Positions 1 through 64,000 of a stretch of 64,000 nt of DNA are shown here, in pieces (positions within the stretch are counted from its first letter, which is position 1; each line of letters starts with the position of its first letter). Source of the stretch: a virus (taxonomy: Duplodnaviria; Heunggongvirae; Uroviricota; Caudoviricetes). The notes beneath the pieces are model-generated. The model was not told where the DNA came from and ran no database searches. It saw only the letters and a program-made list of their open reading frames with translations. Where the stretch lies: IMG/VR virus record IMGVR_UViG_2537561935_000012. One strand, 5' to 3'. The position numbers and the translations under genes are program-made.

Positions 1-470
1 CTGTAGCGTTCCCATGCTTCCAGTCGGCTGTGGTCCTCATCCGTTGCCATATTCAGCCTTACTGCACGCTCTAGTAGTTGAATGACTGATTCAGCATCAG
101 CAAGAAGTCTGGCTTTCTGATTTTCTACCTGCTGCTGTAATTCCTCTTCCGTATAAATACGTTTAATAACTGCGCCATCCTTAAACATCCAGTTACCAGA
201 AATGTCGGCACGTCGGTTAGCAGTAATATCCGGCACTTCAACAACACTTAATCCATCCGGTCTGATAGCTGTTACATCCTTTTCCACATAGCGGATGATG
301 TTATCTTTGTCATACGCTAATTTTATCGTGTCATCCTGGAAGTTCTTTTGTTCCTCATACCAGTTTTTACCGTCTTCTGTAAAAAACCAGATGACATCAA
401 AATGTTTCGTCAGCTGGTATTGCTCAACTGTTTTTGGATTACCCGCTGTTATATTGATCAAATGCTGCAT
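1..470 (-). CDS. Tail-fibre assembly protein (U/U'-like), 3'-truncated by window edge
   Basis: Minus-strand ORF from ATG at 470-468 running off the window start. Translated N-terminus [40 protein letters not shown] matches the conserved N-terminus of Mu/P1/lambda tail-fibre assembly proteins. Absent from ORF track because it has no stop in the window. Confidence 0.6.
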
Positions 471-474
471 AAAT

Positions 475-2328
475 TTAAACCTGTGCCACGTTATACCATG
501 TTCCATTAATCTGTTTCTGAACCGGCCTGTAATATACACCTCCAATATTATCGGCAGAATTCGAGCCGATATCCTGGACTATAATGCCAGTATAAACGCA
601 GCCTGATGGTGCCTGATGCGTCCATGTCGAGGTGTTATTTGCTGGTTTATATGTAGATGCTCCACCAAGTCGCATGTCTCTTACATAACGAGAATCAAAG
701 TTACCGTAATCCGAGGGGTTAACACGCCCTGTAATATTTATGGTTTTATTACTTTGAATGCTGCCGGAGACAAAGCGCATAACATGAACGTTATTAGCAT
801 AAACGTCCAGATTACCGTCGCCATTTTGTTTAAATCCCGTGTCATTATCACCCAAAACAATCGAGTTACCGCCAAGAGCACTGGATGTTCCGATACCCAA
901 TGCACCATTCAATTGACCGCCAGATAATGACAATGCCCCAACCTCAGCAGCAGTCGGTTTAATGTGCGAACTGTAAATTACATATACAGTTCCATCTGTC
1001 AGGCCTGTTGGTTTATTCGCTGTATAAGTTGGTGATGTATGAATTTGTACAGTTGCATCCTTTGTATAATCCCACTGGATATTAACACCTGTGGCGTAAT
1101 TACCTATTTCTACATAAATGTCATAGGTATCACCGGATGTATTCACCCATGCAAAATTAGTAAATCCAACCGAGGTCCGTCGCCATAATGCACCAGTAAT
1201 ACCTTTTGGATTTCCATTTCCTGCACGCAGAACCAGCTCAGAGATGCCTGCTTGCTGCGGGGAGCCAACGTTATACCCTGCGCCACCAATCAGGTTTATG
1301 TAAACCACGGAACTGGCTTGTGGCATTGTTACAGTTGCCAGCTTGAACCATCCAGCACCACCACTAAAAGACATTGTTGTGGAGTTGATCGTGCCTATAG
1401 ACCGTGGGTTAAGTTCAATATCTTTAGAACCATCAAACGAGACGCCGTTGATAGTACATGCTGTCTGCAACTTGGTCGCTGTCGCTGCATTACCGGTAGT
1501 GTCTTGATTACCTTTTGTATTCACACCAGGCAAATCTATATCGGCTGAACCATCAAAGGATACACCACCTATGTTTATTGAACTTGCTAATTTCGTTGCT
1601 GTTGCTGCATTTCCTGAAAGGCTTGAAACAAACTGATGTGAGCAGTAATAACCACGTCCATTTTTAAAATCCAGAATGGTTTGAGTATTTGTACTTTCTG
1701 CTACTGGATCTGTGGCCCCCCACTTATAGGTGGCTTGACCAACGGTATAGTCAGTAGTTGGAACAATTACGTTCAAGCCCTCCTCAGCAAATATCTTGAT
1801 AGGAAATGCTCTGGCTTCAACGTAAAATACACTACACAAATCGTCATCTTTCACACTTGAAATAATCGAGTGTATAGCTCGCTCAGCAGTAGAATATATT
1901 GAGAAAAAACCAGCCGCATATGAACCGCGATCAGACCAACCGCCAGGCATAACAAACCCATTAAATTCACAATTATTCATGGCGTATCCGCCAGCTGAGG
2001 AATAAGTAGTTATCACAACTCGTGAGGCTAATTCATCGGTACTGCCTCCAGATCGGCGAAAGACTATAGGATACCACTTACCGCTTACTGCATTTGCAGG
2101 CGCTGAAAAAGTGTATTTTCGCATCCCTTTTTTATTGTCTATTTCGCTTTTGCTGTAAACGTCCAGATCTTTAGGAGTCAACGTAATGTCAGCCGAACCA
2201 TCGAACCTGACGCCATTAATGTTTATGGCTGTTTTCAATTTCGTCGCGGTGTCGGCGTTCCCTGTCAGTGCCCCGGTGATCCCGCCGTTGAAAGTCTGGC
2301 GCGCACTCCATGTGTTAGCCGTGCTCAA
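475..2328 (-). CDS. Tail-fibre variable C-terminal segment (Sv'-like), apparently lacking its own initiation codon
   Basis: 617-aa ORF with repeated NG(V)xFDGSxDIxL fibre motifs and Gly/Thr/Ser-rich beta-rich composition. Track start is a TTG immediately after the cix-like site; consistent with a segment expressed only after inversion fuses it to a constant fibre N-terminus outside the window. Confidence 0.7.
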
Positions 2329-2357
2329 CAGGGGGATCTTTTCACCGCTGGTACCGA

Positions 2358-2387
2358 GTTCTCTTAAACCAAGGTTTAGGATTGAAA
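2358..2387. promoter_or_regulatory. cix-like crossover site for the Cin invertase
   Basis: Sequence TTCTCTTAAACCAAGGTTTAGGATTGAAAT with the AAACCAAGGTTT core typical of hix/gix/cix sites, overlapping the 3' end of cin and abutting the variable fibre ORF. Confidence 0.5.
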
Positions 2388-2936
2388 TGATGACGCCGGA
2401 AACTTCTTATAAAGAGTGGAAACAGCCACATCATAGATGATTGCAACCTGCTTACGGGGGATGCCCTTCTCCAGCAATCGCCGCATTTGCTGCCATGTTT
2501 CTTCCTGGTATTTAGGCCGACGCCCACCTATTCGACCTTCTGCGCGAGCTGCATCAAGTCCAGCTCGTGTACGTTCAACAATAAGTTCACGTTCCATTTC
2601 TGCCAGCGCCCCCATTACGTGAAAGAAAAAGCGCCCCATTGGTGTACTGGTGTCGATGGAGTCAGTGAGACTCCGGAAGTTAATGCCTCTGTCACGCAGC
2701 TCTTCCACCAGCACAACTAAGTGACGCATGCTGCGCCCAAGACGGTCTAACTTCCATACGACCAGGGGATCACCTCTGGAAAGCATACGGAGTACCTTTT
2801 TTAACCCAGGGCGCTCAGCCTTTTTGCCGCTCGCCTTGTCCTCAAAAATTAGCTCACATCCTGCGCTTTCAAGAGCGTTTCGTTGTAAAGCAGTGTTTTG
2901 TTCATTTGTTGATACGCGTACATAGCCAATTAGCAT
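2376..2936 (-). CDS. cin: Serine-recombinase DNA invertase (Cin/Gin/Hin family)
   Basis: 186 aa; N-terminal MLIGYVRVSTNEQ with catalytic serine at position 10, resolvase domain and C-terminal HTH; ATG start; sits next to tail-fibre variable segment. Confidence 0.9.
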   Translation of the reverse strand: MLIGYVRVSTNEQNTALQRNALESAGCELIFEDKASGKKAERPGLKKVLRMLSRGDPLVVWKLDRLGRSMRHLVVLVEELRDRGINFRSLTDSIDTSTPMGRFFFHVMGALAEMERELIVERTRAGLDAARAEGRIGGRRPKYQEETWQQMRRLLEKGIPRKQVAIIYDVAVSTLYKKFPASSFQS

Positions 2937-2994
2937 ATTTTCTGCTCACCATAGTTATTCATAGCAAGCTGCGGATTTTAATTAACAGAAACCA

Positions 2995-3345
2995 GTGTGT
3001 GTGGAAATCACAAAGTGCATACCGTGCCCCAATGATGTTTTATTGAAAAGCGGGGTTACTTTAATGTTTGATTTAACCATATTTTTTATAACCATCCTTG
3101 GCGGAGTGCATTCGTTTCTGAATGGGGTTCGTGAAAAACGTTACGAAGCGTCATGCAGGCAATTGATGGCCGAGTGTATTGCTGCCGTACTTGCAGGCTT
3201 TATTGGCATGTATTTCGCGGAATATAAGGGCATGGATGAAAGTCTTCAGAATTGCGTGACTATTATTTGCAGCATCAATAACAGGCTCATTCTTGAAAAG
3301 TTACAAAGGATTATCGATTCGTACCTCAATAGAAATGCCTCTTAA
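2995..3345 (+). CDS. Small membrane protein, holin-like (two predicted TM helices)
   Basis: ORF with hydrophobic stretches FDLTIFFITILGGV and CIAAVLAGFIGMYFA upstream of the lysis genes; start codon uncertain. Confidence 0.35.
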   Translation: MCVEITKCIPCPNDVLLKSGVTLMFDLTIFFITILGGVHSFLNGVREKRYEASCRQLMAECIAAVLAGFIGMYFAEYKGMDESLQNCVTIICSINNRLILEKLQRIIDSYLNRNAS

Positions 3346-3412
3346 GCAACAAATGACCGGTTGAGAAGTTACTTTGCATACCATTACCTCCTGACAACGT
3401 AGGAGGGAACTT

Positions 3413-3742
3413 GTGCTTGACACACAGGAATTAGCTCCAGTTGCTATTGCGCTCCTGCTTTCAGTAATTGGTGGGATAGGCACGTTCCTGATGGATGTCC
3501 GAGACGGTCGCCAGTCTGGCAATTTGTTGGGATTGGTTACGGAGATCTTTGTTGCAGTGACAGCTGGCGCGGTGGCGTACCTATTGGGGCAACACGAGGG
3601 CTGGGAGTTATCAATTACGTACTTAATGGTAACGATAGCCAGCAATAACGGTCATGAGGTGATTTCAGGGATGAAACGAGTGAATATCGATAGCATTCTG
3701 AATGTTCTTACAAGTTTGGTGAAAAAGGGAGGCGGGAAATGA
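3413..3742 (+). CDS. lydA: Holin (LydA-like)
   Basis: 109 aa, multiple TM segments, first gene of the late operon ahead of darA; size and position match P1 LydA. Confidence 0.55.
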   Translation: MLDTQELAPVAIALLLSVIGGIGTFLMDVRDGRQSGNLLGLVTEIFVAVTAGAVAYLLGQHEGWELSITYLMVTIASNNGHEVISGMKRVNIDSILNVLTSLVKKGGGK

Positions 3743-4182
3743 TTGGCTGGGGTGTATGCGTTCTTGCGTTAGCCTTAGCCGATCGCTATTTGCTAAAACG
3801 CAAGGACATCACGCATTTAGAACTTGGTGATGTGGAAATTAAACCGGGTTTCATCCGGGTGCCGTTCAAGTACCGGTCTAAATTCCCGTTTTTGCGCGGC
3901 GCAACGGTCAGATATTGGATCCGCGATGTTCAGAAGCCGACGACAGTGATTGAAGGTGAACAACGTTGTCTGACGTCGGCTGAACAGGGCGAAAACAGTG
4001 AATGGTTGTACATACCCACTGAATATATGGGTAAAGGAGAGCGACTGTGGCATTTCAACGTCATGGTTACGCATGGCGACTCGTTCATTAACCCGTTGTA
4101 TCGGATTTTCCCTGTTACTCAGCAAATCCGCAGAAGTTACGTAATAAATCTCGCACAGGATGTGTCAGATGACGAAAAATAA
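3739..4182 (+). CDS. lydB: Antiholin-like lysis regulator (LydB-like)
   Basis: 147 aa, N-terminal TM segment, overlaps lydA stop by 4 nt; synteny with P1 lydB. Confidence 0.5.
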   Translation: MIGWGVCVLALALADRYLLKRKDITHLELGDVEIKPGFIRVPFKYRSKFPFLRGATVRYWIRDVQKPTTVIEGEQRCLTSAEQGENSEWLYIPTEYMGKGERLWHFNVMVTHGDSFINPLYRIFPVTQQIRRSYVINLAQDVSDDEK

Positions 4183-4771
4183 GTATGCAACGGTCGATTT
4201 TGACCAGGTTAATGAAAAGGGGCTGAAATCCCTTATCGCGGCGATCAATAAAACCGGTGTTACGGTAATTGAGGTTGACTCCAGCAACCGCGCAACAACG
4301 AAAGATGGCGTTAAAGTTAAAACCGCAAAGCTGGTTCTTAACGACGGACAAATTCTTGCCATACAGGTAAACGATACTGGCGATATATCGTCTGTGAAAC
4401 TGAATGGAAAAGCTATTCCTAACGCTCAGTCGCCGGATATCAAGACGCTTGGTACCGTCATGGGACAGGCGGCCCGCAAAAACTCCGCAAAATTCCAGAA
4501 ATCACTGATCGCCAAAGCGAAGCGTGTTGCCAATCCGGTAGACAAGAAACCGGCAGTTAAATCCAACTTTCAGCGCCTGCAAGAAGCAAAACAGCGGAAT
4601 GCTCAGGTGGTTGCCGCTTATAAGTCCGCGCAGAATTCGGTGTCTTTCAATCAACAGCAGATCACTGATTTGCGGGCGAAGCTGGATAAGGAGACGGGCC
4701 GACTCAATAACGAAAAGGCACGGAATGGCGAACTCAAACGTCGTCTTAAGCAACTGAAAGCAGGAAATTAA
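4160..4771 (+). CDS. hdf: Hdf-like protein of the darA operon (coiled-coil C-terminus)
   Basis: 203 aa, immediately upstream of darA; assignment by synteny and size. Confidence 0.5.
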   Translation: MCQMTKNKYATVDFDQVNEKGLKSLIAAINKTGVTVIEVDSSNRATTKDGVKVKTAKLVLNDGQILAIQVNDTGDISSVKLNGKAIPNAQSPDIKTLGTVMGQAARKNSAKFQKSLIAKAKRVANPVDKKPAVKSNFQRLQEAKQRNAQVVAAYKSAQNSVSFNQQQITDLRAKLDKETGRLNNEKARNGELKRRLKQLKAGN

Positions 4772-4772
4772 C

Positions 4773-6692
4773 ATGGAACAGTTAAATATCAATAAAGGGG
4801 TGACGATCAAGCCTGGGCTTGACGTGCTTCCCCCGCCAGTGACTGATGATGAATATCGCGCATTAATGGCCGGTGAGGACCGCTATCTGATGACGGAATC
4901 CAACACCCTGGAGGAAATCGAGGCTACGTTCTTCTATGACACGCCGATCCACTGGTGTGCTACGGATTTACTGGAGGCGATTAGTTCTACTCGTTTGCAG
5001 TTACACCGGACCATGCAGGCATTTGTCCGGGCATTGAACCAGAAGCTGAATGGTACCGGAATCTCTGCGGGGAGTGATAAAACGGGGGAGGTGGCCCAGA
5101 GCGGCGCGCGCGCGATCGGCGGTGCTGAAATTGGCCGGGCACGTAACGTTAACGGGCTGCCGGTCCTGCCAGCCATTATTCCGCTCAGTGATGGTCAGAC
5201 TATCAGCATTCTGTTTCATAGCCCGACAGCGGAAAACCGGATCACCAATAGCGATACGCTGGTTGCTTTCCAGTTCTTACTGAATAAAAAAGACGTTACT
5301 CACACCGTTGCTCCGATGAGTGGACGTGATATGACGCTGGCGCAGGTCACCATGAAACTTGCCAACCTTGCAGAGAAAAACTCGGCAAAATTCCAGCGTG
5401 CGCAGAAGAAGAAAAAAGCCCTGGTTGATGAAATAACCCAACTACAGGCTGACAGTGACCAGAAAGAGGATGCCATGAGCGACCTCGCGGATCAGGTGGC
5501 AGCGGTAGAAGGGCAGAAGGTAGATCTGGAGCAGAAAATTAACGCTGTTGCATCGGAAGCGGATTCTCTTTATGAAGAGAATGAGCGTTTGCAGACGGAG
5601 ATTGATCAGCTCAATCGCACAGGTGGGCGCGATACCATTGATCCAGCGGGGATGACTGGTGGGCACTCGCGCGCGCTGACGGATCGCCTTGCCAGTATCA
5701 AAAATCGTATGCATATGAACGGGGAAGTGACGCTCAGTAATGGAGCATCAATGAAGCAATTCATTGAGGACGGCGAAGGGGATATCCAGTTAACCGATTC
5801 GGATGGCAGCGTGTACATGATCAAGGCTAAATCCATACAGGGTGTGGACATGGCAGATGCGATCGGCAAGCTGTTTAAAGCCTATAAAGCGGGTAATGTA
5901 TCGGAATATCTGGTCCAACCAGAAGAACATAAACCGGAAAACGTCGAACCTGAACCAGCGGAGGATACCGGTAGCTCTTCGCCTGAACCAGAAGTCTCTG
6001 TAGGTGCATATCGATATGCCTTGCAAATGCGTCCGGCGGCCCCTGGCGCAATACCTGAAGGTAACAAAGCAATTCTGCCGCGCCCTGATGAAGGTGACCC
6101 GTATTATGAATATGCACGCTACGGCATTGCTACTTACGATACCCCGCTTTCTGATCAGCAAATGAGTGAGTACGACCTGAAGTTATTGCCTCGCGAGGAT
6201 TCTTTCGACTTCCTGGCGAAGACACTTACTAATGGTCCGTTTGGCAAATATGCACAAAAAGCTCTGGATCTGGCCACCAGCTCACCAGACGAGTTCCGCG
6301 TAATGCTGAAAACTCAGTTTCAAAAAACTTTCCCCAATATTGCGTTTCCGGGGGGCGCTGGCACCGAGAAAATGGTGCAGAGCATGATCAATGCATTGCA
6401 GGCCGAAGTCGGTGAGATTACTCAGCCAGAACCTGCCCCGGCACAGCCTGATGAAACGGTTAGCGAAGCAGATGCAGAGGCTAATAAAGCCATTGAATAT
6501 CTCAATAACGTGATGGATATGCAAAGCACTGACATGGCGGAGATCCGTAACGCCCGGGGTAATGTCCGGGAAGCGATTGCAGCCCTTCAGGCTGCCGGGC
6601 GTTTTGAGGAAAACGAAGAGCTGGTTAATGGCGCTGCTCGCCACCTGGCTGATCTGCTGGTAGCAATCCAGAAAGCGGGGGTAGCGGCATGA
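4773..6692 (+). CDS. darA: Defence-against-restriction internal head protein DarA
   Basis: 639 aa, same length as P1 DarA, placed between hdf and ddrA in the late operon; central coiled-coil. Confidence 0.75.
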   Translation: MEQLNINKGVTIKPGLDVLPPPVTDDEYRALMAGEDRYLMTESNTLEEIEATFFYDTPIHWCATDLLEAISSTRLQLHRTMQAFVRALNQKLNGTGISAGSDKTGEVAQSGARAIGGAEIGRARNVNGLPVLPAIIPLSDGQTISILFHSPTAENRITNSDTLVAFQFLLNKKDVTHTVAPMSGRDMTLAQVTMKLANLAEKNSAKFQRAQKKKKALVDEITQLQADSDQKEDAMSDLADQVAAVEGQKVDLEQKINAVASEADSLYEENERLQTEIDQLNRTGGRDTIDPAGMTGGHSRALTDRLASIKNRMHMNGEVTLSNGASMKQFIEDGEGDIQLTDSDGSVYMIKAKSIQGVDMADAIGKLFKAYKAGNVSEYLVQPEEHKPENVEPEPAEDTGSSSPEPEVSVGAYRYALQMRPAAPGAIPEGNKAILPRPDEGDPYYEYARYGIATYDTPLSDQQMSEYDLKLLPREDSFDFLAKTLTNGPFGKYAQKALDLATSSPDEFRVMLKTQFQKTFPNIAFPGGAGTEKMVQSMINALQAEVGEITQPEPAPAQPDETVSEADAEANKAIEYLNNVMDMQSTDMAEIRNARGNVREAIAALQAAGRFEENEELVNGAARHLADLLVAIQKAGVAA

Positions 6693-7054
6693 CACTATCA
6701 GCTATTGAGTTAATGGATCTCAGCGATAAGTTGGATGCTCTGATGTCCAAAGCGGCTACCGCGAGGGGCATGGAGTTGCTGGATATCAGCGATGAAATTG
6801 ACCAGATCATGCAACAGATGGGGTACGGTGTGTCCGGCGGCAGTAGTGGCGAGGAAAAACAACCTGCGGTACATGATGGTGTGCCAAAACTGGTTGCTGA
6901 TTTCCTGGCTGATAAATTCGTCGATCAGAGCACCGATGCATTTATCGGTACCTTGCAGGATTTGAGTCAATATGTTGGCACATACATCGACCTGGACCAG
7001 GTTAAACAGCACACGGCGGCATGGATAGCCGCCAACATTAAAGAGGCAGCATAA
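6689..7054 (+). CDS. ddrA: DdrA-like dar-operon protein
   Basis: 121 aa, overlaps darA stop; synteny. Confidence 0.55.
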   Translation: MTLSAIELMDLSDKLDALMSKAATARGMELLDISDEIDQIMQQMGYGVSGGSSGEEKQPAVHDGVPKLVADFLADKFVDQSTDAFIGTLQDLSQYVGTYIDLDQVKQHTAAWIAANIKEAA

Positions 7055-7066
7055 GGCGTAACAGGG

Positions 7067-10054
7067 ATGAGCTTAAGCGATCAGGTGGGGATGGCCACCA
7101 GCATAGAAACGCTGATCGAGCTGCTAAAAAACCTGCCCGATTACGGGCGGGTTTCGTATGTGGTGACAGCGAAGGGAGACGAGGTAAAAACAGCGTTTGA
7201 TATCGTCGATGCCTCAGCTCTTTTGGTATCCAATACTCTGGACGGGAAAATTAATCCGGACTATCCCCAGGAACTTCAGCCGCGCGACCGGACCCGCGCA
7301 TCCAGTATTCTTCAGGTTAACCAGATATCCAAGGATTTGCGGCCTGCTCAGCTTACCGACTCCGGTTTATCCAGCCATGGAGCGCCGATAATTGGTGAGG
7401 ACAATGCCGTTGAGTCAGGTAATGGACGAACCATGGGGATCATTAAAGCCTATCAGGACGGCAATGCGGATCGGTATCGGGAGTACCTGATTGAACATGC
7501 GAGCGAATTCGGCATACGTCCTGAAAAGGTTGAATCAATGACGGCTCCGGTACTGGTGCGCCGCCGGTTAACTAAGGTTGACCGCGTTCAGTTTGCCAAA
7601 GACTCAAATATTTCTGATCTTCAGGAAATGGCAGCCAGTGAAAAGGCTTTTGTTGATGCCGACAGCATAACACCGGCGATGATGGCGCTTTTTAACCCGT
7701 CAGAAAGCGGAGATCTGCTTAGCCGCAGTAATGACGCGTTTATTCGCGGATTTATGACGCAAGTTGGTGCCACACAGGCGGCTGGACTTGTAACTGAAGA
7801 TGGGCGACCAACACGGCAACTTGTTGACCGGATACAAAACGCGATCTTTGCCAAGGCATATAAGGATGCGCGCCTGGTAAGAATGGTTGCAGAAGAACCT
7901 GATCCGGATATGCGTAATGTTCTGACGGCGCTTAATGCGGCGGCCAATGATTTTGTCCAGATGCAGGCTTTATCAGGAGAAGCGCACAAGCAGGCTGTGA
8001 CAACTATCGTTGATAGCATTGAAACAGCGGATAGCCTCGATAAAAAGGCGCTGGCTGCATTGAAAGATGCGGGAGACCTGGTAAGGCAATCGAAGGAGTC
8101 AGGCCAACATATTACCGATGTTATTGCTCAGGGGGATATGTTCAGCGAAACAGCCCCGGAAGTGAAAGCACTCGCGTTGTTTATCGTCGCGAATAACCGT
8201 AGCGCGAAGCGTATGGCCACCGCCTTTAAGTTGATGGCACAACGTATCAATGATGAGTTACAGCACCAGGGCCAGGCGCTCGGGGATATGTTTGGCGGCG
8301 GTGATGTGTCGTTACAGGATATCCTTCGCCAGGTGTCTCAGGAACTGGAATACGAAGGCATGCAAGGGATATCCGGCGGTCTTTTCGAGTCCGTTTCCGG
8401 CGGTAGTTACAACGGTGTTGCTCCGTATACCAGTTTGCTATTACATCGGGCATCCGGCATCAAAGACATTATTCATCTGATCAGGCTGCTTTCCCGCACA
8501 GATCCCCAGGATGAACAGCTTGTACAAGTGCTTGCGCATTTTGTTCGAATGCCTGTTGCCGACGTAAAAAAATGGTGCCGATTATTCGGTATCAGCAATT
8601 CGTTACTTCGCGGATTGTTAAATCACGCATCCTCCCTTGGGCGCGACGGCTTTGATGAGATAGCGCAGGCGATAAAAAACGGAGATATGCCACCAGCTAT
8701 TGACTGGTTTTCCATTCGCCCAACCAGGGTGAAAGCATTCCTTAGCGCGGCGCATTCGGCATCACCATTGGCAGAAATGGTTCAGAGGTTGTCGCTCATA
8801 TTCACAGACCATACCGCGTTGGGTGATCTGACTCTGGACGAGATGAAAGAAGCCTCCATTCAGTGGGCCGATCAACAAAATGAGGTTAACTCTGACTTCT
8901 TGCCAGTATTCAGGAAGGCCGTTAGTAAAGCTGATGATGCCCGTGGAATTCTGAAGGCATTTAAGGCATTGCAAAGTCAGGTTAATAAACATGTCGGTGA
9001 TATCGATGGGGTAACGGCGGAAGGCAGGGATATCCTTAAAGAGCACGGCATAACGCCAGAGTTTATTGATGAGATCAGGACTGATATGCAGCGTGAGGTC
9101 GTATCGTCCCTGCAAATCGTAGCCATAGCGTTGGCGGATGCTAATCCGAAGTGTGCGGCCATTGTTAACCGGGTTATTGGTGATATTGAAGCATCGGAGG
9201 GCATGGGGGCGCTGAAACTCTTCCTTTCGCGAGCGTTTAATCCTAACGGCAATATTCTCCCTGGCATTATTGGTGAGGCTAAAAAGTATGTCAGTGAAGA
9301 AGAACTTGAGCAGCTTGACCAACTACTTAAGCGATTCTCATATAACCCGCAGACACGCTGGCAAATGAATCAGCGAAGTATGGGTTCGGTCCACGAGAAA
9401 GTGTTATCTGCCATGAACAGTGCGATCGCCAACTCATCCGTATCTGAAGAAAAAGCTCTTGAGTGGGCCGACTCTTTTATCACGGAAGAAGTGGAAGAAG
9501 CCCGCGCTGGACAGAATGGTGGGATAGACCTGCGCAAGGAACTTGCTGATATTTATCGCCTGACCGGCGGTAAAATTTCGACCTTATCAAAGGTGGTTCA
9601 CCACCAGGGAAGGGCATATGCAAATCTTAATGGTGTTGTTGCTGTCAATTTGAACGATGAAAATGCAAGTGCACTGTGGCACGAGCTGGGTCATCATCTT
9701 GAGTACAGTAACCCTGGTTTGTTAGAGAAAGCCCGGTCATTCCTGAAGGCCAATGTTGAAGGGGATAAACCATCTTTCGTTAATATCGGTGGGCGTGGCA
9801 AGCCTGAATGGTGCTTCAGATCTCGATTGAGTAATATTTATATGGCGAAGGTATCCCCGCCAGCCTCAGTAAGTAACACCGGGAAAATTCGGCAGAAATC
9901 CCCGACTATTTCCAAAACGTCAGCAACGGAAGTATTCTCTATGGCTCTTCAGTTGTATCATGACAAAGAGGCCGCTGCCGCATCACTGATGAATGGTGAC
10001 GGATTGCTGGAACTGTTATTAGGTGTGGCAAAGGAGCTAAATAATGCAGATTAA
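7067..10054 (+). CDS. ddrB: DdrB-like large dar-operon protein
   Basis: 995 aa, follows ddrA; synteny and size. Confidence 0.6.
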   Translation: MSLSDQVGMATSIETLIELLKNLPDYGRVSYVVTAKGDEVKTAFDIVDASALLVSNTLDGKINPDYPQELQPRDRTRASSILQVNQISKDLRPAQLTDSGLSSHGAPIIGEDNAVESGNGRTMGIIKAYQDGNADRYREYLIEHASEFGIRPEKVESMTAPVLVRRRLTKVDRVQFAKDSNISDLQEMAASEKAFVDADSITPAMMALFNPSESGDLLSRSNDAFIRGFMTQVGATQAAGLVTEDGRPTRQLVDRIQNAIFAKAYKDARLVRMVAEEPDPDMRNVLTALNAAANDFVQMQALSGEAHKQAVTTIVDSIETADSLDKKALAALKDAGDLVRQSKESGQHITDVIAQGDMFSETAPEVKALALFIVANNRSAKRMATAFKLMAQRINDELQHQGQALGDMFGGGDVSLQDILRQVSQELEYEGMQGISGGLFESVSGGSYNGVAPYTSLLLHRASGIKDIIHLIRLLSRTDPQDEQLVQVLAHFVRMPVADVKKWCRLFGISNSLLRGLLNHASSLGRDGFDEIAQAIKNGDMPPAIDWFSIRPTRVKAFLSAAHSASPLAEMVQRLSLIFTDHTALGDLTLDEMKEASIQWADQQNEVNSDFLPVFRKAVSKADDARGILKAFKALQSQVNKHVGDIDGVTAEGRDILKEHGITPEFIDEIRTDMQREVVSSLQIVAIALADANPKCAAIVNRVIGDIEASEGMGALKLFLSRAFNPNGNILPGIIGEAKKYVSEEELEQLDQLLKRFSYNPQTRWQMNQRSMGSVHEKVLSAMNSAIANSSVSEEKALEWADSFITEEVEEARAGQNGGIDLRKELADIYRLTGGKISTLSKVVHHQGRAYANLNGVVAVNLNDENASALWHELGHHLEYSNPGLLEKARSFLKANVEGDKPSFVNIGGRGKPEWCFRSRLSNIYMAKVSPPASVSNTGKIRQKSPTISKTSATEVFSMALQLYHDKEAAAASLMNGDGLLELLLGVAKELNNAD

Positions 10055-10361
10055 AATCGCAGCGCCATTAGGCGGAGATGCCATTATCGAATTTGATGAT
10101 AATGAAGAAGTTTCCGGGCGTTTAAGCATTATCTCCGGTGACATTACCGAGGACATGATCGCTGAAGCCATAGCTGGGGCAAATCCCAATAGCTATATGG
10201 GATTCGTTAACACCCTTGATGCTCCCGCAAGTGATGTTCTCCGAACGCTGCATCTTTACGCTGGCTGGTTTGTTGATTGGCCAGCAGTAGAGGGTGGCGA
10301 TGAGGACGACGACGATGACGACGATGATTTTGGGGATCATGTAGACCAGATCGTATATTGA
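10044..10361 (+). CDS. iddB: IddB-like small acidic protein (poly-Asp tail)
   Basis: 105 aa with C-terminal DEDDDDDDDD run; last gene of operon before terminator. Confidence 0.45.
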   Translation: MQIKIAAPLGGDAIIEFDDNEEVSGRLSIISGDITEDMIAEAIAGANPNSYMGFVNTLDAPASDVLRTLHLYAGWFVDWPAVEGGDEDDDDDDDDFGDHVDQIVY

Positions 10362-10363
10362 AG

Positions 10364-10392
10364 AAATCCCGCCAATCGGCGGGATTTTTTTT
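10364..10392. terminator. Bidirectional rho-independent terminator
   Basis: Hairpin AAATCCCGCC-AATC-GGCGGGATTT followed by T-run, between convergent iddB (+) and hxr (-). Confidence 0.65.
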
Positions 10393-11179
10393 AATCGCTT
10401 TCCACTTCTTCCGTGGTGTTTTCTTGCAGTTCTGTTAATGCAGCACGACATAGGTTCCGGGCATTGGCTATAGCCACACTTTTGACTTCATCCGTCATCG
10501 TGCAGGTAATGTACTGATCGAGTTCTTCAGCGCGGATGATGCTTTTGCCAATCAGAAACTGTATTTGCCAGAGCAGATCGGCATCCATAATCAGAATTTC
10601 TGCCGGGCCTTCAGGGCCAGCCGGGAAGGAAACATAAGACTGTTTGCCCAGGCCGATAACTCGACAACTTGCTTCAAGAATTGCGCGCTTGAGGTCTGAC
10701 TTTGTAACTGAAACAGGTTGATTTTCACCTGCGATTACGCCGTTGACATGGATGTGGAAAGGCATGTAGCTTGAAATTCGCTCTACTTTCCATACGCCAG
10801 CAAGCGATCCTTCATGCAGCACAATGGGGGTAACCGCGAGTTTCATCTCACCATATAACTGCTGGCAGATGGCTGGATTGCTGAATACATCCAAAGGTTC
10901 ACACTCAAACAGCGGCGCAATCTGCATGAGGTCCATCATGGTCATACCAGGGGTACGAGCAGTAATGAATCTGCGCATGCCAGTATCCATTGTGCGCCAG
11001 ATAGCTACACCATGCTTTTTGCTCACTTCTTCAGTGAAGCCAAGGTGGCACATGATGGTTTTTTCGATAGCCAGATCAGAGATAGAAACCTTTTCGCCAG
11101 GTACACCATCATTATTGATGGTCACTTCGACACTCTGGCCATTACGCAGGCGGTATTGAATTGCTTTAGTATTTTCCAC
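10391..11179 (-). CDS. hxr: Hxr-like protein, function unknown
   Basis: 262 aa ORF with GTG start and upstream GGAG; synteny with P1 hxr. Confidence 0.45.
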   Translation of the reverse strand: MENTKAIQYRLRNGQSVEVTINNDGVPGEKVSISDLAIEKTIMCHLGFTEEVSKKHGVAIWRTMDTGMRRFITARTPGMTMMDLMQIAPLFECEPLDVFSNPAICQQLYGEMKLAVTPIVLHEGSLAGVWKVERISSYMPFHIHVNGVIAGENQPVSVTKSDLKRAILEASCRVIGLGKQSYVSFPAGPEGPAEILIMDADLLWQIQFLIGKSIIRAEELDQYITCTMTDEVKSVAIANARNLCRAALTELQENTTEEVESD

Positions 11180-11185
11180 GTTAAA

Positions 11186-11863
11186 TCACTCCACTACAAA
11201 CCAGTCACATGCCAGTAAGTCGCATACAGAAGGCACCCACGGAACAACTACACCTTGTGCATTTTTTAAGGCGAAATAAGCACCATACGGAACGAGGTCG
11301 CCGGGGAAATATCCCTTAATGGCTTCCATTCGTGCCGGGTACTGTCCTTCAGGAACCAGCCAGCAGAATTGGTTTTCGCCGTTCCACCCGCGTCGAGCAA
11401 CTTTCTTGCCATCCTTCAGCCACATCAGCGCGTCAGAAAAGTCGGCTGCTTCAAGGTCGATTTCTTCTTGTGTGGTAATGATGCCACTGGCAGCAATAGT
11501 TACGTCCCTGGCTGTAATGAATGTCACCCCATTGTGACCTTCAATACTGAGCGATACCCCATTTTCGAAGAAGTCGTTAGTCCGACTAAAGCCTTCTTCA
11601 AATGTTTTTTCTGGTGAATAGGACAGAGATCCGTCCTCATAAGCGACCAGATATCCGCCAATTTCTGGTCGGTGTTTTTGCAAAAACATTTTATCAACAT
11701 GGACTTTTACCCCTTCTGGCTCAACGACTTCGATGTTGCAAAAAAGGACCACATCCATTAGGGCGATAATTTCGATATCTTTGATTTTTGAGGCGCGAAC
11801 TGTTTTATGGCTTTTGTATTTTGGAAGTGCCGTCAAAAGCTCTTTCGTTGTCATGTTATTCAT
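11186..11863 (-). CDS. Protein with C-terminal DUF2829 (Tad2-like) domain and an uncharacterised N-terminal domain
   Basis: ATG at 11863 with AGAGGAAAG RBS. C-terminal about 85 aa FSDALMWLKDGKKVARRGWNGENQFCWLVPEG ... DWFVVE fit the F-x-x-AL-x-x-LK-x-GKKV-x-R-x-GW pattern I associate with DUF2829/Tad2 sponge proteins. Confidence 0.5.
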   Translation of the reverse strand: MNNMTTKELLTALPKYKSHKTVRASKIKDIEIIALMDVVLFCNIEVVEPEGVKVHVDKMFLQKHRPEIGGYLVAYEDGSLSYSPEKTFEEGFSRTNDFFENGVSLSIEGHNGVTFITARDVTIAASGIITTQEEIDLEAADFSDALMWLKDGKKVARRGWNGENQFCWLVPEGQYPARMEAIKGYFPGDLVPYGAYFALKNAQGVVVPWVPSVCDLLACDWFVVE

Positions 11864-12060
11864 AGTCTTTCCTCTGCTTAAAACCTGATGTATTGCGCCT
11901 TCAGGTGGGTCAGGAATGTTTTCCCACCAGCGAAAGCAATATCTCGGGGTGTTCTTTTCGTGAAAAGCGCGTGCCATTGCCAACTTTGGCGTTTGTTTGC
12001 GAGTTCGTGCTTTTGTCGGCGTCTGGACCACCGCTTTTCTTTCAGTCGTTTTTTACACAT

Positions 12061-12549
12061 TCAAAACGGAATATCGTCGTCAAAGTCCATTGGAGGTTCG
12101 TTATTGGCGTTGCTCTGAGGTTTACCGCCACCACTGTATTGCTGGTGGTTTTGAGGTTGGTTTGATTGCCCCCAGCCATTTGAGGACTGTGAATCGTCAC
12201 GGCGAGCGCCGATCATTTGCATGGTGCCGCCCTGGCTGACGATAATTTCCGTCGTGTAACGTTCTACACCGGCGTCATCTGTCCACTTACGGGTTTTAAG
12301 TTTCCCTTCGATGTAGACCTGAGAACCTTTTCGTAAATACTCACTCGCAATTTCAGCAAGTTTTCCGAACAAAACGACTTTATGCCATTCTGTTTGCTCT
12401 TTCTGTTGGCCTGTTTGCTTGCCCCGCCATGATTCATTCGTTGCGATGCTGAGTCTTCCGACCGCGCCGCCATTTGGTATATACCTGATCTCCGGGTCTT
12501 GCCCCAGGGTACCAATCAGGATGACTTTGTTTACACCGCGTTGTGCCAC
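12061..12549 (-). CDS. ssb: Single-stranded DNA-binding protein
   Basis: 162 aa, OB-fold N-terminus, Gly/Gln-rich linker and acidic C-terminal tail DFDDDIPF; near-identical in pattern to E. coli/P1 SSB. Confidence 0.95.
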
Positions 12550-12568
12550 TTATCTTACCTAATAAAAT

Positions 12569-12585
12569 AAATTAATTAGAGCAAT
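12569..12585 (-). promoter_or_regulatory. C1 repressor operator-like site upstream of ssb
   Basis: AAATTAATTAGAGCAAT: one mismatch to the reverse complement of the P1 C1 operator consensus ATTGCTCTAATAAATTT. Confidence 0.6.
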
Positions 12586-12718
12586 AATGTATATCTTTGA
12601 AACGTAGCTAACAAGTGATTTGCATTATCCTGTGCCTTCTAAAGGGATCGAGTCAGTCGGTATTGGCTGTGAATGAGTGTTTGTCCTGGAGCGTAAAAAA
12701 TTCGCTTATGAGGTCTTT

Positions 12719-13276
12719 ATGAAGGGAAAAACAGCCGCAGGAGGCGGTGCAATTTGCGCTATCGCGGTGATGATTACCATCGTGATGGGTAATGGCAATG
12801 TGCGAACCAACCAGGCAGGGCTTGAGCTGATTGGTAACGCTGAAGGTTGCCGACGTGATCCATACATGTGCCCGGCGGGGGTATGGACTGACGGGATCGG
12901 TAATACACACGGGGGAACGCCGGGTGTGCGAAAAACCGACCAGCAAATCGCCGCTGATTGGGAAAAGAATATCCTGATCGCTGAACGCTGTATTAATCAG
13001 CACTTCCGGGGCAAAGACATGCCCGATAATGCCTTCAGTGCAATGACAAGCGCGGCATTCAATATGGGATGTAATAGCTTACGGACCTACTACAGCAAAG
13101 CGCGAGGCATGCGAGTAGAAACGTCCATCCACAAGTGGGCGCAGAAAGGGGAATGGGTGAATATGTGTAACCATCTCCCTGATTTCGTGAACAGTAACGG
13201 CGTGCCCCTGCGAGGTTTAAAGATTCGCCGTGAAAAAGAACGCCAGCTTTGCCTGACGGGACTGGTCAATGAATAA
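12719..13276 (+). CDS. lyz: Endolysin, T4-lysozyme-like with N-terminal SAR (signal-arrest-release) hydrophobic segment
   Basis: 185 aa from ATG 12719 (RBS GAGG); N-terminal AAGGGAICAIAVMITIVMG hydrophobic segment followed by lysozyme-like core; track ORF starts 42 nt earlier. Confidence 0.85.
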   Translation: MKGKTAAGGGAICAIAVMITIVMGNGNVRTNQAGLELIGNAEGCRRDPYMCPAGVWTDGIGNTHGGTPGVRKTDQQIAADWEKNILIAERCINQHFRGKDMPDNAFSAMTSAAFNMGCNSLRTYYSKARGMRVETSIHKWAQKGEWVNMCNHLPDFVNSNGVPLRGLKIRREKERQLCLTGLVNE

Positions 13277-13523
13277 ACTCCGGCAGCTCCGCCGACTTTC
13301 GACAATGAAGTTATCGCTGGCGGCGATAGTTTTCGACTCGATTTTCATGGCGGTATATGTGCTCAATGAGACGTGGCCACTGGAACCGCTATTGTATGCT
13401 GGGCTTCGGCTGTGCCTGACATTTTTGAGCATGGCTGCAAGATTGATGCAGCAGAAAGAAACCGCTTCAGATTGTCCACGCCGCGCGGTGCGCAAATATA
13501 TGGCACGCAGGCGAAGGCGATAA
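13269..13523 (+). CDS. Small lysis-accessory membrane protein (LydC/LydD-like)
   Basis: 84 aa, one TM segment, Arg-rich C-terminus, overlaps lyz stop. Confidence 0.4.
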   Translation: MNKLRQLRRLSTMKLSLAAIVFDSIFMAVYVLNETWPLEPLLYAGLRLCLTFLSMAARLMQQKETASDCPRRAVRKYMARRRRR

Positions 13524-13534
13524 TAGTTAACGAG

Positions 13535-13562
13535 AACCCCGGCATCCGCCGGGGTTATTTTT
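13535..13562. terminator. Bidirectional rho-independent terminator
   Basis: Hairpin AACCCCGGC-ATCC-GCCGGGGTT followed by ATTTTT, between convergent lysis genes (+) and pro (-). Confidence 0.6.
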
Positions 13563-13567
13563 GGTGG

Positions 13568-16298
<2,731 letters not shown>

Positions 16299-16364
16299 TT
16301 AATTAGAATAATTCGCATCGTGTTTGAACGGAATTTAACACTAGTCACTTGTTAAGGATTACCA

Positions 16365-19300
16365 ATGAACAAGCTATCTATGGGGGTGTTTCGCTGTTCA
16401 AGTGTCAGCGAAATATTGAAATACATTAGGGCAATAACATCTCACCGAGCGCCGATTAGATACGGCGTGGAAAAGGTGGAAGGCAAAAGCTATGACCGAC
16501 TACGCCGGGAGGCGAATCAGAAGGCGATAGATTTGCTTAATTCGCTGGTGGACGGCGCGACACTGACAGATGAACAGCGCCAGATCCTGGCTGGGTACAC
16601 CGGTGAAGGCGGCATTGGCGGGTCCGTCTCCGAATATTACACACCAAAGTCGATCGCTGAAGGTGTCTGGGAGATCATGAAGCTCTACGGCGCGGACGTA
16701 GGTAACACTCTGGAACCATCGGCGGGAACCGGCGTTTTTAATGAGACAAAACCGGTTGGTACGGTGATGACCGCGACTGAGATCAGCAGTGTTTCCGGTC
16801 GTATAAACCAGTTGTTACACCCGGAAGACAGCGTACAGATTTCCCCGTTCGAACAGCTGGCTATAAGCACGCCTAACGATTCATTCGACCATGTTGTGGG
16901 TAACGTTCCGTTCGGCGGTCGTGATAACACACGCAACATCGATAAGCCTTACGCAGAAGAAACGGACATGGGTTCTTACTTCATGCTCCGCATGCTGGAC
17001 AAGATAAAGCCTGGCGGATTCATGTGTGTGATTGTGCCGCCGTCCATTGTTTCAGGTTCAAACATGAAGCGGTTACGCCTGCGCCTATCACGGAAAGCTG
17101 AATTTCTTGGCGCTCACCGCTTGCCTACCGGTACTTTTGACGCAAACGGGACCAGTACAGTCGTTGATGTGGTGCTGATGCGCAAACATCCGGCAGAGAT
17201 GGCTGAGAAAATCCCCCTGGTGGATGAAGGCACTCTTGAATCGGCAAATGTGCTTTGGCCAACGTTTATTTCTGGCAAGTGGTTTGAAAAGGATGGCCGC
17301 CGGTTTGTTCATGGCACCCAGGAAAAGGGCTTCCAGGGGCGTATTGAGGTTCGTGCCGACGGTCAGATTGATAACCAGGCTCTTAAAGCGAAGCTGATTC
17401 ATCGTTTCGAAAGCCGTATCGACTGGTCTTTGCTCGATATGGCTGAACCGTCACCGACCGCAGACGTTGTTGGTGAAGGGGAAATGCGCCTGATTAATGG
17501 TGTATGGCAAAAATATGCTGGTGGTCGCTGGATTGAAGCTGATGCCGGGAAGGAACTTAAGATCGATGCTGCCAGTTATGGCGCGGATAGCTGGGAGGCT
17601 CTTCAGCGTAACCTGACTACAACAGAAGGCCGTCTCGGCATGACATTTACCCAGATGGCAAATGTCCGCGATAAGTACACCACATCAATCAGCGACGATA
17701 TGGTGCAGCTGGTGGACTGGATTAACAGCCAGCCTGAAAAATACCGTGAACGCTTGTATCGCGGGGCGATGATTGGCCGGATGTTAATTGAATATCAGGA
17801 CATGAAGGCCGCCGGGCATAGTGCTGAACAAATCGAACAGCAGCGCCTTTCTCTGGTATCCAGTTTGCAGGCAGAGATTGACCGTTTTGGTAACCCCGGT
17901 CGCGGTCCGATAGCGAAATTATCGGGGAGCGGTGCGCGCGCCTGGTTTGCTTTCCGTGGTGCAATTAAGCTGGATGGCACTATTTCTGACGAGCTGACAG
18001 GAAAACTGGTTACGCATGATTCCAGCGCCAGTTATGACTCCACCAGCTATCAGGACACCCTGCGTTATCTCTACAGTGATCTCACTCGCGATCCAATCCA
18101 GCTCGATGATTTCCGCCTTGCGTTTACCGGCGAACTGCCAGCCAGTGATGACGAGTTGCTTAATTTATTGGCCAGCACCCCTGGCATTGCGGTTTCACCG
18201 TATGGCGGGATTGTTCCGTTCGCCCGCGCCACCAGCGGCGACATTAACGAGATAGTGGCACCAAAACAGGAATTCCTTGCCACACTCCCCGACGGTCCAG
18301 TAAAGAACAACGTCCTTAATCAGCTGGCAGCGATCGAAGAGAAGCGCATCAAGACGCCAGCAGAGAATATCCGCTTTAAGCTCAATAGCCGTTGGTTCGA
18401 CCGTTCCGTCATTCTGGAATTTTTGCAGGAAAACGGCTATCCGGATCTTCGCTATGTGCAGTCAGTGCAGCTGGAAGGCGACGAAATGGTTTCTGACACC
18501 TATCACGGTGGTGATGGTCTGTTCGTCGGGCACCGATACGGTGTCGTCCAGCGCAAGGATAAAGAAACAGGCGAGATCCGCTACGAGTGGGATCGTAAAT
18601 CAGGTGAAAACGCGACCGGGTTCCCGGCACAGCTGGAAAAGTATCTCAATGGTGCGCGTATCGGTGGCAAAGATAGCGCGACGGCGAACGGCTACCGCGA
18701 GCAGATGGCACTGCTTGAGGACCAGTTCAATAAGTGGATCAAGACGCACGATCGCTACGATGAACTGGTTACCAAATACAACGATGTGTTCAATAGCAAT
18801 ATCCCGTATGAACACTCTGGCGATCCGCTTGGGTTGAAGGGATTAAGCGGTAAGCGCCAGCCATTTGATTACCAGAATAGCGAGGTGCGCCGACTGTCCG
18901 AAGATGGGCGCGGCATCCTGGGCTTCGGCACCGGGCTGGGTAAAACCACGACCGCGCTGGCGCTTGAGGCGTTCAACTATGAGAACGGTCGCTCCACCCG
19001 TACTGCGTATGTAGTGCCTAAATCAGTGCTGGAAAACTGGTATTACGAAGCAAAAGAATTCCTGAGTGAAGAGGCATTCAGTAACTACCTGTTCGTCGGT
19101 CTTGATGTGCTGATGGATGGCGATCAGATTCGCCAGGTGCCGGTGCTCGATGAGAACGGTAAACCTGTTCTTGGTACTGATGGCACTCCCGTTATGCGCG
19201 ATGCTCTTAAGCTGGCAGATGAAGCCACTATCACGGCGCGGATGAACGCGATCCCGCACTCAAATTACCGTGCAGTCGTGTTTACCAAAGAACAATACGC

Positions 19301-22300
19301 CCGCATTCCTCTACGTGATGACACCGTAGATGAGCATGCACAGGATATGCTTTATGACTTCGTTGCCGCCGGGCGCGTAGCCAGCGCAATGGATTCCGAT
19401 TCCCATCGCAAAGAGGCGGCGCGTCGCCGGGGATTGTCGGAGTATTCAGATACCGGTACCGAAAAAGCAGAGAAGTATCCGTACTTTGAGGATATGGGCT
19501 TCGATAGTGTGATCGCTGACGAAGGTCACAACTACCGCAATAGCTATAAAAATGGTCGCGAAGCGTCACAACTGGCCTATCTGCCCACCAGCGCGGTGGC
19601 GCAATCGGCGCGAGATATGGCAATTAAAAACGCGTACCTGATGAAAAAGAATGGCGGGCGCGGGCCGGTTCTCCTGACTGCAACGCCAGTCGTTAACACC
19701 CCGATCGATGCATACAACATGCTTTCTCATGTTCTGCCGAAGGAATACTGGCAGAACATGGGGATCTACGGTCCTGATGACTTCGTTAAATTCTTCGGCA
19801 AGACCAGGCTGGAAACGGTGCAGAAAATCAGCGGTGAAGTTGAAGAAAAAATGGCGCTGGTGGGCTTTGAAAACCTTGATGCGCTGCGCGGTATATTCCA
19901 TCGCTGGGTAACGCTTAAAACGGCGGAAGACGTTAAGGATACCGTGGAGATCCCGGAGCTGGACGAACACCAGCAGGATGCACCACTTACTGAAGAACAA
20001 CTGGCGGCGTATGAAGAATTGCGTCAGCAGGCGGAAGCGGCGGCAAAAGCCAACAATGGCGTTACGACCTCGGTCAATGAAGACGGCGTGATTGAGCACG
20101 AGAAAGCCCGTCCGATCTTCTCAATAATCAGGGATATGGACCGCGTATGTACTGACATGGACCTGTACTATCGCCGGATCACCTATCGTTTCCTGCCGGA
20201 GTACGCCGATGCGGTGCAGCAGCTGGCGGACAGTTTGCCTAAACAAGCCACCAGCGAAGACGACGACAGTGATGATTCAATCACGCAGCAATCGCAATAC
20301 TCCCTGATAGATAAGGGCGAGTTTATTCAGTTGCAGGTTCCGGAAGCGTTCGAGCAGGAAGTGAATAAGCGCCTGGCCAGGTTTGGCATTGACGAACAGA
20401 CCGTAACTCACCCCGTTACGCCGAAATACGCGAAGCTGATCGCCACGCTGAAGGAGTTTTTCCCGGAAGGGAAGCAAATCATCTTCACCGACGAAAAAAC
20501 GCAGCACCAGAAGCTCAAGCGCATTATCTGCAATGCTCTTAACCTTGAACCTTCAAAGGTAGGGATCCTGAATGCTCAGACGGTTGCCGAGGCAGGTAAA
20601 ACCGGTAAGAAACTGAAAGCGGTTAAACCGCCGAAAGAGTTACCGGATGAACCAACAGATGCACAGATAGCGAAATACAACGAGCAAATGGCTCTGTATG
20701 ACGCCTATATCGCGCAGCAAAATGAAATGTCGTTGGGCGGTCTGGAAAAGATTGCAGCCGACTTCCAGGAGGGCCGGACTCCGATCATCATCTGCAACAA
20801 AAAGGCAGAGGTGGGTATCAACCTGCATCGAGGAACGACTGACATCCATCATCTGACGTTGCCATGGACACCAGCCAGTATCGCACAGCGTAACGGTCGC
20901 GGTGCTCGAGTTGGCTCCAACCGTGCAAGCGTTCGCGTTCACTACTACTGCGGCAAGGGGTCTTTCGATGAATACCGATTGAAGACGCTGAAGCGTAAAG
21001 CAGGCTGGATCTCCGATATCCTCCGTTCAGATAAGTCGGAAATGGAGAACGCCGACGCCAATGACATGATCGAAATGCAGATGTATACCGCGAAGGATGA
21101 CGGCGAACGTCTGGCAATGATGCAGGTTCAAATGGATAAGGCGAAAGCTGCGAAACGCGCTCGCCAGAAAGAACAGGCTACTATCGACCTTCAGAATTAC
21201 ATCAAGGCGCAGCACGCAGCTGGCGAGGATGTGGAGGTACTTACCGCTGAATTAGAGCGAAGCAAAGCGGAACTTGAAAAGACCACCGCCGAGGTAGCTA
21301 AATTCAAACAGGCGGTAATGGCCAAAGCAGCTGATAACGCAGACTGGAAAGCCCGCTGGGGTAGCGTCCATCACACAGACCGTACGTTGTTAGCACAGTA
21401 TCGCGCGTCGTTGAAAAGCGCCATTCAGCGCAAGGCTAATATCTCTCAGGCCATCTCCCGCTATGAGAAATTATTGAACCGTACTCAGAAGGCCGCGACG
21501 GATATCAAACGCCTGCGCCCGCTGGTGGAGGATGCAATAAATAAAGGCATTCTGGATGTTGATCCTGATCTGGTTAACCATGCGAGTGAGTTCCTTGTTA
21601 TCGGCGATCGCTCATGGCGTGTAGGCCAATACTACGATTGTGCCGGTGATATCGTTCGCATTAAGTCGCTGGACTTCGACAGCCAGCGCGCAGACGTGGA
21701 GATCATCTTTACCTTCAAAGGCACCAAATCGGGTAACTGGGATGTGAAGACGCTGGATAAACAGGTGGATGTAACTCCCGATGAAGATGCTGTTATGCAG
21801 AAAATCAGTGGTGGCGTCTCCATCGCCGGGATTAACGACATCATTTCCTGTGACGATTTCTACCGTTTCCAGCAGCGCGGCATGATCAAAATCACTGACT
21901 CGTACGGCGTTCAGACTACAGAGTCAGGCTATAGCATTGATTTTGTTGGTACCTATACGGACCCACTGAAGCATGCGGTTTACCCGGATCGCCGTGACGG
22001 CGCGCTGAAGTCGTCAATTGCAAAATGGGTGCTTGGTATGATGTCGGAAGGGAATAACCGCCAGATCCGTTCGGCAGAAACATTCCTGGTTGAATTGTTT
22101 GGCTCCAATTATGGCGATGTAATCGCGTCATACGGAGATACGCTATCCCCTGAAGCAATTCAGGAGAAAATAGCGGATGCGATCGCCAGAATGCCGGAAA
22201 AAACAAGCCAGGGGGCTACTCGTAACGGGGATTCTGAACTTGAAGTCACCAATGCCATTTTCGGTACCAATGAGTTCCGGGCGTCAGATTATGAGATCAC

Positions 22301-23132
22301 CACAGCACAGTTTGGCACCATTGACATTTACAGCAATAAAGCCGAGATCAAGCAGGCAATGGACGCAGCAAGCGCGCGCATCGCAGCAGAACGGGAAGCC
22401 AATCTGAATCATGCAGTCGCCGCGCTGACTCAATCGTGGGTAACAGCAATCAGGGAGGCCGCCACCACAGGGAAAATCACACCTGCAATAGCGGATGTCG
22501 TAAACGACGGCTCTAAATTTATGGATGCCTATCAAATGGATGCGGTGAAGTTGCCATCAGCCTATGGTCAACTCAGCTATCGCATGACCTACAACCTGGT
22601 ATCAATGTTTTCCGACCTTGCCATCCTTGGGCTGGTGGATCTTAACGAGGTTACGCCGGAATTGCTCAGCATGCGCAAGAATCATGTGGAGATATTGCAG
22701 AGAATTAACACGGTTCTTGCCGGGCGCACCGATGAAGAGAAACAGGCCGACGCTGATCGGATAAACCTGGCCCTTGGCAACATCACGGAGGAAGAGATTG
22801 CCGCCAGAAACGAGAAACAAGAAGAGTTATCATCAATACAGGGTGATGCCACCAGCATAGCTCAGTCTCTTGGTCTGAATTATCGCGTATCCACCGCCGA
22901 CCTGAAGATGATGTACGCACCAAAATTCGCCGCTGGCGAGGTATTTGGGCTTCAGGAAGCCTCAGGCATGAAAGGCGTTCTTTTCCGTGCGAAAGACGCA
23001 ATCAAGGCGAAATTCGGCGCTCGCTGGCTGCCAGCGAAGGCGAAGAACAGCGATTTCCCGGGTAACTGGTGGATTATCGAGACAAAACACAACGTGGCGG
23101 ACGTTCTGGCCGTCATCCAACAATACGCATAA
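16365..23132 (+). CDS. darB: Defence-against-restriction protein DarB: N6-adenine methyltransferase domain fused to SF2 helicase domain
   Basis: 2255 aa; N-terminal MTase motifs (EPSAGTGVF; VVGNVPFGG), helicase motif I GFGTGLGKTTTA, motif II VIADEGHNY, motif VI QRNGRGARVGS; same length as P1 DarB. Confidence 0.9.
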   Translation: MNKLSMGVFRCSSVSEILKYIRAITSHRAPIRYGVEKVEGKSYDRLRREANQKAIDLLNSLVDGATLTDEQRQILAGYTGEGGIGGSVSEYYTPKSIAEGVWEIMKLYGADVGNTLEPSAGTGVFNETKPVGTVMTATEISSVSGRINQLLHPEDSVQISPFEQLAISTPNDSFDHVVGNVPFGGRDNTRNIDKPYAEETDMGSYFMLRMLDKIKPGGFMCVIVPPSIVSGSNMKRLRLRLSRKAEFLGAHRLPTGTFDANGTSTVVDVVLMRKHPAEMAEKIPLVDEGTLESANVLWPTFISGKWFEKDGRRFVHGTQEKGFQGRIEVRADGQIDNQALKAKLIHRFESRIDWSLLDMAEPSPTADVVGEGEMRLINGVWQKYAGGRWIEADAGKELKIDAASYGADSWEALQRNLTTTEGRLGMTFTQMANVRDKYTTSISDDMVQLVDWINSQPEKYRERLYRGAMIGRMLIEYQDMKAAGHSAEQIEQQRLSLVSSLQAEIDRFGNPGRGPIAKLSGSGARAWFAFRGAIKLDGTISDELTGKLVTHDSSASYDSTSYQDTLRYLYSDLTRDPIQLDDFRLAFTGELPASDDELLNLLASTPGIAVSPYGGIVPFARATSGDINEIVAPKQEFLATLPDGPVKNNVLNQLAAIEEKRIKTPAENIRFKLNSRWFDRSVILEFLQENGYPDLRYVQSVQLEGDEMVSDTYHGGDGLFVGHRYGVVQRKDKETGEIRYEWDRKSGENATGFPAQLEKYLNGARIGGKDSATANGYREQMALLEDQFNKWIKTHDRYDELVTKYNDVFNSNIPYEHSGDPLGLKGLSGKRQPFDYQNSEVRRLSEDGRGILGFGTGLGKTTTALALEAFNYENGRSTRTAYVVPKSVLENWYYEAKEFLSEEAFSNYLFVGLDVLMDGDQIRQVPVLDENGKPVLGTDGTPVMRDALKLADEATITARMNAIPHSNYRAVVFTKEQYARIPLRDDTVDEHAQDMLYDFVAAGRVASAMDSDSHRKEAARRRGLSEYSDTGTEKAEKYPYFEDMGFDSVIADEGHNYRNSYKNGREASQLAYLPTSAVAQSARDMAIKNAYLMKKNGGRGPVLLTATPVVNTPIDAYNMLSHVLPKEYWQNMGIYGPDDFVKFFGKTRLETVQKISGEVEEKMALVGFENLDALRGIFHRWVTLKTAEDVKDTVEIPELDEHQQDAPLTEEQLAAYEELRQQAEAAAKANNGVTTSVNEDGVIEHEKARPIFSIIRDMDRVCTDMDLYYRRITYRFLPEYADAVQQLADSLPKQATSEDDDSDDSITQQSQYSLIDKGEFIQLQVPEAFEQEVNKRLARFGIDEQTVTHPVTPKYAKLIATLKEFFPEGKQIIFTDEKTQHQKLKRIICNALNLEPSKVGILNAQTVAEAGKTGKKLKAVKPPKELPDEPTDAQIAKYNEQMALYDAYIAQQNEMSLGGLEKIAADFQEGRTPIIICNKKAEVGINLHRGTTDIHHLTLPWTPASIAQRNGRGARVGSNRASVRVHYYCGKGSFDEYRLKTLKRKAGWISDILRSDKSEMENADANDMIEMQMYTAKDDGERLAMMQVQMDKAKAAKRARQKEQATIDLQNYIKAQHAAGEDVEVLTAELERSKAELEKTTAEVAKFKQAVMAKAADNADWKARWGSVHHTDRTLLAQYRASLKSAIQRKANISQAISRYEKLLNRTQKAATDIKRLRPLVEDAINKGILDVDPDLVNHASEFLVIGDRSWRVGQYYDCAGDIVRIKSLDFDSQRADVEIIFTFKGTKSGNWDVKTLDKQVDVTPDEDAVMQKISGGVSIAGINDIISCDDFYRFQQRGMIKITDSYGVQTTESGYSIDFVGTYTDPLKHAVYPDRRDGALKSSIAKWVLGMMSEGNNRQIRSAETFLVELFGSNYGDVIASYGDTLSPEAIQEKIADAIARMPEKTSQGATRNGDSELEVTNAIFGTNEFRASDYEITTAQFGTIDIYSNKAEIKQAMDAASARIAAEREANLNHAVAALTQSWVTAIREAATTGKITPAIADVVNDGSKFMDAYQMDAVKLPSAYGQLSYRMTYNLVSMFSDLAILGLVDLNEVTPELLSMRKNHVEILQRINTVLAGRTDEEKQADADRINLALGNITEEEIAARNEKQEELSSIQGDATSIAQSLGLNYRVSTADLKMMYAPKFAAGEVFGLQEASGMKGVLFRAKDAIKAKFGARWLPAKAKNSDFPGNWWIIETKHNVADVLAVIQQYA

Positions 23133-23165
23133 CAGGAGCGCCCGGTTCGCCGGGCGTCGCATAAT

Positions 23166-23606
23166 ATGGCCACACTATCTGATACAATAAAACCGAATAA
23201 AACATATCTTGAGGCGGTACTCCGTACAGCGTTGTTAGGAAAGACAGAAGACGAATACGTTGATTTCTTCCTGTCAGGGCTACGCGGGCGATTACTGAAA
23301 AACCCCCGCCTGTACCGCAGCTATGGTCCATACTGGCCGGAAATTAAAAAATTATTACTGGAGCGCGGTTATGGTAATTTCGGTCGTCTCGTTGACCGTG
23401 ACGTTCGCAAAATTTACCGTTATGACCGCCCGGCGCTAACACTCATAGCCGCGACGCTCTACAGCCAGGAGCGTTTTGATAATGGTCAGATATACTCAGC
23501 CTGGCATTTACTGCCAGTGCCTGAAGAAGTTGACGACCAGGACTATGAGTTTGAGTCTTACGATTTGGAAGTTGAAGCCTTGGCACAGGCTGGAGAGAAA
23601 ACTTGA
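23166..23606 (+). CDS. ulx: Ulx-like protein
   Basis: 146 aa immediately downstream of darB; synteny. Confidence 0.5.
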   Translation: MATLSDTIKPNKTYLEAVLRTALLGKTEDEYVDFFLSGLRGRLLKNPRLYRSYGPYWPEIKKLLLERGYGNFGRLVDRDVRKIYRYDRPALTLIAATLYSQERFDNGQIYSAWHLLPVPEEVDDQDYEFESYDLEVEALAQAGEKT

Positions 23607-23851
23607 AAAAGCGATACTACACAGTAAAGCATGGGACGCTACGAGCATTACAAGAGTTTGCTGACAAGCATAACGTTGAGGTGCGCAGGGAAGGGGGAAG
23701 TAAAGCTCTGCGCATGTACCGTCCGGACGGGAAATGGCGTACGGTCGTCGATTTCAAAACTAACAGTGTTCCCCAGGGCGTCCGCGATCGGGCATTCGAA
23801 GAATGGGAGCAGATCATCATAGATAACGCATTGCTCCTGAATGCTGATTAA
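23603..23851 (+). CDS. lxc: Lxc/Bof-like C1 co-repressor
   Basis: 82 aa, overlaps ulx stop; size and position as P1 lxc (bof). Confidence 0.5.
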   Translation: MKKRYYTVKHGTLRALQEFADKHNVEVRREGGSKALRMYRPDGKWRTVVDFKTNSVPQGVRDRAFEEWEQIIIDNALLLNAD

Positions 23852-23856
23852 GAACT

Positions 23857-23883
23857 CTCCGGCCTAGGGAGATTAGGCCGGAG
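23857..23883. terminator. Hairpin between convergent genes (candidate terminator)
   Basis: CTCCGGCCTA-gggagat-TAGGCCGGAG 10-bp perfect stem between lxc (+) and the SIR2-like gene (-); no clear T-run. Confidence 0.45.
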
Positions 23884-23892
23884 ATAAATATA

Positions 23893-25197
23893 CTATATAA
23901 ACTTAGATACAATATCGTGAATCTGTTGTAGCGGGATATCTTCCATCTCATTCTTAATAAGAGAGCGGTTAGATGCTGTCAGTGAAGGCCATTTTGTTTT
24001 CCAGGCTAGATATGCTCGCCATGAGTAGCCTGTTTCGTAAGGTTTATTCATATAAGTCATTGAGTGTTCAACCGCATGTATGTATTTTTTCTCAAAATTG
24101 GTTCCTTTTACTTCAAATAAACTACCGAAATAAATAAGCCATTTTGCCAGGTGTTCATACTGCTCCCATGCGCCAGGCTTTTTAGTAAGCTCTATTTTTT
24201 TATCTATTATATTACAAAAAACATTTAATACATTTTCATTATTCCAGCTATATCCAGATGATGAAATGGAGGAAATGATATGATAAAAAGAATCCTCTAG
24301 CTTCAAGAACTCTATTTTATACTCTCTTCCGTTTTTTATTACCGATTTGATTGAGTGCCTCAATTTGTCTTTTATTTTTTTTGCTTCTGGAATTTTATCG
24401 TTAAGTTTTCTAAAGAAATCAGATACCTCTGTTTTATCTATAACCCTAACCCCATAGCAGGAAAAATAGTAATCTTTAATAGGTTGCAATAGTTCCCCTC
24501 GGGAAACAAGGAAAATATTGGAGGACATTACGTTGTCCCGTGAAAATACCTTATATTCATTTATAATAGCCTTTAGGTTCGCGTCACTTAGAGAATAGCC
24601 AAGGATAACAATAGTGTTTTCATGTAGAACTGTGCTTAGTTTATTAGAAAAGTAAGAATTACCATTTATAAATCTGAAATAATCCTCGCTAGTAACAACC
24701 ATGTCTGATGGGGAGTCTATAGAACCGTGAACATGGTAGACTTTAACCTCACAATTATATTTTGGAATTGGCAGGCCGGGGGTGATTGTACAAGTTCGAT
24801 TCTCTCCAGCCAGCTTTTCTGCTAACTTGTCATAATTTGTCGTAATTACTTTAAATGTGTTTTCTTTGAAAAAGTCTTGAATATATTCAATTGATGGATC
24901 AAGTTCGATTGAGGCTATGATTTTCTCAATCTCTTGGTAAATATTTTTCCCCGAAAGTATAAGTTTTAGTGCAATAACCTGAGCAGCTTCTTCAAGGCTA
25001 AGGTCTTTTGCTTTTCCATCAGGAAATAATTCCTCTTTGAGTGAGTCACCATCCTTCAATAAACCGCACAGTTGCTCCAATAAAGATTGCCAACTTGGGG
25101 CTTTATCATCAGAAACAGCCTTTGAAAATCCAGTGCCTGTAAGAAAGCACAGCCTATGTGTAGCCGCTGCATAGGCAATTTCTATATACTCGCTCAT
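23893..25197 (-). CDS. SIR2-like (NAD-dependent deacetylase/NADase fold) protein with uncharacterised C-terminal domain; candidate anti-phage defence effector
   Basis: 434 aa, ATG with GGAG RBS. N-terminal motifs CFLTGTGFS (GAGxS-like), VITTNYD and VYHVHGS in the order and spacing of SIR2-family defence proteins. DNA is markedly AT-rich (about one-third GC in a sampled stretch) compared with neighbours. Confidence 0.7.
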   Translation of the reverse strand: MSEYIEIAYAAATHRLCFLTGTGFSKAVSDDKAPSWQSLLEQLCGLLKDGDSLKEELFPDGKAKDLSLEEAAQVIALKLILSGKNIYQEIEKIIASIELDPSIEYIQDFFKENTFKVITTNYDKLAEKLAGENRTCTITPGLPIPKYNCEVKVYHVHGSIDSPSDMVVTSEDYFRFINGNSYFSNKLSTVLHENTIVILGYSLSDANLKAIINEYKVFSRDNVMSSNIFLVSRGELLQPIKDYYFSCYGVRVIDKTEVSDFFRKLNDKIPEAKKIKDKLRHSIKSVIKNGREYKIEFLKLEDSFYHIISSISSSGYSWNNENVLNVFCNIIDKKIELTKKPGAWEQYEHLAKWLIYFGSLFEVKGTNFEKKYIHAVEHSMTYMNKPYETGYSWRAYLAWKTKWPSLTASNRSLIKNEMEDIPLQQIHDIVSKFI

Positions 25198-25253
25198 TAC
25201 TTACTCCATTTACTTATAGTTCTACGGAGAAGTATACCCTAATGCATTGACGT

Positions 25254-25895
25254 TTATAGATAATTTCCTTTTCCTGTTAATACTCCCTTAGGCACCTGTT
25301 TTTGTGCCAGCGTTTGGGTGCCGCGAATTATGTTAATCAGAGGGCTTAGTAACGATGGTTCCTGGCGTGCCTCAACTTCTCCAGCCATTGCCCTGATGTA
25401 GTCGGCGCTGGCAACGTTGTTGTATTCCGTCGCAAAGCAACATAGTAACGTCAGAACATGCTCTGTCGTTATTTCGCTCCAGTTGATGTTGAAAAATTCA
25501 TCGCCTTTTTTATCGTGTTCGGAATCGAAGATGCTTTGGTGGAGGATGTATTTGCCGGATTCCTTGCGCGGTAACTTGATTGCTTTCTGGCGTTCCAGCT
25601 CCTTATAAATCTGCATTGCCTCAATTAGTACCGGCCTGCCGTTCATGAAGGGATCGCGCAACCTTACACGCTGGCCAACTCGACCAGTAATAAAGCTGTT
25701 TTCCTCTTCCACCAGCACGATAAAACCCTTTTCCTCTTTTTCTCGCAATTCGCGCAGCAGCTGGAGTTCCATATCGCGGCGGCGTTCAGGGTAGCTGGTC
25801 CGCTCAGCCATTATTAGCTCATTGTTGATCCATGCAGCAGTCATTGACGCCGGTTTGCCGACGCTCATCGAAACAACGCATATTTTCTTATCCAT
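25254..25895 (-). CDS. Hypothetical protein, backbone-like GC; at the position of P1 mat
   Basis: 213 aa from ATG 25895 with AGGGGG RBS (track ORF extends to GTG 26042); same strand and 56 bp upstream of the SIR2-like gene. Confidence 0.45.
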   Translation of the reverse strand: MDKKICVVSMSVGKPASMTAAWINNELIMAERTSYPERRRDMELQLLRELREKEEKGFIVLVEEENSFITGRVGQRVRLRDPFMNGRPVLIEAMQIYKELERQKAIKLPRKESGKYILHQSIFDSEHDKKGDEFFNINWSEITTEHVLTLLCCFATEYNNVASADYIRAMAGEVEARQEPSLLSPLINIIRGTQTLAQKQVPKGVLTGKGNYL

Positions 25896-26084
25896 AGCGC
25901 CCCCTACAAAAAAGAAAAGCCACCAGCGGCGGCTTAGCAATACAACTGAAGGTAGCGCCCGGTACTCAGACTGTGCCGTCCATGGAATATTTGAAAAGGG
26001 ATCCATCCGTACCGGGCATGTGATGATTCTGACTGAAGTCACTTGTCAGTTGTCAATTATTTCAGATTAAAAATAATATATTTA

Positions 26085-26645
26085 TTAGTGCATGATGTTT
26101 GCCATCTCATAGGCGTCAGCCAGCAACTCCATCTCTGACTTGTTCAGCAAGGTGAATTCTTTCTTGCCTCCAACCACCCCATCGGCATGAACAGGGACCA
26201 GCCAGGGGGATTTTTCTCTTACTTCAGCCGGTGCTGCATGCTGGTGGTGCCATCTACAAAGGGGCAATTGCTTTTTGTGACAACCCGGCGCGGTACGACC
26301 GGAGATATGGTGCAGAGATACCTCTTCAGATATTACTCCATGCATGTAGCAGGCAATGCAGGGGAGAGCGCCAAGAGCATTGGCGATGCTCCGTTCCTCC
26401 GCTGTCGATGTTCGCCCCTTCAAGCCACGAGATTTTATCTTTACCGCACTTTTCCGCGTTTTGCTGGCTGGTGGGCGCTCTTTCTGTTTAGCGATACGGC
26501 GGTCGATAGAATCCCGCATTTTCTGATATTGCGATTCTCGCCAGGCGGGGTCAGCCAACTTTTCCCGTTGCCGAGCGATCGCTCGTTCTCTGGCTGCCTT
26601 CTGCCACTCGCGGCGCTGTTCAAGTTTTTGTTCGATTGTTTTCAT
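26085..26645 (-). CDS. ref: Recombination enhancement function, HNH endonuclease
   Basis: 186 aa; basic N-terminal region and HNH-like Cys/His cluster (CIACYMHG ... HH ... CRWHH); matches P1 Ref in size and position. Confidence 0.85.
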   Translation of the reverse strand: MKTIEQKLEQRREWQKAARERAIARQREKLADPAWRESQYQKMRDSIDRRIAKQKERPPASKTRKSAVKIKSRGLKGRTSTAEERSIANALGALPCIACYMHGVISEEVSLHHISGRTAPGCHKKQLPLCRWHHQHAAPAEVREKSPWLVPVHADGVVGGKKEFTLLNKSEMELLADAYEMANIMH

Positions 26646-26731
26646 ATGGCAAAAAAAAAGGCGGCCTAATGGCCGCCAATGATGTCAAGGAGTTAAGTAA
26701 TGGCAACGTCTTCGTAGTTGACAAAAACTGC

Positions 26732-26761
26732 GGCTTAATTATAGCAATCAATTAGAGCAAT
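26732..26761 (-). promoter_or_regulatory. Tandem C1 operator-like sites upstream of ref
   Basis: Overlapping ATTATAGCAAT and ATTAGAGCAAT cores (reverse complement of operator consensus) about 100 bp upstream of ref start. Confidence 0.5.
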
Positions 26762-26892
26762 GGTAGATATTTTGTTAATCGCGAATCACATTTTTTCACT
26801 TCAGTACCTGTGTGCTATACTCCTTCTTGATTGATTGGATGCGGAATACAAACCCGCTCTTTTGTGCAGCCTGGCTCCTTGCCAGGCTTTTT

Positions 26893-27204
26893 TTATTTCA
26901 TCATGGAAGCTGTTAACGCTTTGGATCTTGCTGAACTGATTGAAAGGGCATTGTTTACCTTACCCAGGAGTTCGCCAAATTCCACCATCACTCTAGTAAG
27001 CCCGCGCCGCGCTTCCTCCTCCGTTGCATTCATCACAAAATGTTCAGCACTCCGCATGCTTTTAACGGGGAACGCAACAGATATCGAGTCGATATCAGGC
27101 ATCCTATCGCTCAACTTTACGGTGACAATGACAGATGGTGACTGAATTTGAGAGCTTACAGACAGCACCACATATTTTCCGTCTATTTTGAAATCCTTCC
27201 GCAT
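26893..27204 (-). CDS. Hypothetical protein between cre and ref (Cra-like position)
   Basis: 103-aa ORF; synteny only. Confidence 0.35.
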   Translation of the reverse strand: MRKDFKIDGKYVVLSVSSQIQSPSVIVTVKLSDRMPDIDSISVAFPVKSMRSAEHFVMNATEEEARRGLTRVMVEFGELLGKVNNALSISSARSKALTASMMK

Positions 27205-27220
27205 GCGTCACCATAAATAT

Positions 27221-27237
27221 CAAATAATTAGAGCAAT
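27221..27237 (-). promoter_or_regulatory. C1 operator-like site
   Basis: CAAATAATTAGAGCAAT, three mismatches to operator consensus (reverse complement). Confidence 0.4.
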
Positions 27238-27254
27238 CAAGCGCAAATGAACGG

Positions 27255-28286
27255 CTAATCGCCATCTTCCAGCAGGCGCACCATTGCCCCCGTTTCACTA
27301 TCCAGGTTACGGATATAGTTCATGACAATATTTACGTTGGTCCAGCCACCAGCTTGCATGATCTCCGGTATTGAAACTCCGGCGCGGGCCATATCTCGCG
27401 CGGCTCCGACACGGGCACTGTGTCCAGACCAGGCCAGGTATCTCTGACCAGAGTCATCCTTAGCGCCGTAAATCAATCGATGAGTTGCTTCAAAAATCCC
27501 TTCCAGGGCGCGAGTTGATAGCTGGCTGGTGGCAGATGGCGCGGCAACACCATTTTTTCTGACACGGCAAAACAAGTAGTTATTCGGATCATCAGCCACA
27601 CCAGAGACAGAAATCCATCGCTCGACCAGTTTAGTTACCCCCAGGCTAAGTGCCTTCTCTACACCTGCGGTGCTAACCAGCGTTTTCGTTCTGCCAATAT
27701 GGATTAACATTCTCCCACCGTCAGTACGTGAGATATCTTTAACCCTGATCCTGGCAATTTCGGCTATACGTAATAGGGTGTTATAAGCAATCCCCAGAAA
27801 TGCCAGATTACGTATATCCTGGCAGCGATCGCTATTTTCCATGAGTGAACGAACCTGGTCGAAATCAGTGCGTTCGAACGCCAGTGCCTGTTTTGCACGT
27901 TCACCGGCATCAACGTTTTCTTTTCGGATCCGTCGCATGACCAGTGAAACAGCATTACTGTCACTTGGTCGTGGCAGCCCGGACCGACGATGAAGCATGT
28001 TTAGCTGGCCCAAATGTTGCTGGATAGTTTTTACTGCCAGACCGCGCGCCTGAAGATATAGAAGATAATCGCGAACATCTTCAGGTTCTGCGGGAAACCA
28101 TTTCCGGTTATTCAACTTGCACCATGCCGCCCACGATCGGCAAACGGACAGAAGCATTTTCCAGGTATGCTCAGAAAACGCCTGGCGATCCCTGAACATG
28201 TCCATCAGGTTCTTGCGAACCTCATCACTCGTTGCATCGACCGGTAATGCAGGTAAATTTTGGTGTACGGTCAGTAAATTGGACAT
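27255..28286 (-). CDS. cre: Cre tyrosine site-specific recombinase
   Basis: 343 aa; translation MSNLLTVHQNLPALPVDATSDEVRKNLMDMFRDRQAFSEHTWKML... ends ...RLLEDGD, the familiar Cre sequence; loxP lies about 420 bp upstream. Confidence 0.98.
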   Translation of the reverse strand: MSNLLTVHQNLPALPVDATSDEVRKNLMDMFRDRQAFSEHTWKMLLSVCRSWAAWCKLNNRKWFPAEPEDVRDYLLYLQARGLAVKTIQQHLGQLNMLHRRSGLPRPSDSNAVSLVMRRIRKENVDAGERAKQALAFERTDFDQVRSLMENSDRCQDIRNLAFLGIAYNTLLRIAEIARIRVKDISRTDGGRMLIHIGRTKTLVSTAGVEKALSLGVTKLVERWISVSGVADDPNNYLFCRVRKNGVAAPSATSQLSTRALEGIFEATHRLIYGAKDDSGQRYLAWSGHSARVGAARDMARAGVSIPEIMQAGGWTNVNIVMNYIRNLDSETGAMVRLLEDGD

Positions 28287-28704
28287 TTAACACTCAGATA
28301 ATGGTTTTAAGTAAAGTGTACAGGATCGGCTCTGCCTTTACCTGTTTATGGTTCTCGTCATAGAAACGCCAGCGACCGCGCGTGCGTTCTATTTTCTCTT
28401 CACCGCGCGATAATGACAGTTGACAACTATCACGATCAAACCCTTTTGCCCGCCAGTAACCACGGTTTTTCTCAAGCTCAATATGAGTGGACACTTTAGC
28501 AGCTGAATATCCCATTTTTCACCTCTGATTGATTGGTGGTGCTAAGTGCGCTACGCGAAATCTGGAGCACTAACACTGCCAACATTTCACAGCTTTTACG
28601 TAGCGCAACCTTGATCAAATGATCAAGTGATCACTATTTGACCTGATAAGGTATTGAACTGTATGGATTTACAGGTAAATTGATCATGTTCAATAACCCT
28701 TAAG

Positions 28705-28738
28705 ATAACTTCGTATAATGTATGCTATACGAAGTTAT
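28705..28738. other. loxP recombination site
   Basis: Exact 34-bp ATAACTTCGTATAATGTATGCTATACGAAGTTAT (13-bp inverted repeats flanking 8-bp spacer). Confidence 0.97.
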
Positions 28739-28781
28739 TAGGTCTGAAGAGGAGTTTACGTCCAGCTGCGCATAAAAATCA

Positions 28782-28798
28782 AGAATTATTAGAGCAAT
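28782..28798 (-). promoter_or_regulatory. C1 operator-like site
   Basis: AGAATTATTAGAGCAAT, two mismatches (reverse complement of consensus). Confidence 0.5.
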
Positions 28799-28864
28799 AA
28801 ATTTTGAGAGAAAAATCCCACTCCACCAGCCAAAAACTGGATTGTTTTTCATAGTTGTTTGACA

Positions 28865-28881
28865 ATTGCTCTAATAAATTA
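28865..28881 (+). promoter_or_regulatory. C1 operator-like site upstream of coi/c1 region
   Basis: ATTGCTCTAATAAATTA, one mismatch to ATTGCTCTAATAAATTT. Confidence 0.6.
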
Positions 28882-29119
28882 TAGTTTTGCCGCCGTTTCG
28901 TAATACGACTTTGGATTCACTATTTAATGTGTCTTCAGCGTTGTAGAGCGGCTCAGAAGGAAATGAGCAAACAGGGAAACCTTATACAACGGCATTACAG
29001 CTATGCATTGCTCATCTTACACACAGCGCAATGTTGTTAGATTACCCCAGCATGGATCATGGGTGAAACAGTAGGTCAGAGCTTCAGGCTCTGTGTTGTC
29101 AATACAGTGAGGCATAATT

Positions 29120-29329
29120 ATGGCTTTCATTCCACCAACCATCGACGACGTTAGACATTGCTCTAACGCTTTATCTGTAGACCCCGCCGAAACCGACGCT
29201 GCCCGCGCCATTGCTGAACACTACTCAAAGATATCCAATCAGGAGTACCGCATCACCCAAGACGACCTGGATGATCTCACTGACACAATCGAATATCTCA
29301 TGGCCACTAACCAGCCAGACTCACAATAA
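29120..29329 (+). CDS. coi: C1 inactivator Coi
   Basis: 69-aa acidic protein immediately upstream of c1; size and position as P1 Coi. Confidence 0.65.
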   Translation: MAFIPPTIDDVRHCSNALSVDPAETDAARAIAEHYSKISNQEYRITQDDLDDLTDTIEYLMATNQPDSQ

Positions 29330-29330
29330 A

Positions 29331-29347
29331 TGCACTAATAAATCTAT
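29331..29347 (+). promoter_or_regulatory. C1 operator-like site between coi and c1
   Basis: AATGCACTAATAAATCT, three mismatches to consensus; followed by TATAAT and a 12-bp-stem hairpin (29375-29415). Confidence 0.4.
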
Positions 29348-29439
29348 TATTTTCGTTGGATCCTTCTATAATGGTGGCCAACAACTCCCAGTGTAATCCG
29401 CTGTGAGTTGTTGGCCATGTCAATTCTGGAGGAGGATCA

Positions 29440-30291
29440 ATGATAAATTATGTCTACGGCGAACAACTGTACCAGGAGTTCGTCAGCTTCAGGGATCTCT
29501 TTCTAAAAAAAGCTGTTGCACGCGCCCAACACGTTGATGCCGCCAGCGACGGTCGTCCTGTTCGCCCGGTTGTCGTTCTGCCGTTCAAAGAAACGGACAG
29601 CATTCAGGCTGAAATTGATAAATGGACTTTAATGGCGCGGGAACTGGAACAGTACCCAGACCTCAATATCCCAAAGACTATTTTATATCCAGTGCCTAAC
29701 ATCCTTCGCGGTGTGCGTAAGGTTACGACTTATCAGACAGAAGCTGTGAACAGCGTCAACATGACCGCTGGCCGCATTATTCATCTGATTGATAAGGACA
29801 TTCGCATCCAGAAAAGCGCGGGGATCAATGAGCACAGTGCGAAATACATAGAGAACCTGGAAGCAACAAAAGAGCTAATGAAGCAGTACCCGGAGGATGA
29901 AAAATTCCGTATGCGTGTACACGGCTTTAGCGAAACAATGCTGCGCGTCCACTACATTTCCAGTAGCCCTAACTACAATGATGGTAAATCAGTTAGTTAC
30001 CATGTGCCGCTGTGTGGTGTGTTTATCTGCGATGAAACTCTCCGTGATGGAATCATCATCAACGGTGAATTCGAGAAAGCAAAATTTAGCCTTTATGACT
30101 CTATAGAACCGATCATCTGCGACCGCTGGCCGCAGGCAAAAATATATCGCCTGGCAGATATTGAAAATGTAAAAAAACAAATTGCCATCACTCGCGAAGA
30201 GAAAAAGGTCAAATCAGCCGCATCAGTTACGCGCAGCCGTAACACTAAGAAGGGGCAGCCAGTAAACGACAACCCCGAAAGCGCGCAATAG
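29440..30291 (+). CDS. c1: C1 repressor of lysis
   Basis: 283 aa, same length and genomic position (between coi and pacB) as P1 C1; cognate operator-like motifs scattered across window. Confidence 0.8.
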   Translation: MINYVYGEQLYQEFVSFRDLFLKKAVARAQHVDAASDGRPVRPVVVLPFKETDSIQAEIDKWTLMARELEQYPDLNIPKTILYPVPNILRGVRKVTTYQTEAVNSVNMTAGRIIHLIDKDIRIQKSAGINEHSAKYIENLEATKELMKQYPEDEKFRMRVHGFSETMLRVHYISSSPNYNDGKSVSYHVPLCGVFICDETLRDGIIINGEFEKAKFSLYDSIEPIICDRWPQAKIYRLADIENVKKQIAITREEKKVKSAASVTRSRNTKKGQPVNDNPESAQ

Positions 30292-30315
30292 TTTCTATCC
30301 GGCATGGTAAATGAG

Positions 30316-31800
30316 TTATTCATTAAGCCATGCCAGAGCTTCATCAACCTGCGCTTCGTCTTCGACGCTAAGCACTTCATCCTGGGGAACATAATCAGCC
30401 AGCATAGCGAAACAATATGTATCCCAATGGTCTGGTGAGTGCAGGTTGAGTTTTTTCTTCATATCCTCCTTACTCATCACCTTCCATTGACCTGCGGAGT
30501 TAATCCCTACAGGGATTTTCGACGCTTCCTCAATAGTTTCATTACCCTTATCCAGTCTCATACGACCAGATTTTACGGCCTCTGCGGCTTGAACGTTGGC
30601 ATAAGCACGTTTATCAAAGTACAGGCTCTTATCTTCACGGCTATGCATCTTTTTACCCCAGCGTATACGCTGTACGGTAATACCATAATACTCGTACATC
30701 AGATCCGCCGTTGCTTTACCCAGGCCATCGCCGTCTATCGCTATGGTGATATTGGGGAATCGCTCAGGATTACATTCTGCGAAAATTTTGGCGGCAAGCT
30801 GCGTTTCTGTAACGTCTGTGTATTCCAGCATTCGATAGTTGATTACACGGCGTTTATTTCGCTGGCCGGACACCATCATGATATTGATAACGGACTTATC
30901 CCGTCCCGTACCACCAGCAACGTCCACACATGCAAGCCAGCCCCATCCTTTTGCAATCTTGACTTTCCGCCGCGTTGCACGTTCAACCTCATCACGCCCA
31001 AGAAGGAAGCCATCCTGTGATTTAGGGAATAGGCCGCGTACCTTAATCATGTACATAGGGTTATCACGCCCGCCGTACTCCGCCAGCTTCATTTTGATAA
31101 ATGCTGGCGTTACCAACGGTGATTCCTCACTGTTAAGCGTGATCGCCGTATAAACGCCATCAGGGTTACCAGGACGCTTGGCCAGTTTATGGTGTGTATC
31201 GTAGAAATAGCAGCTTGGGCGTGTAGGCTGTGACAGCAATAAGATGCGGTTATCCTGTCCGGTAAGAGCACCGGTGATGATACCGAAAGCTCTATCACTG
31301 ACACCGGAGGCTTCATCGATAATATACAGAAGATGATCTGCGTGTTCACCGGCGAGAGCTTCTTCACTTCCCAGACGAAAGCCCTTCGGTACTACAGTCC
31401 ATACACCTTTACCAGTAATCTCATAGAAAGCGGTTTCTGTCAGAACAAAATAATCAGCAAGCCATGGGAAACGGCTGGGGGCAGTAGCCCAGTTTATCTT
31501 GATGTACTTGAATATACCGGTCATTACCTGCTGAATTTTGTTCGCAACGATAATGGCACGGGCACCTGGATACATGATTATGAACAACATGATCATGATA
31601 GAAGTCATGTCTGATTTCCCGGTACCGTGACCAGACGAAACAGATGTCTTGCTACCCTGTTCCTGCACAGACTCAATAATCAGATCCTGCTGCCAGGTAG
31701 GTGTTTTGCCGAACAAAACATCAGCGGCAGCAATCAAGTCATAACGATATAGCGCCACCAGCTCGCGCCAACGTGGATCCGTTACGCAACTTCTGGCCAT
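30316..31800 (-). CDS. pacB: Pacase/terminase large subunit PacB
   Basis: 494 aa, Walker-A-like GHGTGKS, follows pacA with overlapping stop/start. Confidence 0.8.
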
Positions 31801-32993
31801 TAATCATCATCCCCGTATAGCTTGCGGGTAACTTCTTCGTCTTCCTCCTCGTCTTCGTCCAGGTCTTGTTCCAGCCATGGGTCGTTTGATACACCTTCAG
31901 TATCAACATCTCCATAACCGCCTGTATCAACGATATCGGCGATTTCTTCCCTACGCTGCTCAATCCACAATGCGGCATCGGCGCGGCGGTTGGCGGCCCG
32001 TTCTCGCGCAACTTTGTCCAGATCTTCAAGAGAAGGGCCACCGACGGCTGTTTGCCTTTCCTCATCATCGGTATTGGTCTTAGGAGCACGCAGATCGGCT
32101 TTGATTTGCTCCAGCATCAGGGGCGGTACTTTCCCTCCATGCGCCTCGATGAATTCAGCTGCCTCCAGCACTGACCAGTTGTTTTCACGCTTTCGTTCGT
32201 ATGCCAGCTTAACAATGCCAGCTTGCCCCATAGACAAAGCGTGCTTTTCCGCCTCCCGGCTTTCTTTTCGATAGTTATTCCGGATGCTGTAAATGGTGTT
32301 GATCAGGCTGCTTATCTGCGCGGAACAGCTGTTTAGCATGCTCGCGATACGGTATTCAGGCGGAGTTCCTTCATCATCGTCTTTTTGCTGATCGCGCATT
32401 TCCTGAACCAAGCGAATACACGTATCCCTGGCGTTCTCCAGCATAAGGAGATGAGAGAGAGACTTTTCCAGAAGAGTGGTTTCCAGAACATCAGCCCCGG
32501 ACCGACGCAACATAGCGCGCGCGGCCTTCCGCGCTTCAACGTTATCTATCAGGTAATCGCCAGCTTCGAATTCAAAGCGTTCACCATCATCATCCAGGGT
32601 GTCGCGTTCCAGGCGATCACGTAAGGTCCGGTGGGCGCGGGTGATCACGTCATGATCATCAGAACGATCATTTATGCGCTTATTCTGGCGCTTCGCGTTC
32701 TCGACTGCGGCACTAACAACAGCATTAACTCTTTGTTTTTCAGCCATTTCAGCCACAATGTGATCACCTGCACGTTGATCATTAGCGTGATCAATGATCA
32801 TGCTTTTTAGTGGTTTTCTGACAGGCTTATTTGGCTTACGGCTGTCCGCTGTTCCGGTGTCTTCTTTGAATGCACGGAGATAACGACGTGCGGTGTTTGG
32901 GTTGAGATTAAACTCGGCGGCATATTGTGCGATGGTGTAACCACCATCTCGCGCCAGGCGAGCAAAATTCTTCTTGTGATCGTCCCAGGTCAC
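31800..32993 (-). CDS. pacA: Pacase subunit PacA (pac-site recognition)
   Basis: 397 aa, N-terminal HTH-like region and acidic C-terminus; contains the pac site within its coding sequence. Confidence 0.8.
32640..32802. other. pac packaging site (seven TGATCA/G hexamers carrying Dam GATC sites)
   Basis: Three hexamers at 32642-32671 and four at 32761-32800, the 3+4 arrangement spanning about 160 bp described for P1 pac. Confidence 0.75.
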
Positions 32994-33079
32994 TTATGCT
33001 TCCTTTCGTATAAAACTCTTTTTGACGCGAGGGTAACGAAAGTCACATGTCAAAAGGCCCGGAACGGGCAAGCAATCAA

Positions 33080-33532
33080 TCAGATACGTGCGGATGTGGC
33101 ATTACCGTAATGACGGTGCTGACGGACCACCTTATTGAAAAGTTGACGCGCCATCACCCAAGGCTGGTGCTCCCGGCGTTCCTTTTCGTCCTGCGTCATA
33201 TAGAGTTCGTTCTGGAGTTTTTCATCAAACCGGCGCGGAGCGCGGCTGCGGCGAAAGAATTCAGGATTCAGAGAGTGGATCTGAAATCTACGTGGGCGTG
33301 TACTGTCATCAATCAAAACAGACGAATACTTAGACACAGCGATAGCCTTTAAGCGCAGATAAACATCGCGCTTATCGACATCCAGATGCGGGTATTCCTT
33401 TTCAAGAATTGCTGCAAGTTCTTTCGCTGATAGAAGAGATTTAGTGCGGATCATGTAATCCGCAATCTCGTACGATGTTATTCGTGAGTGATTTATTTCC
33501 ATGAAGTGGCGTCCCTGCCAGTTAAGTAACAT
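33080..33532 (-). CDS. lpa: Late promoter activator Lpa-like
   Basis: 150 aa, upstream of pacA, preceded by an operator-like site; synteny with P1 lpa (gene 10). Confidence 0.55.
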   Translation of the reverse strand: MLLNWQGRHFMEINHSRITSYEIADYMIRTKSLLSAKELAAILEKEYPHLDVDKRDVYLRLKAIAVSKYSSVLIDDSTRPRRFQIHSLNPEFFRRSRAPRRFDEKLQNELYMTQDEKERREHQPWVMARQLFNKVVRQHRHYGNATSARI

Positions 33533-33602
33533 CCTGTCACCTACTGATTAGCCCATGTCAACTAATCAACGTGGAATATAATACCCTCGATTAAAGAAAT
33601 AG

Positions 33603-33619
33603 CAATACATTAGAGCAAT
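33603..33619 (-). promoter_or_regulatory. C1 operator-like site upstream of lpa
   Basis: CAATACATTAGAGCAAT, three mismatches; core TTAGAGCAAT intact. Confidence 0.4.
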
Positions 33620-33620
33620 T

Positions 33621-34664
33621 TTATCTAACGCTCGACGAGTGACTTGTGATAGCGCCGACTCCAAGCGCGTAATCAAAGAACAATCGTTGATGCATCGCCA
33701 GCCTACCGTGCGTCTTCTCCCAATTATCGCGGTCACGCTCAATATCACGCTGGCATGACTGGCACAGAGGAATAGCATAAATGTCATGCGCGCATAATCG
33801 ACTATGACGAACGATATAAGGCGTAATGTGAGCGCCAGCTCCCGCAGCTCCACAGCCACAGCATGGACGGGAAGCCACAAAGTCCATGTACTCGGGCAAT
33901 TTTAGCGATTGAAGTTTTGGTATTTTGAAATGCGCCATACCTGGGTCGGAGTCAACATCCACAGGGCATACTTTTGCACGCATCGGCGCGGCGCGTTCTT
34001 CCATCATCTGAACATATGCTGTAGCGCGATCGTCATACGGGCGAATATCCGCCTCTTTCAGAGGTCCGCTATCCTGCGGAGTAGCCTTCATCTTATTTAT
34101 TGATATGCGGCAGACTTCTTCCGGCATCAGGTGCATCATGTTGCGCATGAAAGCCCACCAGCACAGCTCCTGAATACTTAAATCATGGCTATTTGAAAGG
34201 CCCATTTCCTGACGGGCGACATCCAGTATCCAGTTAACGCGATTATTGTGCAGCGTTTCTTTCAGCTCATTAAAACCACGCATCCGGTAATGGTTATCGT
34301 GATGCCAGCACAACAACACCGCGCTATTGTCTCGTTCAGCGTGGACAATATGGTTGTCACACCAACTACGATCTGCGGCCTGGCATTGACCCTCTTTCCT
34401 ACGCAACCACGCCACCAGCGCGTCAATTCCACCAATACGGCGAAACAGTTCATCGCTGTTAAAAAACGGCTGCAACGCCTCATTTGTTGCCATGGTTTGC
34501 TCGGTAACAACGAGGCCGTCTTCCATGTGCTCGATTAACTCACGCGGCACCGGCTCCATAATAAATTTACGGCCAGCCTCCACCAGCTTTCTGACCTCCT
34601 GATCCACTTTGAACGTGGCGAGGCCAAGCTCTTTCTGTACAAAGGGAGTAATTACGGCTTTCAC
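33621..34664 (-). CDS. PdcB-like protein (Cys/His-rich)
   Basis: 347 aa downstream of doc; synteny with P1 post-doc genes. Confidence 0.4.
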
Positions 34665-34691
34665 ATCACACCTTTAATCACTGATTGGGCT

Positions 34692-34892
34692 TTATCTGCT
34701 GCCCGGCATTCTCTGTTTAAGCACAACCATTTCCTGACGGCATAACACAGCAATAGCGGTCCTGACTCCAATTTGCTTACCAACCAGGTATTGCTTTACC
34801 TTGCGGCGACTCACGCCATCAAGAAGCATCTTTAACGCTTCACGGGACAATTTGTTGTATTTGCGTGCCATTAATCTACTCCGCAGAACCAT
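34692..34892 (-). CDS. Small basic protein (PdcA-like position)
   Basis: 66-aa ORF overlapping doc 3' end. Confidence 0.3.
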
Positions 34893-35256
34893 ACAATCTA
34901 CGTAACGTGTCGGCGACAGAAGATACAGATATCTCGCCAGTCGCAGCGCCTACAGTAAGGTCTGCCAGTTCAGGTGAATCAAATACCTGCACCCCGTTAC
35001 GGCGTAGAAATAGCAGCGCACTGTTTAGCGCGGTACGCTTATTGGCATCATTGAATATATGCCCTCTCGCTGTAGCCACCAGGTAGGTGGCGGAGACTTC
35101 GAAAAGGTCGGTGATCTCTTCGTAGGCAACTCTGGCCTGAACTCTCCCGATAATGGCCTCTGCCCTACCCGGATCAGACATTCCCGGCAGGCCGCCGTAG
35201 CGGCTTATATTCGCATCATGAAGCGCAATAAGTTCTTCCGGTGATATATGCCTCAT
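34876..35256 (-). CDS. doc: Doc toxin (Fic-fold kinase)
   Basis: 126 aa with Fic motif HIFNDANKR; overlaps phd stop. Confidence 0.95.
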
Positions 35257-35477
35257 TATCGGTTAACCAGTTCCTTGTTGGTGGAGTCCAGGGTGTCAAA
35301 CAGGGATGCAAATTCAGCATCCAGCGCCGCTTTTTTGTAGGCTTCGAAAGTAGCCTTGCTGACAATTACTGCTGGCTCACGGCCTCTGCGGGTGATTTCA
35401 ACCTCTTCCCCGGCTTCAACATTGTTGAGCACTTCAGAAAGGTTGCCACGCGCGGTACGGAAGTTAATGGATTGCAT
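35256..35477 (-). CDS. phd: Phd antitoxin
   Basis: 73 aa [41 protein letters not shown]...; classic Phd/YefM sequence. Confidence 0.95.
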
Positions 35478-35549
35478 AAACACCTCGTGTACTCGTTATG
35501 TGTACACAATTATAAACTTCACAGGCATAAAGCACCAGCACTTTGCAGC

Positions 35550-35939
35550 TTAAATAACCGGACAATCATCAAATTCCCCACTTCGGGCATCATTGATGAC
35601 ATGAGTGATCACACCAAAAACAGCATTACTGCCCGTGTATCCATCGTCATCTACTGGTAACGCCTCTTTCTTCCCGGTGCTTAAATCCTCCAGGTGCTGG
35701 CGCGGATACTTCCTGTATCTCTTTATGCGATATTCACCCTCCATAGCGCACACAAGCAGAGAACCATCAACCGGAGTAAGCGAGGAATCAACCACCAGCA
35801 AAGCACCCTGCAATATTCCCTCACGGTGATGGCTATCAGCTGCCCGCATGAAGTAGGTCGCTGAAGGATGTCTAATTATCTGCTGATCAAGAGAAATTCG
35901 GCTTTCAACATAATCCGCCGCAGGAGAAGGGAAGCCCAT
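35550..35939 (-). CDS. humD: UmuD-like S24 peptidase (HumD)
   Basis: 129 aa LexA/UmuD C-terminal-domain-like protein; LexA box upstream. Confidence 0.8.
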   Translation of the reverse strand: MGFPSPAADYVESRISLDQQIIRHPSATYFMRAADSHHREGILQGALLVVDSSLTPVDGSLLVCAMEGEYRIKRYRKYPRQHLEDLSTGKKEALPVDDDGYTGSNAVFGVITHVINDARSGEFDDCPVI

Positions 35940-35957
35940 AGCGTTTTACCTCAATGA

Positions 35958-35977
35958 TACTGTTTATTCATACAGTA
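35958..35977. promoter_or_regulatory. LexA (SOS) box upstream of humD
   Basis: TACTGTTTATTCATACAGTA, matching TACTG-N10-CAGTA consensus. Confidence 0.6.
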
Positions 35978-36062
35978 TACATTGAAAAGGCATAGTTTGT
36001 GAAAGCGGGGTTTGTAGGCGCGCCACGCTGGGGGCTAATCACATTTCTCCCCCATCTTGCCG

Positions 36063-36314
36063 TTATTTTTTTGGTGCATCCTCGTTCTGATACACCGGAT
36101 CGCTCCCTTTTGGCAACTGGAGGCTTAACTGCCGATAGTGCCGTAACCGTTCCATGAAATAGGTGCGCAGATTCTCTGGTTGCTCGCGGGCTACCTGTTC
36201 AGCTATGACAGGTATGTTCAATCGCTCTTTGTACGCCACACCGCTGGCAGCCAGATCAACGTTAACCTTATCCCGTTCTTCCTGACTTTTAGCTGCAATA
36301 TTCCAATCGTGCAT
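36063..36314 (-). CDS. hot: Homologue of DNA polymerase III theta subunit (HolE-like)
   Basis: [36 protein letters not shown] closely parallels E. coli Hol[37 protein letters not shown]. Confidence 0.8.
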
Positions 36315-36975
36315 ATCAAATCCCATCCAGAACAATTGCGTAACGACTATTATTTAACCAGCAAAGTAACTTTTAATTTTTTTTCTTTTCCCATTGATTT
36401 TTGTGCACAGCTTATCTGCCTTGCCGTGCGCAGAATCAACTTTTTTCTTCCTGATTTATCCACAAAGTTATGCACTTGCAAGAGGGCCATTTTCTAAATA
36501 TTGTGATGTTTCACAAATGAAATGAATTTTGATTAATGAAGATAAGGAGAAAATTTGAGATGCAATCATGACGTTAATAGATAGGGTCTGCATTACAGAC
36601 CCCATCCGCATCAAGGAATTAGCCGTTCCCTGATGTTGTTCCGAAAACATGTGCCGTAAGCTCACGTTAACGACTTTCTTTCACCGAATCCAACTATATA
36701 GGGGTTGGGTTTCTACGTCAACGTGAGCAAGTGCTCCTTTACATTTGACAAGGAACCACCTTAATGACTGCTTTTTTTCAGTTCCTGAGTGCATTTTTAG
36801 ATGCGCCTGTTATTAGCCAGATTCTGGCGATCATCCTCATCATCGTTTTGATTTTGCTTTTAAGGTCAGTAAAAAATGGAATTATGCACTGGCTTACTTA
36901 ATGTTCAGTGAAACATTAAAATCTCCTTGATGTGGAAACAATCATTTTCTGTATGTGCTGGTGGGTACCTGTAGT

Positions 36976-37338
36976 TCAGCTTTCGTTGGCATTTAACTTC
37001 GTCTTTGCTTTCTCCACCAGCAACTTCCAGATGCCTATTTCATTAGCAGCCGCCTTGATGGCGGCATAAAAAGCATCTTGCTGATCGTAACGCTGAATCT
37101 GTTTTTTCAGTTTTGCCTCCACCAATTTAATTTCATTACGTGCTTTCTGAAGCCGCAGCGCCGCCCGGTTACGTCTGTTCTTGTATAGCGCGTTAATCTC
37201 TGATAATTGCTTTAATTTACCAGCCTGACTGCGGATTATCGCCTCTCTGACTTCTGCCGTGCGTCTCATCTGATCTCTTAAGAGTTCACCGTTTTCGATA
37301 ATTCTTTCAAGGTGTTTGATGTGATCTGCAACTCTCAT
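36976..37338 (-). CDS. Hypothetical coiled-coil protein
   Basis: 120-aa ORF, heptad-rich. Confidence 0.4.
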   Translation of the reverse strand: MRVADHIKHLERIIENGELLRDQMRRTAEVREAIIRSQAGKLKQLSEINALYKNRRNRAALRLQKARNEIKLVEAKLKKQIQRYDQQDAFYAAIKAAANEIGIWKLLVEKAKTKLNANES

Positions 37339-38267
37339 ACTTCACCCTCGCTTGTATCGCCAGCATCCACCAGCGGCAATAAAGCCCTGGCCATCTTATG
37401 AACCAATAGTGCATCAATAATGCCAAGCGTATGCCCCGGCTTAATGTTTAATGCCGCCTCAAGGTGACACCTTTCCAGGCCACTTTTCTCGGCTTGTTTA
37501 TGATGATCTGGTGTAATAACGTCGCCCAAAACACGGCTAATTCTTTCTCGTAATTGCTGGGTGCCAGCACACTTGATCGCTGTATCGTGGAGACGGTTAA
37601 CCAGTTCGCGATAAACATGCGGCTTAATTCGGATACGTTCACCGGTGACGCCCTTTCCTGGTGCTGGCACCGAACTATCCGGAATATCCGGATAGTTGCC
37701 AGCCTCGTAAGCTACCCGCAGCCAGTGCATGAATGTTTCAGTGGACACACAACCACAGTCCACATCGATTTTCCCGCGTTGCTGTTCCAGCCATTGCCCA
37801 AAATCCAACCTGTAAGTCTTACTTTCAAGTTCATCACCATTGAACTCGACTTTCTGCGACGCTATGAGAGCTGATTCGTATTGTTCGCGAGTGACAACTG
37901 ACTGGTATTCATCGCTATCAAGGTCACCAATTGGAAGCTCAATCTCACAACAAAAATTGCGCCCAAAGAAAGTGTCTTTTTTGTGGTCTGAGCCAAAAGC
38001 AAAAGTCGCGCATGGTGCCATTAAATTGACACTGGGTAGGTAACAATAACTCATTCCATCAGGCCACCCGCCGCACTTAGGCAGTTCCTTCACTAACAAG
38101 TCGATAAACTTCATTTTTTTATCATCTTTGCAAGCCGCCAAAGCCATTTGGGCAAGTGCCAATACTTCATCTGCCGTATATCCAGCACCGTGACCATACA
38201 TTTCGATACGGGAAATAATCTCTGATATACGCTCTTCAGTGATTCTGGTCATTTCTTTTTGCGCCAT
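37335..38267 (-). CDS. Hypothetical protein
   Basis: 310-aa ORF, overlapping stop/start with neighbours. Confidence 0.45.
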   Translation of the reverse strand: MAQKEMTRITEERISEIISRIEMYGHGAGYTADEVLALAQMALAACKDDKKMKFIDLLVKELPKCGGWPDGMSYCYLPSVNLMAPCATFAFGSDHKKDTFFGRNFCCEIELPIGDLDSDEYQSVVTREQYESALIASQKVEFNGDELESKTYRLDFGQWLEQQRGKIDVDCGCVSTETFMHWLRVAYEAGNYPDIPDSSVPAPGKGVTGERIRIKPHVYRELVNRLHDTAIKCAGTQQLRERISRVLGDVITPDHHKQAEKSGLERCHLEAALNIKPGHTLGIIDALLVHKMARALLPLVDAGDTSEGEV

Positions 38268-38623
38268 TTCTTTTCACATTCCTTAGTCCATTTTTCAATG
38301 TTCATTTTGGCAATATCAGTCATTCCATCACCTAAGAAATACTTTCTCCGGTACGTCTTGCACTTAAACCACACTACAACAGCCACCAGCCAGAAAATAA
38401 AAGGCCATACAGCAATACCAACTCCAGCCGCGATAAAGCCCAATAGCCATAAATGAAGCTCTCCAACTTCTGTTTGCGGCAATATTCTTAAAGAATTAAG
38501 CAGCAGACTGAAGGAATAGTCGTATGCATTGGCGGTATAAGACATGCAATCCATATAATTAAAGTCATAGCCTGCGGCTGCCGCCCATAATGGGCGGTCA
38601 AGAAAATGTTTTAGTGTCATCAT
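38249..38623 (-). CDS. Hypothetical membrane protein
   Basis: 124 aa with Trp-rich TM segment and Lys-rich C-terminus. Confidence 0.4.
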   Translation of the reverse strand: MMTLKHFLDRPLWAAAAGYDFNYMDCMSYTANAYDYSFSLLLNSLRILPQTEVGELHLWLLGFIAAGVGIAVWPFIFWLVAVVVWFKCKTYRRKYFLGDGMTDIAKMNIEKWTKECEKKWRKKK

Positions 38624-38629
38624 ATAAAT

Positions 38630-39019
38630 TTAAGGTTCAGACCAGTTATCTTCAATAGCAATGCTTAATCTTTGTAGCCATTCTGCTAATTTCAGCATTG
38701 CTTCTCTTTCGCTTAAACCACGAGGAAAATCATCAAGCGAAATTGTTGGCTTGAAGCCCCCGTAATTATCTATTTCAACAGTCAGATTTTGCTCCAGCAC
38801 GGTATTCCTTACGCGGCTATTGTGCCGAAGCAAATATACTGAACGTGATTTATTGGTTTTATGGTCAAACTGATATTCGGTAAGTATCATCTGGCTTTTG
38901 CCATGACTATTACCTCTCCACATACTTACCTCACTTAATAAAACAACTCCATGCGTAGTTGATGATTTTTTCCCACGTAATATAAATCTGCACTCCGGCA
39001 GTAAAACCAAAGCCAACAA
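38630..39019 (-). CDS. Hypothetical protein
   Basis: 129-aa ORF; true start possibly internal. Confidence 0.35.
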   Translation of the reverse strand: MLALVLLPECRFILRGKKSSTTHGVVLLSEVSMWRGNSHGKSQMILTEYQFDHKTNKSRSVYLLRHNSRVRNTVLEQNLTVEIDNYGGFKPTISLDDFPRGLSEREAMLKLAEWLQRLSIAIEDNWSEP

Positions 39020-39101
39020 TTGCTGAAAAAATCAAAACATTTACTTTTGACATTATAAATTTTCTCTCGGTGTCGTAGGTGATAGCACCATAATTGATAA
39101 T

Positions 39102-39353
39102 TTAGTGAGTTAGCAGTTCCATTTTTTGGATGATTTCCGCATGAGCATCATCGTTATCAACACTTAACTCGTTTAATGCCTCTCGCACTACATCAACTTC
39201 TTCTGGTTGGAAGAAGTCATCTCGGTAGTCACCAAATAGAACCGAAACAAGCCTGCCACCAGCAACATCAAGATTGGCGCTAACAGGTGGCTCTTTACCA
39301 TCCTCAAATTCGACTACAAAAGTTAATTTTCCCATCGTTACCACCAGCGACAA
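39102..39353 (-). CDS. Small acidic hypothetical protein
   Basis: 83-aa ORF, strongly acidic. Confidence 0.35.
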   Translation of the reverse strand: MSLVVTMGKLTFVVEFEDGKEPPVSANLDVAGGRLVSVLFGDYRDDFFQPEEVDVVREALNELSVDNDDAHAEIIQKMELLTH

Positions 39354-39677
39354 ATTGAATACAAACCCAGTGCTGCCGCCATCACAATTCCTACCGTTGC
39401 GAATGCTTCAGGCCAGCTCATTATCTCACCTCCAGTCTCCATACCGCCTGACCAATCCGGCTGGCATGGGTATCTTTGGATACTGTTCCATCTTTAGCCA
39501 TCTCCATAAGAATTTTGCGCAAATCTGCCGAACGCCATTCTTCATCAGGAAATTCCTTCTCCATTGCCAACCGCAGATTCCAGGTTGCCATCCTGAATGG
39601 ATATTCCCCGCCGAGAGCTTTATCTTGCAGGGCAGCCCGGGAACGCATCACCTGCAAAACCTTCTCTTTTACATCCA

Positions 39678-40481
39678 TCATTTCGCCTCCTGCGGCGGTT
39701 CTGGTAGCGGCATCCAGTACAAGGCGTTCCCTAACCACGATAAAGTGCCGTCGCTCAACTCCACGTATTCCCCTTGTACCTGTCCTGCCATATACTCGCC
39801 GTGCTTTGAATAAATTAAAATCCAATCATCTTGAGCGGGCATTCGCTCACTACAGCTTATCCAACCATCCGGAGTTACCGGATAGTTGCCATTCACAAGG
39901 TCAGCTCGAACATATAGCGTGTCATCATGGTGCTGATTGTGGCTGCACCACGTTAATTCGCTTAACTCGCCATCTTCTGGCCATACTCCAGCTGTTTGCA
40001 GCCAGATATGGGCTGGCGCATCTTGGCAAGGTGTATTAACTGGCAACTTGTAAGTTTGGCTTACAGGTTGGCTACCCTGAAGCATGGCAGCGTGGCAGGC
40101 ATCCTCAACGTTCTTCACTGCATCTGCGCAGTAGTTATAGCGATTGCATTCCACTAATTTCTGCTTGAGGTTTTCAATTGCTAACTCGATTTCATCCGGC
40201 ACTACCGGCTCTGGTTGGATAGTGACGTTGGCAAAGGCAGCACGCAAACCGGCCTTAATTTCCTCTACTTCATCAGCGCCTAGCGATGAATCTGACAATG
40301 CGTGATGGAATGCGTAAGCCATGTCGTCGTTTACTGCAACCGGTTCTGCTTCCAGCGATGCCAGAGCAATTCGTGCCAGTTCTTCCGCTTCTTCTGCTGG
40401 CAGTACAACGTTGCTACCAGGTCCGTATGTTTCGCGCCACTGCTTGATTGTCAGCAGTCGCTCTTTGGTAATAGTGATCAT
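39678..40481 (-). CDS. Hypothetical protein with DUF551-like C-terminus
   Basis: 267 aa ending ...ALYWMPLPEPPQEAK, resembling the WxPLPxPP tail of DUF551 phage proteins. Confidence 0.4.
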   Translation of the reverse strand: MITITKERLLTIKQWRETYGPGSNVVLPAEEAEELARIALASLEAEPVAVNDDMAYAFHHALSDSSLGADEVEEIKAGLRAAFANVTIQPEPVVPDEIELAIENLKQKLVECNRYNYCADAVKNVEDACHAAMLQGSQPVSQTYKLPVNTPCQDAPAHIWLQTAGVWPEDGELSELTWCSHNQHHDDTLYVRADLVNGNYPVTPDGWISCSERMPAQDDWILIYSKHGEYMAGQVQGEYVELSDGTLSWLGNALYWMPLPEPPQEAK

Positions 40482-40993
40482 GCCGCGTTTCCTTCTTTCT
40501 TATTAACAATTACACCGTCATATATTTCATTAAGGTGCCCTCTCAACTCCATGCGCCTTAATGCAGATAACATGTAATCGCATTCAACCTGCTTATTTCC
40601 AGTAAATGGCTTATCGTCAGGATTACCCCAACAGCAATTACCCTTGGGCCACCCATGTACTTTCCGTACTCTTCCGTTAACAACGTGAAGTAATCCCCAG
40701 CCAGGTGGTAAATCCTCAACTGAAATAATTCCCGGCTCACTAATAAAGAATCGCCAGTCGCCCATTCCAAGAGATGGATTTTTACGAAAACGCTTTTTTC
40801 TATCTGCCAACAAGTCAGCACGAGAACACTTCGCCTCTATCAGGCATGATGCTGAATTTCTGAATCCCATAGCATCTGGCTGTTCTCCGGTACTGGTTAC
40901 AGCTATAAAGCGGTCATGAAAACAAACCTTGAACCCGTTGCGCTTAAGGAACTTATACGCAATCTGACAGAGTTCGCGGTGTGTTAACGCCAT
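40478..40993 (-). CDS. PD-(D/E)xK-fold nuclease-like protein
   Basis: Start ATG 40993 (AAGGAGAG RBS, overlaps upstream small ORF stop); motif QPD ... LIEAKCSRAD consistent with PD-x(n)-E-x-K. Confidence 0.4.
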   Translation of the reverse strand: MALTHRELCQIAYKFLKRNGFKVCFHDRFIAVTSTGEQPDAMGFRNSASCLIEAKCSRADLLADRKKRFRKNPSLGMGDWRFFISEPGIISVEDLPPGWGLLHVVNGRVRKVHGWPKGNCCWGNPDDKPFTGNKQVECDYMLSALRRMELRGHLNEIYDGVIVNKKEGNAA

Positions 40994-40994
40994 A

Positions 40995-41183
40995 TCACTC
41001 TCCTTTAGTGCGCAAGTGGTTTTTCCAGCGGTTTTGCGCCGCGCTGGGCTTTTTGCAAAAACCACAATCCATCATCCCGTAATATTTCATCAACCCCATC
41101 CGTCGGTTGCTGAGTCTCACCCACTGCCAGACGCCAGGAGCGTTTCTACGAACTAACAGAATCTTTGCTTTACGGTTTTTCAT
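40995..41183 (-). CDS. Small basic protein, paralogue 2 (MKNRKAK family)
   Basis: 62-aa ORF in track; shares N-terminal MKNRKAK and internal QNR-K motif with adjacent unlisted ORF. Confidence 0.35.
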   Translation of the reverse strand: MKNRKAKILLVRRNAPGVWQWVRLSNRRMGLMKYYGMMDCGFCKKPSAAQNRWKNHLRTKGE

Positions 41184-41191
41184 CTTACAGC

Positions 41192-41362
41192 GTACCCTTT
41201 CTTCCGCCTGTTCTGTGACGCAGTAGGCTTACGCTTTGCGGCAAAAGCCACCTGACCAAATGGATGGAGTACCGCTATCTTATGGTTGCTAATAACCAGC
41301 TCCACCACACGCACAGGTCGCTGTAAAAAAAGTCGTTTTGCCTTACGGTTTTTCATCGCTTT
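41192..41362 (-). CDS. Small basic protein, paralogue 1 (MKNRKAK family)
   Basis: About 56 aa, below the track length cut-off; ATG preceded by the same CTTTACGGTTTTTCAT context as paralogue 2. Confidence 0.3.
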
Positions 41363-41528
41363 GCTCTCCTGCGTCTCTTTGCTGCTCGTCGTGCCGCTGC
41401 AATACCGGTATGGCGGCGCTTTGGTGCCGGGATGATGTTGTCAGCCATCAGGACATACGGCTTTGCAATTAGCGCAGAAGCCCAAAAACGAGTCGGGTAC
41501 GGTAACAAGCCGATACATGCCACACGCA

Positions 41529-42149
41529 TTACTCACCTCCTTTGATGCGAATGCCAGCGGCGCGTGGCACATTAACTTCCACGATGCGCACAGTTGGTTT
41601 GTACATCTCAATCGCAGTCAGCCAGTCAGCGCCAGTCATGCGCTTTTCTGCATCGCCATTAGTCCACTTAACCGGTACACCAATAGCCTTCATCGCGATT
41701 TCTATTTCCCCGGCAATGGCGCTTTTTCCGCAACCAGTAAAACCAGATACAACGACCAGAACTTCACCTTTGGCTGGTTTTATTCCCCGCGCTTCCAGTT
41801 CTGCTATGCGCTTACTTCCATCCGAGATAACACCTTCGTAATACTCACGCTGCTCGTTGAGTTTTGATTTTGCCAACTCCAGTTGTTTTGTTAGTTCCGC
41901 AATACGGCAAACATCGTTGATACGCGTTTCCTCTAATGCGTTGATCTCATCCAGTAGTGCCAGCACGGTTTCTGGTCCGGCCAGAAATTTGAAGGCGTTG
42001 AGGGCATCAATATCAACACCGCTATCTTTAAGTTCCTGTTCGCTTATCAGAGCATCATCAACTGGCAACATTAACAGGCGTTCCATTGCCGGAATTGCAC
42101 GCTCTGCCGCCTCACGCAGTGCCTGATAGTCAATTGTCATTCTCGCCAT
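41529..42149 (-). CDS. Ead/Ea22-like prophage protein
   Basis: 206 aa with coiled-coil core and C-terminal Gly-rich nucleotide-binding-like segment typical of Ead/Ea22 family. Confidence 0.45.
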   Translation of the reverse strand: MARMTIDYQALREAAERAIPAMERLLMLPVDDALISEQELKDSGVDIDALNAFKFLAGPETVLALLDEINALEETRINDVCRIAELTKQLELAKSKLNEQREYYEGVISDGSKRIAELEARGIKPAKGEVLVVVSGFTGCGKSAIAGEIEIAMKAIGVPVKWTNGDAEKRMTGADWLTAIEMYKPTVRIVEVNVPRAAGIRIKGGE

Positions 42150-42781
42150 CCTTCACAGTTGTAATCACTACAGCCTTCAAAATCATATGGGCTGTACTGC
42201 CAGGTTATTTTTCCGCAATGCGGACAATTCCAACGCACCTTCCCGCTTCGCGACTTCTTTCTTCTGTTCTGCTCTTTCAACCAGTCAGGCATGACCAAAC
42301 CTGCGCCCTGAACCATTGTTCTGCGGTTAAAGTTATTGATATTGAACGTCCGACGCTTTGCTGCATCAGCAATGGAAAATGGCAACCAAACTATTCCTGG
42401 TTCGTTTTTGTTGGCGACGCTAAAGATGGTCGCTTTACTGAAGTCATCTGTTGGCAATCCACCGTGTTGAAGCCAGTAAACATCGTTGCCGTTCCAGCTA
42501 CCTTTTTTGTAGGCCACATACGCAGTGCAATCTGACTCAATCAGGCTTTCTGTGGGGATGTACTGGCAATCAACGTGCCACACAGCCATTGCATCCACGC
42601 TATCAGCGCAAACAGGCTGATCGATATCTCGTCCACAATTCCAGGCTTTTTGGGCTTCTTCCAGCGTGTAAACATGAGCGCGATCGATATCAGAACTGTA
42701 ACCATTGCCGTTATGGCAATGGAATGAGGCGTTATTACCCACAGTTTCACGCAAGCACATCATGTAAAAGCGGTTATTCAC
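42137..42781 (-). CDS. Hypothetical Cys-rich protein
   Basis: 214-aa ORF with CPHCG zinc-ribbon-like motif. Confidence 0.35.
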   Translation of the reverse strand: MNNRFYMMCLRETVGNNASFHCHNGNGYSSDIDRAHVYTLEEAQKAWNCGRDIDQPVCADSVDAMAVWHVDCQYIPTESLIESDCTAYVAYKKGSWNGNDVYWLQHGGLPTDDFSKATIFSVANKNEPGIVWLPFSIADAAKRRTFNINNFNRRTMVQGAGLVMPDWLKEQNRRKKSRSGKVRWNCPHCGKITWQYSPYDFEGCSDYNCEGWRE

Positions 42782-43058
42782 TGGTTGCCTCCGCTTCCCA
42801 CGTTTTCAGACTTTCACCACAGAACGGGCAAAATGAAACTCGAATAGGCGATTTAGAAAATTCACCAGACCGCAGCATGATCAGGTCTTGTGAATGAATT
42901 AATTCATGGTTATAGATTTTGTATTTCAGCAGACCTTTTCGCGTCGTGTATTCAGCGTCATGCTCCAGGGATTGTGCCAACGCCGCGCACGGTTCTATCT
43001 TGTTGCCATTAATTTGGCATTTTGACTCACTCACTGGTTGCCCCCTGAATACGCTCAA
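42774..43058 (-). CDS. Small zinc-ribbon protein
   Basis: 94 aa, C-terminal CPFCG motif. Confidence 0.3.
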   Translation of the reverse strand: MSVFRGQPVSESKCQINGNKIEPCAALAQSLEHDAEYTTRKGLLKYKIYNHELIHSQDLIMLRSGEFSKSPIRVSFCPFCGESLKTWEAEATSE

Positions 43059-43608
43059 ACTCTATTACCCACACCCAAGGATTAGCGTTCCAACTATCTT
43101 CGCCATAAATTGATTTCCATAGGCTACGGAAACCTGGGTAATGCTTATCGCCAATGAGGGTCGATTCTGTTGGTGCGCCCTCAGCCCTTGCATCGCATTC
43201 GCTGATATCGTTCAACCGCTCAACGCGCACGTTGGTAATTTCCAGAAGAATGCGCGATGCCCAGCGCGGCATGTGAATTGATGGCGTCCACTTTTCTGAT
43301 ACTGGTTTATTACAAACCTCGACCGGAACCCGGTGCGTTTGTTCTGTCCAGGAGTTACGCACGCTTGCGCGATAAACCAGCGTTGCGACGTCCGTCGCTT
43401 TGCCATGTACCCGGTAGGTTTCGCGAACCCAAATACGATCGCCCGGTTGACCATATGGACAATGCTTGGCAAGCAACTCTGCGGCCACTGCCCGTCCATA
43501 GAATTTTTCTTCAACAATCCTGCGAGTCTGTGTTTTATTCCCGCCAAGAATTGCCCGGACCATCTCATCGTTAAAAATCATGCCGCGCTCTTTCACTTCG
43601 CCTTTCAT
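43027..43608 (-). CDS. ASCH-domain-like protein
   Basis: 193 aa with N-terminal RAILGGNKTQTRR motif resembling ASCH-domain signature. Confidence 0.4.
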   Translation of the reverse strand: MKGEVKERGMIFNDEMVRAILGGNKTQTRRIVEEKFYGRAVAAELLAKHCPYGQPGDRIWVRETYRVHGKATDVATLVYRASVRNSWTEQTHRVPVEVCNKPVSEKWTPSIHMPRWASRILLEITNVRVERLNDISECDARAEGAPTESTLIGDKHYPGFRSLWKSIYGEDSWNANPWVWVIEFERIQGATSE

Positions 43609-43786
43609 GCATCCCCCTTACCCATGTGCGACGATGCCGCAAAAAGTGATAGAGAACAGCCAGAAATAGATCGCGGCCATAATGATTTTGAATGCCGTGT
43701 TCATATTTTCAGCTCCTGTGATTGATTGGATACATGCCGCGCCTTGCGGCATGTTTTTATTTTCACTTCCTCTGTTTTAAAAATCA

Positions 43787-43803
43787 ATATTTATTAGAGC
43801 AAT
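43787..43803 (-). promoter_or_regulatory. C1 operator-like site
   Basis: ATATTTATTAGAGCAAT, one mismatch (reverse complement of consensus). Confidence 0.6.
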
Positions 43804-44309
43804 TATTGTTGATGGAGAAGCGCGTTTTCATACTCCCTGACCATTAACGTAAGCACGCCGTGCCTCCTGAAAACACGCGCCACTTCAATCTTATCTTCCA
43901 GCGCGAACGCGATTTTACTTAGACCAATTTTCTTAAGGAGATCAATCTTTGCTGGGCCGTCATTTCTGTCATCGGTGGCAGGACGCATAGATAGCAAAGG
44001 CTCAGCCCCGTTTGTTACGTACTTCCGCAGCCAGGCTCGTGTTTTATCCCTTGCGATCTCACAGCGCCCGGTTACAAACCAGACCGTGTAAACGTTAAAT
44101 AACTGGCGCACAATATCAATAACTGGAGTTATGGGAGTATCAGTGTCACAGGCGAGATTAAACTCGTTCCAGTCCTTTGTTAATGCACCTTTACCTGGTG
44201 GCGGAAGCAAATGCAGTCTGTCTTCAGTTGCCTCTGATATTGTTCCATCAATATCAACTATGACGATATACGGACGTTCCTGGTGTGCGTGTTTATTGAA
44301 AATACTCAA
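43803..44309 (-). CDS. HAD-superfamily phosphatase-like protein
   Basis: 168 aa with HAD motif I IVDIDGTI near N-terminus. Confidence 0.5.
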   Translation of the reverse strand: MSIFNKHAHQERPYIVIVDIDGTISEATEDRLHLLPPPGKGALTKDWNEFNLACDTDTPITPVIDIVRQLFNVYTVWFVTGRCEIARDKTRAWLRKYVTNGAEPLLSMRPATDDRNDGPAKIDLLKKIGLSKIAFALEDKIEVARVFRRHGVLTLMVREYENALLHQQ

Positions 44310-44381
44310 ATTCCCTCCTCATTGGACGAAAAAAATGCTGGTGGGCGCACTCCACCAGCATTAAAAGTGACACTGTAACTG

Positions 44382-45644
44382 TCAGCGAACGTAAATAGTT
44401 CCGCCGTTCTCTTTTTCCCATGCATCGCTACGTGCATAGCAAACATCGAGAAGTCTTCTTGCCGCTGTTTCCTCTAAACCCAATTCGACAACCAACTGCT
44501 CATGACGGCGGGTAACCACATCAAACAGGGTATGCAGCCCTTTAGCTGCCAGCTCATCAATAAATTCCGGTTCGAACGGCAGCTCTGCCTCTGCCAACAT
44601 AACCTCTTGCGCCCACTCAACTCGACGGACCAGTTCCGGGCGGCGGCTTTCCATCTCTTTACAGATCAATTCATGGAAGAACTCTACCCAACCTTCCGGC
44701 TGGAACTCGCGGAAAATGGCCAACGGCTGGAAGTTTGGCATCAACCATTCGTTGATCCGGATATCAATGGCATAGCCCATGTCGCAGCAGAACTGATAAG
44801 CAAAGTCCAGCTTAGAAACGATATAAGGACGCTCGTTATTGAACTCTTTAGGCGATGAGATCCCATAAGCCAGGAGGCGCGGGAAGAAGGAGATTTGCCC
44901 TAACGTCGGATGAAGTTTGCTTGCAGGGAAACGGCGCTCAGTAATGCCATACATTTCCTTCTTGAGCGTCGCAAATTTGGCATTCTCATTAACCAGCGCG
45001 GTAACCTCTGCTTTTTTATTAGCAAATGCCACGCGCGCCTCGCTTGCATCTTTAATAGTTTTTTTGAGCTGTTGGTTAAGGTCGGCGACCTGCTTACGCA
45101 GTTCCTGTCGCTCGCTTTTAGCTTTGTTATAGCGTTTCTCAAGGTTAAAAGGATCAAGTTTCATGATCTCTTTATATTGAGATTTTAGCGTTGAAATCTG
45201 TGAGTTCCGCAGTTCAACCATCGCGGTCATTTCATTGAGTTTTGTTTCCAGCTCAATGCTTATACGTTCGGCATTATCAGCACGCTGGTTGGCGTCATGC
45301 GTCGCATCGTCGATCGCGTCCTGTTGCTGGCGTTTCAAATGTTCAATTTCCAGCTGAAGCTCTTCAATTTCTTTACCCTTCAGACCGAGATCCAACTGCA
45401 TATTTTCAGCTGCATCTACCAGGGAGTTATGGCTATCAGCTTCTGCGTTATAAACATCAATAAGCTGTGCGTGAAGCATCTCCGCTGACTGAACCGCATT
45501 ATCAAAAAAACGCGCTGTGAGGTCATCACAACTAACGCGGCGTTGCGCGGCCCGGATGTTCTGGATAATGGCCGGGATACCGGCATTCAGGACGTCAGGG
45601 ATAGATACATTTTCGATTGATTGGTTTTGTGCTGAAGTGCTCAT
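44382..45644 (-). CDS. Hypothetical coiled-coil protein
   Basis: 420 aa, long central heptad region plus C-terminal globular domain. Confidence 0.45.
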   Translation of the reverse strand: MSTSAQNQSIENVSIPDVLNAGIPAIIQNIRAAQRRVSCDDLTARFFDNAVQSAEMLHAQLIDVYNAEADSHNSLVDAAENMQLDLGLKGKEIEELQLEIEHLKRQQQDAIDDATHDANQRADNAERISIELETKLNEMTAMVELRNSQISTLKSQYKEIMKLDPFNLEKRYNKAKSERQELRKQVADLNQQLKKTIKDASEARVAFANKKAEVTALVNENAKFATLKKEMYGITERRFPASKLHPTLGQISFFPRLLAYGISSPKEFNNERPYIVSKLDFAYQFCCDMGYAIDIRINEWLMPNFQPLAIFREFQPEGWVEFFHELICKEMESRRPELVRRVEWAQEVMLAEAELPFEPEFIDELAAKGLHTLFDVVTRRHEQLVVELGLEETAARRLLDVCYARSDAWEKENGGTIYVR

Positions 45645-45878
45645 TTCAAAGTTCCGTATTAGCTTGTGCTTCGGTCATTTTTCCTAAGTATGAAGGAGGA
45701 AGGACTACGCAATTTGTATCCAGTCCCTCACCTATGGCAGCCTGTAAAATTCTGGCTAAGGTGAGTCTCTTGTTGCGATACCTGGTGATGACATGCCTGA
45801 TACCGCCGGTCGGCGTAACAAAGGCGATCAGCCAGTAGTGATATTTCCGTCGGAATGGCCACATAGTGCACCTTGTAG

Positions 45879-45944
45879 ATTGCTCTAATAAAAAACGTGA
45901 TGAGTGTACATCACGTTTTAAAAATATGGAATTATTAGAGCAAT
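45879..45944. promoter_or_regulatory. Divergent pair of C1 operator-like sites
   Basis: ATTGCTCTAATAAAAAA (+, 45879-45895) and GGAATTATTAGAGCAAT (-, 45928-45944). Confidence 0.5.
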
Positions 45945-45945
45945 A

Positions 45946-46647
45946 TTATTCTGATTCTCGCTCAAAAAATGAGCTGATAAGGGGAAGCCAATCCTCTGAC
46001 ACTTCGCGAGGTCGCGGTTTGCCGTGGAAAAAGATTATTCGGCAGTCTTTTGGTAATGCCCCATTCCCCCTGGAGTAACGCGCGCTCGCATATTTTGAAC
46101 CAGGTTCCACAACATCGGCCTTGTAACTTACAAACCATCCTGGATACAGATCCTGAAATGCTGGTGTATCATCGCCCATAACCTTTCGTAAGAACCCCTG
46201 GTCACCCCAGCACTCAGTAGTGACACAACGAGAAATCCAACCTTCCGGATCTTGCCAGAATGAACTCCAGATATGCGCTTTAACACTATTTGGTATCCAC
46301 AGGGCACCGCTGCCACGATATTGTGGATGGTAAAAATCCCTAAGCATGGTGAAGCTGGTTGGTGGATGCTCTAGGATTGGGCGTATATCACCGGCAATAA
46401 CCGTGTCCAAATCCAGATAGAACAGATCATCGGTTATATCCGGTCGGAACAACTCGATTTTCGCCCACCAGCCACGGCACTTTTGCCACTGGTTGATCAA
46501 TGGGACAACTTTGACGCCAGGTACATGTAAACGCTTCAGGTCTGTCAGGCAAATAATTTCATAGCCTTTTGGCAGTTGATTAACCAGCCACTGCACATCG
46601 GAAGCGTTATAGTCACCACCAGAGCGAAAAACTAAAGCAATCTTCAT
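45946..46647 (-). CDS. Nucleotide-sugar transferase-like protein (DxD motif)
   Basis: 233 aa; [13 protein letters not shown] region resembles GT-A DxD motif. Confidence 0.35.
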
Positions 46648-47336
46648 GCTGCACCATCACCTTTCACTTTCATCAATGTCAGGTTTCCGCAAAATACGGC
46701 ACCAGTGTCGATATACTGCTGATTCCAGAATGTCTTCGGGCTTTTCACCGGAGTGTGACCAAAGATAAAACGATCTGCGCCCGAAATTTCGCCACCAATA
46801 TCATCCATCGAATCACTGATACGCTCGCGCGCCCAGACAACGTTGAAAAGCGGCACCTCCTTACCGAATTGGTATTCATTATCCGGATAGTCGGCATGGG
46901 CTATAACGATAGTTTCTTGCCCCGTGTTCAACTCAATGATATAGGGCAGACGCTTTACCAGCTCCACCAGCGCCCAGGCTAATATTTCCTGATCAGTGTC
47001 CAGCATGAAGAACCATTGTCCGCCATTCATTAGCCAGTTATTCACGTTGCCATCTGGACTTAACGCATCAATCATCAGCCGCTCATGGTTCCCCATCACT
47101 GCCCTGAACCAGGGCATCTGCAATAGTTCCAGACATTCGACATTTTCAGTACCGCGATCGATAAGGTCGCCGACCGATATCAGTAAATCCTGCGCCGGGT
47201 CAAAATCCACACGATGGAGTTCGGACATCAGTCTGGTGTAGCAACCATGCAGATCACCAACAACCCAGACATTCCTGTATTTGGTACCGTCGATACGGTG
47301 ATAAATTGTGGGTGCCATCATGTATTCTTCAGCCAT
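46644..47336 (-). CDS. ppp: Ser/Thr protein phosphatase (lambda-PPase / calcineurin-like)
   Basis: 230 aa with metallophosphatase motifs GDLHG, GDLIDRG, GNHE. Confidence 0.85.
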
Positions 47337-47944
47337 TCTTTAAGAGTCATCTGCGGAATACCTCCCATTTTCCCGCATGAAACAACGTCAATCTGTTCAC
47401 GCGCAGACTGGAATAACAAAGGCAGGTGACTTAGATTTTTTGGCGTGCTGCCGGAGTGAACGCGTAGTTCTTGCGTAGCGTCAACGCCCACCAGAGCTAC
47501 ATGTTTGAATCCGATATGGAAAGCCAGGGTCAGAGCACCATATGCACTATTGCCGCTGGCAATTTCATTCTCATCTTCGCAAAGGCCGAAATGTGCGGAC
47601 CAGCGCCACGCCCACCACTCGGGAGAATTCGTATTTTTTGGCTCCATGCCGCGTTCAGCCACACGACGGAAGCACAGAACGCCATCTCTGACTTCACGTT
47701 CTTTAACATCGGGTAGTGCCATGCAATAACAAACACCACGGCGACGGCGGCCACGACCAACGCGCCGCATATTGTCTGGCGATGGATCAAGTGTGAAAAA
47801 ATAAGAAGCGCGGTTCAGCCAGTCGATGGCCCCATTGACCGCTATAATCGGCACTCCGCGCGGCGCAACAAAGTTTGCGGCGCTTGGGCCACTGCCGACG
47901 ATAATAACGCGATCACTGCCTCTAAATTTATTCTTGGGAAACAT
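47318..47944 (-). CDS. GSGPS-motif Rossmann-like protein, paralogue A (DUF115/MptE-like or CstII-like transferase fold)
   Basis: 208 aa; [14 protein letters not shown] ... IIAVNGA pattern. Confidence 0.4.
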
Positions 47945-48504
47945 TGAATTGCACTGCTCCTACTTGCATTCAAAATATGTAAATCTGCGTGTTTTTTGCG
48001 GGTATCCAGGAACTGCTGTTGCCATTTTGAAATAGACACCTGCGTTGGATTCCGTAGTGCTTGAGGGTGCGCGCCATGCCAATGAAGGCCGTTTTGCAGA
48101 GAACAGTCATAGCCGACTAATACCACTACTTCAGCCCCTGATTCAGCAGCCAGACTGATAGCCTGCGCGCCGCTATTTACCCCTTCCGCCGGTCCACAAT
48201 ATCTCCTGTACTCCAACGAAAATGATTTCGCCGCCGCCAGGTTGGCTGTCACTTTGCGGAATCTCCCTCCCGGTATGGTGGATCCGTATTGCTTCCACCA
48301 TGACAAATCACCGGCGTATAAGGCATAAATGTCATCGAACATCTGCCAGGAATTGTTAACCGCGATGATTGAACAGCCAGTTTTTTCTATAGCAGCACAG
48401 TCCTCACGAGTGAGTGACGGTCCGCTACCGACACAAAAAACAGTCCTAGTCGCCCTGGGTGGTATGTTCATTCTCAGCTGCAAATTCAGCCTCCAGGCGA
48501 GCAT
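47842..48504 (-). CDS. GSGPS-motif Rossmann-like protein, paralogue B
   Basis: 220 aa; TVFCVGSGPSLTRED ... IIAVNNSW pattern parallel to paralogue A; track ORFs overlap by about 100 nt so true start is probably internal. Confidence 0.4.
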   Translation of the reverse strand: MLAWRLNLQLRMNIPPRATRTVFCVGSGPSLTREDCAAIEKTGCSIIAVNNSWQMFDDIYALYAGDLSWWKQYGSTIPGGRFRKVTANLAAAKSFSLEYRRYCGPAEGVNSGAQAISLAAESGAEVVVLVGYDCSLQNGLHWHGAHPQALRNPTQVSISKWQQQFLDTRKKHADLHILNASRSSAIQCFPRINLEAVIALLSSAVAQAPQTLLRRAECRL

Positions 48505-48667
48505 TCATTTCAGCGATTACAGAGTCCACTACAGCATCTGTTTCCTGTTCATTACGCGGCATGATCGATGCCAGCGATTCATAATTAGCCTTGGATGACA
48601 CGACTATTCTCCCGATGTTAATGTGCGCTATATCAAATGGCGCATATGTACTAATTAATTTATTATT

Positions 48668-49246
48668 TTAAGCAGCATACAACCACTTGTCGCCGTTCAA
48701 TACATGCTCAATAGCCTCACCCTTTTTAAGGCTTATGTATTCCAGGATGGCGGTTATCGCTTGTTCTGCACCATACGCAAGAACGACGTAGTAACCTTCC
48801 TCTCTAAGCCTGCGCATCCAGGCGATCTGCTCTTTCGTCGGGGCTTTACCATTTGGTTCTTTAAGCTCAATTCGCATGCCGTGATAAATACCGCATGCTT
48901 TATCGAGACTCATGTCCGGATAACCTTTTTTCTGCCCTTCAGCTTTCATTTTCCCGGCGGTTGCTTTTGAACGTTTCCCTCCGTTAGGCGTTGCATGCAA
49001 CAGCTCATAGATGTCAGGGTGCTTGCGTTCGAAGTAATCAAAAATGAAAACCTGCTCGAAGTGCTCGCAATTTCCGTCGCGCAGGTCTGGGTTCTTTGCC
49101 AGTGCTGCAAGTGCCTTCGCATGTGGAGAAACTTCTTTTACCGGCGCAAGCGATAAGAATGGATCCTTTTTGGTTTTTGGCCTGGACCGCCCCTTATTTC
49201 TACGCTCACTAAAAGCCTGAAACTCTTCCTCAGTAAAGCGCAACAT
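48668..49246 (-). CDS. VRR-NUC domain nuclease-like protein
   Basis: 192 aa; GIYHGMRIELKEPNGK ... QIAWMRRLREEGYYV resembles VRR-NUC signature. Confidence 0.55.
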   Translation of the reverse strand: MLRFTEEEFQAFSERRNKGRSRPKTKKDPFLSLAPVKEVSPHAKALAALAKNPDLRDGNCEHFEQVFIFDYFERKHPDIYELLHATPNGGKRSKATAGKMKAEGQKKGYPDMSLDKACGIYHGMRIELKEPNGKAPTKEQIAWMRRLREEGYYVVLAYGAEQAITAILEYISLKKGEAIEHVLNGDKWLYAA

Positions 49247-49248
49247 AA

Positions 49249-49494
49249 TCAGTCAAATCCTGCCGGTCGCATGCCATATTTACGCTGTTTTGCGGCCTGC
49301 TCTTCCCTGTGCCATTGCGCACACTCAGCGTCACAATAGATGCCTGATTCGATCGGTTCATTGCAGTAACGACACTTCCCTGTAAATACCTGGCTCACGA
49401 CCTGTGCCTGCTTTCTGATGTTATCGATGGCCATGTCTTTGAGAGCTTCTAACTGATTCATGCTCAGCTCTGCATCATCAACACGTTCTGCCAA
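49249..49494 (-). CDS. Small zinc-finger protein (TraR/DksA-like)
   Basis: 81 aa with CRYCNEPIESGIYCDAEC four-cysteine motif. Confidence 0.45.
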   Translation of the reverse strand: MAERVDDAELSMNQLEALKDMAIDNIRKQAQVVSQVFTGKCRYCNEPIESGIYCDAECAQWHREEQAAKQRKYGMRPAGFD

Positions 49495-49551
49495 TTTTGT
49501 TTCCTCGTGAAGAACCTACTTAAGGGCAGAATGATACATTTCACAATCAAA

Positions 49552-49568
49552 ATTGCACTAATAATTTT
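49552..49568 (+). promoter_or_regulatory. C1 operator-like site upstream of plus-strand virion gene block
   Basis: ATTGCACTAATAATTTT, two mismatches to consensus. Confidence 0.45.
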
Positions 49569-49640
49569 CTTTTATTGAGTTAAATATTCAACAAATGACT
49601 AGCGGTAGAATCACCATCATCTATTTCTGGCAGGCTGACT

Positions 49641-50018
49641 ATGGCTACATCAATCACTACAACCCAAAGCACCCGGCAATATCCTCTGTCGCGGTATGAC
49701 GACCGCAACATAGCCGATCCAATACTCAGGGCAGAGCTACGCAAAGAGGTGATGCTTATGTGTGAATCGAACGACAAGAATATGACGATTTATTACGTTC
49801 TTCCCGATGAGCAATATCGCCCGGATTTGCTGGCTTACCGTATGTGGGGCATAGCAGAGCTACGCTGGGTTGTGACGCTCGCCGCCGGGCTTGAGGATGA
49901 GTCTCAGGGTATGACTGTTGGCAAAAAATTAAAACTCCCACCTGCCACCTGGATCCGCGAAATGATTCGCCATTTCCAATACGACGGCCAGGTAATAGGG
50001 ACATTATCCATTGCGTAA
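49641..50018 (+). CDS. Hypothetical protein (first gene of plus-strand block)
   Basis: 125-aa ORF. Confidence 0.4.
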   Translation: MATSITTTQSTRQYPLSRYDDRNIADPILRAELRKEVMLMCESNDKNMTIYYVLPDEQYRPDLLAYRMWGIAELRWVVTLAAGLEDESQGMTVGKKLKLPPATWIREMIRHFQYDGQVIGTLSIA

Positions 50019-50027
50019 GGGAATTGA

Positions 50028-51245
50028 ATGCCAACTGAATATGCTCGCGACAACCTTGGTCGCTATCAGACCGATGGATTAAGTGCAAAAGACTTTAACA
50101 AGGTCTTCGATCTTATCCGTAAACAGCAGCGTCAGAATCGGCGAAACGCGCGGCGTACACTCACCCCAAGGATTATGGGGATGCGTAACCGCGAACTTGA
50201 GGCATTCCTCAGCCTTGGGAAAAAGAAAGATGGCACCTACTTTACGCCCGAAGATATACGCAGTTTCAACACCTCAAGGCAGGCTCATAAAACCAAATTC
50301 AAGAGCACGGTACCCGGCATTACCTATGCTCAGCTGGTGGCGCAGTCCACCAGCATTGATATAAAACGCGCTAACAACAAAGTTTCTGATGGCACAGGGA
50401 TCAAAGCCGCGACATTTCTCGGGCTAAAACACAACCTTGCATTGATATCTGTTAATGCCTCGGATGAGTCTGTCCACCAGCATCACCGTGTCAGAATTCG
50501 ATTTGAGGAATGGGATAAAGCCGTTGAGGATATTGCTGAAGACGGTGCGAAAAAAGCCCGAATCGCTGCCGATCTCTGCAAGGGCCGGGTATCTTTCGAC
50601 TGTGATTGTGGACGCCATCAATACTGGTATCGTTATATGGCCACGGCTGGTAACTATGCTGTCGCGCCGCCAAAAGAGTATGCATTCCCCAAAATCCGCA
50701 ACCCTGATCTGACTGGTGTGGCTTGCAAACATGTTTTGCACGCTATGACGCGTTTTCAGTCTCCCACATGGCACAAGGCCATCATTATTGCCCTGGAAAA
50801 AGCAGCTGAACAGGTAGCCTTCGGCGATGACAAGCGGAAGACAACAACCTATTTCAAAGGCGAACTGGCTAAATCGCTCGCGCGCAACCGGACAACAACG
50901 ACGGATCAGGCTAAAGCTGCGCGTGAGTATGAGCTGTATCTGAAATCTCAGGATGCATTAGGCAAAAAACTACGCGCCAAAGATAGCGCCACGGACAACG
51001 TTCGCCGGTTGTTAAAAAAAGCTCGCACCACGGCAAACAGGAAGAATGCCGAACTAAAAGCATCGCGGGTGAGGGAAGCCCAGGCTCGCGCTGAAGCCGA
51101 CGCTCTCAAAAAAGCCCTGCAAACGCAGGCGAACAACCTCATAAAGTTTTTCATGAGTCAGGGAATGGACAAGACCGCTGCCACCGCGCAGGCGCGAAGC
51201 ATTCTTGAGACACAAATTAACGAAGCCCGTAAACGGAAAGGATAA
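50028..51245 (+). CDS. Hypothetical protein with SWIM-type zinc-finger-like motif and basic coiled-coil C-terminus
   Basis: 405 aa; CDCGRHQYWYRY ... CKHVLH motif. Confidence 0.4.
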   Translation: MPTEYARDNLGRYQTDGLSAKDFNKVFDLIRKQQRQNRRNARRTLTPRIMGMRNRELEAFLSLGKKKDGTYFTPEDIRSFNTSRQAHKTKFKSTVPGITYAQLVAQSTSIDIKRANNKVSDGTGIKAATFLGLKHNLALISVNASDESVHQHHRVRIRFEEWDKAVEDIAEDGAKKARIAADLCKGRVSFDCDCGRHQYWYRYMATAGNYAVAPPKEYAFPKIRNPDLTGVACKHVLHAMTRFQSPTWHKAIIIALEKAAEQVAFGDDKRKTTTYFKGELAKSLARNRTTTTDQAKAAREYELYLKSQDALGKKLRAKDSATDNVRRLLKKARTTANRKNAELKASRVREAQARAEADALKKALQTQANNLIKFFMSQGMDKTAATAQARSILETQINEARKRKG

Positions 51246-54392
<3,147 letters not shown>

Positions 54393-54393
54393 G

Positions 54394-54419
54394 AAAAGCC
54401 CGGCGTTCGGGCTTTTCTG
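54394..54419. terminator. Bidirectional rho-independent terminator
   Basis: GAAAAGCCCG-GCGTT-CGGGCTTTTCTGTT between convergent operons. Confidence 0.65.
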
Positions 54420-54438
54420 TTATGACGGGTTCAATTTT

Positions 54439-55437
54439 TTATCCGTTACCGCGCGACGGTTTCTGCGTGATAAACGTCTCAAGCATCTTTTCCGCAATTG
54501 CCGACCAGGTGTGACACTGGACCTTTTCAGCATTTTTCACGCGATCAACGCGAGCAATAACCTCATCCCAATCAATCCGCGACTTGATAACCATATGGTT
54601 CACCAAAGCCAGGCGATCTGGCGGAAGGCAATCGGGAGGCGTTAATACCAACGCCCCGCACATTGCCGCCTCAAGAACAGTTAATCCAAGGCTTTCGGGA
54701 TGCGTAACGATAAAAACGTCACTCTTACGCAATTCAGCTGCAAATTCGGTTGCTGGCACCGGCGTCCGCCTGTATGGAGTTACCGAAATATTCCCCGGAT
54801 CAATGGTAACCAATCCGTCATCAGTCAACGTTCTGGCCTCATACGGAACGGTCAGACGCTGAAGGTTCATAAGGATACTTAAGGAGTGATCAAAACCACT
54901 AACATCAAATGCAGCGTGGTCTACAAAAATACGCAGAACATCGTCCGTTTTGGTTTCCAGATGGAACAGCTCCTGATTCGCTGCCCATCCAACATGTTTG
55001 TTAAAGCGATTATGACGTTCTAACCGACCGGGATTATCCAGGTACCGCCAGGTATCATCGCGGACAGTAAAAGTAATATCGACTGGTGCCGAATCCAGCA
55101 TAGAACCGTCATATACCTGGGCTACCCATCCAGAGAATCGGCGACACAGTTGCATGCCTATTTCCCTGGGTACCGTAGTAAAATACCTCAATCCTGGTGC
55201 CAAAATGGCCTTCGCAGAACATGCTGTCGCAGCAGTCAACACAGCTTCAACATAATCCTCGGGGCTTTCGACGCCAGGGGAATATGGACGATGGTATTGC
55301 AATGTAACCCCTGCCTCACTAAAGGCGCAGGCCAGGTTATAAGACCACATTTCCGTATATGTTTTCACATCACTGATGGCTGCAAATTTTCGCCCAATGA
55401 TCAGGATGTTCATCGGCTTTTCCTCATTCCATTGCAT
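54439..55437 (-). CDS. GT-B fold glycosyltransferase-like protein (downstream of ban)
   Basis: 332 aa; C-terminal VFIVTHPESLGLTVLEAAMCGALVL resembles GT1/GT4 E-x7-E motif. Confidence 0.5.
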   Translation of the reverse strand: MQWNEEKPMNILIIGRKFAAISDVKTYTEMWSYNLACAFSEAGVTLQYHRPYSPGVESPEDYVEAVLTAATACSAKAILAPGLRYFTTVPREIGMQLCRRFSGWVAQVYDGSMLDSAPVDITFTVRDDTWRYLDNPGRLERHNRFNKHVGWAANQELFHLETKTDDVLRIFVDHAAFDVSGFDHSLSILMNLQRLTVPYEARTLTDDGLVTIDPGNISVTPYRRTPVPATEFAAELRKSDVFIVTHPESLGLTVLEAAMCGALVLTPPDCLPPDRLALVNHMVIKSRIDWDEVIARVDRVKNAEKVQCHTWSAIAEKMLETFITQKPSRGNG

Positions 55438-56807
55438 TAATAATCCTCTTGCCAGTCAGCACCGGCATAGTTATCAAACCGTGAGTATTGGCCGTTAAAA
55501 GCCAATCTCACCGTGCCAATTGGGCCATTTCGTTGCTTTCCGATAATTACCTCGGCAATGCCCTTCATTTCGCTATCCGGGTGATAAACTTCGTCGCGAT
55601 ACAGAAACATAATCAGGTCTGCGTCCTGCTCAATTGCTCCTGATTCACGTAAATCTGAATTTACCGGTCGTTTGTCCGCACGCTGTTCAAGCGATCGATT
55701 AAGTTGTGACAATGCCACCACCGGTACTTGTAATTCCTTCGCCAACGCCTTCAGTGAGCGAGAAATCTCGGCAATTTCCAGCGTTCGGTTATCTTGCAGC
55801 TCGGGGACGCGCATAAGTTGCAGGTAGTCGATCATAATCATGCTCAAACCACCATTTTCTTTATAAACACGACGAGCGCGGGAACGTAGCTCTGTCGGCG
55901 TCAGGGCGCTTGAGTCATCAATAAAAATATTCTGCTTGTCCAACAGAATACCCATTGCGCCAGAAACCCGCGCCCAATCCTCGTCGTTAAGTTGCCCTGT
56001 CCGAATACGAGTCTGATCAACGCGTGCAAGAGAAGCCAGTGAGCGCATCATCAGCTGGTGGCTCGGCATCTCAAGGCTAAAAACCAATACGGGCTTATCG
56101 TTACGAACTGCGGCATTTTCGACGAGATTCATCGCAAACGTGGTCTTCCCCATAGATGGGCGGGCGGCGACAATGATGAGATCGGACGGCTGAAGCCCTG
56201 CCGTCTTCTTATTGAGATCGGTAAATCCCGTATCAAGCCCCGTTACACCATCATGTGGTCGCTGAAACAACTCTTCTATGCGAGATACCGTTGCATCGAG
56301 AATGCTGGCGATATCTTTTGGACCACTACCGCTCTTTTGTCGTTTTTCAGCTATTTCAAAAACGCGGCGCTCGGCCATATCCAGCAATTCATTGCTGCCC
56401 CTGCCATCCTGCGCATATCCAGCTTCGGCTATTTCATTTGCGACGGAAATCATTTCACGAACAACCGCGCGTTCACGAACAATATCCGCATAAGCACAAA
56501 TATTTGCCGCGCTGGGCGTGTTCTTTGACATCTCCGCAAGGTACGCAAAACCACCGGCGCGTTCTAATTTACCGTTCTGTTCAAGTGCTTCAGCAAGTGT
56601 TATCAAATCAATCGGTTTGCCATGACTTAATAACCTCTCCATCTCACTGAAAATTTCACGATGAGCACTGGTATAAAAATCATCAGCAACTATACGATCT
56701 GCAACTTCATCCCAGCGGCAGTTATCAAGCATTAAGCCACCAAGTACAGCTTGTTCTGCACTAAGGGAATTTGGCATGGATTCAAGAGGGGATGCAGACA
56801 TTAGCAC
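55437..56807 (-). CDS. ban: DnaB-like replicative helicase (Ban)
   Basis: 456 aa; Walker A ARPSMGKTTFAMN, DnaB N-terminal domain and RecA-like core. Confidence 0.9.
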   Translation of the reverse strand: MLMSASPLESMPNSLSAEQAVLGGLMLDNCRWDEVADRIVADDFYTSAHREIFSEMERLLSHGKPIDLITLAEALEQNGKLERAGGFAYLAEMSKNTPSAANICAYADIVRERAVVREMISVANEIAEAGYAQDGRGSNELLDMAERRVFEIAEKRQKSGSGPKDIASILDATVSRIEELFQRPHDGVTGLDTGFTDLNKKTAGLQPSDLIIVAARPSMGKTTFAMNLVENAAVRNDKPVLVFSLEMPSHQLMMRSLASLARVDQTRIRTGQLNDEDWARVSGAMGILLDKQNIFIDDSSALTPTELRSRARRVYKENGGLSMIMIDYLQLMRVPELQDNRTLEIAEISRSLKALAKELQVPVVALSQLNRSLEQRADKRPVNSDLRESGAIEQDADLIMFLYRDEVYHPDSEMKGIAEVIIGKQRNGPIGTVRLAFNGQYSRFDNYAGADWQEDY

Positions 56808-57087
56808 TCCACCCAGGCGTGCTGAATGTCAGATATAATCGGCATACTCAAATCACTCCTAACGATATGAGTCATCACCAGAAAATCAGGATTAATGCGC
56901 CGGACTCTTCCCGGCTGTCACACCGAATCGCCAGGATGGTGAATCCCTTTACCCGAGAAACAACAAACGGTGGCTTGCACATTCCGGCTACCTGGTTCGT
57001 TGCCTGAGCTAGGGGCAAGGTTCCCCCCTTTTAACGTCACCAGACCGCTAACGACGCATGTGCCAGACGCCGTGTTACAACCAAATA

Positions 57088-57163
57088 TGGTGGCCCCTAC
57101 CGGACTTGAACCGGTGACCGTGCGATTATGAGTCGCCAGCTCTAACCACTGAGCTAAAGGGCC
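57088..57163 (-). tRNA. tRNA with CAU anticodon (ileX-like tRNA-Ile2 / Met)
   Basis: 76-nt cloverleaf GGCCCTTTAGCTCAGTGGTTAGAGC...CTCATAATCGC...GGTTCAAGTCC...CCA, very similar to E. coli ileX. Confidence 0.8.
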
Positions 57164-57437
57164 GGATTACTGTTTCCTGAGTGCTTCTATGACGCCAGCA
57201 ATACCGCCTACAACTATGCCAGCAATGACAACGAGAACAATTGGATACTTGTCAGCAAAATCCCAGAAGCCCATCACTGATCCTTAGAAGCTGTTTTTAA
57301 TATCGGCCATACCAATGTTACAGCTACTGCTACCAACGCCCCGTCGGATAAAACCGACAGGATTGTGCTGGTGAAATCCACCAGCACAGATAGCACGAGA
57401 AAAACCAAAGCCAGAATTAGACGTGCTTTTATAACCA

Positions 57438-57863
57438 TCAGATATACTGTTCCAGTGGCAATTGAAGAGCCTGGGCAATTTTCTTCAATTGCTCCTGCTC
57501 TTCTGCCCCAATGCCATCCTGGTCAGCAATATCAATGCATAGGCACAGAACATCTACCGCATCATTAGTTCCAGACACGTCAGCCAGTTCACGTAAAGCC
57601 TGGGCATTCGCTCGGCGCGGCGAGGCTTCATATTGAGCGCGAATATTGGCGCTCATCTGGGCAATTTCACCGGAGAACGGCGCAAAGGCAGGAAGTGCTG
57701 CAATGGTTTTTTCCAATACTGCAATTTCTTTCGCATCGCAGGTGCCGTCAGAGTATGCAATGGAATATGCGCCCCAGACAGTCGCTTCCACCGCATCACG
57801 GTTTTCCATCTTCTTGACTCCGCCAGCCGCTTTGCGGAATTTCTTTTTGAGAATGCCGAGCAT
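57438..57863 (-). CDS. TerB-like domain protein (tellurite-resistance/phage-inhibition family, TciA-like)
   Basis: 141 aa with TerB-like helical pattern; followed by two small hydrophobic ORFs at about 57170-57431. Confidence 0.45.
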   Translation of the reverse strand: MLGILKKKFRKAAGGVKKMENRDAVEATVWGAYSIAYSDGTCDAKEIAVLEKTIAALPAFAPFSGEIAQMSANIRAQYEASPRRANAQALRELADVSGTNDAVDVLCLCIDIADQDGIGAEEQEQLKKIAQALQLPLEQYI

Positions 57864-58594
57864 TTATTAACCTCATTACTGGTTGGGAAATAAGGTTGCG
57901 GTGCCGGGTGCTTCCCGGTGTCCTTTAGCTGGTTATCCACCGTGGACGGGGAAATAAGGAGAAATAATGGACAGATATAACCATTTCCCCGCGTGCGCTT
58001 AGCCGCATTCACCGCAACGGAAAGAGCATTCCTGGTGGACCTGTAGATTGGGATATGAACCCGTTACAGGAGAATGCTCTTACCTGTTACGTGCTCCGTT
58101 TCGTGGAGCTAACGGCGGGGGATCGGGCCGCACCAGACTGGACTTATTTCAGCGTTATGCTCATGCCAGAGAATCAAACTGTGATGGTCGGTGCTGAACT
58201 CCGACACAGGGTTGTAGCAAGCCCCGCAAAGCGCGCACTACTGTAGTTGCGGCACATCAGCCTGTGCATTCACCACAATGTTGAGAACACTGGTTGTCAC
58301 GCTGCAACGCAACATTTATTCGTAGATTGGGATATGACCCCGTTACGCCAGTGTTCTCAACGTTGTAGTGCCGGTTACGGTTCCGGCCAGGCCTCTTCCT
58401 CAACGGGGTGTTCTCCATACGGACTACCGTTTATTGGTCGTTCCTGCGGTTTATGTTGTGAAGCCAGATGCTTATCTTCTGGTTGCTTCAAAGAGCTGCA
58501 CTTCATCACAACGGTAAGGGTACTTCGTAGGGATTCGAACCCTCTGCCAAGCTCGGCGATCTCCGACGTCGCAAAATACCCTTACCTGTTGTGC

Positions 58595-58670
58595 TGGTGC
58601 CGATTAACGGACTCGAACCGCTGACATCCTGCTTACAAGGCAGGCGCTCTACCAACTGAGCTAAACCGGC
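58595..58670 (-). tRNA. tRNA-Thr (UGU anticodon)
   Basis: 76 nt GCCGGTTTAGCTCAGTTGGTAGAGC...CTTGTAA...GGTTCGAGTCC...CACCA with CCA end. Confidence 0.85.
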
Positions 58671-58672
58671 AT

Positions 58673-58748
58673 TGGCGATGGTGGATGGATTTGAACCATC
58701 GACCCGTTGATTAACAGTCAACCGCTCTAACCGCTGAGCTACACCATC
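58673..58748 (-). tRNA. tRNA-Asn (GUU anticodon)
   Basis: 76 nt GATGGTGTAGCTCAGCGGTTAGAGC...CTGTTAA...GGTTCAAATCC...CGCCA, 2 nt from tRNA-Thr. Confidence 0.85.
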
Positions 58749-59402
58749 ACTTGCCGGGTACGTCTCCGGCGAGGGCTTCCACCTCCGTATGCTTTTCGGC
58801 GCACCGCGCCCTGGCTGCAATTCGGTAACAGGGGATGCACAACCCTGGCTTCCAGCGTGATTAGCGCCTTCAGCATGACGGGATATACCCGTAAATTCGT
58901 GGAACTGTACCCAAAGTGCTGTTAAGCACCGCTGTTACGCTGAAAAGAAAACGCAACAGGAAAGGACGCTGACCAACAGATGGCCCCTTCTCGTTCATCT
59001 GGTTAATCACACCAGCGCCCTTACCTGTTGTGCCTCCCCGTTCCCTAATACACAGACGGGGACACTCTGCGGTCGATTTTTTGACGGGGGACGACTCATA
59101 CCCCGTGGCATCTGGCTTCTTAGGCCGCTACCATCATCAGATCATCGTTTGCATTTACTTTAATGGTCAGTTTCTAAACCGCCGCAAAGTCGCTAACCAT
59201 GACGAAAACCCTGAAAAAAACGCCCACCCGAAGATGGGCAAACTGGAAGCTCGTAACGCACTTCGGCGTTGCCACTTAGGCGCATGGTCAACCTGGCAAC
59301 TCGGTGTTTTGTCTGGGAGGACTAGGCCCAGCCATGCTTACCGCCGCGCCTGTCGCGGCTAACAGCTAAATCGCTCTATAAATCACGATTCATTGAGGCG
59401 AT

Positions 59403-59430
59403 ATTACACTAATAAATTTATTAGAGCAAT
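59403..59430. promoter_or_regulatory. Overlapping divergent pair of C1 operator-like sites
   Basis: AAATTTATTAGAGCAAT (59414-59430) is a perfect reverse-complement match to consensus; ATTACACTAATAAATTT (59403-59419) has two mismatches. Located between dmt stop and the tRNA/ban cluster. Confidence 0.65.
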
Positions 59431-61685
59431 ATACCCAAAACGTCATGAGCTACACCTCGAGTGTCCCCCTTACAAGACACAGAACGTCTGGCAAAAAGAG
59501 GTTCCACTCTGAAGCCACTGTCATGATAAAGCTCTCTGATGTTTGGCGCGCCACTGTTAGTAATGAGAACCTTTGCACCTCGACGATGAGCATCCGTCAA
59601 CAGAGACACCAGGCGTTTTTGCTCTTCAAACTTAAAGTCATGACCGGAATAGTTCGTGAATCCCTCTGTATTTGGAAGCGGTTCATACGGCGGATCGCAA
59701 AAGATGACATCTCCTTCTCCGGCAGCTTCAATCACCGCTGCAAAATCACCGCATACAAACTCAGACCGCCCTTCCGCACCGAGGAAGGCTTCCATCTCCT
59801 GTAATGGGAAATACGGAGTTTTATACTTCCCGTAACCGACATTGAACTCACCGGCCTGGTTGTAACGCGTCAATCCGTTAAAACAATGTCGGTTCAGGAA
59901 CAAAAACGCCGCTGCGCGATGTAAATCATCATAGACTTGTTTGTTAAACGCATTCCGTACTGCCAGGTATCCTTCCTGTGTGTTGTAGCCCTGGAAGAAA
60001 CGATGCGCCAGTGTGATAAGTGAATGCGCCTCGCGTTGCAGAGTCTTGTAAAAGTTAATCAGGTCAGCATTCACATCATTTAGCAGATTTTCCTGGTATC
60101 CGGCATTCGTGAAGACAGCTCCGCCACCGACAAAAGGTTCGATCAGGCGCTTCCCTTCTGGCAAATAGCGAAAGATTTGTTCCAGAACACCAAATTTTCC
60201 ACCAGCCCATTTGAATATGGACCGTTCGAATTCTGCCGCTGGTTTAACTTTTCGCTCTTTTGTTTCACTTCCTTCTTTCTGCCGACATACGGCCTTAGTA
60301 ATCCGATCGCCAATCCAGCGCATTACTGGTATTGCCATACTATTGCCGATCGCTTTGTAACGCGGTCCGTCAGCTGCAAGCATCGCGGCCTCTTCTTCGC
60401 TTAAATATGGATAGTGATTGCGAAGATATGCCAGTTCATCTGAATTAACTTTTTTACGCTTTTCCGTCGGGATCAACGTATGCCCATCAGGAAAACCTTG
60501 CAGCCTTTCACATTCGACAGGGGTAAGACGGCGGACAGCTACTTCTGCGTTTCTTACTTCATAGCAAACAGCTGTTGGATTTTTAGCCATTAGAGATGGT
60601 GAAGTATTCTTAGTTGCAGCATGTTGTGTACCGCTCATACGCTCAGGAAAAGCCAATGTAACAAGATGCTCATGGCTTTCTTGCTCACGTGCCCGCAATG
60701 TACCATGCCCTTCTGACCAAAAACCTGCTCCTGTGCTGCTAAAAACGGCAAGGTCAGTGGCATCTTTAAAATCTCTTGCCTTTACTGTCGATGCGGTTTC
60801 ATCGTCAATATATTCCCCAAATGCTGCCATCCTGAAAGCGTTTACGGCTTTCGTCGATTTCATACCGGGTGGCATGTCAGCGTGTAGGCATGGATTTAGG
60901 CTTTCGCCACTGATTGCAGCGCCATTTGCAATAATGGCGGAAGCGATTTCCTTCTTTTTTCGGCTCGGCGCAATATTCCGACGCACGCCTTCGAACTCAA
61001 AAAGTACCGTTGCGGGATCGAGGTCTGTTCGAGCACTTGCGACAACAAACACGCGTCGGCGTCGTTGTGCCACTCCGAAGTATTGGGCATCAAGGATTCT
61101 CCAGGCCACCTTTCGCTGCGGTCCATAAATACAACCACACTGCGGCCACTTTGGAGCATGGCAACCGGTTTTGCCATCCCACCGCCAGAACGCGTTACTT
61201 TTTCCTGATTCAGGTCGATCACCTGGTTCAAATGGCGCATCTTCTCCAGCCAATCCGGCAAGGAAACATCCGAAGGCGTTATCTGCCGATGACAGGACTC
61301 CTGGGACATTTTCCCAGACGATAACTGTCGGTTTGAGGAAGGACTCAGACCGTTTGTCGTCAATTGCATTTGCAAGCTCCACATACTTCAAAGTTAGCGC
61401 GCCGCGTTCATCATCAAGCCCACCACGTAAGCCCGCGATACTGAATGCCTGACAAGGCGTACCCCCGACGAGCACATCAGGGGATTCGATTTCCCCAGCC
61501 AGGACTTTTTTGGCAAGTTTTGTCATGTCGCCAAGGTTGGAGACATGGGGCCAGCGGTGCGCAAGAACGGCAGATGGAAAAGGCTCGATTTCAGCAAACC
61601 ACGCCGGACGCATACCCAACGGTTCCCAGGCAATACTCGCGGCTTCAATTCCACTGCAAACAGATCCATAGCACAGCTCTTTCAC
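59421..61685 (-). CDS. dmt: Bifunctional DNA methyltransferase: N-terminal C5-cytosine MTase fused to C-terminal Dam-like N6-adenine MTase
   Basis: 754 aa; C5 motifs [11 protein letters not shown] and VVWENVPGV; Dam-like [15 protein letters not shown]...[10 protein letters not shown] and VIFCDPPY. Confidence 0.85.
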
Positions 61686-62587
61686 TGCTTAGCCTCTCCA
61701 CCAAGGGCATTTACCAGAGCATCAACCAGGCACGAAATTTCACTGGTCAACAGGAAGAAATCTGCGTCCAGTCGCTGCGCAACATCTTCACTATCAATAT
61801 CAGAGTTCTGCTCAAGCAATTCATCCGCAAATTTGACGCTGGTAAGGTTGAAGTTATGGTCCAGTGTAAATTTAATGCGGTTCTGCCAGTCGAGTGCCAA
61901 CTTAGTAACGAGCTTGCCAGCTTCCAGGTGTGTGGAAATTTCATCGCTTCCCAAATCCTGCTTTTTCACTCGGGCAATACCGCCATCCTCAAGCACTGCC
62001 TTAAGTTCTGCCGCATCCCCCATTTGAAATCCCTGTGGAGCACTACCATCACGTACCCAGTCGGTCAGCGTTAATTCAATGGGATTTTCAACACTCAGGG
62101 GAACAACAGGAAGAGAACCCAGAGACTTACGCATAAGCGCGAGCATATCCTCTGCCTGCCGCGCGCTGGCATTGATATAGATACGTTTAGTTGAACCGTC
62201 GTAGATCGCCTGGATAACAGAAAACTTTGAAAAAGCCCGTGGCAGAAGAGAATGCAGAACTTCGTCTTTCAGGGAGTCCTTCTCTGTTTTCTTCAGTTTA
62301 CGCGCTTGTTCTTGCTCAAGTTTTTCAATTTTTTCTTGAATAGCTCGCTGGATAACCGGCGGGGGAAGAATTTTTGTTTCGCGCTTTGCTTCAACAAGGA
62401 TAAAACCATTTCCATGCATAGCGATAACTTCGGAATTATCACCAAATGGAGATACAAAACCGAACTTGGCCATATCCTGACTACCGCATGGCGTGAAAAG
62501 GATCATTTTCTTTTTATCTTCTAAGTCGGTCAGATCCGCCTCACGAGAAAGTTTATAAATAGTAATGTTTTTCCAGTGCTTAAACAT
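61682..62587 (-). CDS. hrdC: RdgC homologue (recombination-associated protein)
   Basis: From ATG 62587: [16 protein letters not shown] ... [15 protein letters not shown] ... [25 protein letters not shown], closely parallel to E. coli RdgC; track ORF starts 38 codons upstream. Confidence 0.8.
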
Positions 62588-62936
62588 GTTGTAACCCTTG
62601 AATATCAACCACAGAAAGCTCGTCTTTGTAGAAAAAGGCCAGGTTGTGGCACCCCCTCGTTTGAGCGTATGAGCTGGGACCAATTTCGTTCTTCCAGACA
62701 AATGGCTTCAAATCCGTACGGCGAAGCATAAAAACGCGATTTGTTCCGCTCTGATTCCCAATGAGGCAAAAGCCTTCTTTCACCTTGATAGCCTGCAAGT
62801 TGTCGAGTTCACCGCTGGTTACACGGCTATCGAACTCCTTGCGGCTTATTAGCTCCATCTGCATCTGACGACTCCAAACAAATGCCCATTGAAGGGCGAT
62901 GGCTGAATGGTACCGAAAATACGACATAAAAAACAA
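62580..62936 (-). CDS. Hypothetical protein upstream of hrdC (Uhr-like position)
   Basis: ORF with TTG track start; true start probably internal ATG. Confidence 0.3.
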
Positions 62937-62952
62937 TATTTATTAGAGCAAT
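62936..62952 (-). promoter_or_regulatory. C1 operator-like site
   Basis: ATATTTATTAGAGCAAT, one mismatch; immediately upstream of the hrdC/dmt-directed transcription unit. Confidence 0.55.
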
Positions 62953-63033
62953 TTTGCAATAGTTGAACTCCATGTAGACCACAAACAACCTGAGTTAAAA
63001 TAACGAAAATCAGAGCAAATAATTGGTGATGAC

Positions 63034-63318
63034 GTGGCAAGTATTGCAACAAAAGACAGCATTTGTTCGGGGCACGGAGGATTCCCATCCAGGCCTCCTG
63101 TAGAGAGTGAACCACTACTTAAAGTCAACGGAGTCGAAGTGTTAGTTGATGGTAAGCAATATGCACAGCATACCGATGGAAACAGTACGCACGGTGGGCA
63201 AGCTATATCAACCAGGGCATGGTTTACCGTCAATGGTAAAGGGATCGTATGCGTTGGTGACCCTGTTTCATGCGGATCTACCGTAGCGTCCGGAGACGGC
63301 CTGGTTCAGGTAAGTTAG
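63034..63318 (+). CDS. PAAR-like small beta protein (possible spike-tip protein)
   Basis: 94 aa; SGHGGFP ... THGGQ ... VCVGDPVSCGS repeat pattern resembling PAAR-domain proteins. Confidence 0.45.
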   Translation: MASIATKDSICSGHGGFPSRPPVESEPLLKVNGVEVLVDGKQYAQHTDGNSTHGGQAISTRAWFTVNGKGIVCVGDPVSCGSTVASGDGLVQVS

Positions 63319-63326
63319 GAGATATC

Positions 63327-64000
63327 ATGCTGGAAAAAGACTACCAGTTATCCGCATATAAAAAATTGGCCGCCGCCGGTGGGATGAAAACACCTGGTGC
63401 CATAACATCGGCACGAAACAGTGCTAACACAGCAAAACTGCTTGCAGAAGAATTGACCGGATTAATTCTGGATACAATTGTCTATCCCGACACTATTACC
63501 AGCTATGTTTCAACGATCAGAACAACCACAACCGGCTTAACGAACATTGGAGAACTGGCAACTAAGCACGCGGACCTGTTGGCTGGTTATGCAGATCTGT
63601 CAATGCTGCTTCAACTCGATATTGGTTGGGATGTTTACTGCCGTGCTAATGAGCGAGAAGTATCAGAACTGCCGATCTCTATTGCCATTGGTGATGTGAC
63701 TATTACTAAATCGCTTGAGGACGCTGTAAACGCGCTTAATACATCAAGTTTAATCGCTGCTATGGGGGAGATTAACCAGACCCTTAACACTGGCTCAGGA
63801 AGCTCGTCAGGCTCTGGTTCAGGCGGCGGCACTGCCACTCCCCCACCAGCACTAACAGAAGAGCAAATTGAATCTCTGAAAGTAGCAACTGAACAGTTTG
63901 GGGTTGTTTTCAACCAGACAACAGCGCCCACAACTGCGTTACAACAGCAGTATGAACGAGCGAATGAAAGCGCCAATGTAGCCATAACTGCTTATAACCA
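63327..64000 (+). CDS. Hypothetical protein with Gly/Ser-rich linker, 3'-truncated by window edge
   Basis: Open frame from ATG 63327 to window end (MLEKDYQLSAYKKLAAAGG ... TGSGSSSGSGSGGGTATPPP ...); not in track because no stop. Confidence 0.4.
   Translation, partial: MLEKDYQLSAYKKLAAAGGMKTPGAITSARNSANTAKLLAEELTGLILDTIVYPDTITSYVSTIRTTTTGLTNIGELATKHADLLAGYADLSMLLQLDIGWDVYCRANEREVSELPISIAIGDVTITKSLEDAVNALNTSSLIAAMGEINQTLNTGSGSSSGSGSGGGTATPPPALTEEQIESLKVATEQFGVVFNQTTAPTTALQQQYERANESANVAITAYN

Follow-up and report, generated by a model that had tools for sequence, protein, structure and literature searches.

The P1-type tail-fibre cassette has been described as a constant fibre part (Sc), variable arms, chaperones and an invertase (PMC13172314, PMC6906374). 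This C-segment is a hypervariable region among P1-like phage-plasmids (PMC9603915, PMC6906374). Here we describe a further copy of the cassette, found at the start of a 64,000-nt stretch of Caudoviricetes DNA (hereafter the window). Positions 1-2936 of the window almost certainly belong to a P1-like (IncY) plasmid prophage and represent the cin-proximal half of its invertible C-segment. The system itself is already known: it is the textbook Cin/cix switch of the P1 C-segment, a reading that is correct but ordinary. With phage P1 (NC_005856) the locus shares the gene order R-Sc-cixR-[Sv-U / U'-Sv']-cixL-cin.

Source molecule and collinearity with P1

The first base of the window is also the first base of contig AQCL01000073.1 (94,029 bp), which belongs to the assembly GCA_000354615.2 of Escherichia coli MP021552.7. 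Window positions 1-357 are an identical copy of the final 357 nt of this contig (13763-14119 of the stretch called L017 below), and because of this exact terminal repeat the contig was treated as a circle. It is a circular plasmid of approximately 93.7 kb that was linearised at an arbitrary point inside a chaperone gene and carries a terminal overlap. The sequence "upstream" of the window is consequently to be found at the opposite end of this contig (contig 79,911-94,029; L017), and the truncation at the window start is only a product of where the circle was cut. L017 carries the genes for gp16, R, a 1046-aa S protein whose gene spans an inverted cixR, and a 177-aa U, followed on the minus strand by a chaperone gene that the contig end cuts short, leaving its 3' part. 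The preliminary description of this DNA had placed the expressed arm and the constant N-terminus of the fibre beyond the window start, and it was at this far contig end that they were located (R, Sc, cixR, Sv and U). A single orientation of the C-segment was present in the source assembly.

Throughout its length the window is collinear with the reversed sequence of phage P1, with 94-99% identity. The shared order begins with cin, lydC/A/B, hdf and darA and continues via lox to the upfB region. The best matches to the window in PLSDB and INPHARED were 98.5-99.7% identical, and an exact copy of the window sequence was not found in either database. The closest records were IncY P1-like plasmids from E. 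coli, E. albertii and Salmonella.

Several other differences from P1 were observed in the window. A gene for a 434-aa SIR2_2 protein (23893-25197, minus strand; PF13289, 2e-23; PADLOC PDC-S25, 6e-24; ThsA-like SIR2, 9e-18) occupies the exact position of EcoP1 res/mod in P1. This position is a known hot spot, and the protein is a candidate defence cargo consisting of one gene. With the replacement of res and mod, the IS5 that P1 has in mod is absent as well. Beside ssb, a stretch of approximately 0.7 kb without an equivalent in P1 encodes a 281-aa protein (11186-12031, minus strand; PF11195, 6e-23) whose C-terminal domain is Tad2-like (Thoeris anti-defence 2). At 10359-10391, approximately 1.7 kb of P1 sequence, comprising IS1 and isaB, is missing. 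At 37710-43553, approximately 5.8 kb of non-P1 DNA stands in place of approximately 640 bp of P1 around pmgT, where P1-like plasmids are known to vary; the ORFs of this DNA are small and on the minus strand, and include DUF551 and Ead/Ea22-like members and several without a family match.

Crossover sites and the two fibre arms

The 26-bp site cixL (TTCTCTTAAACCAAGGTTTAGGATTG) lies at 2359-2384 on the plus strand and is identical to cixL of P1. It occurred once in the 64-kb window, against 0 occurrences expected from shuffled sequences. The stop codon of cin (TAA, 2376-2378) sits in the outer half-site of cixL, as the preliminary description had noted when it reported a cix-like site overlapping this stop. 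The exchange point is the central AA of cixL at 2371/2372, the equivalent of the position at which the P1 crossover is annotated, and in the junction alignment the sequence switches directly after ...AAACCAAGGT. The second site, cixR (TTCTCTTAAACCAAGGTATTGGATAA; L017 11571-11596), is identical to P1 cixR and inverted relative to cixL. On the circular contig the two sites are separated by 4,550 bp, and they share the central AA/TT. Extension of the sequence upstream in search of a second, inverted cix had been put forward with the preliminary description as a check on the invertible arm. On the source contig such a copy does lie within a few kb, and an intact full-length fibre gene on the strand of the window arm was not found there. 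A scan of the reconstructed locus allowing up to 3 mismatches found these two cix sites only, and the rest of the window contained one further, weak match with 3 mismatches (at 38708).

The site near cin is part of a 199-bp inverted-repeat arm (2184-2382), which encodes the first ~64-66 residues common to both variable segments. It matches L017 11573-11771 in inverted orientation with 97.5% identity, and the same 199-bp inverted repeat was present in the loci L002 and L003. A recombinational enhancer, putatively Fis-dependent, is located at 2847-2918 in the 5' part of cin and is identical at 72/72 positions to the annotated element of P1 (NC_005856). Ahead of R, the late promoter LPs likewise shows 100% identity to its P1 counterpart.

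The silent variable tail-fibre segment (475-2371, minus strand) comprises approximately 632 codons and lacks a start codon of its own. The ORF finder reported a 617-aa ORF with a TTG start (475-2328). The preliminary description had taken this ORF, with TTG only, as the extent of the segment; the ORF and the lack of a proper start are both real, but the true unit is longer. The fibre frame stays open further upstream, straight through cix, so the real coding unit extends from the crossover at 2371/2372, where the segment begins, to 475, and the TTG is of no consequence as a start. With respect to cin, the segment is located downstream, in a different frame and separated by a stop codon. The arm in the window is silent because it has no start codon and stands behind this stop, out of frame with cin. 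The occurrence of cixR, the expressed arm and Sc at the far contig end likewise bears out the earlier view that the window holds the non-expressed arm.

The silent segment matched tail-fibre PHROGs (7e-154). It contains three GNAxTATKL...INGVxFDGSxDI repeats and a C-terminal half resembling gpH of P2, and 631 of its 632 residues agree with the C-terminal part of the 1159-aa fibre protein of NZ_CP074369.1. The 617-aa TTG ORF was ruled out as an independent gene, both by its open frame through cix and its out-of-frame position behind the cin stop, and by its identity to part of this longer fibre. The similarity of the silent fibre to P1 is restricted to the initial ~64 residues, which the inverted repeat encodes, a single internal repeat and a weak match at the C-terminus.

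A tail-fibre assembly chaperone gene follows the silent segment on the minus strand. Its 5' 470 nt (1-470), or 156 of 175 codons, are in the window, and its final 58 nt are at the far end of the circular contig. The product was recognised as Caudo_TAP (2.4e-26) and phrog_136 (8.7e-69). It had been called a U'-like assembly gene in the preliminary description. A chaperone is indeed present, and in the position of U', but its amino acid identity is 76.6% to U of P1 versus 57.6% to U', which makes it a homologue of U. Judged by homology, the silent arm is best described as a divergent replacement of the Sv/U arm of P1, not of Sv'/U'.

On the other side of the segment, the reading frame of S (1046 aa) traverses cixR without interruption and consists of approximately 527 codons of Sc and approximately 519 of Sv. 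At the amino acid level, the expressed arm shares 93.6% identity with P1 Sv', and the chaperone that accompanies it shares 83.6% with U'. The two Caudo_TAP chaperone genes are arranged tail to tail in the segment. As the expressed arm is Sv'-like and the silent chaperone U-like, the plasmid was sequenced in a state resembling C(-) of P1. An inversion was made in silico between the central dinucleotides of cixL and cixR. It yielded an intact 1159-aa fibre, of which 1158 residues were identical to the protein annotated as 'phage tail protein' in NZ_CP074369.1.

Sc contained one additional 222-nt copy of the 'b' repeat element of P1 (L017 11003-11583). It is approximately 527 codons long, versus approximately 453 in P1, and the extra repeat was judged by the +222 offset between two blast segments.

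Orientation in relatives, the predicted switch and Cin

The arm found next to cin in the window is not always found there. In NZ_CP074369.1 the same arm (99.7% nucleotide identity) has the opposite orientation and is fused to Sc. Among PLSDB plasmids it adjoins cin in five (CP063732.1 and four others), as in the window, and is fused to Sc in at least two. A second P1-like lineage presented a similar picture, the same U gene adjoining cin in 5 loci and Sc in 4. Each complete locus of that lineage has exactly two identical cix sites, and the segments measure 4.26-6.9 kb. The presence of both orientations among relatives offers natural evidence, drawn from sequence comparison, that the segment flips. 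In the second lineage, stretches of 0.6-1.8 kb without a called gene were observed between the silent fibre ORF and cin, inside both cix sites (L010 11945-13739; L011 13121-13727; L014 13102-13708; L016 4867-6511). Such stretches probably represent silent arms that have degenerated or whose frame has been disrupted.

The anatomy of the locus, both of its sites, the continuity of the frame and the two orientations in natural relatives are matters of observation; inversion in MP021552.7 itself and the receptor specificity of the fibre are what we infer. The mechanistic detail of such inversion is established for the Din-family invertases of P1 and Mu. By this scheme, the late promoter LPs would drive an operon R - S - U, in which S combines a constant 5' part (Sc), located outside the segment, with either of two alternative 3' parts that lie within it. 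These 3' parts are oppositely oriented, and each has a separate assembly chaperone gene behind it. Cin, made from its own promoter, would act together with host Fis bound to the enhancer inside cin (a presumed dependence) and synapse the two inverted 26-bp cix sites. It would then cut at the central AA dinucleotide and rotate the strands, and the 4.55-kb segment would be inverted. As the frame is kept through cix in both orientations, the arm facing Sc would be expressed and the arm facing cin silent. In the state of the isolate, the expressed fibre is Sc with a P1-Sv'-like tip (1046 aa), served by a U'-like chaperone, and the window arm, with its 632 codons, P2-like tip and chaperone, is silent. 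Progeny phage would be expected to fall into two adsorption or host-range classes, each carrying one of the two fibre tips.

The recombinase gene cin (2376-2936, minus strand) encodes a serine DNA invertase of 186 aa. An N-terminal catalytic Resolvase domain (PF00239, 4e-50) and a C-terminal HTH_7 domain (PF02796, 2e-18) were identified. Residues 1-182 aligned with the Gin structures 3UJ3/4M6F (E 5.8e-88). The nucleophile is Ser9 (MLIGYVRVS), which aligned to residue 9 of Gin, Gin's nucleophile position; the catalytic Ser10 given earlier is corrected accordingly. The region upstream of cin (2937-3060, minus strand) matches the annotated P1cin/P2cin promoters of P1 by position, so promoter function is predicted here, and several positions in the alignment with P1 were diverged. 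A lydC-like holin gene begins nearby, divergently from cin.

Cin is identical to Cin of P1 in 185 of 186 residues (99.5%), and the one difference, T57P (codon 57, window 2766-2768), led us to consider whether this isolate carries a frozen copy of the switch. According to this explanation, the private substitution would inactivate or cripple Cin, and the plasmid would be locked on the Sv'-like fibre, barring complementation in trans by an invertase of the host, for example e14 Pin. Residue 57 opens the strand that runs towards the catalytic D64/R65/R68 cluster. It is Thr in Cin of P1, in Gin and in the 11 further Cin copies compared, and the exact protein with T57P was found on one contig only among the records (AQCL01000073.1). 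In the best 150 cluster representatives (the closest ones from 50%-identity clusters), column 57 contained T in 95, V in 27, C in 6, I in 4 and other residues in the remainder, with Pro in none. However, the position accepts T, V, C, I, A, E and Q and is not strictly invariant, and T57P may reflect an error of sequencing. Invertases of the Din family can substitute for one another, and complementation in trans by other members of the family is possible. A frozen switch was considered possible but unlikely. The joint claim, that T57P locks the prophage in the S'-expressing state and that the non-P1 silent arm gives a host range beyond S/S' of P1, appeared somewhat more doubtful still. We favour the reading of a P1-type switch carried by this plasmid with an ordinary two-site layout.

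A multiple-inversion system, with more than two sites and several fibre cassettes in the manner of p15B Min or of a true shufflon, was judged highly improbable. The preliminary description had spoken of a shufflon of the Mu G / P1 C type, a term that is also applied in PMC6906374, and the P1-related plasmid p15B does have a multi-site system. Nevertheless, the scan for cix sites returned two in the reconstructed locus (up to 3 mismatches), which ruled out a Min or shufflon architecture for this locus, and exactly two sites were found in 12/12 complete related loci. Features of an R64-type shufflon were not found at the locus: the recombinase is a serine invertase and not an Rci-type tyrosine recombinase acting on more than two sfx sites, and there are two sites only. 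"Shufflon" was loose wording for what is a two-site serine-invertase switch.

Equally little weight was given to the suggestion that the contig break reflects an assembly collapse from mixed orientations, which would make the local arrangement unreliable: short-read assemblies frequently break at invertible segments, but this break lies inside the chaperone gene, away from the 199-bp inverted repeats, the exact 357-nt end overlap fits an arbitrarily linearised circle, and the complete plasmids CP063732.1 and NZ_CP030784.2 show the identical arrangement. The overlap and the position of the break outside the repeats ruled out orientation heterogeneity as its cause.

Comparison with known switches and fibre modules

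The distal part of the silent fibre and its chaperone (window positions 1 to ~1390) are 85-88% identical at the nucleotide level to the H/G regions (gpH/gpG of P2, Peduovirus) of P2-like phages of E. coli and Yersinia. With gpH of these phages, the C-terminal ~315 aa of the silent arm share approximately 83% amino acid identity. On the basis of these similarities, the P2-like tip and its chaperone can be assigned to a familiar, horizontally exchanged module of fibre tip and chaperone. P2 has no inversion switch, whereas the module is embedded here as a silent cassette. It represents one more fibre allele circulating in the C-segment of P1-like phage-plasmids of E. coli and E. albertii, and is relevant to transduction host range, including the spread of resistance genes, and to engineered P1 delivery vectors.

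The plasmid p15B resembles the present one in being a P1-related plasmid prophage in which a Din-family invertase (Min) acts on 3' cassettes of a tail-fibre gene. It differs in having six crossover sites and many cassettes, compared with two sites and two cassettes here. The G-segment of Mu, with Gin and gix, has in common with the locus a serine invertase that is Fis-dependent (here by analogy), two inverted 26-bp sites, and a split fibre gene (Sc with Sv/Sv') accompanied by U/U' chaperones; Gin was aligned over 182 residues. In contrast, Mu has a transposable backbone and a distinct gix sequence, and the fibre arms described here are not Mu alleles.

P1 itself is the closest match. In addition to the gene order, cixL, cixR, the enhancer and LPs are identical, and Cin is 99.5% identical. 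Differences from P1 are found in the inverted repeats (199 bp here, 636 bp in P1), in the size of the segment (4.55 kb versus 4.26 kb) and in the arm equivalent to Sv/U, which is a longer mosaic fibre here (632 versus 534 codons). The extra 222-nt repeat of Sc, the T57P substitution in Cin and the C(-)-like orientation as sequenced also set the plasmid apart. The T57P allele and the allele of the silent arm are variants inside a known system and not a new mechanism, and the only new detail relative to that system is the allele of the variable arm.

Follow-up and report, generated by a model that had tools for sequence, protein, structure and literature searches.

The window, a 64,000-nucleotide stretch of DNA from a Caudoviricetes virus (IMG/VR record IMGVR_UViG_2537561935_000012), carries a minus-strand gene situated between ssb and a homologue of the P1 gene isaA. 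The features assigned to this locus, in order of position, are as follows.

10044..10361, plus strand: hxr homologue, 105 aa, convergent and outside the operon (95% identity to the P1 hxr region; PHROG 2292)
10391..11179, minus strand: isaA homologue, 262 aa, downstream and translationally coupled (95.5% DNA identity to P1 isaA; PHROG 2326, E 3e-151)
11186..11863, minus strand: putative anti-defence gene with an OB-fold N-terminal domain, a variable linker and a Tad2 domain (ORF, ATG and ribosome-binding-site context, 22 related loci, PHROG 872)
11189..11461, minus strand: predicted Tad2/DUF2829 sponge domain, aa 135-225 (PF11195, PDB sequence matches, Foldseek, identity to Tad2_68)
11462..11575, minus strand: variable, beta-rich, acidic linker, aa 97-134 (low pLDDT; alleles in P1-like homologues)
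11576..11863, minus strand: predicted Dec-like OB-fold N-terminal domain, aa 1-96, without a Pfam family
11864..12060, minus strand: intercistronic leader that separates ssb from the gene and carries the ribosome-binding site GAGGAAAG at 11867-11874 (alignment with P1 and SJ46; stops in some relatives)
12061..12549, minus strand: ssb, the first gene of the operon (PF00436, E 4.7e-39; annotated ssb in P1, P7 and SJ46)
12569..12585, minus strand: candidate C1 repressor operator of the ssb operon, equivalent to Ossb/Op21 (one mismatch to ATTGCTCTAATAAATTT; matches the annotated Ossb of P1 and P7 in relative position)

The minus-strand ORF ending at position 11186 is intact, as a preliminary description of this DNA had held, but the span of 11186 to 12060 that it gave to the gene is not a multiple of three. 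We place the coding region at 11186-11863 (225 aa plus stop), starting from an ATG served by a good ribosome-binding site. The ORF can be extended to 281 aa, and comparison with related sequences indicates that this extension is untranslated leader rather than protein. Four of 22 related loci carry in-frame stops within the 56 codons 5' of the ATG, and the 225-aa frame is unbroken across all 22, with one locus encoding 247 aa. The RefSeq call in phage Ro157c2YLVW is likewise 678 nt, and the protein already bears the RefSeq label DUF2829. In addition, a PHROG 872 match spans the full length of the 225-aa protein (E 9e-60), and a synonymous/non-synonymous count against SJ46 and Ro157c2YLVW gave only 3-8 codon differences per segment, too few to be informative.

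The preliminary description envisioned an operon of ssb, this gene and hxr behind a C1 operator-like site. The upstream position of ssb was borne out, as was the operator: a site of this kind, ATTGCTCTAATTAATTT, lies 5' of ssb, and shuffled sequence yields none by chance. The third gene, however, is the isaA homologue, whose GTG start follows the TGA stop of the Tad2 gene after 6 nt, whereas hxr converges on this operon from the plus strand. No terminator-like site was found on the minus strand between ssb and the gene, a promoter scan identified no further sigma-70-like site for the gene itself, and an Rfam scan of positions 9500-13500 returned nothing near gathering scores. The IsaA homologue has no match in Pfam, PADLOC, NCBIfam or the PDB. 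In two other contigs of approximately 77-95 kb, the gene located 3' of Tad2-Sequestin fusions is not related to IsaA.

In P1, the same leader and ATG serve isaA directly, and a clean 684-bp indel (window 11176-11859) accounts for the absence of the gene from that genome. It had been suggested that the window preserves the intact form of a locus that carries IS1 in P1. IS1 is indeed missing from the entire window, together with the P1 isaB region, but the P1 copy of IS1 resides between isaA and isaB/hxr, approximately 800 bp away, and does not interrupt the gene. The gene is a cassette whose presence or absence is independent of IS1. The pairing of DUF2829 with isaA also occurs in phage D6, and 106 of 621 plasmids with a match carry the complete region, this gene included. 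DefenseFinder is reported to detect Tad2 in 56% of phage-plasmids of the P1 group and in 93% of those of the D6 group.

Judging from sequence matches and a predicted structure, the C-terminal domain (aa 135-225) is a bona fide Tad2/DUF2829 domain, in agreement with the family proposed earlier for the last ~85 aa. The PF11195 (Tad2-like) profile matches this portion with 81.7 bits (cutoff 25; E 5.7e-23) over profile positions 2-73 of 73. Sequence matches in the PDB include ModTad2 (9eib, E 7e-21), Tad2, HgmTad2/AcrIIA7 (E 2e-10) and SPO1 Tad2. The AF2 model, with pLDDT of 85-91 over aa 139-225, presents the Tad2 fold, including an N-terminal helix (alpha1, aa 142-150), an antiparallel beta-sheet and an insertion between beta2 and beta3. 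Foldseek relates the model to ModTad2 (9eib, E 1.8e-9, TM 0.76-0.90), HgmTad2, SPO1 Tad2 and SptTad2, with E values from 1.8e-9 to 8e-6 and TM scores, normalised to the target, of 0.62-0.90.

The predicted pocket is composed of residues W160, N161, G162, W209, S212 and D215, which fall within the conserved pattern GWNG...W-x-x-S-x-x-D. Five of these residues (W160, N161, W209, S212 and D215) align with the published pocket residues of SPO1 Tad2 (W25, N26, W73, S76 and D79) and of HgmTad2 (W21, N22, W87, S90 and D93), and G162 aligns with HgmTad2 G23. By analogy with these proteins, the domain probably binds and withholds the alarm molecules of bacterial Thoeris systems, which agrees with the signal-sponge role put forward in the preliminary description. 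Tad2 ligand ranges differ among close relatives, which counteract type I, II or IV Thoeris, CBASS or Pycsar, and thus the exact signal is not readable from the sequence. Approximately one quarter of the sponge homologues in the cited screen blocked none of seven systems, and an N-terminal domain of the type seen in the window is present in none of the experimentally tested Tad2 proteins.

For the N-terminal part, the preliminary description perceived a weaker echo of Tad2 and raised the prospect of a tandem or pseudo-dimeric sponge. Neither idea held up: PF11195 has no match in aa 1-135 at E<=10, and hhalign against a Tad2-domain profile returns a probability of 0.7% for this region, which is predicted to form an OB barrel instead. 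Its label of an unknown N-terminal domain was borne out in Pfam, where a search of the ~135 aa gave nothing, even at E<=10. Sequence comparison and modeling identify an OB-fold whose relatives include phage L Dec (PDB 6E3C; 28% identity) and the N-terminal domain of RyR Tad. An HMM of the family, derived from 88 diverse members, scores this domain at 116.9 bits, and both family motifs of the ~85-aa barrel, YK(C/S)HK.V.A..I and GGYLV.Y..GY.SYSP..FE.GY, are present. All near-invariant family positions are retained in the window protein, save for Y to S79 and Y to F92. Because S79 replaces a Tyr found in at least 90% of the family, the window domain may be a degenerate copy. Lockin, Sequestin, Acb2 and Acb4 were also considered as identities for this domain and were rejected, since aa 1-96 match none of them in sequence or fold.

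The OB-fold family comprises approximately 5,000 clusters at 50% identity and has no Pfam model. A word-index homology search with the N-terminal domain retrieved near-identical fragments only, and an exhaustive HMMER search was needed to reveal the family; a related-locus search with a narrow alignment returned mostly P1-like loci, in numbers too small for neighbourhood statistics. Stand-alone ORFs of 83-105 aa are very frequent in the HMMER results, and one stand-alone copy, in IMGVR_UViG_3300045253_000203, is located immediately 5' of a stand-alone Acb2 gene. Bas106 gp70 and GP4 gp05 are further stand-alone members. Among 88 longer members, the fusion partners are Sequestin (16), Tad2 (12), Acb4 (4) and an Acb2/Tad1 hairpin (1), and there are triple fusions headed by the domain in which it precedes, for example, Tad2 and Sequestin or Sequestin and Acb4. 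The domain heads fusions with at least five sponge families (Tad2, Sequestin, Acb4, Acb2/Tad1 and RyR-Tad) and is typically the first module in multi-sponge proteins.

The linker that joins the two domains (aa 97-134) has no match in the PDB or Pfam, including the Dec spike and tail-fibre repeats. It is predicted to be disordered in the monomer, where pLDDT falls below 50 over aa 97-138. The segment is beta-rich and of low confidence in a monomer prediction, as in Dec, and it shares no sequence similarity with Dec. Two to four interchangeable linker alleles exist among P1-like homologues, and in many homologues the linker is absent or swapped. Within P1-like plasmids the Tad2 core is nearly invariant, whereas the beta2-beta3 insertion occurs as three alleles and the N-terminal domain as seven. 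The three insertion alleles measure 40, 48 and 31 aa, and the 31-aa allele carries EWKG in place of GWNG. Insertion and N-terminal alleles are found in nearly all combinations, which supplies naturally occurring variants for charting ligand specificity.

Taken together, these observations make it probable that the gene serves a P1-like phage-plasmid as an anti-defence cassette of two modules, a Tad2 sponge and an OB-fold N-terminal domain. The gene sits between ssb and isaA and takes the leader, ribosome-binding site and start position that belong to isaA in P1. Because of the P1 annotation and the lack of a terminator, we infer that it is transcribed together with ssb once C1 repression is absent, either during infection or upon induction. 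Tad2 proteins are homotetramers, arranged as a dimer of V-shaped dimers with pockets between protomers, and the Tad2 domain of the window protein would be expected to assemble likewise. It would then sequester ADP-ribose-derived signals made by TIR proteins, the likeliest candidates being 3'cADPR and/or His-ADPR, such that the Thoeris effectors would stay inactive. The OB-fold module might dimerise or scaffold the sponge, given that the N-terminal domain of RyR Tad is described as a domain-swapped dimer in the crystal (bioRxiv 10.64898/2026.06.04.730250), or it might add a second inhibitory activity. A trimer like that of Dec would conflict with the symmetry of a Tad2 tetramer.

If the N-terminal domain were an autonomous anti-defence module, serving either as a sponge for another signal or as a binder of a defence protein, then the protein would be a dual inhibitor that hits two pathways, as is the case for Acb4-Tad2 and Tad2-Sequestin fusions. 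We regard this as a serious but minority possibility. The abundance of stand-alone ORFs leads one to expect that the domain has a function of its own, and most of these copies reside in early or accessory regions, although some are found in head-morphogenesis modules. Five sponge families are fused or adjacent to the domain, and the same fusion logic revealed Sequestin. Moreover, OB-folds are classic binders of small ligands and oligonucleotides, and polar residues (HK..RA..., GGY and DGY.SYSP..FE.GY) are strongly conserved across the family, albeit with the near-invariant Tyr changed to S79 in the window copy. The only relative tested, residues 1-86 of RyR Tad, is inactive on its own against type I Thoeris (bioRxiv 10.64898/2026.06.04.730250), and the dimerisation role seen in its crystal also argues against a separate target. 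We advance with about the same reserve a broader proposal, in which the Dec-like OB-fold would represent a new and very widespread phage anti-defence family for an immune signal or protein yet to be tested. The window protein would then inhibit two pathways, and the decoration protein of phage L would be a structural offshoot of the fold. Such a family would have been overlooked by Pfam-based fusion screens because it has no Pfam model.

Two other explanations depart further from a Thoeris inhibitor built from two modules. Since no solved protein other than Dec shows real sequence similarity to the N-terminal domain, one might imagine that this domain and the beta-rich linker act as Dec does in phage L, tethering the Tad2 domain to a P1-type virion. 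The spike of Dec, like aa 97-138, lacks order in the monomer, portal or MuF genes adjoin some family members, and the annotation of one member reads capsid decoration protein. Even so, we consider this very unlikely. The gene belongs to a C1-controlled early operon with ssb rather than to a late structural operon, P1 lacks the gene and therefore can dispense with it for virion formation, and the linker, which bears no resemblance to the Dec spike, is missing or replaced in many homologues. Furthermore, a sponge displayed outside the capsid would be unable to meet cytoplasmic signals, and the capsid of Ralstonia phage GP4 is made of gp1 and gp2 only, without the family member gp05. Slightly less probable again is a role apart from Thoeris, either as an anti-CRISPR directed against Cas9, as proposed for AcrIIA7, or as a buffer for the SIR2-type system of the phage-plasmid itself. 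AcrIIA7/HgmTad2 does belong to the same family, but its authors showed it to be a sponge for gcADPR/cGG, and Cas9 binding has never been demonstrated. The window does encode a SIR2_2 protein (23893-25197, minus strand) 12 kb from the gene, and so the pairing of SIR2 and Tad2 genes noted in the preliminary description exists as a co-occurrence; the SIR2 protein, however, shows a SIR2 domain only, with no recognisable signal-sensing (SLOG/Macro) domain, and no TIR gene was seen adjoining it. Type II-A CRISPR systems are not normally present in E. coli and Salmonella, which also speaks against an anti-CRISPR function.

Returning to the two-module cassette that we favor, the presence of Tad2 in P1 and D6 phage-plasmids has already been reported, and thus the Tad2 portion adds little, whereas the OB-fold partner is a new lead. 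The anatomy of the P1 cargo hotspot can now be corrected to include a putative anti-Thoeris cassette positioned exactly at the isaA start and under C1 control. A domain that heads fusions with five sponge families is the same type of clue that led to Sequestin. Should the OB-fold domain act on a target of its own, a new immune signal or mechanism of inhibition could come to light; should it serve purely for dimerisation, it would explain how phages construct modular multi-sponge proteins.

[quoted passage not shown] Tad2_68 is a stand-alone protein of 87 aa, however, whereas the window protein has 134 more N-terminal residues that form the predicted OB-fold and linker. ModTad2/MoTad2 from a Myroides odoratus prophage (PDB 9EIB, 8V3E) is the top PDB match in both sequence and fold, with 46% identity and an insertion of equal length, but it lacks the N-terminal domain. 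This tetrameric sponge binds His-ADPR and cUMP/cCMP and does not inhibit type I Thoeris. SPO1 Tad2 and HgmTad2 (AcrIIA7) share the Pfam family, the fold and the W-N-G / W..S..D pocket residues, but they exhibit only ~33% identity, have other insertion regions (the long insertion of HgmTad2 forms a cyclic-dinucleotide pocket) and are both stand-alone.

Phage L Dec has the same type of OB-fold, but it belongs to the late structural proteins and bears a beta-helix spike that is trimeric, whereas the window gene is early, fused to a sponge, and differs from a Dec-type late structural gene in its context, being placed in a C1-operated ssb operon and absent from P1. RyR Tad (Pectobacterium phage CB1 gp68) shares the architecture of the window protein: an N-terminal domain of the OB-fold family (the family HMM matches gp68 at residues 1-16 and 36-78, 32 bits) is followed by a signal-sponge domain. 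It differs in that the sponge module is a helical domain like ryanodine-receptor Repeat12, the N-terminal domain is a shorter variant, and the protein is a dimer. Tal et al. searched for fusion partners among Pfam families only (bioRxiv 2025.07.12.664507), and the N-terminal domain, having no Pfam model, therefore fell outside that search. The window protein resembles the multi-sponge fusions Acb4-Tad2, Tad2-Sequestin and Acb4-Sequestin, in which anti-signalling modules are strung together in one polypeptide.

P1-type phage-plasmids (Punavirus) are collinear with the window around the gene for the Tad2-like protein (the Tad2 gene), and over 10300-12700 the window is 97.5% identical along its full length to Salmonella phage SJ46 and 99.7% identical to the 93.7-kb Salmonella plasmid NZ_CP030188.1. 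Gene order was assigned by comparison with the annotated genomes of P1, P7, SJ46 and Ro157c2YLVW. An ssb-gene-hxr operon had been proposed in the preliminary description; instead, the gene that follows the Tad2 gene is an isaA homologue, and hxr lies beyond it on the other strand.

Genes at the Tad2 locus (ddrB, hxr, isaA homologue, ssb and lyz by comparison with annotated P1-like genomes) and at the SIR2 locus, in window positions
7067-10054, plus strand: ddrB
10044-10361, plus strand: hxr
10391-11179, minus strand: isaA homologue, 262 aa, PHROG 2326
11186-11863, minus strand: Tad2 gene, 225 aa, between the isaA homologue and ssb
12061-12549, minus strand: ssb
12677-13276, plus strand: lyz
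23893-25197, minus strand: SIR2_2 protein, 434 aa (PF13289, E 2e-23)
25254-26042, minus strand: 262-aa ORF beside the SIR2_2 gene, no matches

Mechanical ORF calling gives a 281-aa frame with a GTG start (11186-12031), and the gene had been drawn as far as 12060. However, an ATG at 11863, preceded by GAGGAAAG, opens a 225-aa product whose frame is unbroken in 22 related loci (one reads 247 aa). Because in-frame stops fall within the 56 codons upstream of this ATG in 4 of these 22 loci, all full-length homologues in protein databases begin at the Met of the 225-aa product, and the RefSeq gene call in Ro157c2YLVW is 678 nt, we concluded that the longer span takes in a 197-nt intercistronic leader. 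Between ssb and the Tad2 gene, the minus strand has no terminator-like site. A putative ORF of 60 aa, very basic and in a different frame (11878-12060, minus strand), starts at the ssb stop codon (TGAATG overlap) and ends just ahead of the Tad2-gene RBS. The C1 operator-like site expected upstream is indeed present, at 12569-12585 with one mismatch, where P1 and P7 annotate Ossb. Eight such 17-mers with 0-2 mismatches occur in the window (12569, 28782, 28865, 43787, 49552, 59403, 59414 and 62936), with none expected by chance, which would fit a complete P1-type immunity circuit.

The isaA homologue begins with a GTG 6 nt after the Tad2-gene stop codon, and the two genes are translationally coupled. 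The isaA homologue has no match in Pfam, PADLOC, NCBIfam or PDB, and is a candidate partner or anti-defence gene. Phage D6 also has a DUF2829-isaA pair, at another locus, in which the DUF2829 gene is shorter and the isaA homologue comes next.

P1 has counterparts of window 11860-12800 and 10391-11175, with none for 11176-11859, and in the alignment it starts isaA directly from the same leader, RBS and ATG as the Tad2 gene (...GAAAAGACTATGACAGCACAAAATACTAAA). The Tad2 gene thus forms a 684-bp cassette that some elements have and others lack precisely at the start of isaA, and is not a gene that IS1 disrupted in P1. The P1 IS1 and isaB sequences are, as first noted for IS1, absent from the entire window, but the locus is not thereby the intact form, since these elements occupy the place where, in the window, 31 bp separate the isaA 3' end from hxr. 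More broadly, the ssb-hxr interval (10361-12060) of P1-like elements is a cargo hotspot, carrying isaA-IS1-isaB in P1, the nmpC porin gene in P7, an extra 95-aa ORF in Ro157c2YLVW and a HipA-family toxin gene in some plasmids. The whole arrangement including the Tad2 gene is found in 106 of 621 plasmids that match the region.

The C-terminal assignment to DUF2829/Tad2 was borne out by both profile and fold. The domain matches PF11195 at 81.7 bits and, among PDB sequences, ModTad2 (9EIB/8V3E; E about 7e-21), HgmTad2/AcrIIA7 (E 6e-12), SPO1 Tad2 (E 6e-10) and SptTad2. An AlphaFold2 model built with 37 homologues reaches pLDDT 85-91 for aa 139-225, and its top 24 Foldseek matches are the same Tad2 structures. 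Residues W160, N161, G162, W209, S212 and D215 align with the ligand contacts published for SPO1 Tad2 (W25, N26, W73, S76, D79) and HgmTad2 (W21, N22, G23, W87, S90, D93). Moreover, over 82 residues aligned without gaps, the domain shares 67% identity with Tad2_68, an 87-aa metagenomic protein scored by 96-well-plate transformation, liquid-culture collapse and plaque-assay validation as n / N/A / y for type I Thoeris and y / y / y for type II, with the other five systems negative (Table S2, bioRxiv 2025.08.24.671296). ModTad2, 46% identical, sequesters His-ADPR and cUMP/cCMP. Taken together, these homologies make a sponge function well supported, without fixing the exact ligand. Tad2 and dUTPase are adjacent genes in D6 (3550-3990 and 4005-4499) and are fused in some E. 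coli phage-plasmids (P0056, a 241-aa protein from an 88.6-kb contig, PF00692 + PF11195).

The N-terminus had been read as a weaker echo of Tad2 and thus a possible tandem copy. We rejected a second copy, as aa 1-135 have no Pfam match at E<=10 and profile-profile comparison of the N-domain (aa 1-96) with the Tad2 domain returns a probability of 0.7%. Instead, a profile of 20 N-domains matches a single PDB protein, Dec, which decorates the phage L capsid (residues 13-89 align with Dec 14-91, E 3.1e-5), and Dec ranks straight after the Tad2 structures in Foldseek (E 1.2e-3). The N-domain, for which the model is confident (pLDDT 90.6, pTM 0.81), is a Dec-like OB-fold. Residues 97-138 are predicted to be disordered in the monomer, as is the Dec trimeric spike, although searching them against PDB and Pfam gave no match and did not show homology to that spike.

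When 1.84 billion representatives were searched exhaustively with HMMER, the N-domain family comprised 4,967 clusters at E<=1e-3 (2,648 at E<=1e-10), many members being the domain alone (83-105 aa). Among the 88 longer members of the best 150 matches, partners are Sequestin (PF21825; 16), Tad2 (12), Acb4 (PF13876; 4) and an Acb2/Tad1 hairpin (1), in architectures that include N-domain-Tad2-Sequestin and N-domain-Sequestin-Acb4, the OB-fold being first in all. A "split" form of these fusions is found on viral contig IMGVR_UViG_3300045253_000203, where a stand-alone N-domain ORF (2471-2770) is followed after 24 bp by an Acb2 gene that also stands alone (2794-3024; PF24729, E 4e-15), the pair directly preceding the terminase gene. 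Either Tad2 or Sequestin stands behind one and the same N-domain and linker in Klebsiella phages of the SopranoGao group (L015 2501-3025 versus P0096), which shows that modules are swapped at a fixed junction. Four giant proteins (P0129, P0130, P0131 and P0151; 1,900-4,600 aa) carry 12-28 repeats whose similarity to the N-domain profile is confined to its C-terminal half (positions about 42-84, GGYLV...Y.S motif).

On the best-supported interpretation, the product of the Tad2 gene is expressed early as a sponge against Thoeris, and its OB-fold is an accessory module that either serves as a scaffold for the oligomer or brings in a second activity. A dual inhibitor is attractive because the N-domain so often stands alone, with such copies mostly among early or replication genes. 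However, the sole tested relative, the N-terminal domain of the RyR Tad protein (gp68 of Pectobacterium phage CB1), is reported to be inactive by itself against Thoeris I, the one system tried, and to crystallise as a domain-swapped dimer (bioRxiv 10.64898/2026.06.04.730250); the family HMM scores this domain at 32 bits through motifs LKQYQSHKLVWAA and GYLVVY...YHSWSPQGVFDAG. Furthermore, position 79 of the window N-domain is Ser, whereas Tyr is near-invariant there in the family. Kinship with Dec could also evoke capsid decoration, and some stand-alone copies adjoin portal or MuF genes, but this role is unlikely because of the operon context of the Tad2 gene and its absence from P1.

In PADLOC, the window's SIR2_2 protein scores best against PDC-S25 and against the SIR2 portion of ThsA; it is also weakly similar to Dsr1/Dsr2. 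Its gene and the neighboring 262-aa ORF are flanked by darB and cre, a position taken in P1 by type III res/mod, and are probably a swapped-in defence system. The suggested pairing with the Tad2 gene holds as co-occurrence, but no functional link between the two is shown.

Among 19 P1-like homologues, the two segments of the Tad2 core show almost no variation, whereas the N-domain (7 clusters), the linker (2-4) and the beta2-beta3 insertion (three main types, of 40, 48 and 31 aa, the last with EWKG replacing GWNG) vary and are found in nearly all combinations. In HgmTad2, this insertion makes a second, cyclic-dinucleotide pocket, and the equivalent interface of MoTad2 is predicted to bind cUMP.

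Leaving aside Tad3-Tad8, we found no published account in which the N-domain recurs as a partner of sponge families or is related to Dec. PF21825 and PF13876 correspond to the sponges Sequestin and Acb4 described by Tal et al. (bioRxiv 2025.07.12.664507), who found Sequestin via Pfam families fused to Tad2 and Acb4, a screen in which a domain that has no Pfam model could not surface. The protein itself is already known, being named 'DUF2829 domain-containing' in RefSeq, and a 2025 preprint reports Tad2, as detected by DefenseFinder, in 56% of the phage-plasmids of the P1 group and in 93% of those of the D6 group.

Follow-up and report, generated by a model that had tools for sequence, protein, structure and literature searches.

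The window analysed here, a stretch of 64 000 nucleotides from a tailed virus of the Caudoviricetes, carries an asymmetric 17 bp motif at many dispersed positions, and the question that it raises is whether these copies are the operators of an immunity repressor, as a first-pass annotation proposed when it counted at least 12 matches with 0–3 mismatches and ascribed them to control by the C1 repressor of phage P1. The motif, ATTGCTCTAATAAATTT, is the published consensus of the C1 operator, credited to Lobocka et al. (2004) in PMC8546580, where the dispersed C1 operators of P1 and its Coi and Lxc proteins are described. The sites of the window are almost certainly operators of this repressor carried by a P1-like plasmid prophage, to judge from their number, sequence and position.

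Frequency of the motif

A search of both strands yielded 15 matches to ATTGCTCTAATAAATTT at three or fewer mismatches between positions 12569 and 62952, compared with 0.31 expected from dinucleotide shuffling (maximum of 2 in any shuffle; none of 100 shuffles reached 15). The 11 nt core at the 5′ end of the site, ATTGCTCTAAT, is nearly invariant and is present in 11 exact copies (0.04 expected), while the 3′ tail varies and is rich in A/T. The scan against a background model that had been suggested as a check was performed with a weight matrix derived from the 19 annotated C1 sites of P1 and gave 18 matches in the window at a cutoff of at least 14 bits, versus 0.33 in second-order Markov simulations. 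Four operators of the P1 annotation fall outside the mismatch limit: Omat, Oc1b, Oc1c and Oppp. Open reading frames of at least 100 residues fill ∼87% of the window, yet 12 of the 15 matches have at most one nucleotide within such frames.

Both the 3′ half of the motif and the intergenic DNA of the element are A/T-rich, and the matches could in principle be chance copies of an A/T-rich word. This explanation is refuted by the shuffled and simulated counts for whole sites, cores and matrix matches alike, and its probability is negligible; moreover, the conserved part of the motif is the G/C-containing core, and the site positions are kept in a relative, Cronobacter phage JK004 (MZ188976.1), whose C1 is 76% identical to that of the window.

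Relationship to phage P1

In shared blocks, the window is 94–99% identical to Escherichia phage P1 (AF234172.1), in reverse orientation, and by this measure it is a P1-like phage-plasmid or plasmid prophage. Thirteen of the 15 matches fall exactly on operators that are annotated as ‘phage repressor C1’ in the P1 record (Ossb, Oref, Oc1e, Oc1d, Oc1a, Olpa, OpmgT, OpmgRa/b, O26, Obana/b and Odmt; Table 1). The older P1 operator names (Op2a/b, Op21, Op68, Op72ab, Op82, Op83, Op86ab, Op88, Op94 and Op99a–e) have been replaced in this record by the series Oref to Oc1e. Comparison with the mapped P1 sites, which had also been proposed, shows that all 17 C1 ‘protein_bind’ features in the covered part of P1 have a counterpart in the window (the 13 matches and four weaker sites), with 15 of them identical in sequence; the differences are one tail base in OpmgT and two bases in Oppp. 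The immI region (c4-icd-ant, 48–50 kb in P1) and the operators Oc4, OrepL and Orlf lie beyond the window.

The window shares with P1 the asymmetric consensus, the positions of the sites by gene and the proteins C1, Coi and Lxc. In P1, Coi inactivates C1, and Lxc (Bof) strengthens C1 binding (PMC8546580); RT-qPCR upon induction places ref, ban, ssb and dmt under C1 control, with induction following C1 inactivation (PMC4713147). Since 13 of the 15 matches coincide with annotated P1 operators and C1, Coi and Lxc are all encoded in the window, the interpretation as C1 operators proposed earlier is right and is already known: these are long-known sites, for which consensus and logic were worked out in P1 decades ago.

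Table 1. Annotated C1 operators, candidate sites and regulatory genes in the window. P1 positions refer to AF234172.1; promoter overlaps are those of the P1 annotation.
Feature	Former name	Window position	Strand	Sequence	P1 position	Location and remarks
Ossb	Op21	12569–12585	-	ATTGCTCTAATTAATTT	21015–21031	20 nt upstream of ssb; identical to P1
darB site (candidate)		16419–16435	-	ATTGCCCTAATGTATTT	17166–17182	Inside darB, codons ∼19–24; 16.6 bits; identical in P1
lxc (bof)		23603–23851	+			Co-repressor; 100% identical to P1 Lxc (P1 annotation)
Omat	Op2b	26078–26094	-	CATGCACTAATAAATAT	2628–2645	Over ref 3′ end, upstream of mat; four mismatches; 21.1 bits
Oref	Op2a	26745–26761	-	ATTGCTCTAATTGATTG	1962–1978	100 nt upstream of ref; within promoter P2ref
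c8 site (candidate)		27221–27237	-	ATTGCTCTAATTATTTG		Between cre and c8, 16 nt upstream of c8 start codon; 23.2 bits
Oc1e	Op99e	28782–28798	-		94724–94740	Beside loxP, facing cra-cre; abuts P4cre -35
Oc1d	Op99d	28865–28881	+		94641–94657	Within promoter P1coi (imcA-imcB-coi-c1)
coi		29120–29329	+			C1 inactivator; 100% identical to P1 Coi
Oc1c	Op99c	29157–29173	+	ATTGCTCTAACGCTTTA	94349–94365	Inside coi; five mismatches; 15.4 bits
Oc1ab	Op99ab	29329–29356	both		94166–94193	Bivalent; Oc1a 29329–29345 (+), Oc1b 29340–29356 (-, seven mismatches); overlaps promoter Pc1 upstream of c1
c1		29440–30291	+			283-residue repressor; 281/283 (99.3%) identical to P1 C1.100
lpa		33080–33532	-			Late-promoter activator; PF25716 at 2.3e-57
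Olpa	Op94	33603–33619	-		89904–89920	71 nt upstream of lpa; overlaps Plpa -35
OpmgT	Op88	43787–43803	-	ATTGCTCTAATAAATAT	84293–84309	P1 tail ...AAATCT
OpmgRb	Op86ab	45879–45895	+		82152–82168 and 82201–82217 (for the pair)	Between pmgQ and pmgR-pmgS
OpmgRa	Op86ab	45928–45944	-		82152–82168 and 82201–82217 (for the pair)	Between pmgQ and pmgR-pmgS
Oppp	Op83	48645–48661	+	TATGTACTAATTAATTT	79435–79451	Between pmgM and pmgN; 13.7 bits (20.9 bits for CATGCACTAATTAATTT of P1)
O26	Op82	49552–49568	+		78528–78544	Between pmgL (-) and gene 26 (+)
Obanab	Op72ab	59403–59430	both		68667–68694	Bivalent; Obanb 59403–59419 (+), Obana 59414–59430 (-, perfect consensus); 6 nt overlap; spans promoters P1ban/P2ban and last 10 nt of dmt; tRNAs downstream
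Odmt	Op68	62936–62952	-		65145–65161	Upstream of uhr-hrdC-dmt; abuts Pdmt -35

Placement and orientation of the sites

The perfect match upstream of ban and its overlapping partner on the other strand are present as first described. This bivalent form, in which two inverted sites overlap through their 3′ tails, occurs at both Obanab and Oc1ab, each of which is annotated as bivalent in P1. The description of the sites as always intergenic does not hold strictly, as one match lies within darB and Obana runs into the end of dmt; below the earlier threshold, Omat and Oc1c are also non-intergenic, and Oc1c reads the same in all 80 related loci compared. Among the pairs that had been called divergent, Oc1e/Oc1d is truly so, whereas those starting at 59403/59414 and 45879/45928 are convergent. 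Nor is the orientation of the sites relative to the downstream gene uniform, with Oppp and O26 on the opposite strand to the pmg genes that follow. Of the label ‘HAD/ASCH block’ only the first half was verified: pap encodes an HAD_PNKP protein, and none of the nine downstream ORFs tested showed an ASCH domain.

By transfer from the P1 annotation at identical sequence, the operators overlap or abut the σ70 promoters of the units that they control; a simple promoter-consensus scan of 26000–29500 did not recover the weak promoters annotated in P1. The core itself contains TTGCTC, which resembles a -35 element, and TGcTCTAAT, which resembles an extended -10 element, and promoter hexamers are annotated inside several P1 operators. 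The motif might thus be read as a promoter element shared by early genes, an unusual -35/-10 module for RNA polymerase or a phage activator, and not as a repressor site. We consider this very unlikely. One role does not preclude the other, and in the literature these sites are described as bound by the repressor (PMC8546580, PMC4713147), C1 footprints and derepression on C1 inactivation having already been reported for P1; the motif of the late activator also differs from the C1 motif. Furthermore, the placement of the sites relative to promoters varies: some cover the -35 hexamer, some fall between the two hexamers, others lie downstream of -10 and others up to 20 nt upstream. Such variation fits an occluding repressor rather than a fixed promoter element.

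As repressor sites, the operators suggest that the element behaves as P1 does. The site positions, their statistics, the identity to P1 sites and proteins and the conservation of the regulon alongside a divergent C1 come from the present analysis; what is said of C1 binding to the sites, of their overlap with promoters and of the functions of Lxc and Coi is drawn from literature and annotation. C1 would bind each asymmetric site, over or abutting the σ70 promoters of the early and lytic units ssb, ref, mat, cra-cre, coi-c1, lpa, pmgT, pmgR-S, pmgL to ppp, ban and dmt. Since the operator would often itself provide the -35 (TTGCTC) or -10 (TCTAAT) hexamer, bound C1 would occlude RNA polymerase. 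Lxc would reinforce the binding, and C1 would be inactivated by Coi and by Ant, the latter encoded beyond the window.

Comparison with related elements

Two P1-like elements with diverged C1, JK004 and a Salmonella plasmid (NZ_CP146848.1), have the motif in front of orthologous units, c8 and the darB/prt junction among them. JK004 has orthologous sites before dmt, ban, ref, c1/coi, lpa, the cargo at the pmgT position, pmgR, pmgL and ssb; most of these are also present in the Salmonella plasmid, and both elements keep the position and orientation of Oppp. Genes are arranged differently in them: the gene 26 block no longer adjoins pmgL and lacks an operator, which has stayed by pmgL, and ban lies directly behind its operators, with the tRNA/tci cluster absent. 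Phage P7 (AF503408.1) has a homologous immC region with operators, but fewer operators are annotated in its record and the c8 protein of the window shares only 84.5% identity with its P7 counterpart. The more distant P1-like plasmid prophage D6 (MF356679.1) resembles P1 in overall gene content and has a C1-like prophage repressor gene in its annotation, but the best site in a scan of D6 scores 13.2 bits, below proven operators, and none is at an orthologous position. The motif is thus particular to C1 of the P1/P7/JK004 type.

O26 and the late units

The location of O26 before the plus-strand virion block had been taken as a hint that this block is under direct C1 control. The site overlaps predicted σ70 promoters of pmgL, which point away from the virion block, and the gene 26 block has a late promoter of its own (LP26). 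As the operator also remains with pmgL where the two genes are unlinked, synteny ties it to that gene; O26 seems to be part of the pmgL unit rather than of the virion block with gene 26, and it gives no evidence of direct C1 control of that block.

No operator precedes the dar operon in the weight-matrix scan, in agreement with the first-pass annotation; this absence is already accounted for by an Lpa-dependent late promoter (LPdar, 3366–3384). Late-promoter boxes are found in the window at the dar, lyz, pro, pac, hot and 26 units. Control of dar by C1 is indirect, via Olpa and lpa: since C1 represses lpa, the gene of the late-promoter activator, late units such as dar, which carry no operator, come under its indirect control, and the units to which lpa would relay it are dar, lyz, pro, pac and 26.

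Two candidate additions to the regulon

Two sites, upstream of c8 and inside darB, are annotated as operators in neither P1 nor P7 and are small candidate additions to a regulon that is already known. At the c8 position, P1 and P7 read ATTGCTATAATTATTTG, in which the otherwise invariant C7 is replaced by A to give a perfect extended -10 element (TGcTATAAT). In contrast, the core is intact in the window, in most P1-like loci and in both elements with diverged C1 (JK004 and the Salmonella plasmid), within a spacer that has otherwise diverged. Downstream of the darB site lie the late promoter LPpro, at a distance of ∼70 nt, and prt, at 130 nt; the orthologous position reads ATTGCTCTAATAAATCT in JK004 and ATTGCTCTAATAAATCG in the Salmonella plasmid, both close to the consensus, the site being weaker in P1 and the window.

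Whether C1 has at least one, and perhaps two, operators in natural P1-like elements beyond those annotated in P1 and P7 is, on these sequence comparisons, an evenly balanced matter. That neither site is a functional operator, with the c8 site being the -10 region of the c8 promoter and the darB site a coding coincidence, is a tenable if somewhat doubtful alternative. In its favour, neither site is annotated in P1 or P7, and the c8 site of these two phages reads as a perfect extended -10 element; the darB core encodes Ile-Arg-Ala-Ile in all four sequences compared, so that constraint on the protein could explain its conservation, and one such match at three mismatches is within the reach of chance, given the shuffle maximum. 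On the other hand, the c8 site is the sole conserved block in a cre–c8 spacer that is otherwise fully diverged across three lineages and scores 23–27 bits, level with proven operators, and at the orthologous position the darB site matches at 16 of 17 bases in JK004 and at 15 of 17 in the Salmonella plasmid, its non-core tail included.

Biological implications

In the annotation of P1-type phage-plasmids, which commonly carry resistance genes in Enterobacteriaceae, the motif reliably marks the early lytic and immunity regulon. It may also reveal accessory cargo that is silenced in the prophage. Here, this would be the minus-strand run of ORFs of ∼6.8 kb downstream of OpmgT (36976–43608), which is mostly unlike P1, the genes behind this operator being largely different cargo.

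The possible small gain is comparative and concerns the assignment of O26/Op82 to pmgL and the c8 control site in P1 and P7. c8 is a putative lysogeny-establishment gene. If its upstream site is an operator, c8 would be repressed by C1 in lysogens of most P1-like plasmids and not, or less so, in P1, and P1 and P7, both reference phages, may be atypical at this control site.

Identity of the window

The window is a P1-like plasmid prophage of the genus Punavirus, running on the reverse strand relative to the P1 reference. Positions 58000–62000 share 99.7% identity with Escherichia phage P1 (AF234172.1), and the full comparison gave collinear blocks with 94–99% identity that cover P1 64097–94800 and 1–32412. 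P1 is a more distant relative of the window than hundreds of E. coli and Salmonella plasmids are. In contrast to P1, the window contains neither IS1 nor IS5, has ∼5.4 kb of other genes downstream of the pmgT operator and carries ∼1.4 kb with a 434-residue SIR2-like ORF in place of the EcoP1 res/mod genes. This ORF (23893–25197, minus strand) contains a SIR2_2 domain (2.2e-23) and is probably a different defence gene occupying the same hotspot; a 'SIR2 family protein' is annotated at the res/mod place in many related plasmids. At 10359–10391 and 11175–11860, the window is without the IS1 of P1 and has ∼685 bp that give no megablast match to P1, between the isaA-homologous block and the ssb block. 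Positions 1–2184, in the invertible C-segment/tail-fibre region, match P1 over only 123 bp at 85% identity, which suggests that the variable part of the tail fibre differs from that of P1.

The operator array and its P1 counterparts

A search of the window with the 17-bp motif ATTGCTCTAATAAATTT at up to three mismatches gave 15 matches between 12569 and 62952, compared with a mean of 0.31 and a maximum of 2 in 100 dinucleotide-preserving shuffles. The 11-base 5′ core of the motif, ATTGCTCTAAT, is present in 11 exact copies (0.04 expected). A weight matrix derived from 19 annotated P1 sites, in all of which C7 is unvarying, produced 18 matches of at least 14 bits against 0.33 in second-order Markov simulations. 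The dispersed array of at least 12 sites described in the first-pass annotation is thus real, and the perfect copy at 59414–59430 (minus strand) does overlap a second site at 59403–59419 (plus strand). Seven sub-threshold matrix matches were rejected as operators owing to core mismatches, coding or non-conserved positions and scores inside the simulated background range: 24959–24975 (14.5 bits, inside the SIR2-like ORF), 55431–55447 (12.0 bits, at the ban/dbn junction on the opposite strand), 26732–26748, 43912–43928, 419–435, 11160–11176 and 25071–25087.

Twenty monovalent 'phage repressor C1' operators are marked in the P1 record. The window spans the P1 segments that hold 17 of them, and Oc4, OrepL and Orlf (P1 48–52 kb) fall outside it. 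Each of the 17 recurs at the equivalent place in the window, with a sequence identical to that of P1 in 15 cases. The reading of the motif as the P1 C1 operator is borne out, since 13 of the 15 three-mismatch matches are annotated P1 operators and C1 itself is identical to P1 C1 at 281 of 283 residues (Coi, 69/69; Lxc, 82/82; Lpa, 149/150). Omat, Oc1b, Oc1c and Oppp carry 4–7 mismatches and hence escape the three-mismatch search. Both finding and interpretation are therefore right, yet the array is a fully annotated textbook feature of phage P1 and is already known. What is mildly new is comparative only, namely a candidate site upstream of c8 that P1 and P7 have lost, a candidate site at darB/prt and the likely placing of O26 with the pmgL unit.

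C1 operators and late-promoter boxes located in the window (operator names as in AF234172.1)
Feature	Position	Remarks
Ossb	12569	
Omat	26078	
Oref	26745	
Oc1e	28782	
Oc1d	28865	
Oc1c	29157	
Oc1a / Oc1b	29329 / 29340	bivalent
Olpa	33603	
OpmgT	43787	one tail base unlike P1
OpmgRb / OpmgRa	45879 / 45928	
Oppp	48645–48661 (+)	formerly Op83; two bases unlike P1, including core position 5 (C to T); 13.7 bits versus 20.9 in P1
O26	49552	
Obanb / Obana	59403 / 59414	bivalent
Odmt	62936	
LPdar	3366–3384	late-promoter box
LPpro	16332–16350	late-promoter box
LP26	49593–49611	late-promoter box

Position of the sites and mode of control

ORFs of at least 100 residues cover ∼87% of the window, but 12 of the 15 sites overlap such ORFs by no more than one base. 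The earlier description of the sites as always intergenic is approximate: the site at 16419 falls within darB and Oc1c within coi, Obana takes in the final 10 nt of dmt, and Omat and the 3′ end of ref overlap. Of the pairs, 28782/28865 alone is arranged divergently; those at ban and pmgR, earlier called divergent, are convergent inverted repeats. Nor do the sites keep a uniform orientation with respect to the downstream gene, Oppp and O26 being opposite in strand to the pmg genes.

C1 reportedly binds as a monomer, bivalent operators are said to bend DNA and looping between Op99 sites is said to contribute to autoregulation, all from studies by the Schuster and Sternberg laboratories in 1987–1995. 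In the P1 annotation, the operators lie over or beside sigma-70 promoters, so that bound C1 would occlude the promoter. The operator sequence TTGCTC is the −35 element of P1ban, PpmgR and P2pmgT, the two hexamers of P2ref flank Oref, and the −35 elements of Plpa and Pc1 are covered by Olpa and Oc1ab, respectively. A generic sigma-70 scan of 26000–29500 showed no enrichment (six found, 5.0 expected), and the weak promoters of the annotation were not among its matches. The consensus and the dispersed operators have been described, as has the finding that Coi inactivates C1 at 1:1 and that Lxc enhances operator binding (PMC8546580). Inactivation of a thermolabile C1 raises ref, ban, ssb, dmt and kilA as measured by rt-qPCR, and the same study mentions occlusion of a ref promoter by a C1 site (PMC4713147).

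The regulon in relatives

A C1-alignment scan of species-representative genomes returned four loci, all 99% identical, and a scan of IMG/VR returned 80 loci with C1 99–100% identical, which serve for variant counts and not for divergence. The C1 of Cronobacter phage JK004 (MZ188976.1) is 76% identical, and a scan of its whole genome located the motif before the orthologues of uhr-hrdC-dmt, ban, ref, the divergent cra/coi pair, c1, lpa, the cargo at the pmgT position, pmgR-S (as a pair), the pmgL region and ssb. The Salmonella plasmid NZ_CP146848.1, which carries a third C1 lineage, displays the same operator pattern over the 41 kb examined. A third divergent genome, phage D6 (MF356679.1), is without the motif (best score 13.2 bits, at a non-orthologous position) and is therefore uninformative as a comparison genome; as it has no ATTGCTCTAAT-type sites, its operator must differ. 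The C1-like repressor gene of D6 is also longer (1038 nt, compared with 852 nt in the window).

Behind OpmgT, ∼12 same-strand ORFs (36976–43608, minus strand) are largely unlike pmgT-U-V of P1. The HAD part of the 'HAD/ASCH block' named in the first-pass annotation stands, with pap matching HAD_PNKP, but a search of nine ORFs downstream of OpmgT revealed no ASCH domain, Pfam giving only Ead/Ea22 and DUF551. The orthologous operator also heads long, different gene runs in JK004 and the Salmonella plasmid, and the region seems to be a variable cargo slot controlled by C1. The position and opposite-strand orientation of Oppp are kept in the same two relatives, where the match is weak too (ATTATTCTAAT...).

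Late units and the pmgL operator

As the first-pass annotation had noted, the dar operon is without an operator: no matrix match of at least 8 bits lies between 419 and 11160. This is explained by the presence there of the late promoter LPdar, with lpa in turn behind Olpa, and the late units would accordingly come under indirect control through lpa. The late-promoter boxes LPlyz, LPpac and LPhot are likewise found in the window.

The operator next to the plus-strand virion block had been taken as a hint of direct immunity control of that block, which is not upheld. O26 (formerly Op82) overlaps the predicted, leftward-reading P1pmgL and P2pmgL promoters of the P1 annotation. Linkage between gene 26 (85% identical) and pmgL is broken in both JK004 and the Salmonella plasmid; strong sites still precede pmgL there, and none precedes gene 26. 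The regions compared were window 49552–49568, JK004 37765–38232 and 70227, and 9882–10422 and 38193 of the relative sequence L099. Promoter overlap and broken synteny in two relatives together argue that the unit most likely controlled by O26 is pmgL-to-pmgQ, as opposed to the virion block; the 26-25-7-24-6-5 block most likely depends on LP26.

Candidate sites outside the P1 annotation

The site ATTGCCCTAATGTATTT at 16419–16435 (minus strand; 16.6 bits, 14/17) occupies approximately codons 19–24 of darB; LPpro follows ∼70 nt downstream of it and prt ∼130 nt downstream. P1 has the same sequence, which is not among the operators annotated in its record. Taken alone, such a match could be due to chance, against which stand the near-consensus sequences at the orthologous darB position of JK004 (ATTGCTCTAATAAATCT, 16/17) and the Salmonella plasmid (ATTGCTCTAATAAATCG, 15/17); the coordinates in the relatives are 30919–30935 (L092) and about 340–356 (L100). 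Coding constraint is a partial alternative for its retention in P1 and the window, as the core encodes Ile-Arg-Ala-Ile of DarB. Just upstream of prt, the block AATTATTCTAAT[T/G]AAGGTG (16293–16309, minus strand) is unvarying in all four lineages compared; its other strand contains TAGAAT, the annotated −10 element of PdarB, and it resembles the JK004-type weak operator core ATTATTCTAAT.

The second candidate, ATTGCTCTAATTATTTG at 27221–27237 (minus strand; 23.2 bits), lies in the cre–c8 spacer and stops 16 nt short of the c8 start codon (P1 1485–1501; relatives L085 2958–2974 and L099 16163–16179). P1 and P7 (AF503408.1) instead have ATTGCTATAATTATTTG at this place, with C changed to A at position 7, and neither record annotates an operator. 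In our interpretation, this change would create a perfect extended −10 element, TGcTATAAT. Site carriers among the 80 IMG/VR P1-like loci mostly have an intact core, the P1 form being present in only three, and the core is also intact in SJ46, phiW39 and MH422554. In JK004 and the Salmonella plasmid, the cre–c8 spacer has diverged beyond recognition except for ATTGCTCTAATAATTT[A/T] at the same place (25–27 bits), so that the site appears as a clear phylogenetic footprint in three lineages. This conserved block amid a diverged spacer suggests that c8, a putative lysogeny-establishment gene, is controlled by C1 in most P1-type elements, including the window.

Follow-up and report, generated by a model that had tools for sequence, protein, structure and literature searches.

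The closest described relative of the Dar genes considered here is the Dar system of phage P1, whose mechanism has been studied experimentally (PMC12810830, PMC9024508, PMC5512222). Among its components Hdf, a homologue of the N-terminal part of DarA, is a head-size determinant needed for loading of the Dar proteins (PMC12810830, PMC9024508), DdrB aids the addition of DarB to the capsid, Ulx aids its localisation there, and the first 30 residues of DarB form the capsid-targeting sequence (PMC9024508). In P1 the slot between lxc and mat holds the EcoP1I mod/res genes; in phage SJ46 it holds CapRel, a validated defence (PMC9712102). The characterised Tad2 sponges are stand-alone homotetramers with subunits of ~90 aa and inter-subunit pockets; a sponge of this kind is expected to bind gcADPR, His-ADPR or cyclic nucleotides and to inhibit the system that they activate. 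The Dec protein of phage L is a trimeric capsid decoration protein.

The window (the whole stretch of DNA that was analysed, 64,000 nucleotides) is very probably a P1-like (Punavirus, IncY-type) phage-plasmid, in which the long ORF flagged in the preliminary description is darB and two cargo slots lie beside the backbone. Overall this is an ordinary element, and the two modest leads that it offers are a SIR2 gene and a Tad2-domain fusion, one in each slot.

Organisation of the Dar loci

3366-3384, plus strand: late promoter LPdar (-22 box AAGTTACTT, -10 TACCAT), preceding the darA operon
3413-3742, plus strand: lydA, at the start of the darA operon, forming a holin-antiholin pair with lydB; synteny as in P1
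3739-4182, plus strand: lydB (Pfam LydB, E 8e-104; 145/147 identical to P1)
4160-4771, plus strand: hdf, 203 aa (Pfam DarA_N, E 1e-21; 201/203 identical to P1 Hdf)
4773-6692, plus strand: darA, internal head protein, 639 aa (Pfam DarA_N, E 4e-42, and DarA_C, E 6e-17; 623/639 identical to P1)
6689-7054, plus strand: ddrA, 121 aa (114/121 identical to P1 DdrA)
7067-10054, plus strand: ddrB, 995 aa (Pfam ddrB-ParB, E 4e-39; 974/995 identical to P1)
16365-23132, plus strand: darB, a single uninterrupted ATG-start ORF of 6768 nt, 2255 aa
23166-23606, plus strand: ulx, 146 aa, downstream of darB (144/146 identical to P1 Ulx)
23603-23851, plus strand: lxc, 82 aa, left edge of a cargo slot (82/82 identical to P1 Lxc)

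Hdf, DarA, DdrA, DdrB, Ulx and DarB, which together make up the complete P1 Dar system, are all encoded intact at two loci. LPdar is the same as the 19-nt annotated P1 LPdar; like this promoter and the Ossb operator, the LPpro motif is conserved with P1. Both Dar operons were announced in the preliminary description, and the six genes are indeed present and 94-99% identical to P1 at the protein level, but ulx, which had been listed ahead of darB, lies downstream of it, the gene order being darB, ulx, lxc. Lxc, a modulator of C1, stands outside the Dar protein set. The opening genes of the darA operon, lydA and lydB, encode a holin and a holin antagonist.

By orthology to P1, LPdar would drive late transcription of the darA operon (lydA-lydB-hdf-darA-ddrA-ddrB). 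The procapsid would first take up Hdf and DarA, and then DdrA, DdrB, Ulx and DarB, the last entering by way of its N-terminal 30-residue targeting signal, with ~40 copies expected per virion. The proteins would then be ejected alongside the DNA and shield it from type I restriction, with protection divided between DarA/Hdf/DdrA, acting against EcoA-type enzymes, and DarB/Ulx/DdrB, acting against EcoK and EcoB. This course of packaging, ejection and protection is carried over from experiments on P1, and nothing in the sequence opposes such a reading of the Dar genes.

Domain structure of DarB

The preliminary description had read the ORF at 16365-23132 as a 2255-aa DarB combining an N6-adenine methyltransferase with an SF2 helicase, and had named domain annotation as the check and a lack of HMM support as the refutation. 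The ORF proves exact and its domains are supported by HMMs. DarB comprises the targeting signal (residues 1-30), a methyltransferase domain (~85-290) and a SNF2/SF2 helicase core (~830-1550), the parts expected of a P1 DarB orthologue; the ~700 C-terminal residues have no domain assignment. In the methyltransferase region Pfam N6_Mtase matches residues 89-290 (E 4e-08; 33.4 bits, cutoff 20.4) and the Eco57I methyltransferase family matches residues 166-244 (E 2e-07). The helicase core is matched by SNF2-rel_dom (849-910, E 7e-11), ResIII (833-911) and Helicase_C (1455-1517), all of which meet the curated Pfam cutoffs, ResIII exactly at its cutoff.

The catalytic motifs of both domains are intact. 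These are motif I (EPSAGTGVF at 117) and motif IV (NVPF at 180) of the methyltransferase, and the Walker A (GLGKT at 857), DExH (DEGH at 1052) and motif VI (QRNGRGARVG at 1508) sequences of the helicase. A sequence search of the PDB returned EcoKI HsdM, the nearest structure for the methyltransferase, and an SNF2/Rad54 helicase, and the helicase region also matches DrmD, ZorD and DpdE in PADLOC and NCBIfam. Methyltransferase and helicase activities are predicted for DarB from this domain homology.

A SIR2 gene between lxc and mat

23856-23884, no strand assigned: 11-bp hairpin, 7 of its pairs G-C, in the gap where lxc and the SIR2 gene converge
23893-25197, minus strand: standalone SIR2_2 gene, 434 aa (Pfam SIR2_2, E 2e-23)

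The SIR2-like gene mentioned in the preliminary description exists, and it fills the slot bounded by the 3' ends of lxc and mat. P1 has nothing corresponding to this segment, and the low GC content of the gene (0.354-0.358, about 0.36) points to a foreign origin. The hairpin that separates it from lxc is likely to be a terminator. No sigma-70-like promoter was found upstream of the gene.

Residues N121, D123 and H157 are invariant across 31 homologous sequences, in which mean column identity is 69%, and they align with the TTNYD and HG(D/S) motifs of ThsA; the protein has the conserved catalytic Asn/Asp and His of a generic SIR2 NADase. An AlphaFold2 model (pLDDT 83.6) shows an all-helical C-terminal region, residues 258-434, to which no homologue could be assigned. 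The best matches by sequence, and by fold in Foldseek, are the defence NADases DSR2, ThsA and KomC, although only the SIR2 core superposes on DSR2 (TM 0.45-0.48 on the query, rmsd ~20 over whole chains). The SIR2 core alone is likewise covered by the PADLOC matches to PDC-S25, ThsA and LmuA. The top match, PDC-S25 (E 6e-24), spans model positions 127-278 of 517 only, and is a candidate label.

Three named systems were considered and rejected. The match to Thoeris ThsA covers model positions 107-215 of 478, with no SLOG or Macro match in Pfam and an all-helical C-terminus in their place; the neighbours of the gene are lxc and mat, and a ThsB (TIR) partner is absent both here and from five homologue contexts. 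DSR2 and DSR1 join an N-terminal SIR2 domain to a long helical sensor and are ~1000-1200 aa long as against 434 aa, and the NCBIfam scores of 30.5 bits (Dsr2) and 21.2 bits (Dsr1) compare with a cutoff of 1400. Lamassu LmuA is matched over model positions 21-221 of 433 (E 1.5e-13), and no SMC-like LmuB neighbour is found here or in the homologue contexts.

We consider it probable that the gene encodes a prophage-borne abortive-infection defence that acts by depleting NAD+; its helical C-terminal domain would sense infection and release the SIR2 NADase. A role outside defence seems rather unlikely, whether as a protein deacylase or ADP-ribosyltransferase that helps to maintain the plasmid or prophage (through addiction or regulation, for instance) or as an inert passenger. 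The database name of the protein, merely 'SIR2 family NAD-dependent protein deacylase', would suit such a role; neither partner, sensor domain nor promoter was identified for the gene, and no published validation of this SIR2 family, or of PDC-S25, was found in the literature searched. Several observations nevertheless favour defence. The protein falls in Pfam SIR2_2, outside the classical sirtuin family, and its closest solved relatives are all defence NADases; sister phages use the same slot for restriction or CapRel defence; and its homologues lie within defence islands or at the edges of prophages, with hsdR, Gabija and a prophage integrase among their neighbours. The strong conservation of the protein and its invariant catalytic residues argue in particular against an inert passenger.

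A Dec-like and Tad2 fusion gene in the ssb-hxr slot

10391-11179, minus strand: 262-aa ORF directly downstream of the fusion gene, resembling the C-terminal part of P1 'IsaA' (95.5% nucleotide identity)
11186-11863, minus strand: Dec-like and Tad2 fusion gene, 225 aa, ATG at 11863
12061-12549, minus strand: ssb, between Ossb and the fusion gene
12569-12585, minus strand: C1 repressor operator Ossb (ATTGCTCTAATTAATTT), same as P1 Ossb, upstream of ssb and the fusion gene

The second cargo gene sits in the ssb-hxr slot, from which a 684-bp deletion removed it in reference P1. As a mechanical ORF it extends over 11186-12031 (minus strand) from a GTG at 12031, with a Pfam Tad2-like match of E 5.7e-23. 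The ATG at 11863 is preceded by a ribosome-binding site (GAGGAAAG), and in CP088419 PGAP annotates the gene with the same 678-bp extent. The downstream 262-aa ORF has no match in Pfam, NCBIfam or PADLOC.

The preliminary description had noted a Tad2-like ORF here. A complete DUF2829/PF11195 domain is present (Pfam Tad2-like, residues 141-224, E 3.6e-23; 82.3 bits, cutoff 25), but as part of a 225-aa fusion with a Dec-like N-terminal module and a linker, which rules out a stand-alone sponge of ~90 aa. The Tad2 structures 9eib and 8v3e align with the domain end to end (E about 1e-19 to 6e-23), and the top 24 Foldseek matches are all Tad2 or AcrIIA7, with 46% identity to ModTad2. For the N-terminal part, a family profile aligns positions 22-124 with Dec (6e3c) residues 24-120 at E 4.4e-06, a homology that takes in the OB-fold and the stalk, and Foldseek also finds 6e3c (E 5e-4). 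Short beta strands are predicted with low confidence for residues 97-137. Relatives of the fusion keep Tad2 and exchange its partner for a dUTPase or crAss001_48 domain, which suggests that Tad2 is the functional constant.

The gene would belong to a C1-repressed early transcription unit: it lies directly behind ssb under Ossb, and no terminator-like site was found on the minus strand between the two genes. We tentatively suggest that the protein sequesters a nucleotide immune signal, although we hold this as slightly less than an even chance; because ModTad2 is the nearest solved relative of the domain, the signal is most likely of the His-ADPR, or type II Thoeris, class. The protein being a fusion rather than a stand-alone sponge, to call the gene an offensive module, as the preliminary description implied, is an inference.

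It is improbable that the fusion is instead a capsid accessory, a decoration or cementing protein that displays the DUF2829 domain on the virion surface rather than an intracellular anti-Thoeris sponge. The likeness of the family profile to Dec over ~100 positions would fit such a protein, and low-confidence short strands are what would be expected of a stalk that folds only within an oligomer; moreover, a recent sponge survey excluded Tad2 fusions of this class before experiments. The position of the gene argues otherwise: P1 structural genes have Lpa-dependent late promoters, whereas no late-promoter motif, the mark of late structural expression, was found near the fusion gene on its strand, and reference P1, which lacks the gene, still makes stable virions. 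The retention of Tad2 beside changing partner domains in the relatives argues in the same direction.

Distribution of the cargo genes

Both cargo genes are real, yet they are common cargo of E. coli IncY P1-like plasmids, where full-length copies of the SIR2 gene number 65 and those of the Tad2 fusion 193, beside 441 plasmids with full-length darB. The preliminary description had remarked on the concentration of offensive and defensive modules in under 25 kb. The distance does hold, at 21,038 bp from the start of hdf to the SIR2 start codon, but it reflects no special clustering. The ssb, lysis, protease and portal genes of the normal P1 backbone fall within the span, and the proximity of the Dar, SIR2 and Tad2 genes is that of the conserved P1 gene order plus two variable cargo slots. 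A dedicated arms-race island is therefore rejected.

Conservation of DarB and comparison with known systems

The darB gene is 98.3% identical to P1 darB in nucleotide sequence over 100% of its length, and 2227 of the 2255 DarB residues are identical (98.8%). Residues 1-31, and with them the whole targeting signal, are the same as in P1, the first mismatch being at residue 32, and the 28 substitutions are scattered, all of them outside the methyltransferase and helicase motifs checked. That darB is decaying or non-functional, leaving a complete arsenal on paper only, is extremely improbable: these 28 differences could be read in that way, and the annotated darB of SJ46, split into two CDSs, shows that disrupted or mis-sequenced copies occur in the lineage, whereas here the 6768-nt frame is unbroken with every motif and the targeting signal intact, and the full-length darB of 441 PLSDB plasmids, mostly at 95-99% identity, is consistent with purifying selection.

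With respect to the cargo, the SIR2 gene resembles CapRel of SJ46 in being one compact minus-strand gene in the lxc-mat slot. The occupants are nevertheless of unrelated families and mechanisms, CapRel being a tRNA-pyrophosphorylating toxSAS, EcoP1I a type III restriction-modification system and the present protein a SIR2 enzyme. Like DSR2, ThsA and KomC, this protein has a SIR2 core with TTNYD and HVHGS signatures (N121, D123, H157) followed by a helical region. It differs from DSR2 in length, at 434 aa as against ~1000 aa, and from ThsA, KomC and Lamassu in lacking a SLOG domain, a TIR partner (as in ThsA/ThsB), a KomB-type partner and LmuB.

The fusion protein has a complete Tad2 domain in common with ModTad2; unlike in the Tad2 sponges, this domain sits behind a Dec-like module of ~125 aa and a linker. 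With phage L Dec it shares, at profile level, the N-terminal beta-barrel and the beta-strand region that follows. Identity to Dec is low, however, and the fusion adds the C-terminal Tad2 domain; its gene belongs to an apparently early unit under C1 control and not to the late structural genes.

The element as a whole shares with P1 its genes, motifs and synteny, with prt/pro and lxc as flanking genes, and differs in its neighbouring cargo, lacking EcoP1I mod/res as well as IS5 and IS1. Its Dar protein set is near-identical to that of P1, a canonical and much-studied system, and represents known biology rather than a discovery (PMC9024508, PMC12810830, PMC5512222). The same six genes occur in the same order and orientation, with the same LPdar, DarB targeting signal and flanking genes, and the two systems differ by scattered substitutions only: 28 in DarB, 7 in DdrA, 21 in DdrB and 16 in DarA.

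Relationship to phage P1

On the blastn map the window is collinear with the complete P1 genome, in reverse orientation and at 94–99% identity, except for a few replaced segments. This collinearity, together with the fact that the darB matches are all to Punavirus, identifies the element as a P1-like phage-plasmid, a kind of element of which hundreds of relatives have been sequenced. The near-identical PLSDB records are plasmids of E. coli, non-mobilizable and 93–99 kb in size, and CP088419, the one record examined in detail, is typed IncY; for window 21000–45000 the closest plasmid record covers 92% at 99.0% identity.

The tail-fibre variable region (1–2183) is unlike that of P1. Some 530 bp are 72–73% identical to P1 U/U' and positions 530–2183 are mostly without a P1 match, suggesting a different host-range cassette adjoining cin (2376–2936). 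The pap–pmgT region holds a 5.8-kb insert (37711–43516, minus strand) that is not in P1, with about 10 small minus-strand genes of the sort that lambdoid accessory regions typically carry: DUF551, Ead/Ea22 and PHROGs 2638, 1258, 3876, 2814, 9263, 2457 and 4030, these PHROGs being of unknown function. At this position the P1 annotation records a resemblance to sequence that flanks type I hsd loci. The insert was considered as the site of the Tad2-like ORF and rejected, as it contains only these genes and the Tad2 domain lies in 11186–12031.

The Dar set and its surroundings

All genes of both Dar operons are present, as the preliminary description had claimed; the order it gave for the second, ulx/darB, is reversed, the actual order being darB-ulx-lxc, with ulx downstream of darB and overlapping lxc. 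The hdf-darA-ddrA-ddrB genes come after lydA and lydB.

Dar genes and cargo genes of the window
3366–3384, plus strand: LPdar, 19 nt, identical to the P1 late promoter LPdar, ahead of lydA and lydB
4160–4771, plus strand: hdf, Hdf 99.0% identical to P1
4773–6692, plus strand: darA, DarA 97.5% identical to P1
6689–7054, plus strand: ddrA, DdrA 94.2% identical to P1
7067–10054, plus strand: ddrB, DdrB 97.9% identical to P1
10391–11179, minus strand: 262-aa ORF immediately downstream of the Tad2 fusion gene (6-nt gap), conserved in P1 as C-terminal IsaA
11186–11863, minus strand: Tad2 fusion gene from its probable start
16365–23132, plus strand: darB
23166–23606, plus strand: ulx, Ulx 98.6% identical to P1
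23893–25197, minus strand: SIR2 gene, 434 aa

DarA gives weak PADLOC matches to LmuB, JetC and PbeC (E 5e-05 to 2e-03, residues 154–284), which we reject as compositional matches to a coiled-coil stretch and not meaningful.

The modules had also been described as concentrated in less than 25 kb. This is literally true, the hdf start and the SIR2 start codon being 21,038 bp apart, but the gene order is ordinary P1 order throughout, with ssb, lyz, lydD/E, pro and prt between the modules. The arrangement is accurately described as a conserved Dar backbone that has two slots for variable cargo, ssb-hxr and lxc-mat. Overall, the observation made in the preliminary description is confirmed and its interpretation supported.

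DarB

The flagged region is a single unbroken ORF of 2255 aa with an ATG start. Among phage records Megablast finds 19 full-length matches, 97.7–98.8% identical and all Punavirus (P1, P7, SJ46, RCS47 and others), and the P1 counterpart is the annotated darB gene. The two DarB proteins are identical at 2227 of 2255 residues; the 28 substitutions are scattered, and none falls inside the methyltransferase and helicase motifs listed below. Residues 1–31 have the P1 sequence and include the 30-residue capsid-targeting signal, which in P1 DarB was defined by experiment (PMC9024508).

Domains and motifs of DarB
Residues 89–290: N6_Mtase (Pfam, reaches curated cutoff)
Residues 166–244: Eco57I methylase (Pfam, reaches curated cutoff)
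Residues 833–911: ResIII (Pfam, exactly at curated cutoff)
Residues 849–910: SNF2-related domain (Pfam, reaches curated cutoff)
Residues 1455–1517: Helicase_C (Pfam, reaches curated cutoff)
117: methyltransferase motif I, EPSAGTGVF
180: methyltransferase motif IV, NVPF
857: helicase motif I, GLGKT
1052: helicase motif II, DEGH
1508: helicase motif VI, QRNGRGARVG

The preliminary description had assigned DarB a methyltransferase and an SF2 helicase domain and had staked this on HMM support, which we find in Pfam, PADLOC and NCBIfam alike. The latter two concur with Pfam through type I and II methyltransferase models and the SNF2-like helicases DrmD, ZorD and DpdE, and among solved sequences the EcoKI M subunit and an SNF2/Rad54 helicase come closest. 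The ~700 C-terminal residues have no domain assignment in the domain searches, as in P1.

Within the first 25 darB codons, on the minus strand at 16419–16435, is a C1-operator-like 17-mer, ATTGCCCTAATGTATTT, with 3 mismatches to the consensus, and the P7 record has a C1 binding site annotated under its darB match; judged from these sites, there is a hint of repressor control of darB in some lineages. In SJ46 (9016–15768 of locus L012) the annotation divides darB into two CDSs of 4482 and 2091 nt, even though DNA identity is 98.8% along the entire gene; either darB is really split in this phage, or the break comes from a frameshift or sequencing error.

The SIR2 gene in the lxc-mat slot

Segment 23852–25253 has no counterpart in P1 on the blastn map. 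Its sole ORF is the SIR2-like gene of the preliminary description, which is borne out by a Pfam SIR2_2 match (E 2e-23). GC content is 0.354, compared with ~0.50 in the backbone. The gene has a GGAG ribosome-binding site ahead of it and an 11-bp hairpin after its stop codon; in the interval from mat to the gene, a simple minus-strand scan found no sigma-70 promoter.

An AlphaFold2 model (pLDDT 83.6) shows a Rossmann-type SIR2 core to about residue 257, followed by an all-helical C-terminal part. In an alignment of 31 family members mean column identity is 69%, with N121, D123 and H157 invariant. By Foldseek, with which the sequence search concurs, the SIR2 domains of DSR2, KomC and ThsA match best in the PDB, and the best PADLOC matches are the candidate PDC-S25, for which no published validation was found, ThsA and SIR2-type LmuA, each through the SIR2 core only. 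No relative of the C-terminal helical domain was found; whole-chain Foldseek matches superpose the SIR2 core only.

Homologues, all of ~434 aa and 55–61% identical, occur across Gammaproteobacteria, and the neighbourhoods examined share no common partner gene. The homologue adjoins type I hsdR in Marinobacter and Gabija GajA/GajB in P. putida, lies in an HNH/HSDR_N/DUF87 island in Halomonas, and in E. coli sits at the edge of a prophage, on the integrase side. In the last case (chromosomal loci L008–L011; 42 contigs) a 436-aa homologue at 56% identity is a lone gene at the integrase end, and the family is therefore also a moron of an unrelated temperate phage. The window's own gene has no match among phage records, even in distant mode, and thus all its known copies are in plasmid-form or prophage-form records. 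Full-length copies occur in at least 65 sequenced E. coli plasmids (65 in PLSDB), compared with 441 PLSDB plasmids for full-length darB.

Window 23852–25253 was compared with the slot in loci L001 (reference P1), L012 (SJ46), L013, L014 and L015.

Occupants of the lxc-mat slot
P1 (L001): EcoP1I mod/res and IS5
SJ46 (L012): CapRel
Ro157c2YLVW: HTH gene and a hypothetical gene
JL22: 316-aa hypothetical
RCS47: empty
Window and at least 65 plasmids: SIR2

The CapRel of SJ46 is a validated defence protein (PMC9712102). In P1-like phage-plasmids the slot acts as a place where compact or single-gene defence cargo is exchanged. Taken together, the domain, the fold, the homologue neighbourhoods and the slot occupants point to abortive infection by a standalone NADase as the likeliest function of the SIR2 protein, and one we consider probable. 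Assignments to named systems fare less well. DSR1/DSR2 is rejected on length (434 aa versus ~1000) and on NCBIfam equivalog scores far under cutoff, Thoeris ThsA because SLOG or Macro domains and a TIR neighbour are lacking, and Lamassu because there is no LmuB neighbour.

The Tad2 fusion in the ssb-hxr slot

The mechanical ORF here spans 11186–12031 (minus strand, 281 aa), but translation probably begins at the ATG at 11863, giving 225 aa; the ribosome-binding site GAGGAAAG lies ahead of it, and the PGAP call in CP088419 is identical. The preliminary description called this ORF Tad2-like, and a complete Tad2/DUF2829 domain is indeed present at residues 141–224 (PF11195, 82 bits against a cutoff of 25), but the protein is not Tad2 alone. 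It has two modules, a Dec-homologous N-terminal domain and, after a linker, the Tad2 domain. Over its whole length this Tad2 domain aligns with two sponges of solved structure, ModTad2 and Tad2 (E ~1e-19; Foldseek identity 46%), with remoter matches to SPO1 Tad2, HgmTad2/AcrIIA7 and SptTad2. The N-terminal 125 residues are modelled as a confidently predicted β-barrel followed by low-confidence β strands; the family profile matches the phage L decoration protein Dec (6e3c) with E 4.4e-06, and Foldseek also finds 6e3c. Relatives on contigs of ~90 kb keep Tad2 and swap the partner, for example for a dUTPase or crAss001_48/PF21825. A BFVD fold search with the fusion model indicates that multi-domain Tad2 proteins are common in phages, and nothing further.

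A 2025 sponge survey removed Tad2 homologues that also carry PF21825 or the PDB 6E3C domain (Methods; bioRxiv 10.1101/2025.08.24.671296), so that the Dec-like class lies outside sponge tests so far; the slot thus carries fusions that experimental surveys set aside. Reference P1 lacks the gene through a 684-bp deletion relative to the window (11176–11859), which places its role beyond the reach of work on that laboratory phage. Comparison of window 10360–12060 with P1 5105–7668 (L001) indicates that the annotated P1 'isaA' appears to be a fusion product, the deletion joining the upstream region of the Tad2 fusion gene to the 262-aa ORF. P1 also has IS1 and isaB in this region, and the window has neither. 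The 262-aa ORF itself has no Pfam, NCBIfam or PADLOC match; a functional link with the fusion gene is possible.

SJ46 and Ro157c2YLVW keep the fusion gene; JL22 has ompD in the slot, and in RCS47 the slot is broken up by IS26. We considered and rejected a linked pair with the SIR2 gene: in SJ46 and Ro157c2YLVW the fusion stands beside other lxc-mat cargo, and its frequency differs (full-length in 193 PLSDB plasmids versus 65), so the two are not coupled.

The fusion gene lies directly behind ssb, with the C1 operator Ossb conserved upstream (12585–12569). From ssb to the fusion gene the minus strand shows no terminator-like site, nor is there any late-promoter motif near the gene on this strand. 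This arrangement suggests early expression under repressor control, a context that would fit an anti-defence role better than a structural one. A signal sponge is the reading we put forward, tentatively, as one with nearly even prospects. The same early, C1-controlled context suits a capsid accessory less well, and we consider that role unlikely. A virion-associated signal sponge, in which the Dec-like module would bind the capsid and carry Tad2 with the particle, is conceivable because the Dec homology is real and the fusion class falls outside past sponge tests. Dec, however, sits externally on phage L capsids, and this external site and the early, C1-controlled context both count against it; we rate it a very long shot. 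If this reading is true, Tad2 would join the anti-restriction proteins that P1-type phages already pre-load into the capsid, and the strategy of pre-loading anti-defence would reach beyond restriction enzymes to immunity based on signalling (Thoeris or Pycsar).

Comparison with known systems

The window's Dar system is the already well-characterised P1 Dar, at ~99% identity, and adds nothing new to this textbook case of virion-packaged anti-restriction proteins. In the literature the system consists of exactly these six proteins, which enter the head in steps, beginning with Hdf and DarA and ending with DarB at ~40 copies, and are ejected with the DNA to protect against type I enzymes; protection against EcoA and StySA depends on DarA, and that against EcoK and EcoB on DarB, Ulx and DdrB (PMC12810830, PMC9024508, PMC5512222). 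By orthology to P1, the Dar proteins of this element would follow the same course of stepwise loading, ejection with the DNA and type I protection.

The modest value beside Dar lies in the lxc-mat SIR2 and ssb-hxr Tad2 fusion slots, the SIR2 family being widespread in Gammaproteobacteria. On sequence grounds both cargo genes are candidates for kinds already known, one for the SIR2 defence-type NADases and the other for the Tad2-domain proteins; they merit a small experiment, and we make no claim of discovery. Although its SIR2 domain matches those of DSR2, KomC and ThsA, the window's SIR2 protein lacks the defining features of each of these systems and, if the family is shown to act in defence, would represent a compact SIR2 effector with a sensor domain of only ~175 residues.

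Follow-up and report, generated by a model that had tools for sequence, protein, structure and literature searches.

Which gene occupies the place where P1 carries its type III restriction-modification system, EcoP1I, and what does that gene do? These questions are raised by a 64,000-nucleotide stretch of a P1-like phage-plasmid (IMG/VR record IMGVR_UViG_2537561935_000012), referred to below as the window. A preliminary description, made from the letters and reading frames, placed an AT-rich SIR2-like gene between lxc and ref, in the slot of the EcoP1I genes. The slot was correctly recognised, as P1 (NC_005856) has the gene order mat, res, mod (with IS5), lxc. However, its bounds are lxc and mat and not lxc and ref, because mat, the 213-aa ORF, sits between the SIR2 gene and ref. 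Alignment against P1 and against RCS47, in which the same slot is empty, shows that the cassette fills exactly the interval between two stop codons, that of lxc (23851) and that of mat (25254). The cassette contains one gene only, with mat directly upstream on the same strand; the SIR2 gene has the orientation of mat, opposite to that of res and mod in P1. The cassette is 100% identical to the corresponding stretch of the E. coli plasmid pg1-11_A. The features of the locus are collected in Table 1.

Table 1. Positions in the window of the cassette, its single gene and the elements that flank it.
Feature	Position	Strand	Details
Inserted cassette, 1,402 bp	23852..25253		lxc-mat slot; P1 and RCS47 homologous up to 23851 and again from 25254
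lxc, left backbone boundary	23603..23851	+	
mat, right backbone boundary, 213-aa form	25254..25895	-	PHROG 1837 match
Hairpin, 11-bp stem, terminator-like	23856..23884		between the convergent lxc and SIR2 genes; -20.8 kcal/mol, z -4.75
SIR2-family protein CDS, 434 aa	23893..25197	-	stop codon 23893-23895; RefSeq WP_001471564.1
SIR2_2 (Rossmann) domain, residues 1-255	24433..25197	-	Pfam PF13289; AF2 pLDDT mostly >90
Glycine-rich NAD-binding motif, G21-T-G-F-S25	25123..25137	-	T20, G21, T22, G23, F24 and S25 invariant in 51 homologues
Catalytic Asn121 codon (TTNYD motif)	24835..24837	-	invariant in 51 homologues; aligns with ThsA N112
Catalytic His157 codon (HVHG motif)	24727..24729	-	invariant in 51 homologues; equivalent to ThsA H152 and DSR2 H171
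All-helical alpha-solenoid, residues 256-434, candidate regulatory or sensor domain	23896..24432	-	
Leader, 56 nt	25198..25253	-	from mat stop codon to SIR2 ATG; GGAG as ribosome-binding site, 6 nt ahead of the start codon
Pmat/LPmat promoter and C1 operator Omat	26026..26094	-	identical to annotated P1 elements

The composition of the cassette is as atypical as had been suspected. Its GC content is 35.8% (35.4% for the CDS), against 51.7% and 46.7% in the flanks and 48% in the window, and it is the lowest-GC 1.4-kb stretch of the window, about 4 sd below the mean. GC at third codon positions is 0.32 in the SIR2 CDS and 0.58 in darB. The hairpin that had been noticed on the lxc side is real, with none of 200 shuffled sequences folding as well. 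No Rfam family was found in 23500-26200.

The gene is accessory and not part of the core backbone: it is missing from P1, P7 and RCS47, and 69 of about 680 P1-like elements from complete E. coli genomes carry it. Other P1-like phages fill the slot with EcoP1I, with a RelA/SpoT protein that matches PDC-S33, with a PIN_12 protein or with a second SIR2 allele, or leave it empty, in agreement with its earlier description as a variable defence locus. As one part of the explanation preferred below, the SIR2 gene is probably exchangeable cargo of an lxc-mat hotspot in P1-like phage-plasmids, where it replaces EcoP1I.

The SIR2-family motifs originally quoted were all located in the 434-aa protein (RLCFLTGTGFSKA, KVITTNYDKL and VKVYHVHGS), and the assignment is upheld both by profile search and by structure. 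Pfam SIR2_2 matches residues 117-253 (E 2.2e-23; 83.4 bits, with the cut-off at 24.5), and Foldseek matches the N-terminal domain to the SIR2 domains of DSR2, ThsA and KomC, with DSR2 as the closest solved fold (E 5e-12). Residues N121, Y122, D123 and H157 are invariant in an alignment of 51 homologues. Their counterparts in the catalytic pocket of DSR2 are N133, Y134, D135 and H171 (PMC11263360), Asn121 being equated with N133 because it aligns with ThsA N112. The N-terminal domain is, from these comparisons, a predicted NAD+ glycohydrolase with intact catalytic residues. In the three respects in which computation could have overturned the preliminary description, namely lack of a SIR2 match, conservation as a core backbone gene and ordinary composition, its account of the gene held.

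For the C-terminal domain, neither Pfam nor PADLOC nor the PDB sequences contain a relative. As the preliminary description had supposed, it matches nothing recognised and is not a SLOG domain; its fold is all-helical, a generic alpha-solenoid. A match to OTU protease (E 0.014-0.06) lies under the Pfam cut-off and was rejected, the fold being all-helical. A profile search with this domain against 1.84 billion representatives returned 94 clusters, in which every full-length carrier is about 406-480 aa long with the domain at its C-terminal end. SIR2_2 was present in all ten carriers checked against Pfam (eight divergent proteins of full-length size and two fragments), and no carrier with any other effector was found among the 1.84 billion representatives. 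There is thus no evidence of domain shuffling; never occurring with another effector, the domain is therefore not demonstrably a modular sensor.

Within the C-terminal domain, W344, Q346, Y347, W353, S379, M380, M383, G390, S392, W393, W399, W403, N410 and R411 are invariant across the family, and the invariant Trp/Tyr/Gln/Asn/Arg set spans three consecutive helices. Such invariance is more readily explained by a conserved ligand, or by an interface within the molecule, than by an arms-race surface, and counts against the explanation preferred below. In two close allele-1 variants dN/dS is 0.12 for the SIR2 domain (5 nonsynonymous and 11 synonymous changes) and 0.97 for the C-terminal domain (12 and 3; Fisher p 0.011), a contrast that comes from a single sequence pair with 31 substitutions and that recombination could also produce. 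It is what a constrained enzyme joined to a changing sensor would show. Between alleles 1 and 2, synonymous sites are saturated.

The protein is probably a self-contained, single-gene anti-phage module of the defence-associated sirtuin type, acting by DSR-like, NAD+-depleting abortive infection. In an uninfected cell the SIR2_2 NAD+ glycohydrolase would be held inactive, with the alpha-solenoid serving as a family-specific regulatory or sensor domain. The C-terminal domain would engage an infection cue, for which a competing phage's protein is the likeliest candidate, on the model of DSR2, upon which the SIR2 domain would be released or would oligomerise; NAD+ would be depleted and the infected cell would cease to support phage growth. 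In the place of EcoP1I, the cassette would guard the lysogen against other phages, and the plasmid would therefore be protected with it. The best structural and sequence matches, DSR2, ThsA and KomC, are all anti-phage NADases, and a SIR2 effector at a mobile-element hotspot is a well-known kind of system. EcoP1I in P1 shares the mat-lxc slot and presumably the role of lysogen protection, but its genes and mechanism are unrelated: it comprises 6.3 kb and two genes, both oriented opposite to the SIR2 gene, and works by DNA cleavage with self-methylation.

The nearest characterised parallel is DSR2 of Bacillus subtilis 29R (PDB 8k98, 8wy8 and others), likewise a single protein in which all-helical repeats follow an N-terminal SIR2 NADase. 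It is the best structural match (TM 0.71, normalised to 277-residue DSR2 chains that hold the SIR2 part only). However, the solved B. subtilis protein has about 1,005 aa, and the NCBIfam Dsr2 model 1,215 positions, against 434 aa here. DSR2 forms a tail-tube-binding cavity from its HTH, helix-bundle, six-HEAT-repeat and C-terminal domains, whereas the cassette protein has only about 180 helical residues, which show no sequence match or specific fold match to DSR2. Membership of DSR2 itself was rejected on this length and on the NCBIfam equivalog model NF041819, which reaches 30.5 of the required 1400 bits and matches the SIR2 part only; DSR1 was rejected likewise (NF041818, 21.2 bits against 1400).

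Several other systems share parts of this architecture. PADLOC PDC-S25, also a candidate single-gene SIR2 system, is the best PADLOC match (E 6e-24), but the match is confined to the SIR2 core (residues 100-247 against model positions 127-278 of 517). Membership was rejected on this partial match, the C-terminal domain alone matching no PADLOC model. SIR2-HerA (Nezha), Lamassu LmuA-SIR2 and Kongming KomC each have an NADase effector of the SIR2_2 type, but they require partners: HerA, LmuB and LmuC, and KomA and KomB, respectively. Nezha was rejected with no HerA ATPase adjacent in the cassette or conserved near homologues, and Lamassu because the LmuA model is matched in its SIR2 half alone (positions 21-221 of 433) and LmuB is neither part of the cassette nor a conserved neighbour; KomA and KomB are similarly absent from the cassette and not conserved nearby. 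A literature search for WP_001471564.1, PDC-S25, DSR3 and SIR2 genes in P1-like phage-plasmids found no paper on the family. The earlier description of the gene as a candidate for an undescribed system holds only in the functional sense, because the protein is common and already catalogued, in RefSeq and as PHROG 7567 (annotated as unknown function), whose profile it matches at full length (E 6e-293, positions 1-434 of 434).

The single-gene status of the system is borne out by its relatives, which are found across the Gammaproteobacteria at 46-61% identity, with strong full-length conservation and invariant catalytic residues. All-against-all clustering of the neighbours at 22 loci yielded no common family beyond P1 backbone genes. 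At six loci the SIR2 gene is monocistronic, because both of its neighbours lie on the opposite strand. Three candidate partners were considered. In Halomonas and Pseudoalteromonas, the genes upstream of the homologues are related neither to each other nor to mat; mat itself was rejected because it is a backbone gene, which is found also where the slot is empty or filled by other cargo; and DUF2971 proteins flank two homologues, are mutually dissimilar and are absent from the other loci examined. At these 22 loci, which give a qualitative picture and not a statistical enrichment, the defence-type neighbours include Hachiman, DUF4297-HerA, PD-T7-5 with GmrSD, PDC-S42 with HsdR, NERD-UvrD and type I restriction-modification, and other homologues lie beside prophage integrases or at the cargo positions of P4-like satellites. 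In the Halomonas locus (L005), HerA pairs with the DUF4297 protein and represents a separate system.

It is possible, if unlikely, that the protein is instead a receptor-effector resembling ThsA of type I Thoeris, in which a nucleotide-derived signal, produced either by the infecting phage or by the product of a gene at another site, would bind to the helical domain and so activate the SIR2 NADase. ThsA (PDB 6lhx, 8bto, 7uxt) has the same SIR2 motifs (TTNYD, HG), about 480 aa and a two-domain layout, and matches the SIR2 domain strongly (PADLOC E 9e-18; PDB 7uxt and 6lhx). A ligand pocket could well be formed by the conserved residues of the three consecutive helices, and KomC is a SIR2 effector able to respond to nucleotides. 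However, ThsA binds gcADPR through a C-terminal SLOG domain and depends on the TIR protein ThsB, whereas the cassette protein has a generic alpha-solenoid in place of any SLOG or Macro domain. No TIR, cyclase or other signal-producing neighbour is conserved over the 22 loci, and the cassette is otherwise empty. Thoeris ThsA as such was rejected, its PADLOC models covering residues 117-236 only, the C-terminal region being all-helical and no TIR ThsB being adjacent.

The expression signals bear on a second alternative, in which the gene is a lytic or counter-defence gene of the phage-plasmid itself, expressed with mat from C1-controlled and late promoters. Its product would use NAD+ or ADP-ribosylate the host, blunting NAD-dependent or nucleotide-signalling defences or host metabolism. 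The mat gene lies 56 nt upstream on the same strand with no intervening terminator or promoter consensus, and an own promoter for the SIR2 gene was rejected since no sigma-70 consensus was found on the minus strand upstream, including the leader. Read-through from Pmat/LPmat is a possible source of SIR2 transcription. In P1 the mat promoters are C1-repressed and late, and with this arrangement the SIR2 gene might be off in lysogens and on during lytic growth, which would count against the lysogen-protection reading. The anti-restriction genes darB and ulx also adjoin. Against this, full-length homologues without any P1 context occur in defence islands of chromosomes and at the ends of prophages, often as monocistronic genes; P1 itself has a bona fide defence system in this slot; and the closest characterised SIR2_2 proteins are all host-protective. 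A lytic or counter-defence role is rather improbable on this balance. The leader is missing from the empty slot of RCS47 and differs by 1 nt between the two SIR2 alleles, despite their 58% protein identity; a hairpin within it that would occlude the Shine-Dalgarno sequence has a z of only -1.5.

An enzyme that transfers ADP-ribose to, or deacylates, a specific protein or nucleic-acid target, in place of bulk NAD+ depletion, likewise has little probability. Some SIR2-family enzymes do transfer ADP-ribose, and the RefSeq names for the protein include 'NAD-dependent protein deacylase' as well as 'SIR2 family protein'. However, the match is to SIR2_2 only: the classical SIR2 model PF02146 gave no match at E up to 1 in the 434-aa protein, which contains no CxxC (Cys4 zinc-ribbon) motif, and a classical sirtuin deacylase was rejected on both counts. 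The gene is also mobile, AT-rich and patchy in distribution, and its nearest relatives are NADases.

A selfish plasmid-stabilising toxin or a functionless, decaying passenger is very improbable: frameshifted copies (IMG/VR contigs L031 and L036) and a fragment family (PHROG 35181) exist, and the host plasmid already carries phd/doc, but there is no antitoxin partner in the cassette or over the 22 loci, the SIR2 domain is under purifying selection, most copies are intact, and the protein is conserved at full length with its catalytic residues. The frameshifted copies point to dispensability, which is typical for costly defence genes.

If the protein is indeed an anti-phage NADase, its gene would count among the determinants of phage resistance in clinical and animal E. 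coli, as a common one that has not been listed so far, and would bear on host-range prediction in phage therapy. With only 434 aa, the protein would offer a compact model of the off/on control of SIR2 domains, easier than DSR1 and DSR2 (roughly 1,000 to 1,260 residues), and the lxc-mat slot is a defined, easily engineered hotspot for the discovery of further cargo genes. A bolder proposal, plausible but somewhat doubtful, is that this would be the smallest self-contained sirtuin sensor-effector, that its solenoid of about 180 residues would read a phage component directly, that at least two alleles would differ in specificity, and that they would have largely displaced EcoP1I in sequenced E. 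coli. About one complete E. coli genome in eight contains a P1-like phage-plasmid, and about 19% of the P1-like elements in these genomes carry allele 1 or allele 2 in the slot. These carriers number 131, against at most 57 that have EcoP1I on a plasmid.

The sequence in the window is that of a P1-like phage-plasmid. Only the flanks of the cassette were matched by phage genomes in a megablast search of the locus (see the table below). Homology to P1 and RCS47 ends at the lxc stop codon and restarts at the mat stop codon, and the slot is empty in RCS47, where the lxc-to-mat gap is 39 bp. The cassette therefore spans 23852-25253 (1,402 bp), exactly the limits proposed in the preliminary description, although the slot lies between lxc and mat, not between lxc and ref as stated there. 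The proposal that the SIR2 gene takes the place of the P1 EcoP1I genes stands insofar as P1 has res and mod, the latter split by IS5, between mat and lxc; the SIR2 gene, however, runs in the direction of mat and opposite to P1 res and mod. The AT-richness and the lxc-side hairpin noted earlier were both recovered. The cassette has a GC content of 35.8% versus 47-52% in the flanks, is the AT-richest 1.4-kb stretch in the window (about 4 sd under the mean GC), and its SIR2 CDS has a GC3 of 0.32 versus 0.58 for darB.

Coordinates of the cassette, its surroundings and related loci (L-numbers denote loci of homologues or of other P1-like slots)
Feature	Position	Strand	Remark
darB	16365-23132	+	
ulx	23166-23606	+	
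lxc	23603-23851	+	
Hairpin	23856-23884		11-bp stem between convergent lxc and SIR2 genes; -20.8 kcal/mol, z -4.75
SIR2 gene	23893-25197	-	434-aa ORF
Leader	25198-25253	-	56 nt
mat	25254-25895	-	ATG at 25895
Terminator-like hairpin, then T-run	25917-25935	-	
ref	26085-26645	-	
cre	27255-28286	-	
Allele 2	L018:1279-2586		on E. coli plasmid p1_025985; slot equivalent to 23852-25253 of the window
Slot cargo, other P1-like phages	L015:1215-2314, L016:1214-2164, L017:1191-2765		
DUF2971 genes	L019:7407-8237, L037:2934-3857		beside SIR2 homologues

The cargo of this slot differs among P1-like phages, in agreement with the variable defence locus suggested earlier. The slots of vB_EcoM-673R5 and SJ46 contain a RelA/SpoT protein and a second ORF that jointly match PADLOC PDC-S33 (toxSAS-like), that of JL22 a PIN_12 protein with a partial match to PDC-S34, and that of Ro157c2YLVW an AraC regulator and an EAL-domain protein. 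Among 5,426 complete E. coli genomes, the ulx-lxc marker of P1-like elements was detected in 674-699, the cassette with the SIR2 gene of the window (allele 1) in 69, EcoP1I-type res in 88 (57 on plasmids) and an empty lxc-mat junction in 36. A second SIR2 gene in the same slot (allele 2; 435 aa, 58% identical) was present in 62; the two alleles share a near-identical 56-nt leader (one mismatch) and are alike over the first ~85 nt of the CDS, with differing 3' hairpins. The SIR2 gene is therefore accessory, common and borne by a true hotspot. About 450 P1-like elements in the complete E. coli genomes carry slot cargo beyond the types counted.

Neighbourhoods were compared across 22 loci with homologues 46-61% identical, from chromosomes and IMG/VR viral contigs. 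When the neighbours were all clustered, the only shared families were P1 backbone genes, in three P1-like loci, and no conserved partner emerged. In six loci both neighbours lie on the opposite strand, so that the gene is monocistronic there; the single-gene status envisaged earlier is thus supported. The upstream gene was rejected as a partner: the ones in Halomonas and Pseudoalteromonas are related neither to one another nor to mat. Homologues adjoin Hachiman (HamA and DEAD helicase) in Idiomarina (L020), where an integrase is also present, and are accompanied by DUF4297-HerA, HNH and HSDR_N genes in Halomonas (L005), PD-T7-5 and GmrSD in Vibrio cholerae (L010), PDC-S42 and type I HsdR in Marinobacter (L009), and a NERD-UvrD candidate in Stutzerimonas (L019). 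In the viral contigs they adjoin P2-like baseplate spike, Mu-F-like, Prim-Pol/AAA_25 and VapE-type genes, and on the E. coli chromosome (L001-L004) they sit at a prophage end, with an integrase adjoining in three of four contexts. Such surroundings are the pattern of a defence or cargo gene that stands alone. The chromosomal E. coli homologue (436 aa, 56% identical) lies near narP/ccm, where a CPS-53/KpLE1-like prophage (YfdP, DUF2303) ends, and is directly preceded by the integrase in L001, L002 and L004; of its 42 recorded contigs, the longest is a chromosome of 5.03 Mb. Two loci that are unrelated have a DUF2971 protein beside the homologue, downstream in one and upstream in the other, with no likeness between the two detectable by phmmer.

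Assignment to the SIR2 family was confirmed by Pfam SIR2_2, which covers residues 117-253 (E 2.2e-23), and by Foldseek against the PDB, in which DSR2 was the top match (E 5e-12), ahead of ThsA and KomC. These three are also the relatives of solved structure found by sequence, and all are anti-phage NADases. The catalytic residues are intact: 51 aligned full-length homologues (52-59% identical) show no variation in GTGFS, T119-T120-N121-Y122-D123 or H155/H157/G158, and N121/H157 are equivalent to ThsA N112/H152 and DSR2 N133/H171. Matches to the PADLOC models PDC-S25, ThsA, LmuA, Dsr2 and SIR2 and to NCBIfam Dsr1/Dsr2 are confined to the SIR2 part. The NCBIfam Dsr1/Dsr2 scores (21-31 bits) fall far under the equivalog cut-offs of 1400. 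Membership of DSR1, DSR2, ThsA, SIR2-HerA, Lamassu and PDC-S25 was rejected by PADLOC, NCBIfam, neighbourhood and C-terminal domain checks.

In the AlphaFold2 model of the full-length protein (pLDDT 85.5, pTM 0.84), a Rossmann-type domain (1-255) is followed by a helix of 32 residues (258-289) and by a C-terminal region that is entirely helical; superposition on DSR2, ThsA and KomC rests on the SIR2 domain only. A profile of the C-terminal domain (residues 256-434) matched 94 clusters among 1.84 billion cluster representatives. All full-length carriers are 406-480 aa with the domain always C-terminal, and SIR2_2 precedes it in all ten Pfam-checked matches, of which two are fragments and eight are divergent proteins of full-length size. 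From its sequence distribution, the C-terminal domain is thus private to this SIR2 family and not a module common to other effectors.

The feature first described is real, and its best-supported reading, which we favour with moderate confidence, is a self-contained, DSR-like abortive-infection protein carried by the lxc-mat hotspot. We infer that the SIR2 domain is an NADase kept inactive at rest, which upon a trigger would be switched on by the private alpha-solenoid domain, with abortive infection as the outcome; the gene would be carried as exchangeable cargo of the hotspot. Systems in which a mobile-element hotspot carries a SIR2 NADase effector are a well-established kind; what is new here is how compact the protein is, that its C-terminal domain is specific to the family, and how prevalent the gene is in P1-like elements. 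No papers on this family were found in the literature collection searched. The C-terminal domain has invariant aromatic and polar residues that would suit a pocket, as in a small-molecule receptor resembling ThsA, which we regard as an unlikely alternative to the DSR-like protein.

The SIR2 gene starts 56 nt downstream of mat, and a good ribosome-binding site (GGAG) is present in its leader. No sigma-70 consensus was found upstream on the minus strand, and the Pmat/LPmat promoter and C1 operator before mat are identical to those of P1; expression in the lysogen is therefore not assured, which is the main caveat on a defence role in the P1-like context. A role in the lytic cycle or in counter-defence is improbable. 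The terminator-like hairpin, just upstream of the mat ATG and downstream of Pmat/LPmat, could lessen the transcription that reaches mat and the SIR2 gene. In a small leader hairpin, CUUCUCC can pair with the Shine-Dalgarno region GGAGUAAG; it is weak, the whole 106-nt stretch being not significantly stabler than shuffles (z -1.5). No Rfam family matched around the SIR2 gene.

An enzyme for target-specific ADP-ribosylation or deacylation is equally improbable. The current RefSeq product name is 'SIR2 family NAD-dependent protein deacylase'; the catalogue entries for the protein are RefSeq 'SIR2 family protein / NAD-dependent protein deacylase' and PHROG 7567, a family of 'unknown function'. The classical sirtuin model gave no match in the Pfam search and the CxxC zinc motif is absent from the sequence; because the match is to SIR2_2 alone and the zinc-ribbon cysteines are missing, the deacylase label is probably misleading.

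A selfish or decaying gene is very unlikely. Two IMG/VR contigs contain frameshifted copies of the SIR2 gene (L031, ~codon 275; L036, ~codon 335). The allele-1 variants found in IMG/VR show 0-16 residue differences, and the one at 96% has 11 of its 16 replacements within residues 267-430. The SIR2 domain has 5 nonsynonymous and 11 synonymous changes (dN/dS 0.12) versus 12 and 3 in the C-terminal domain (dN/dS 0.97; Fisher's test, p 0.011), a contrast that is only a hint because it comes from one sequence pair with few changes and recombination is a possible cause. PHROG 35181 (156 aa) is a family built from a C-terminal fragment of the SIR2 protein.
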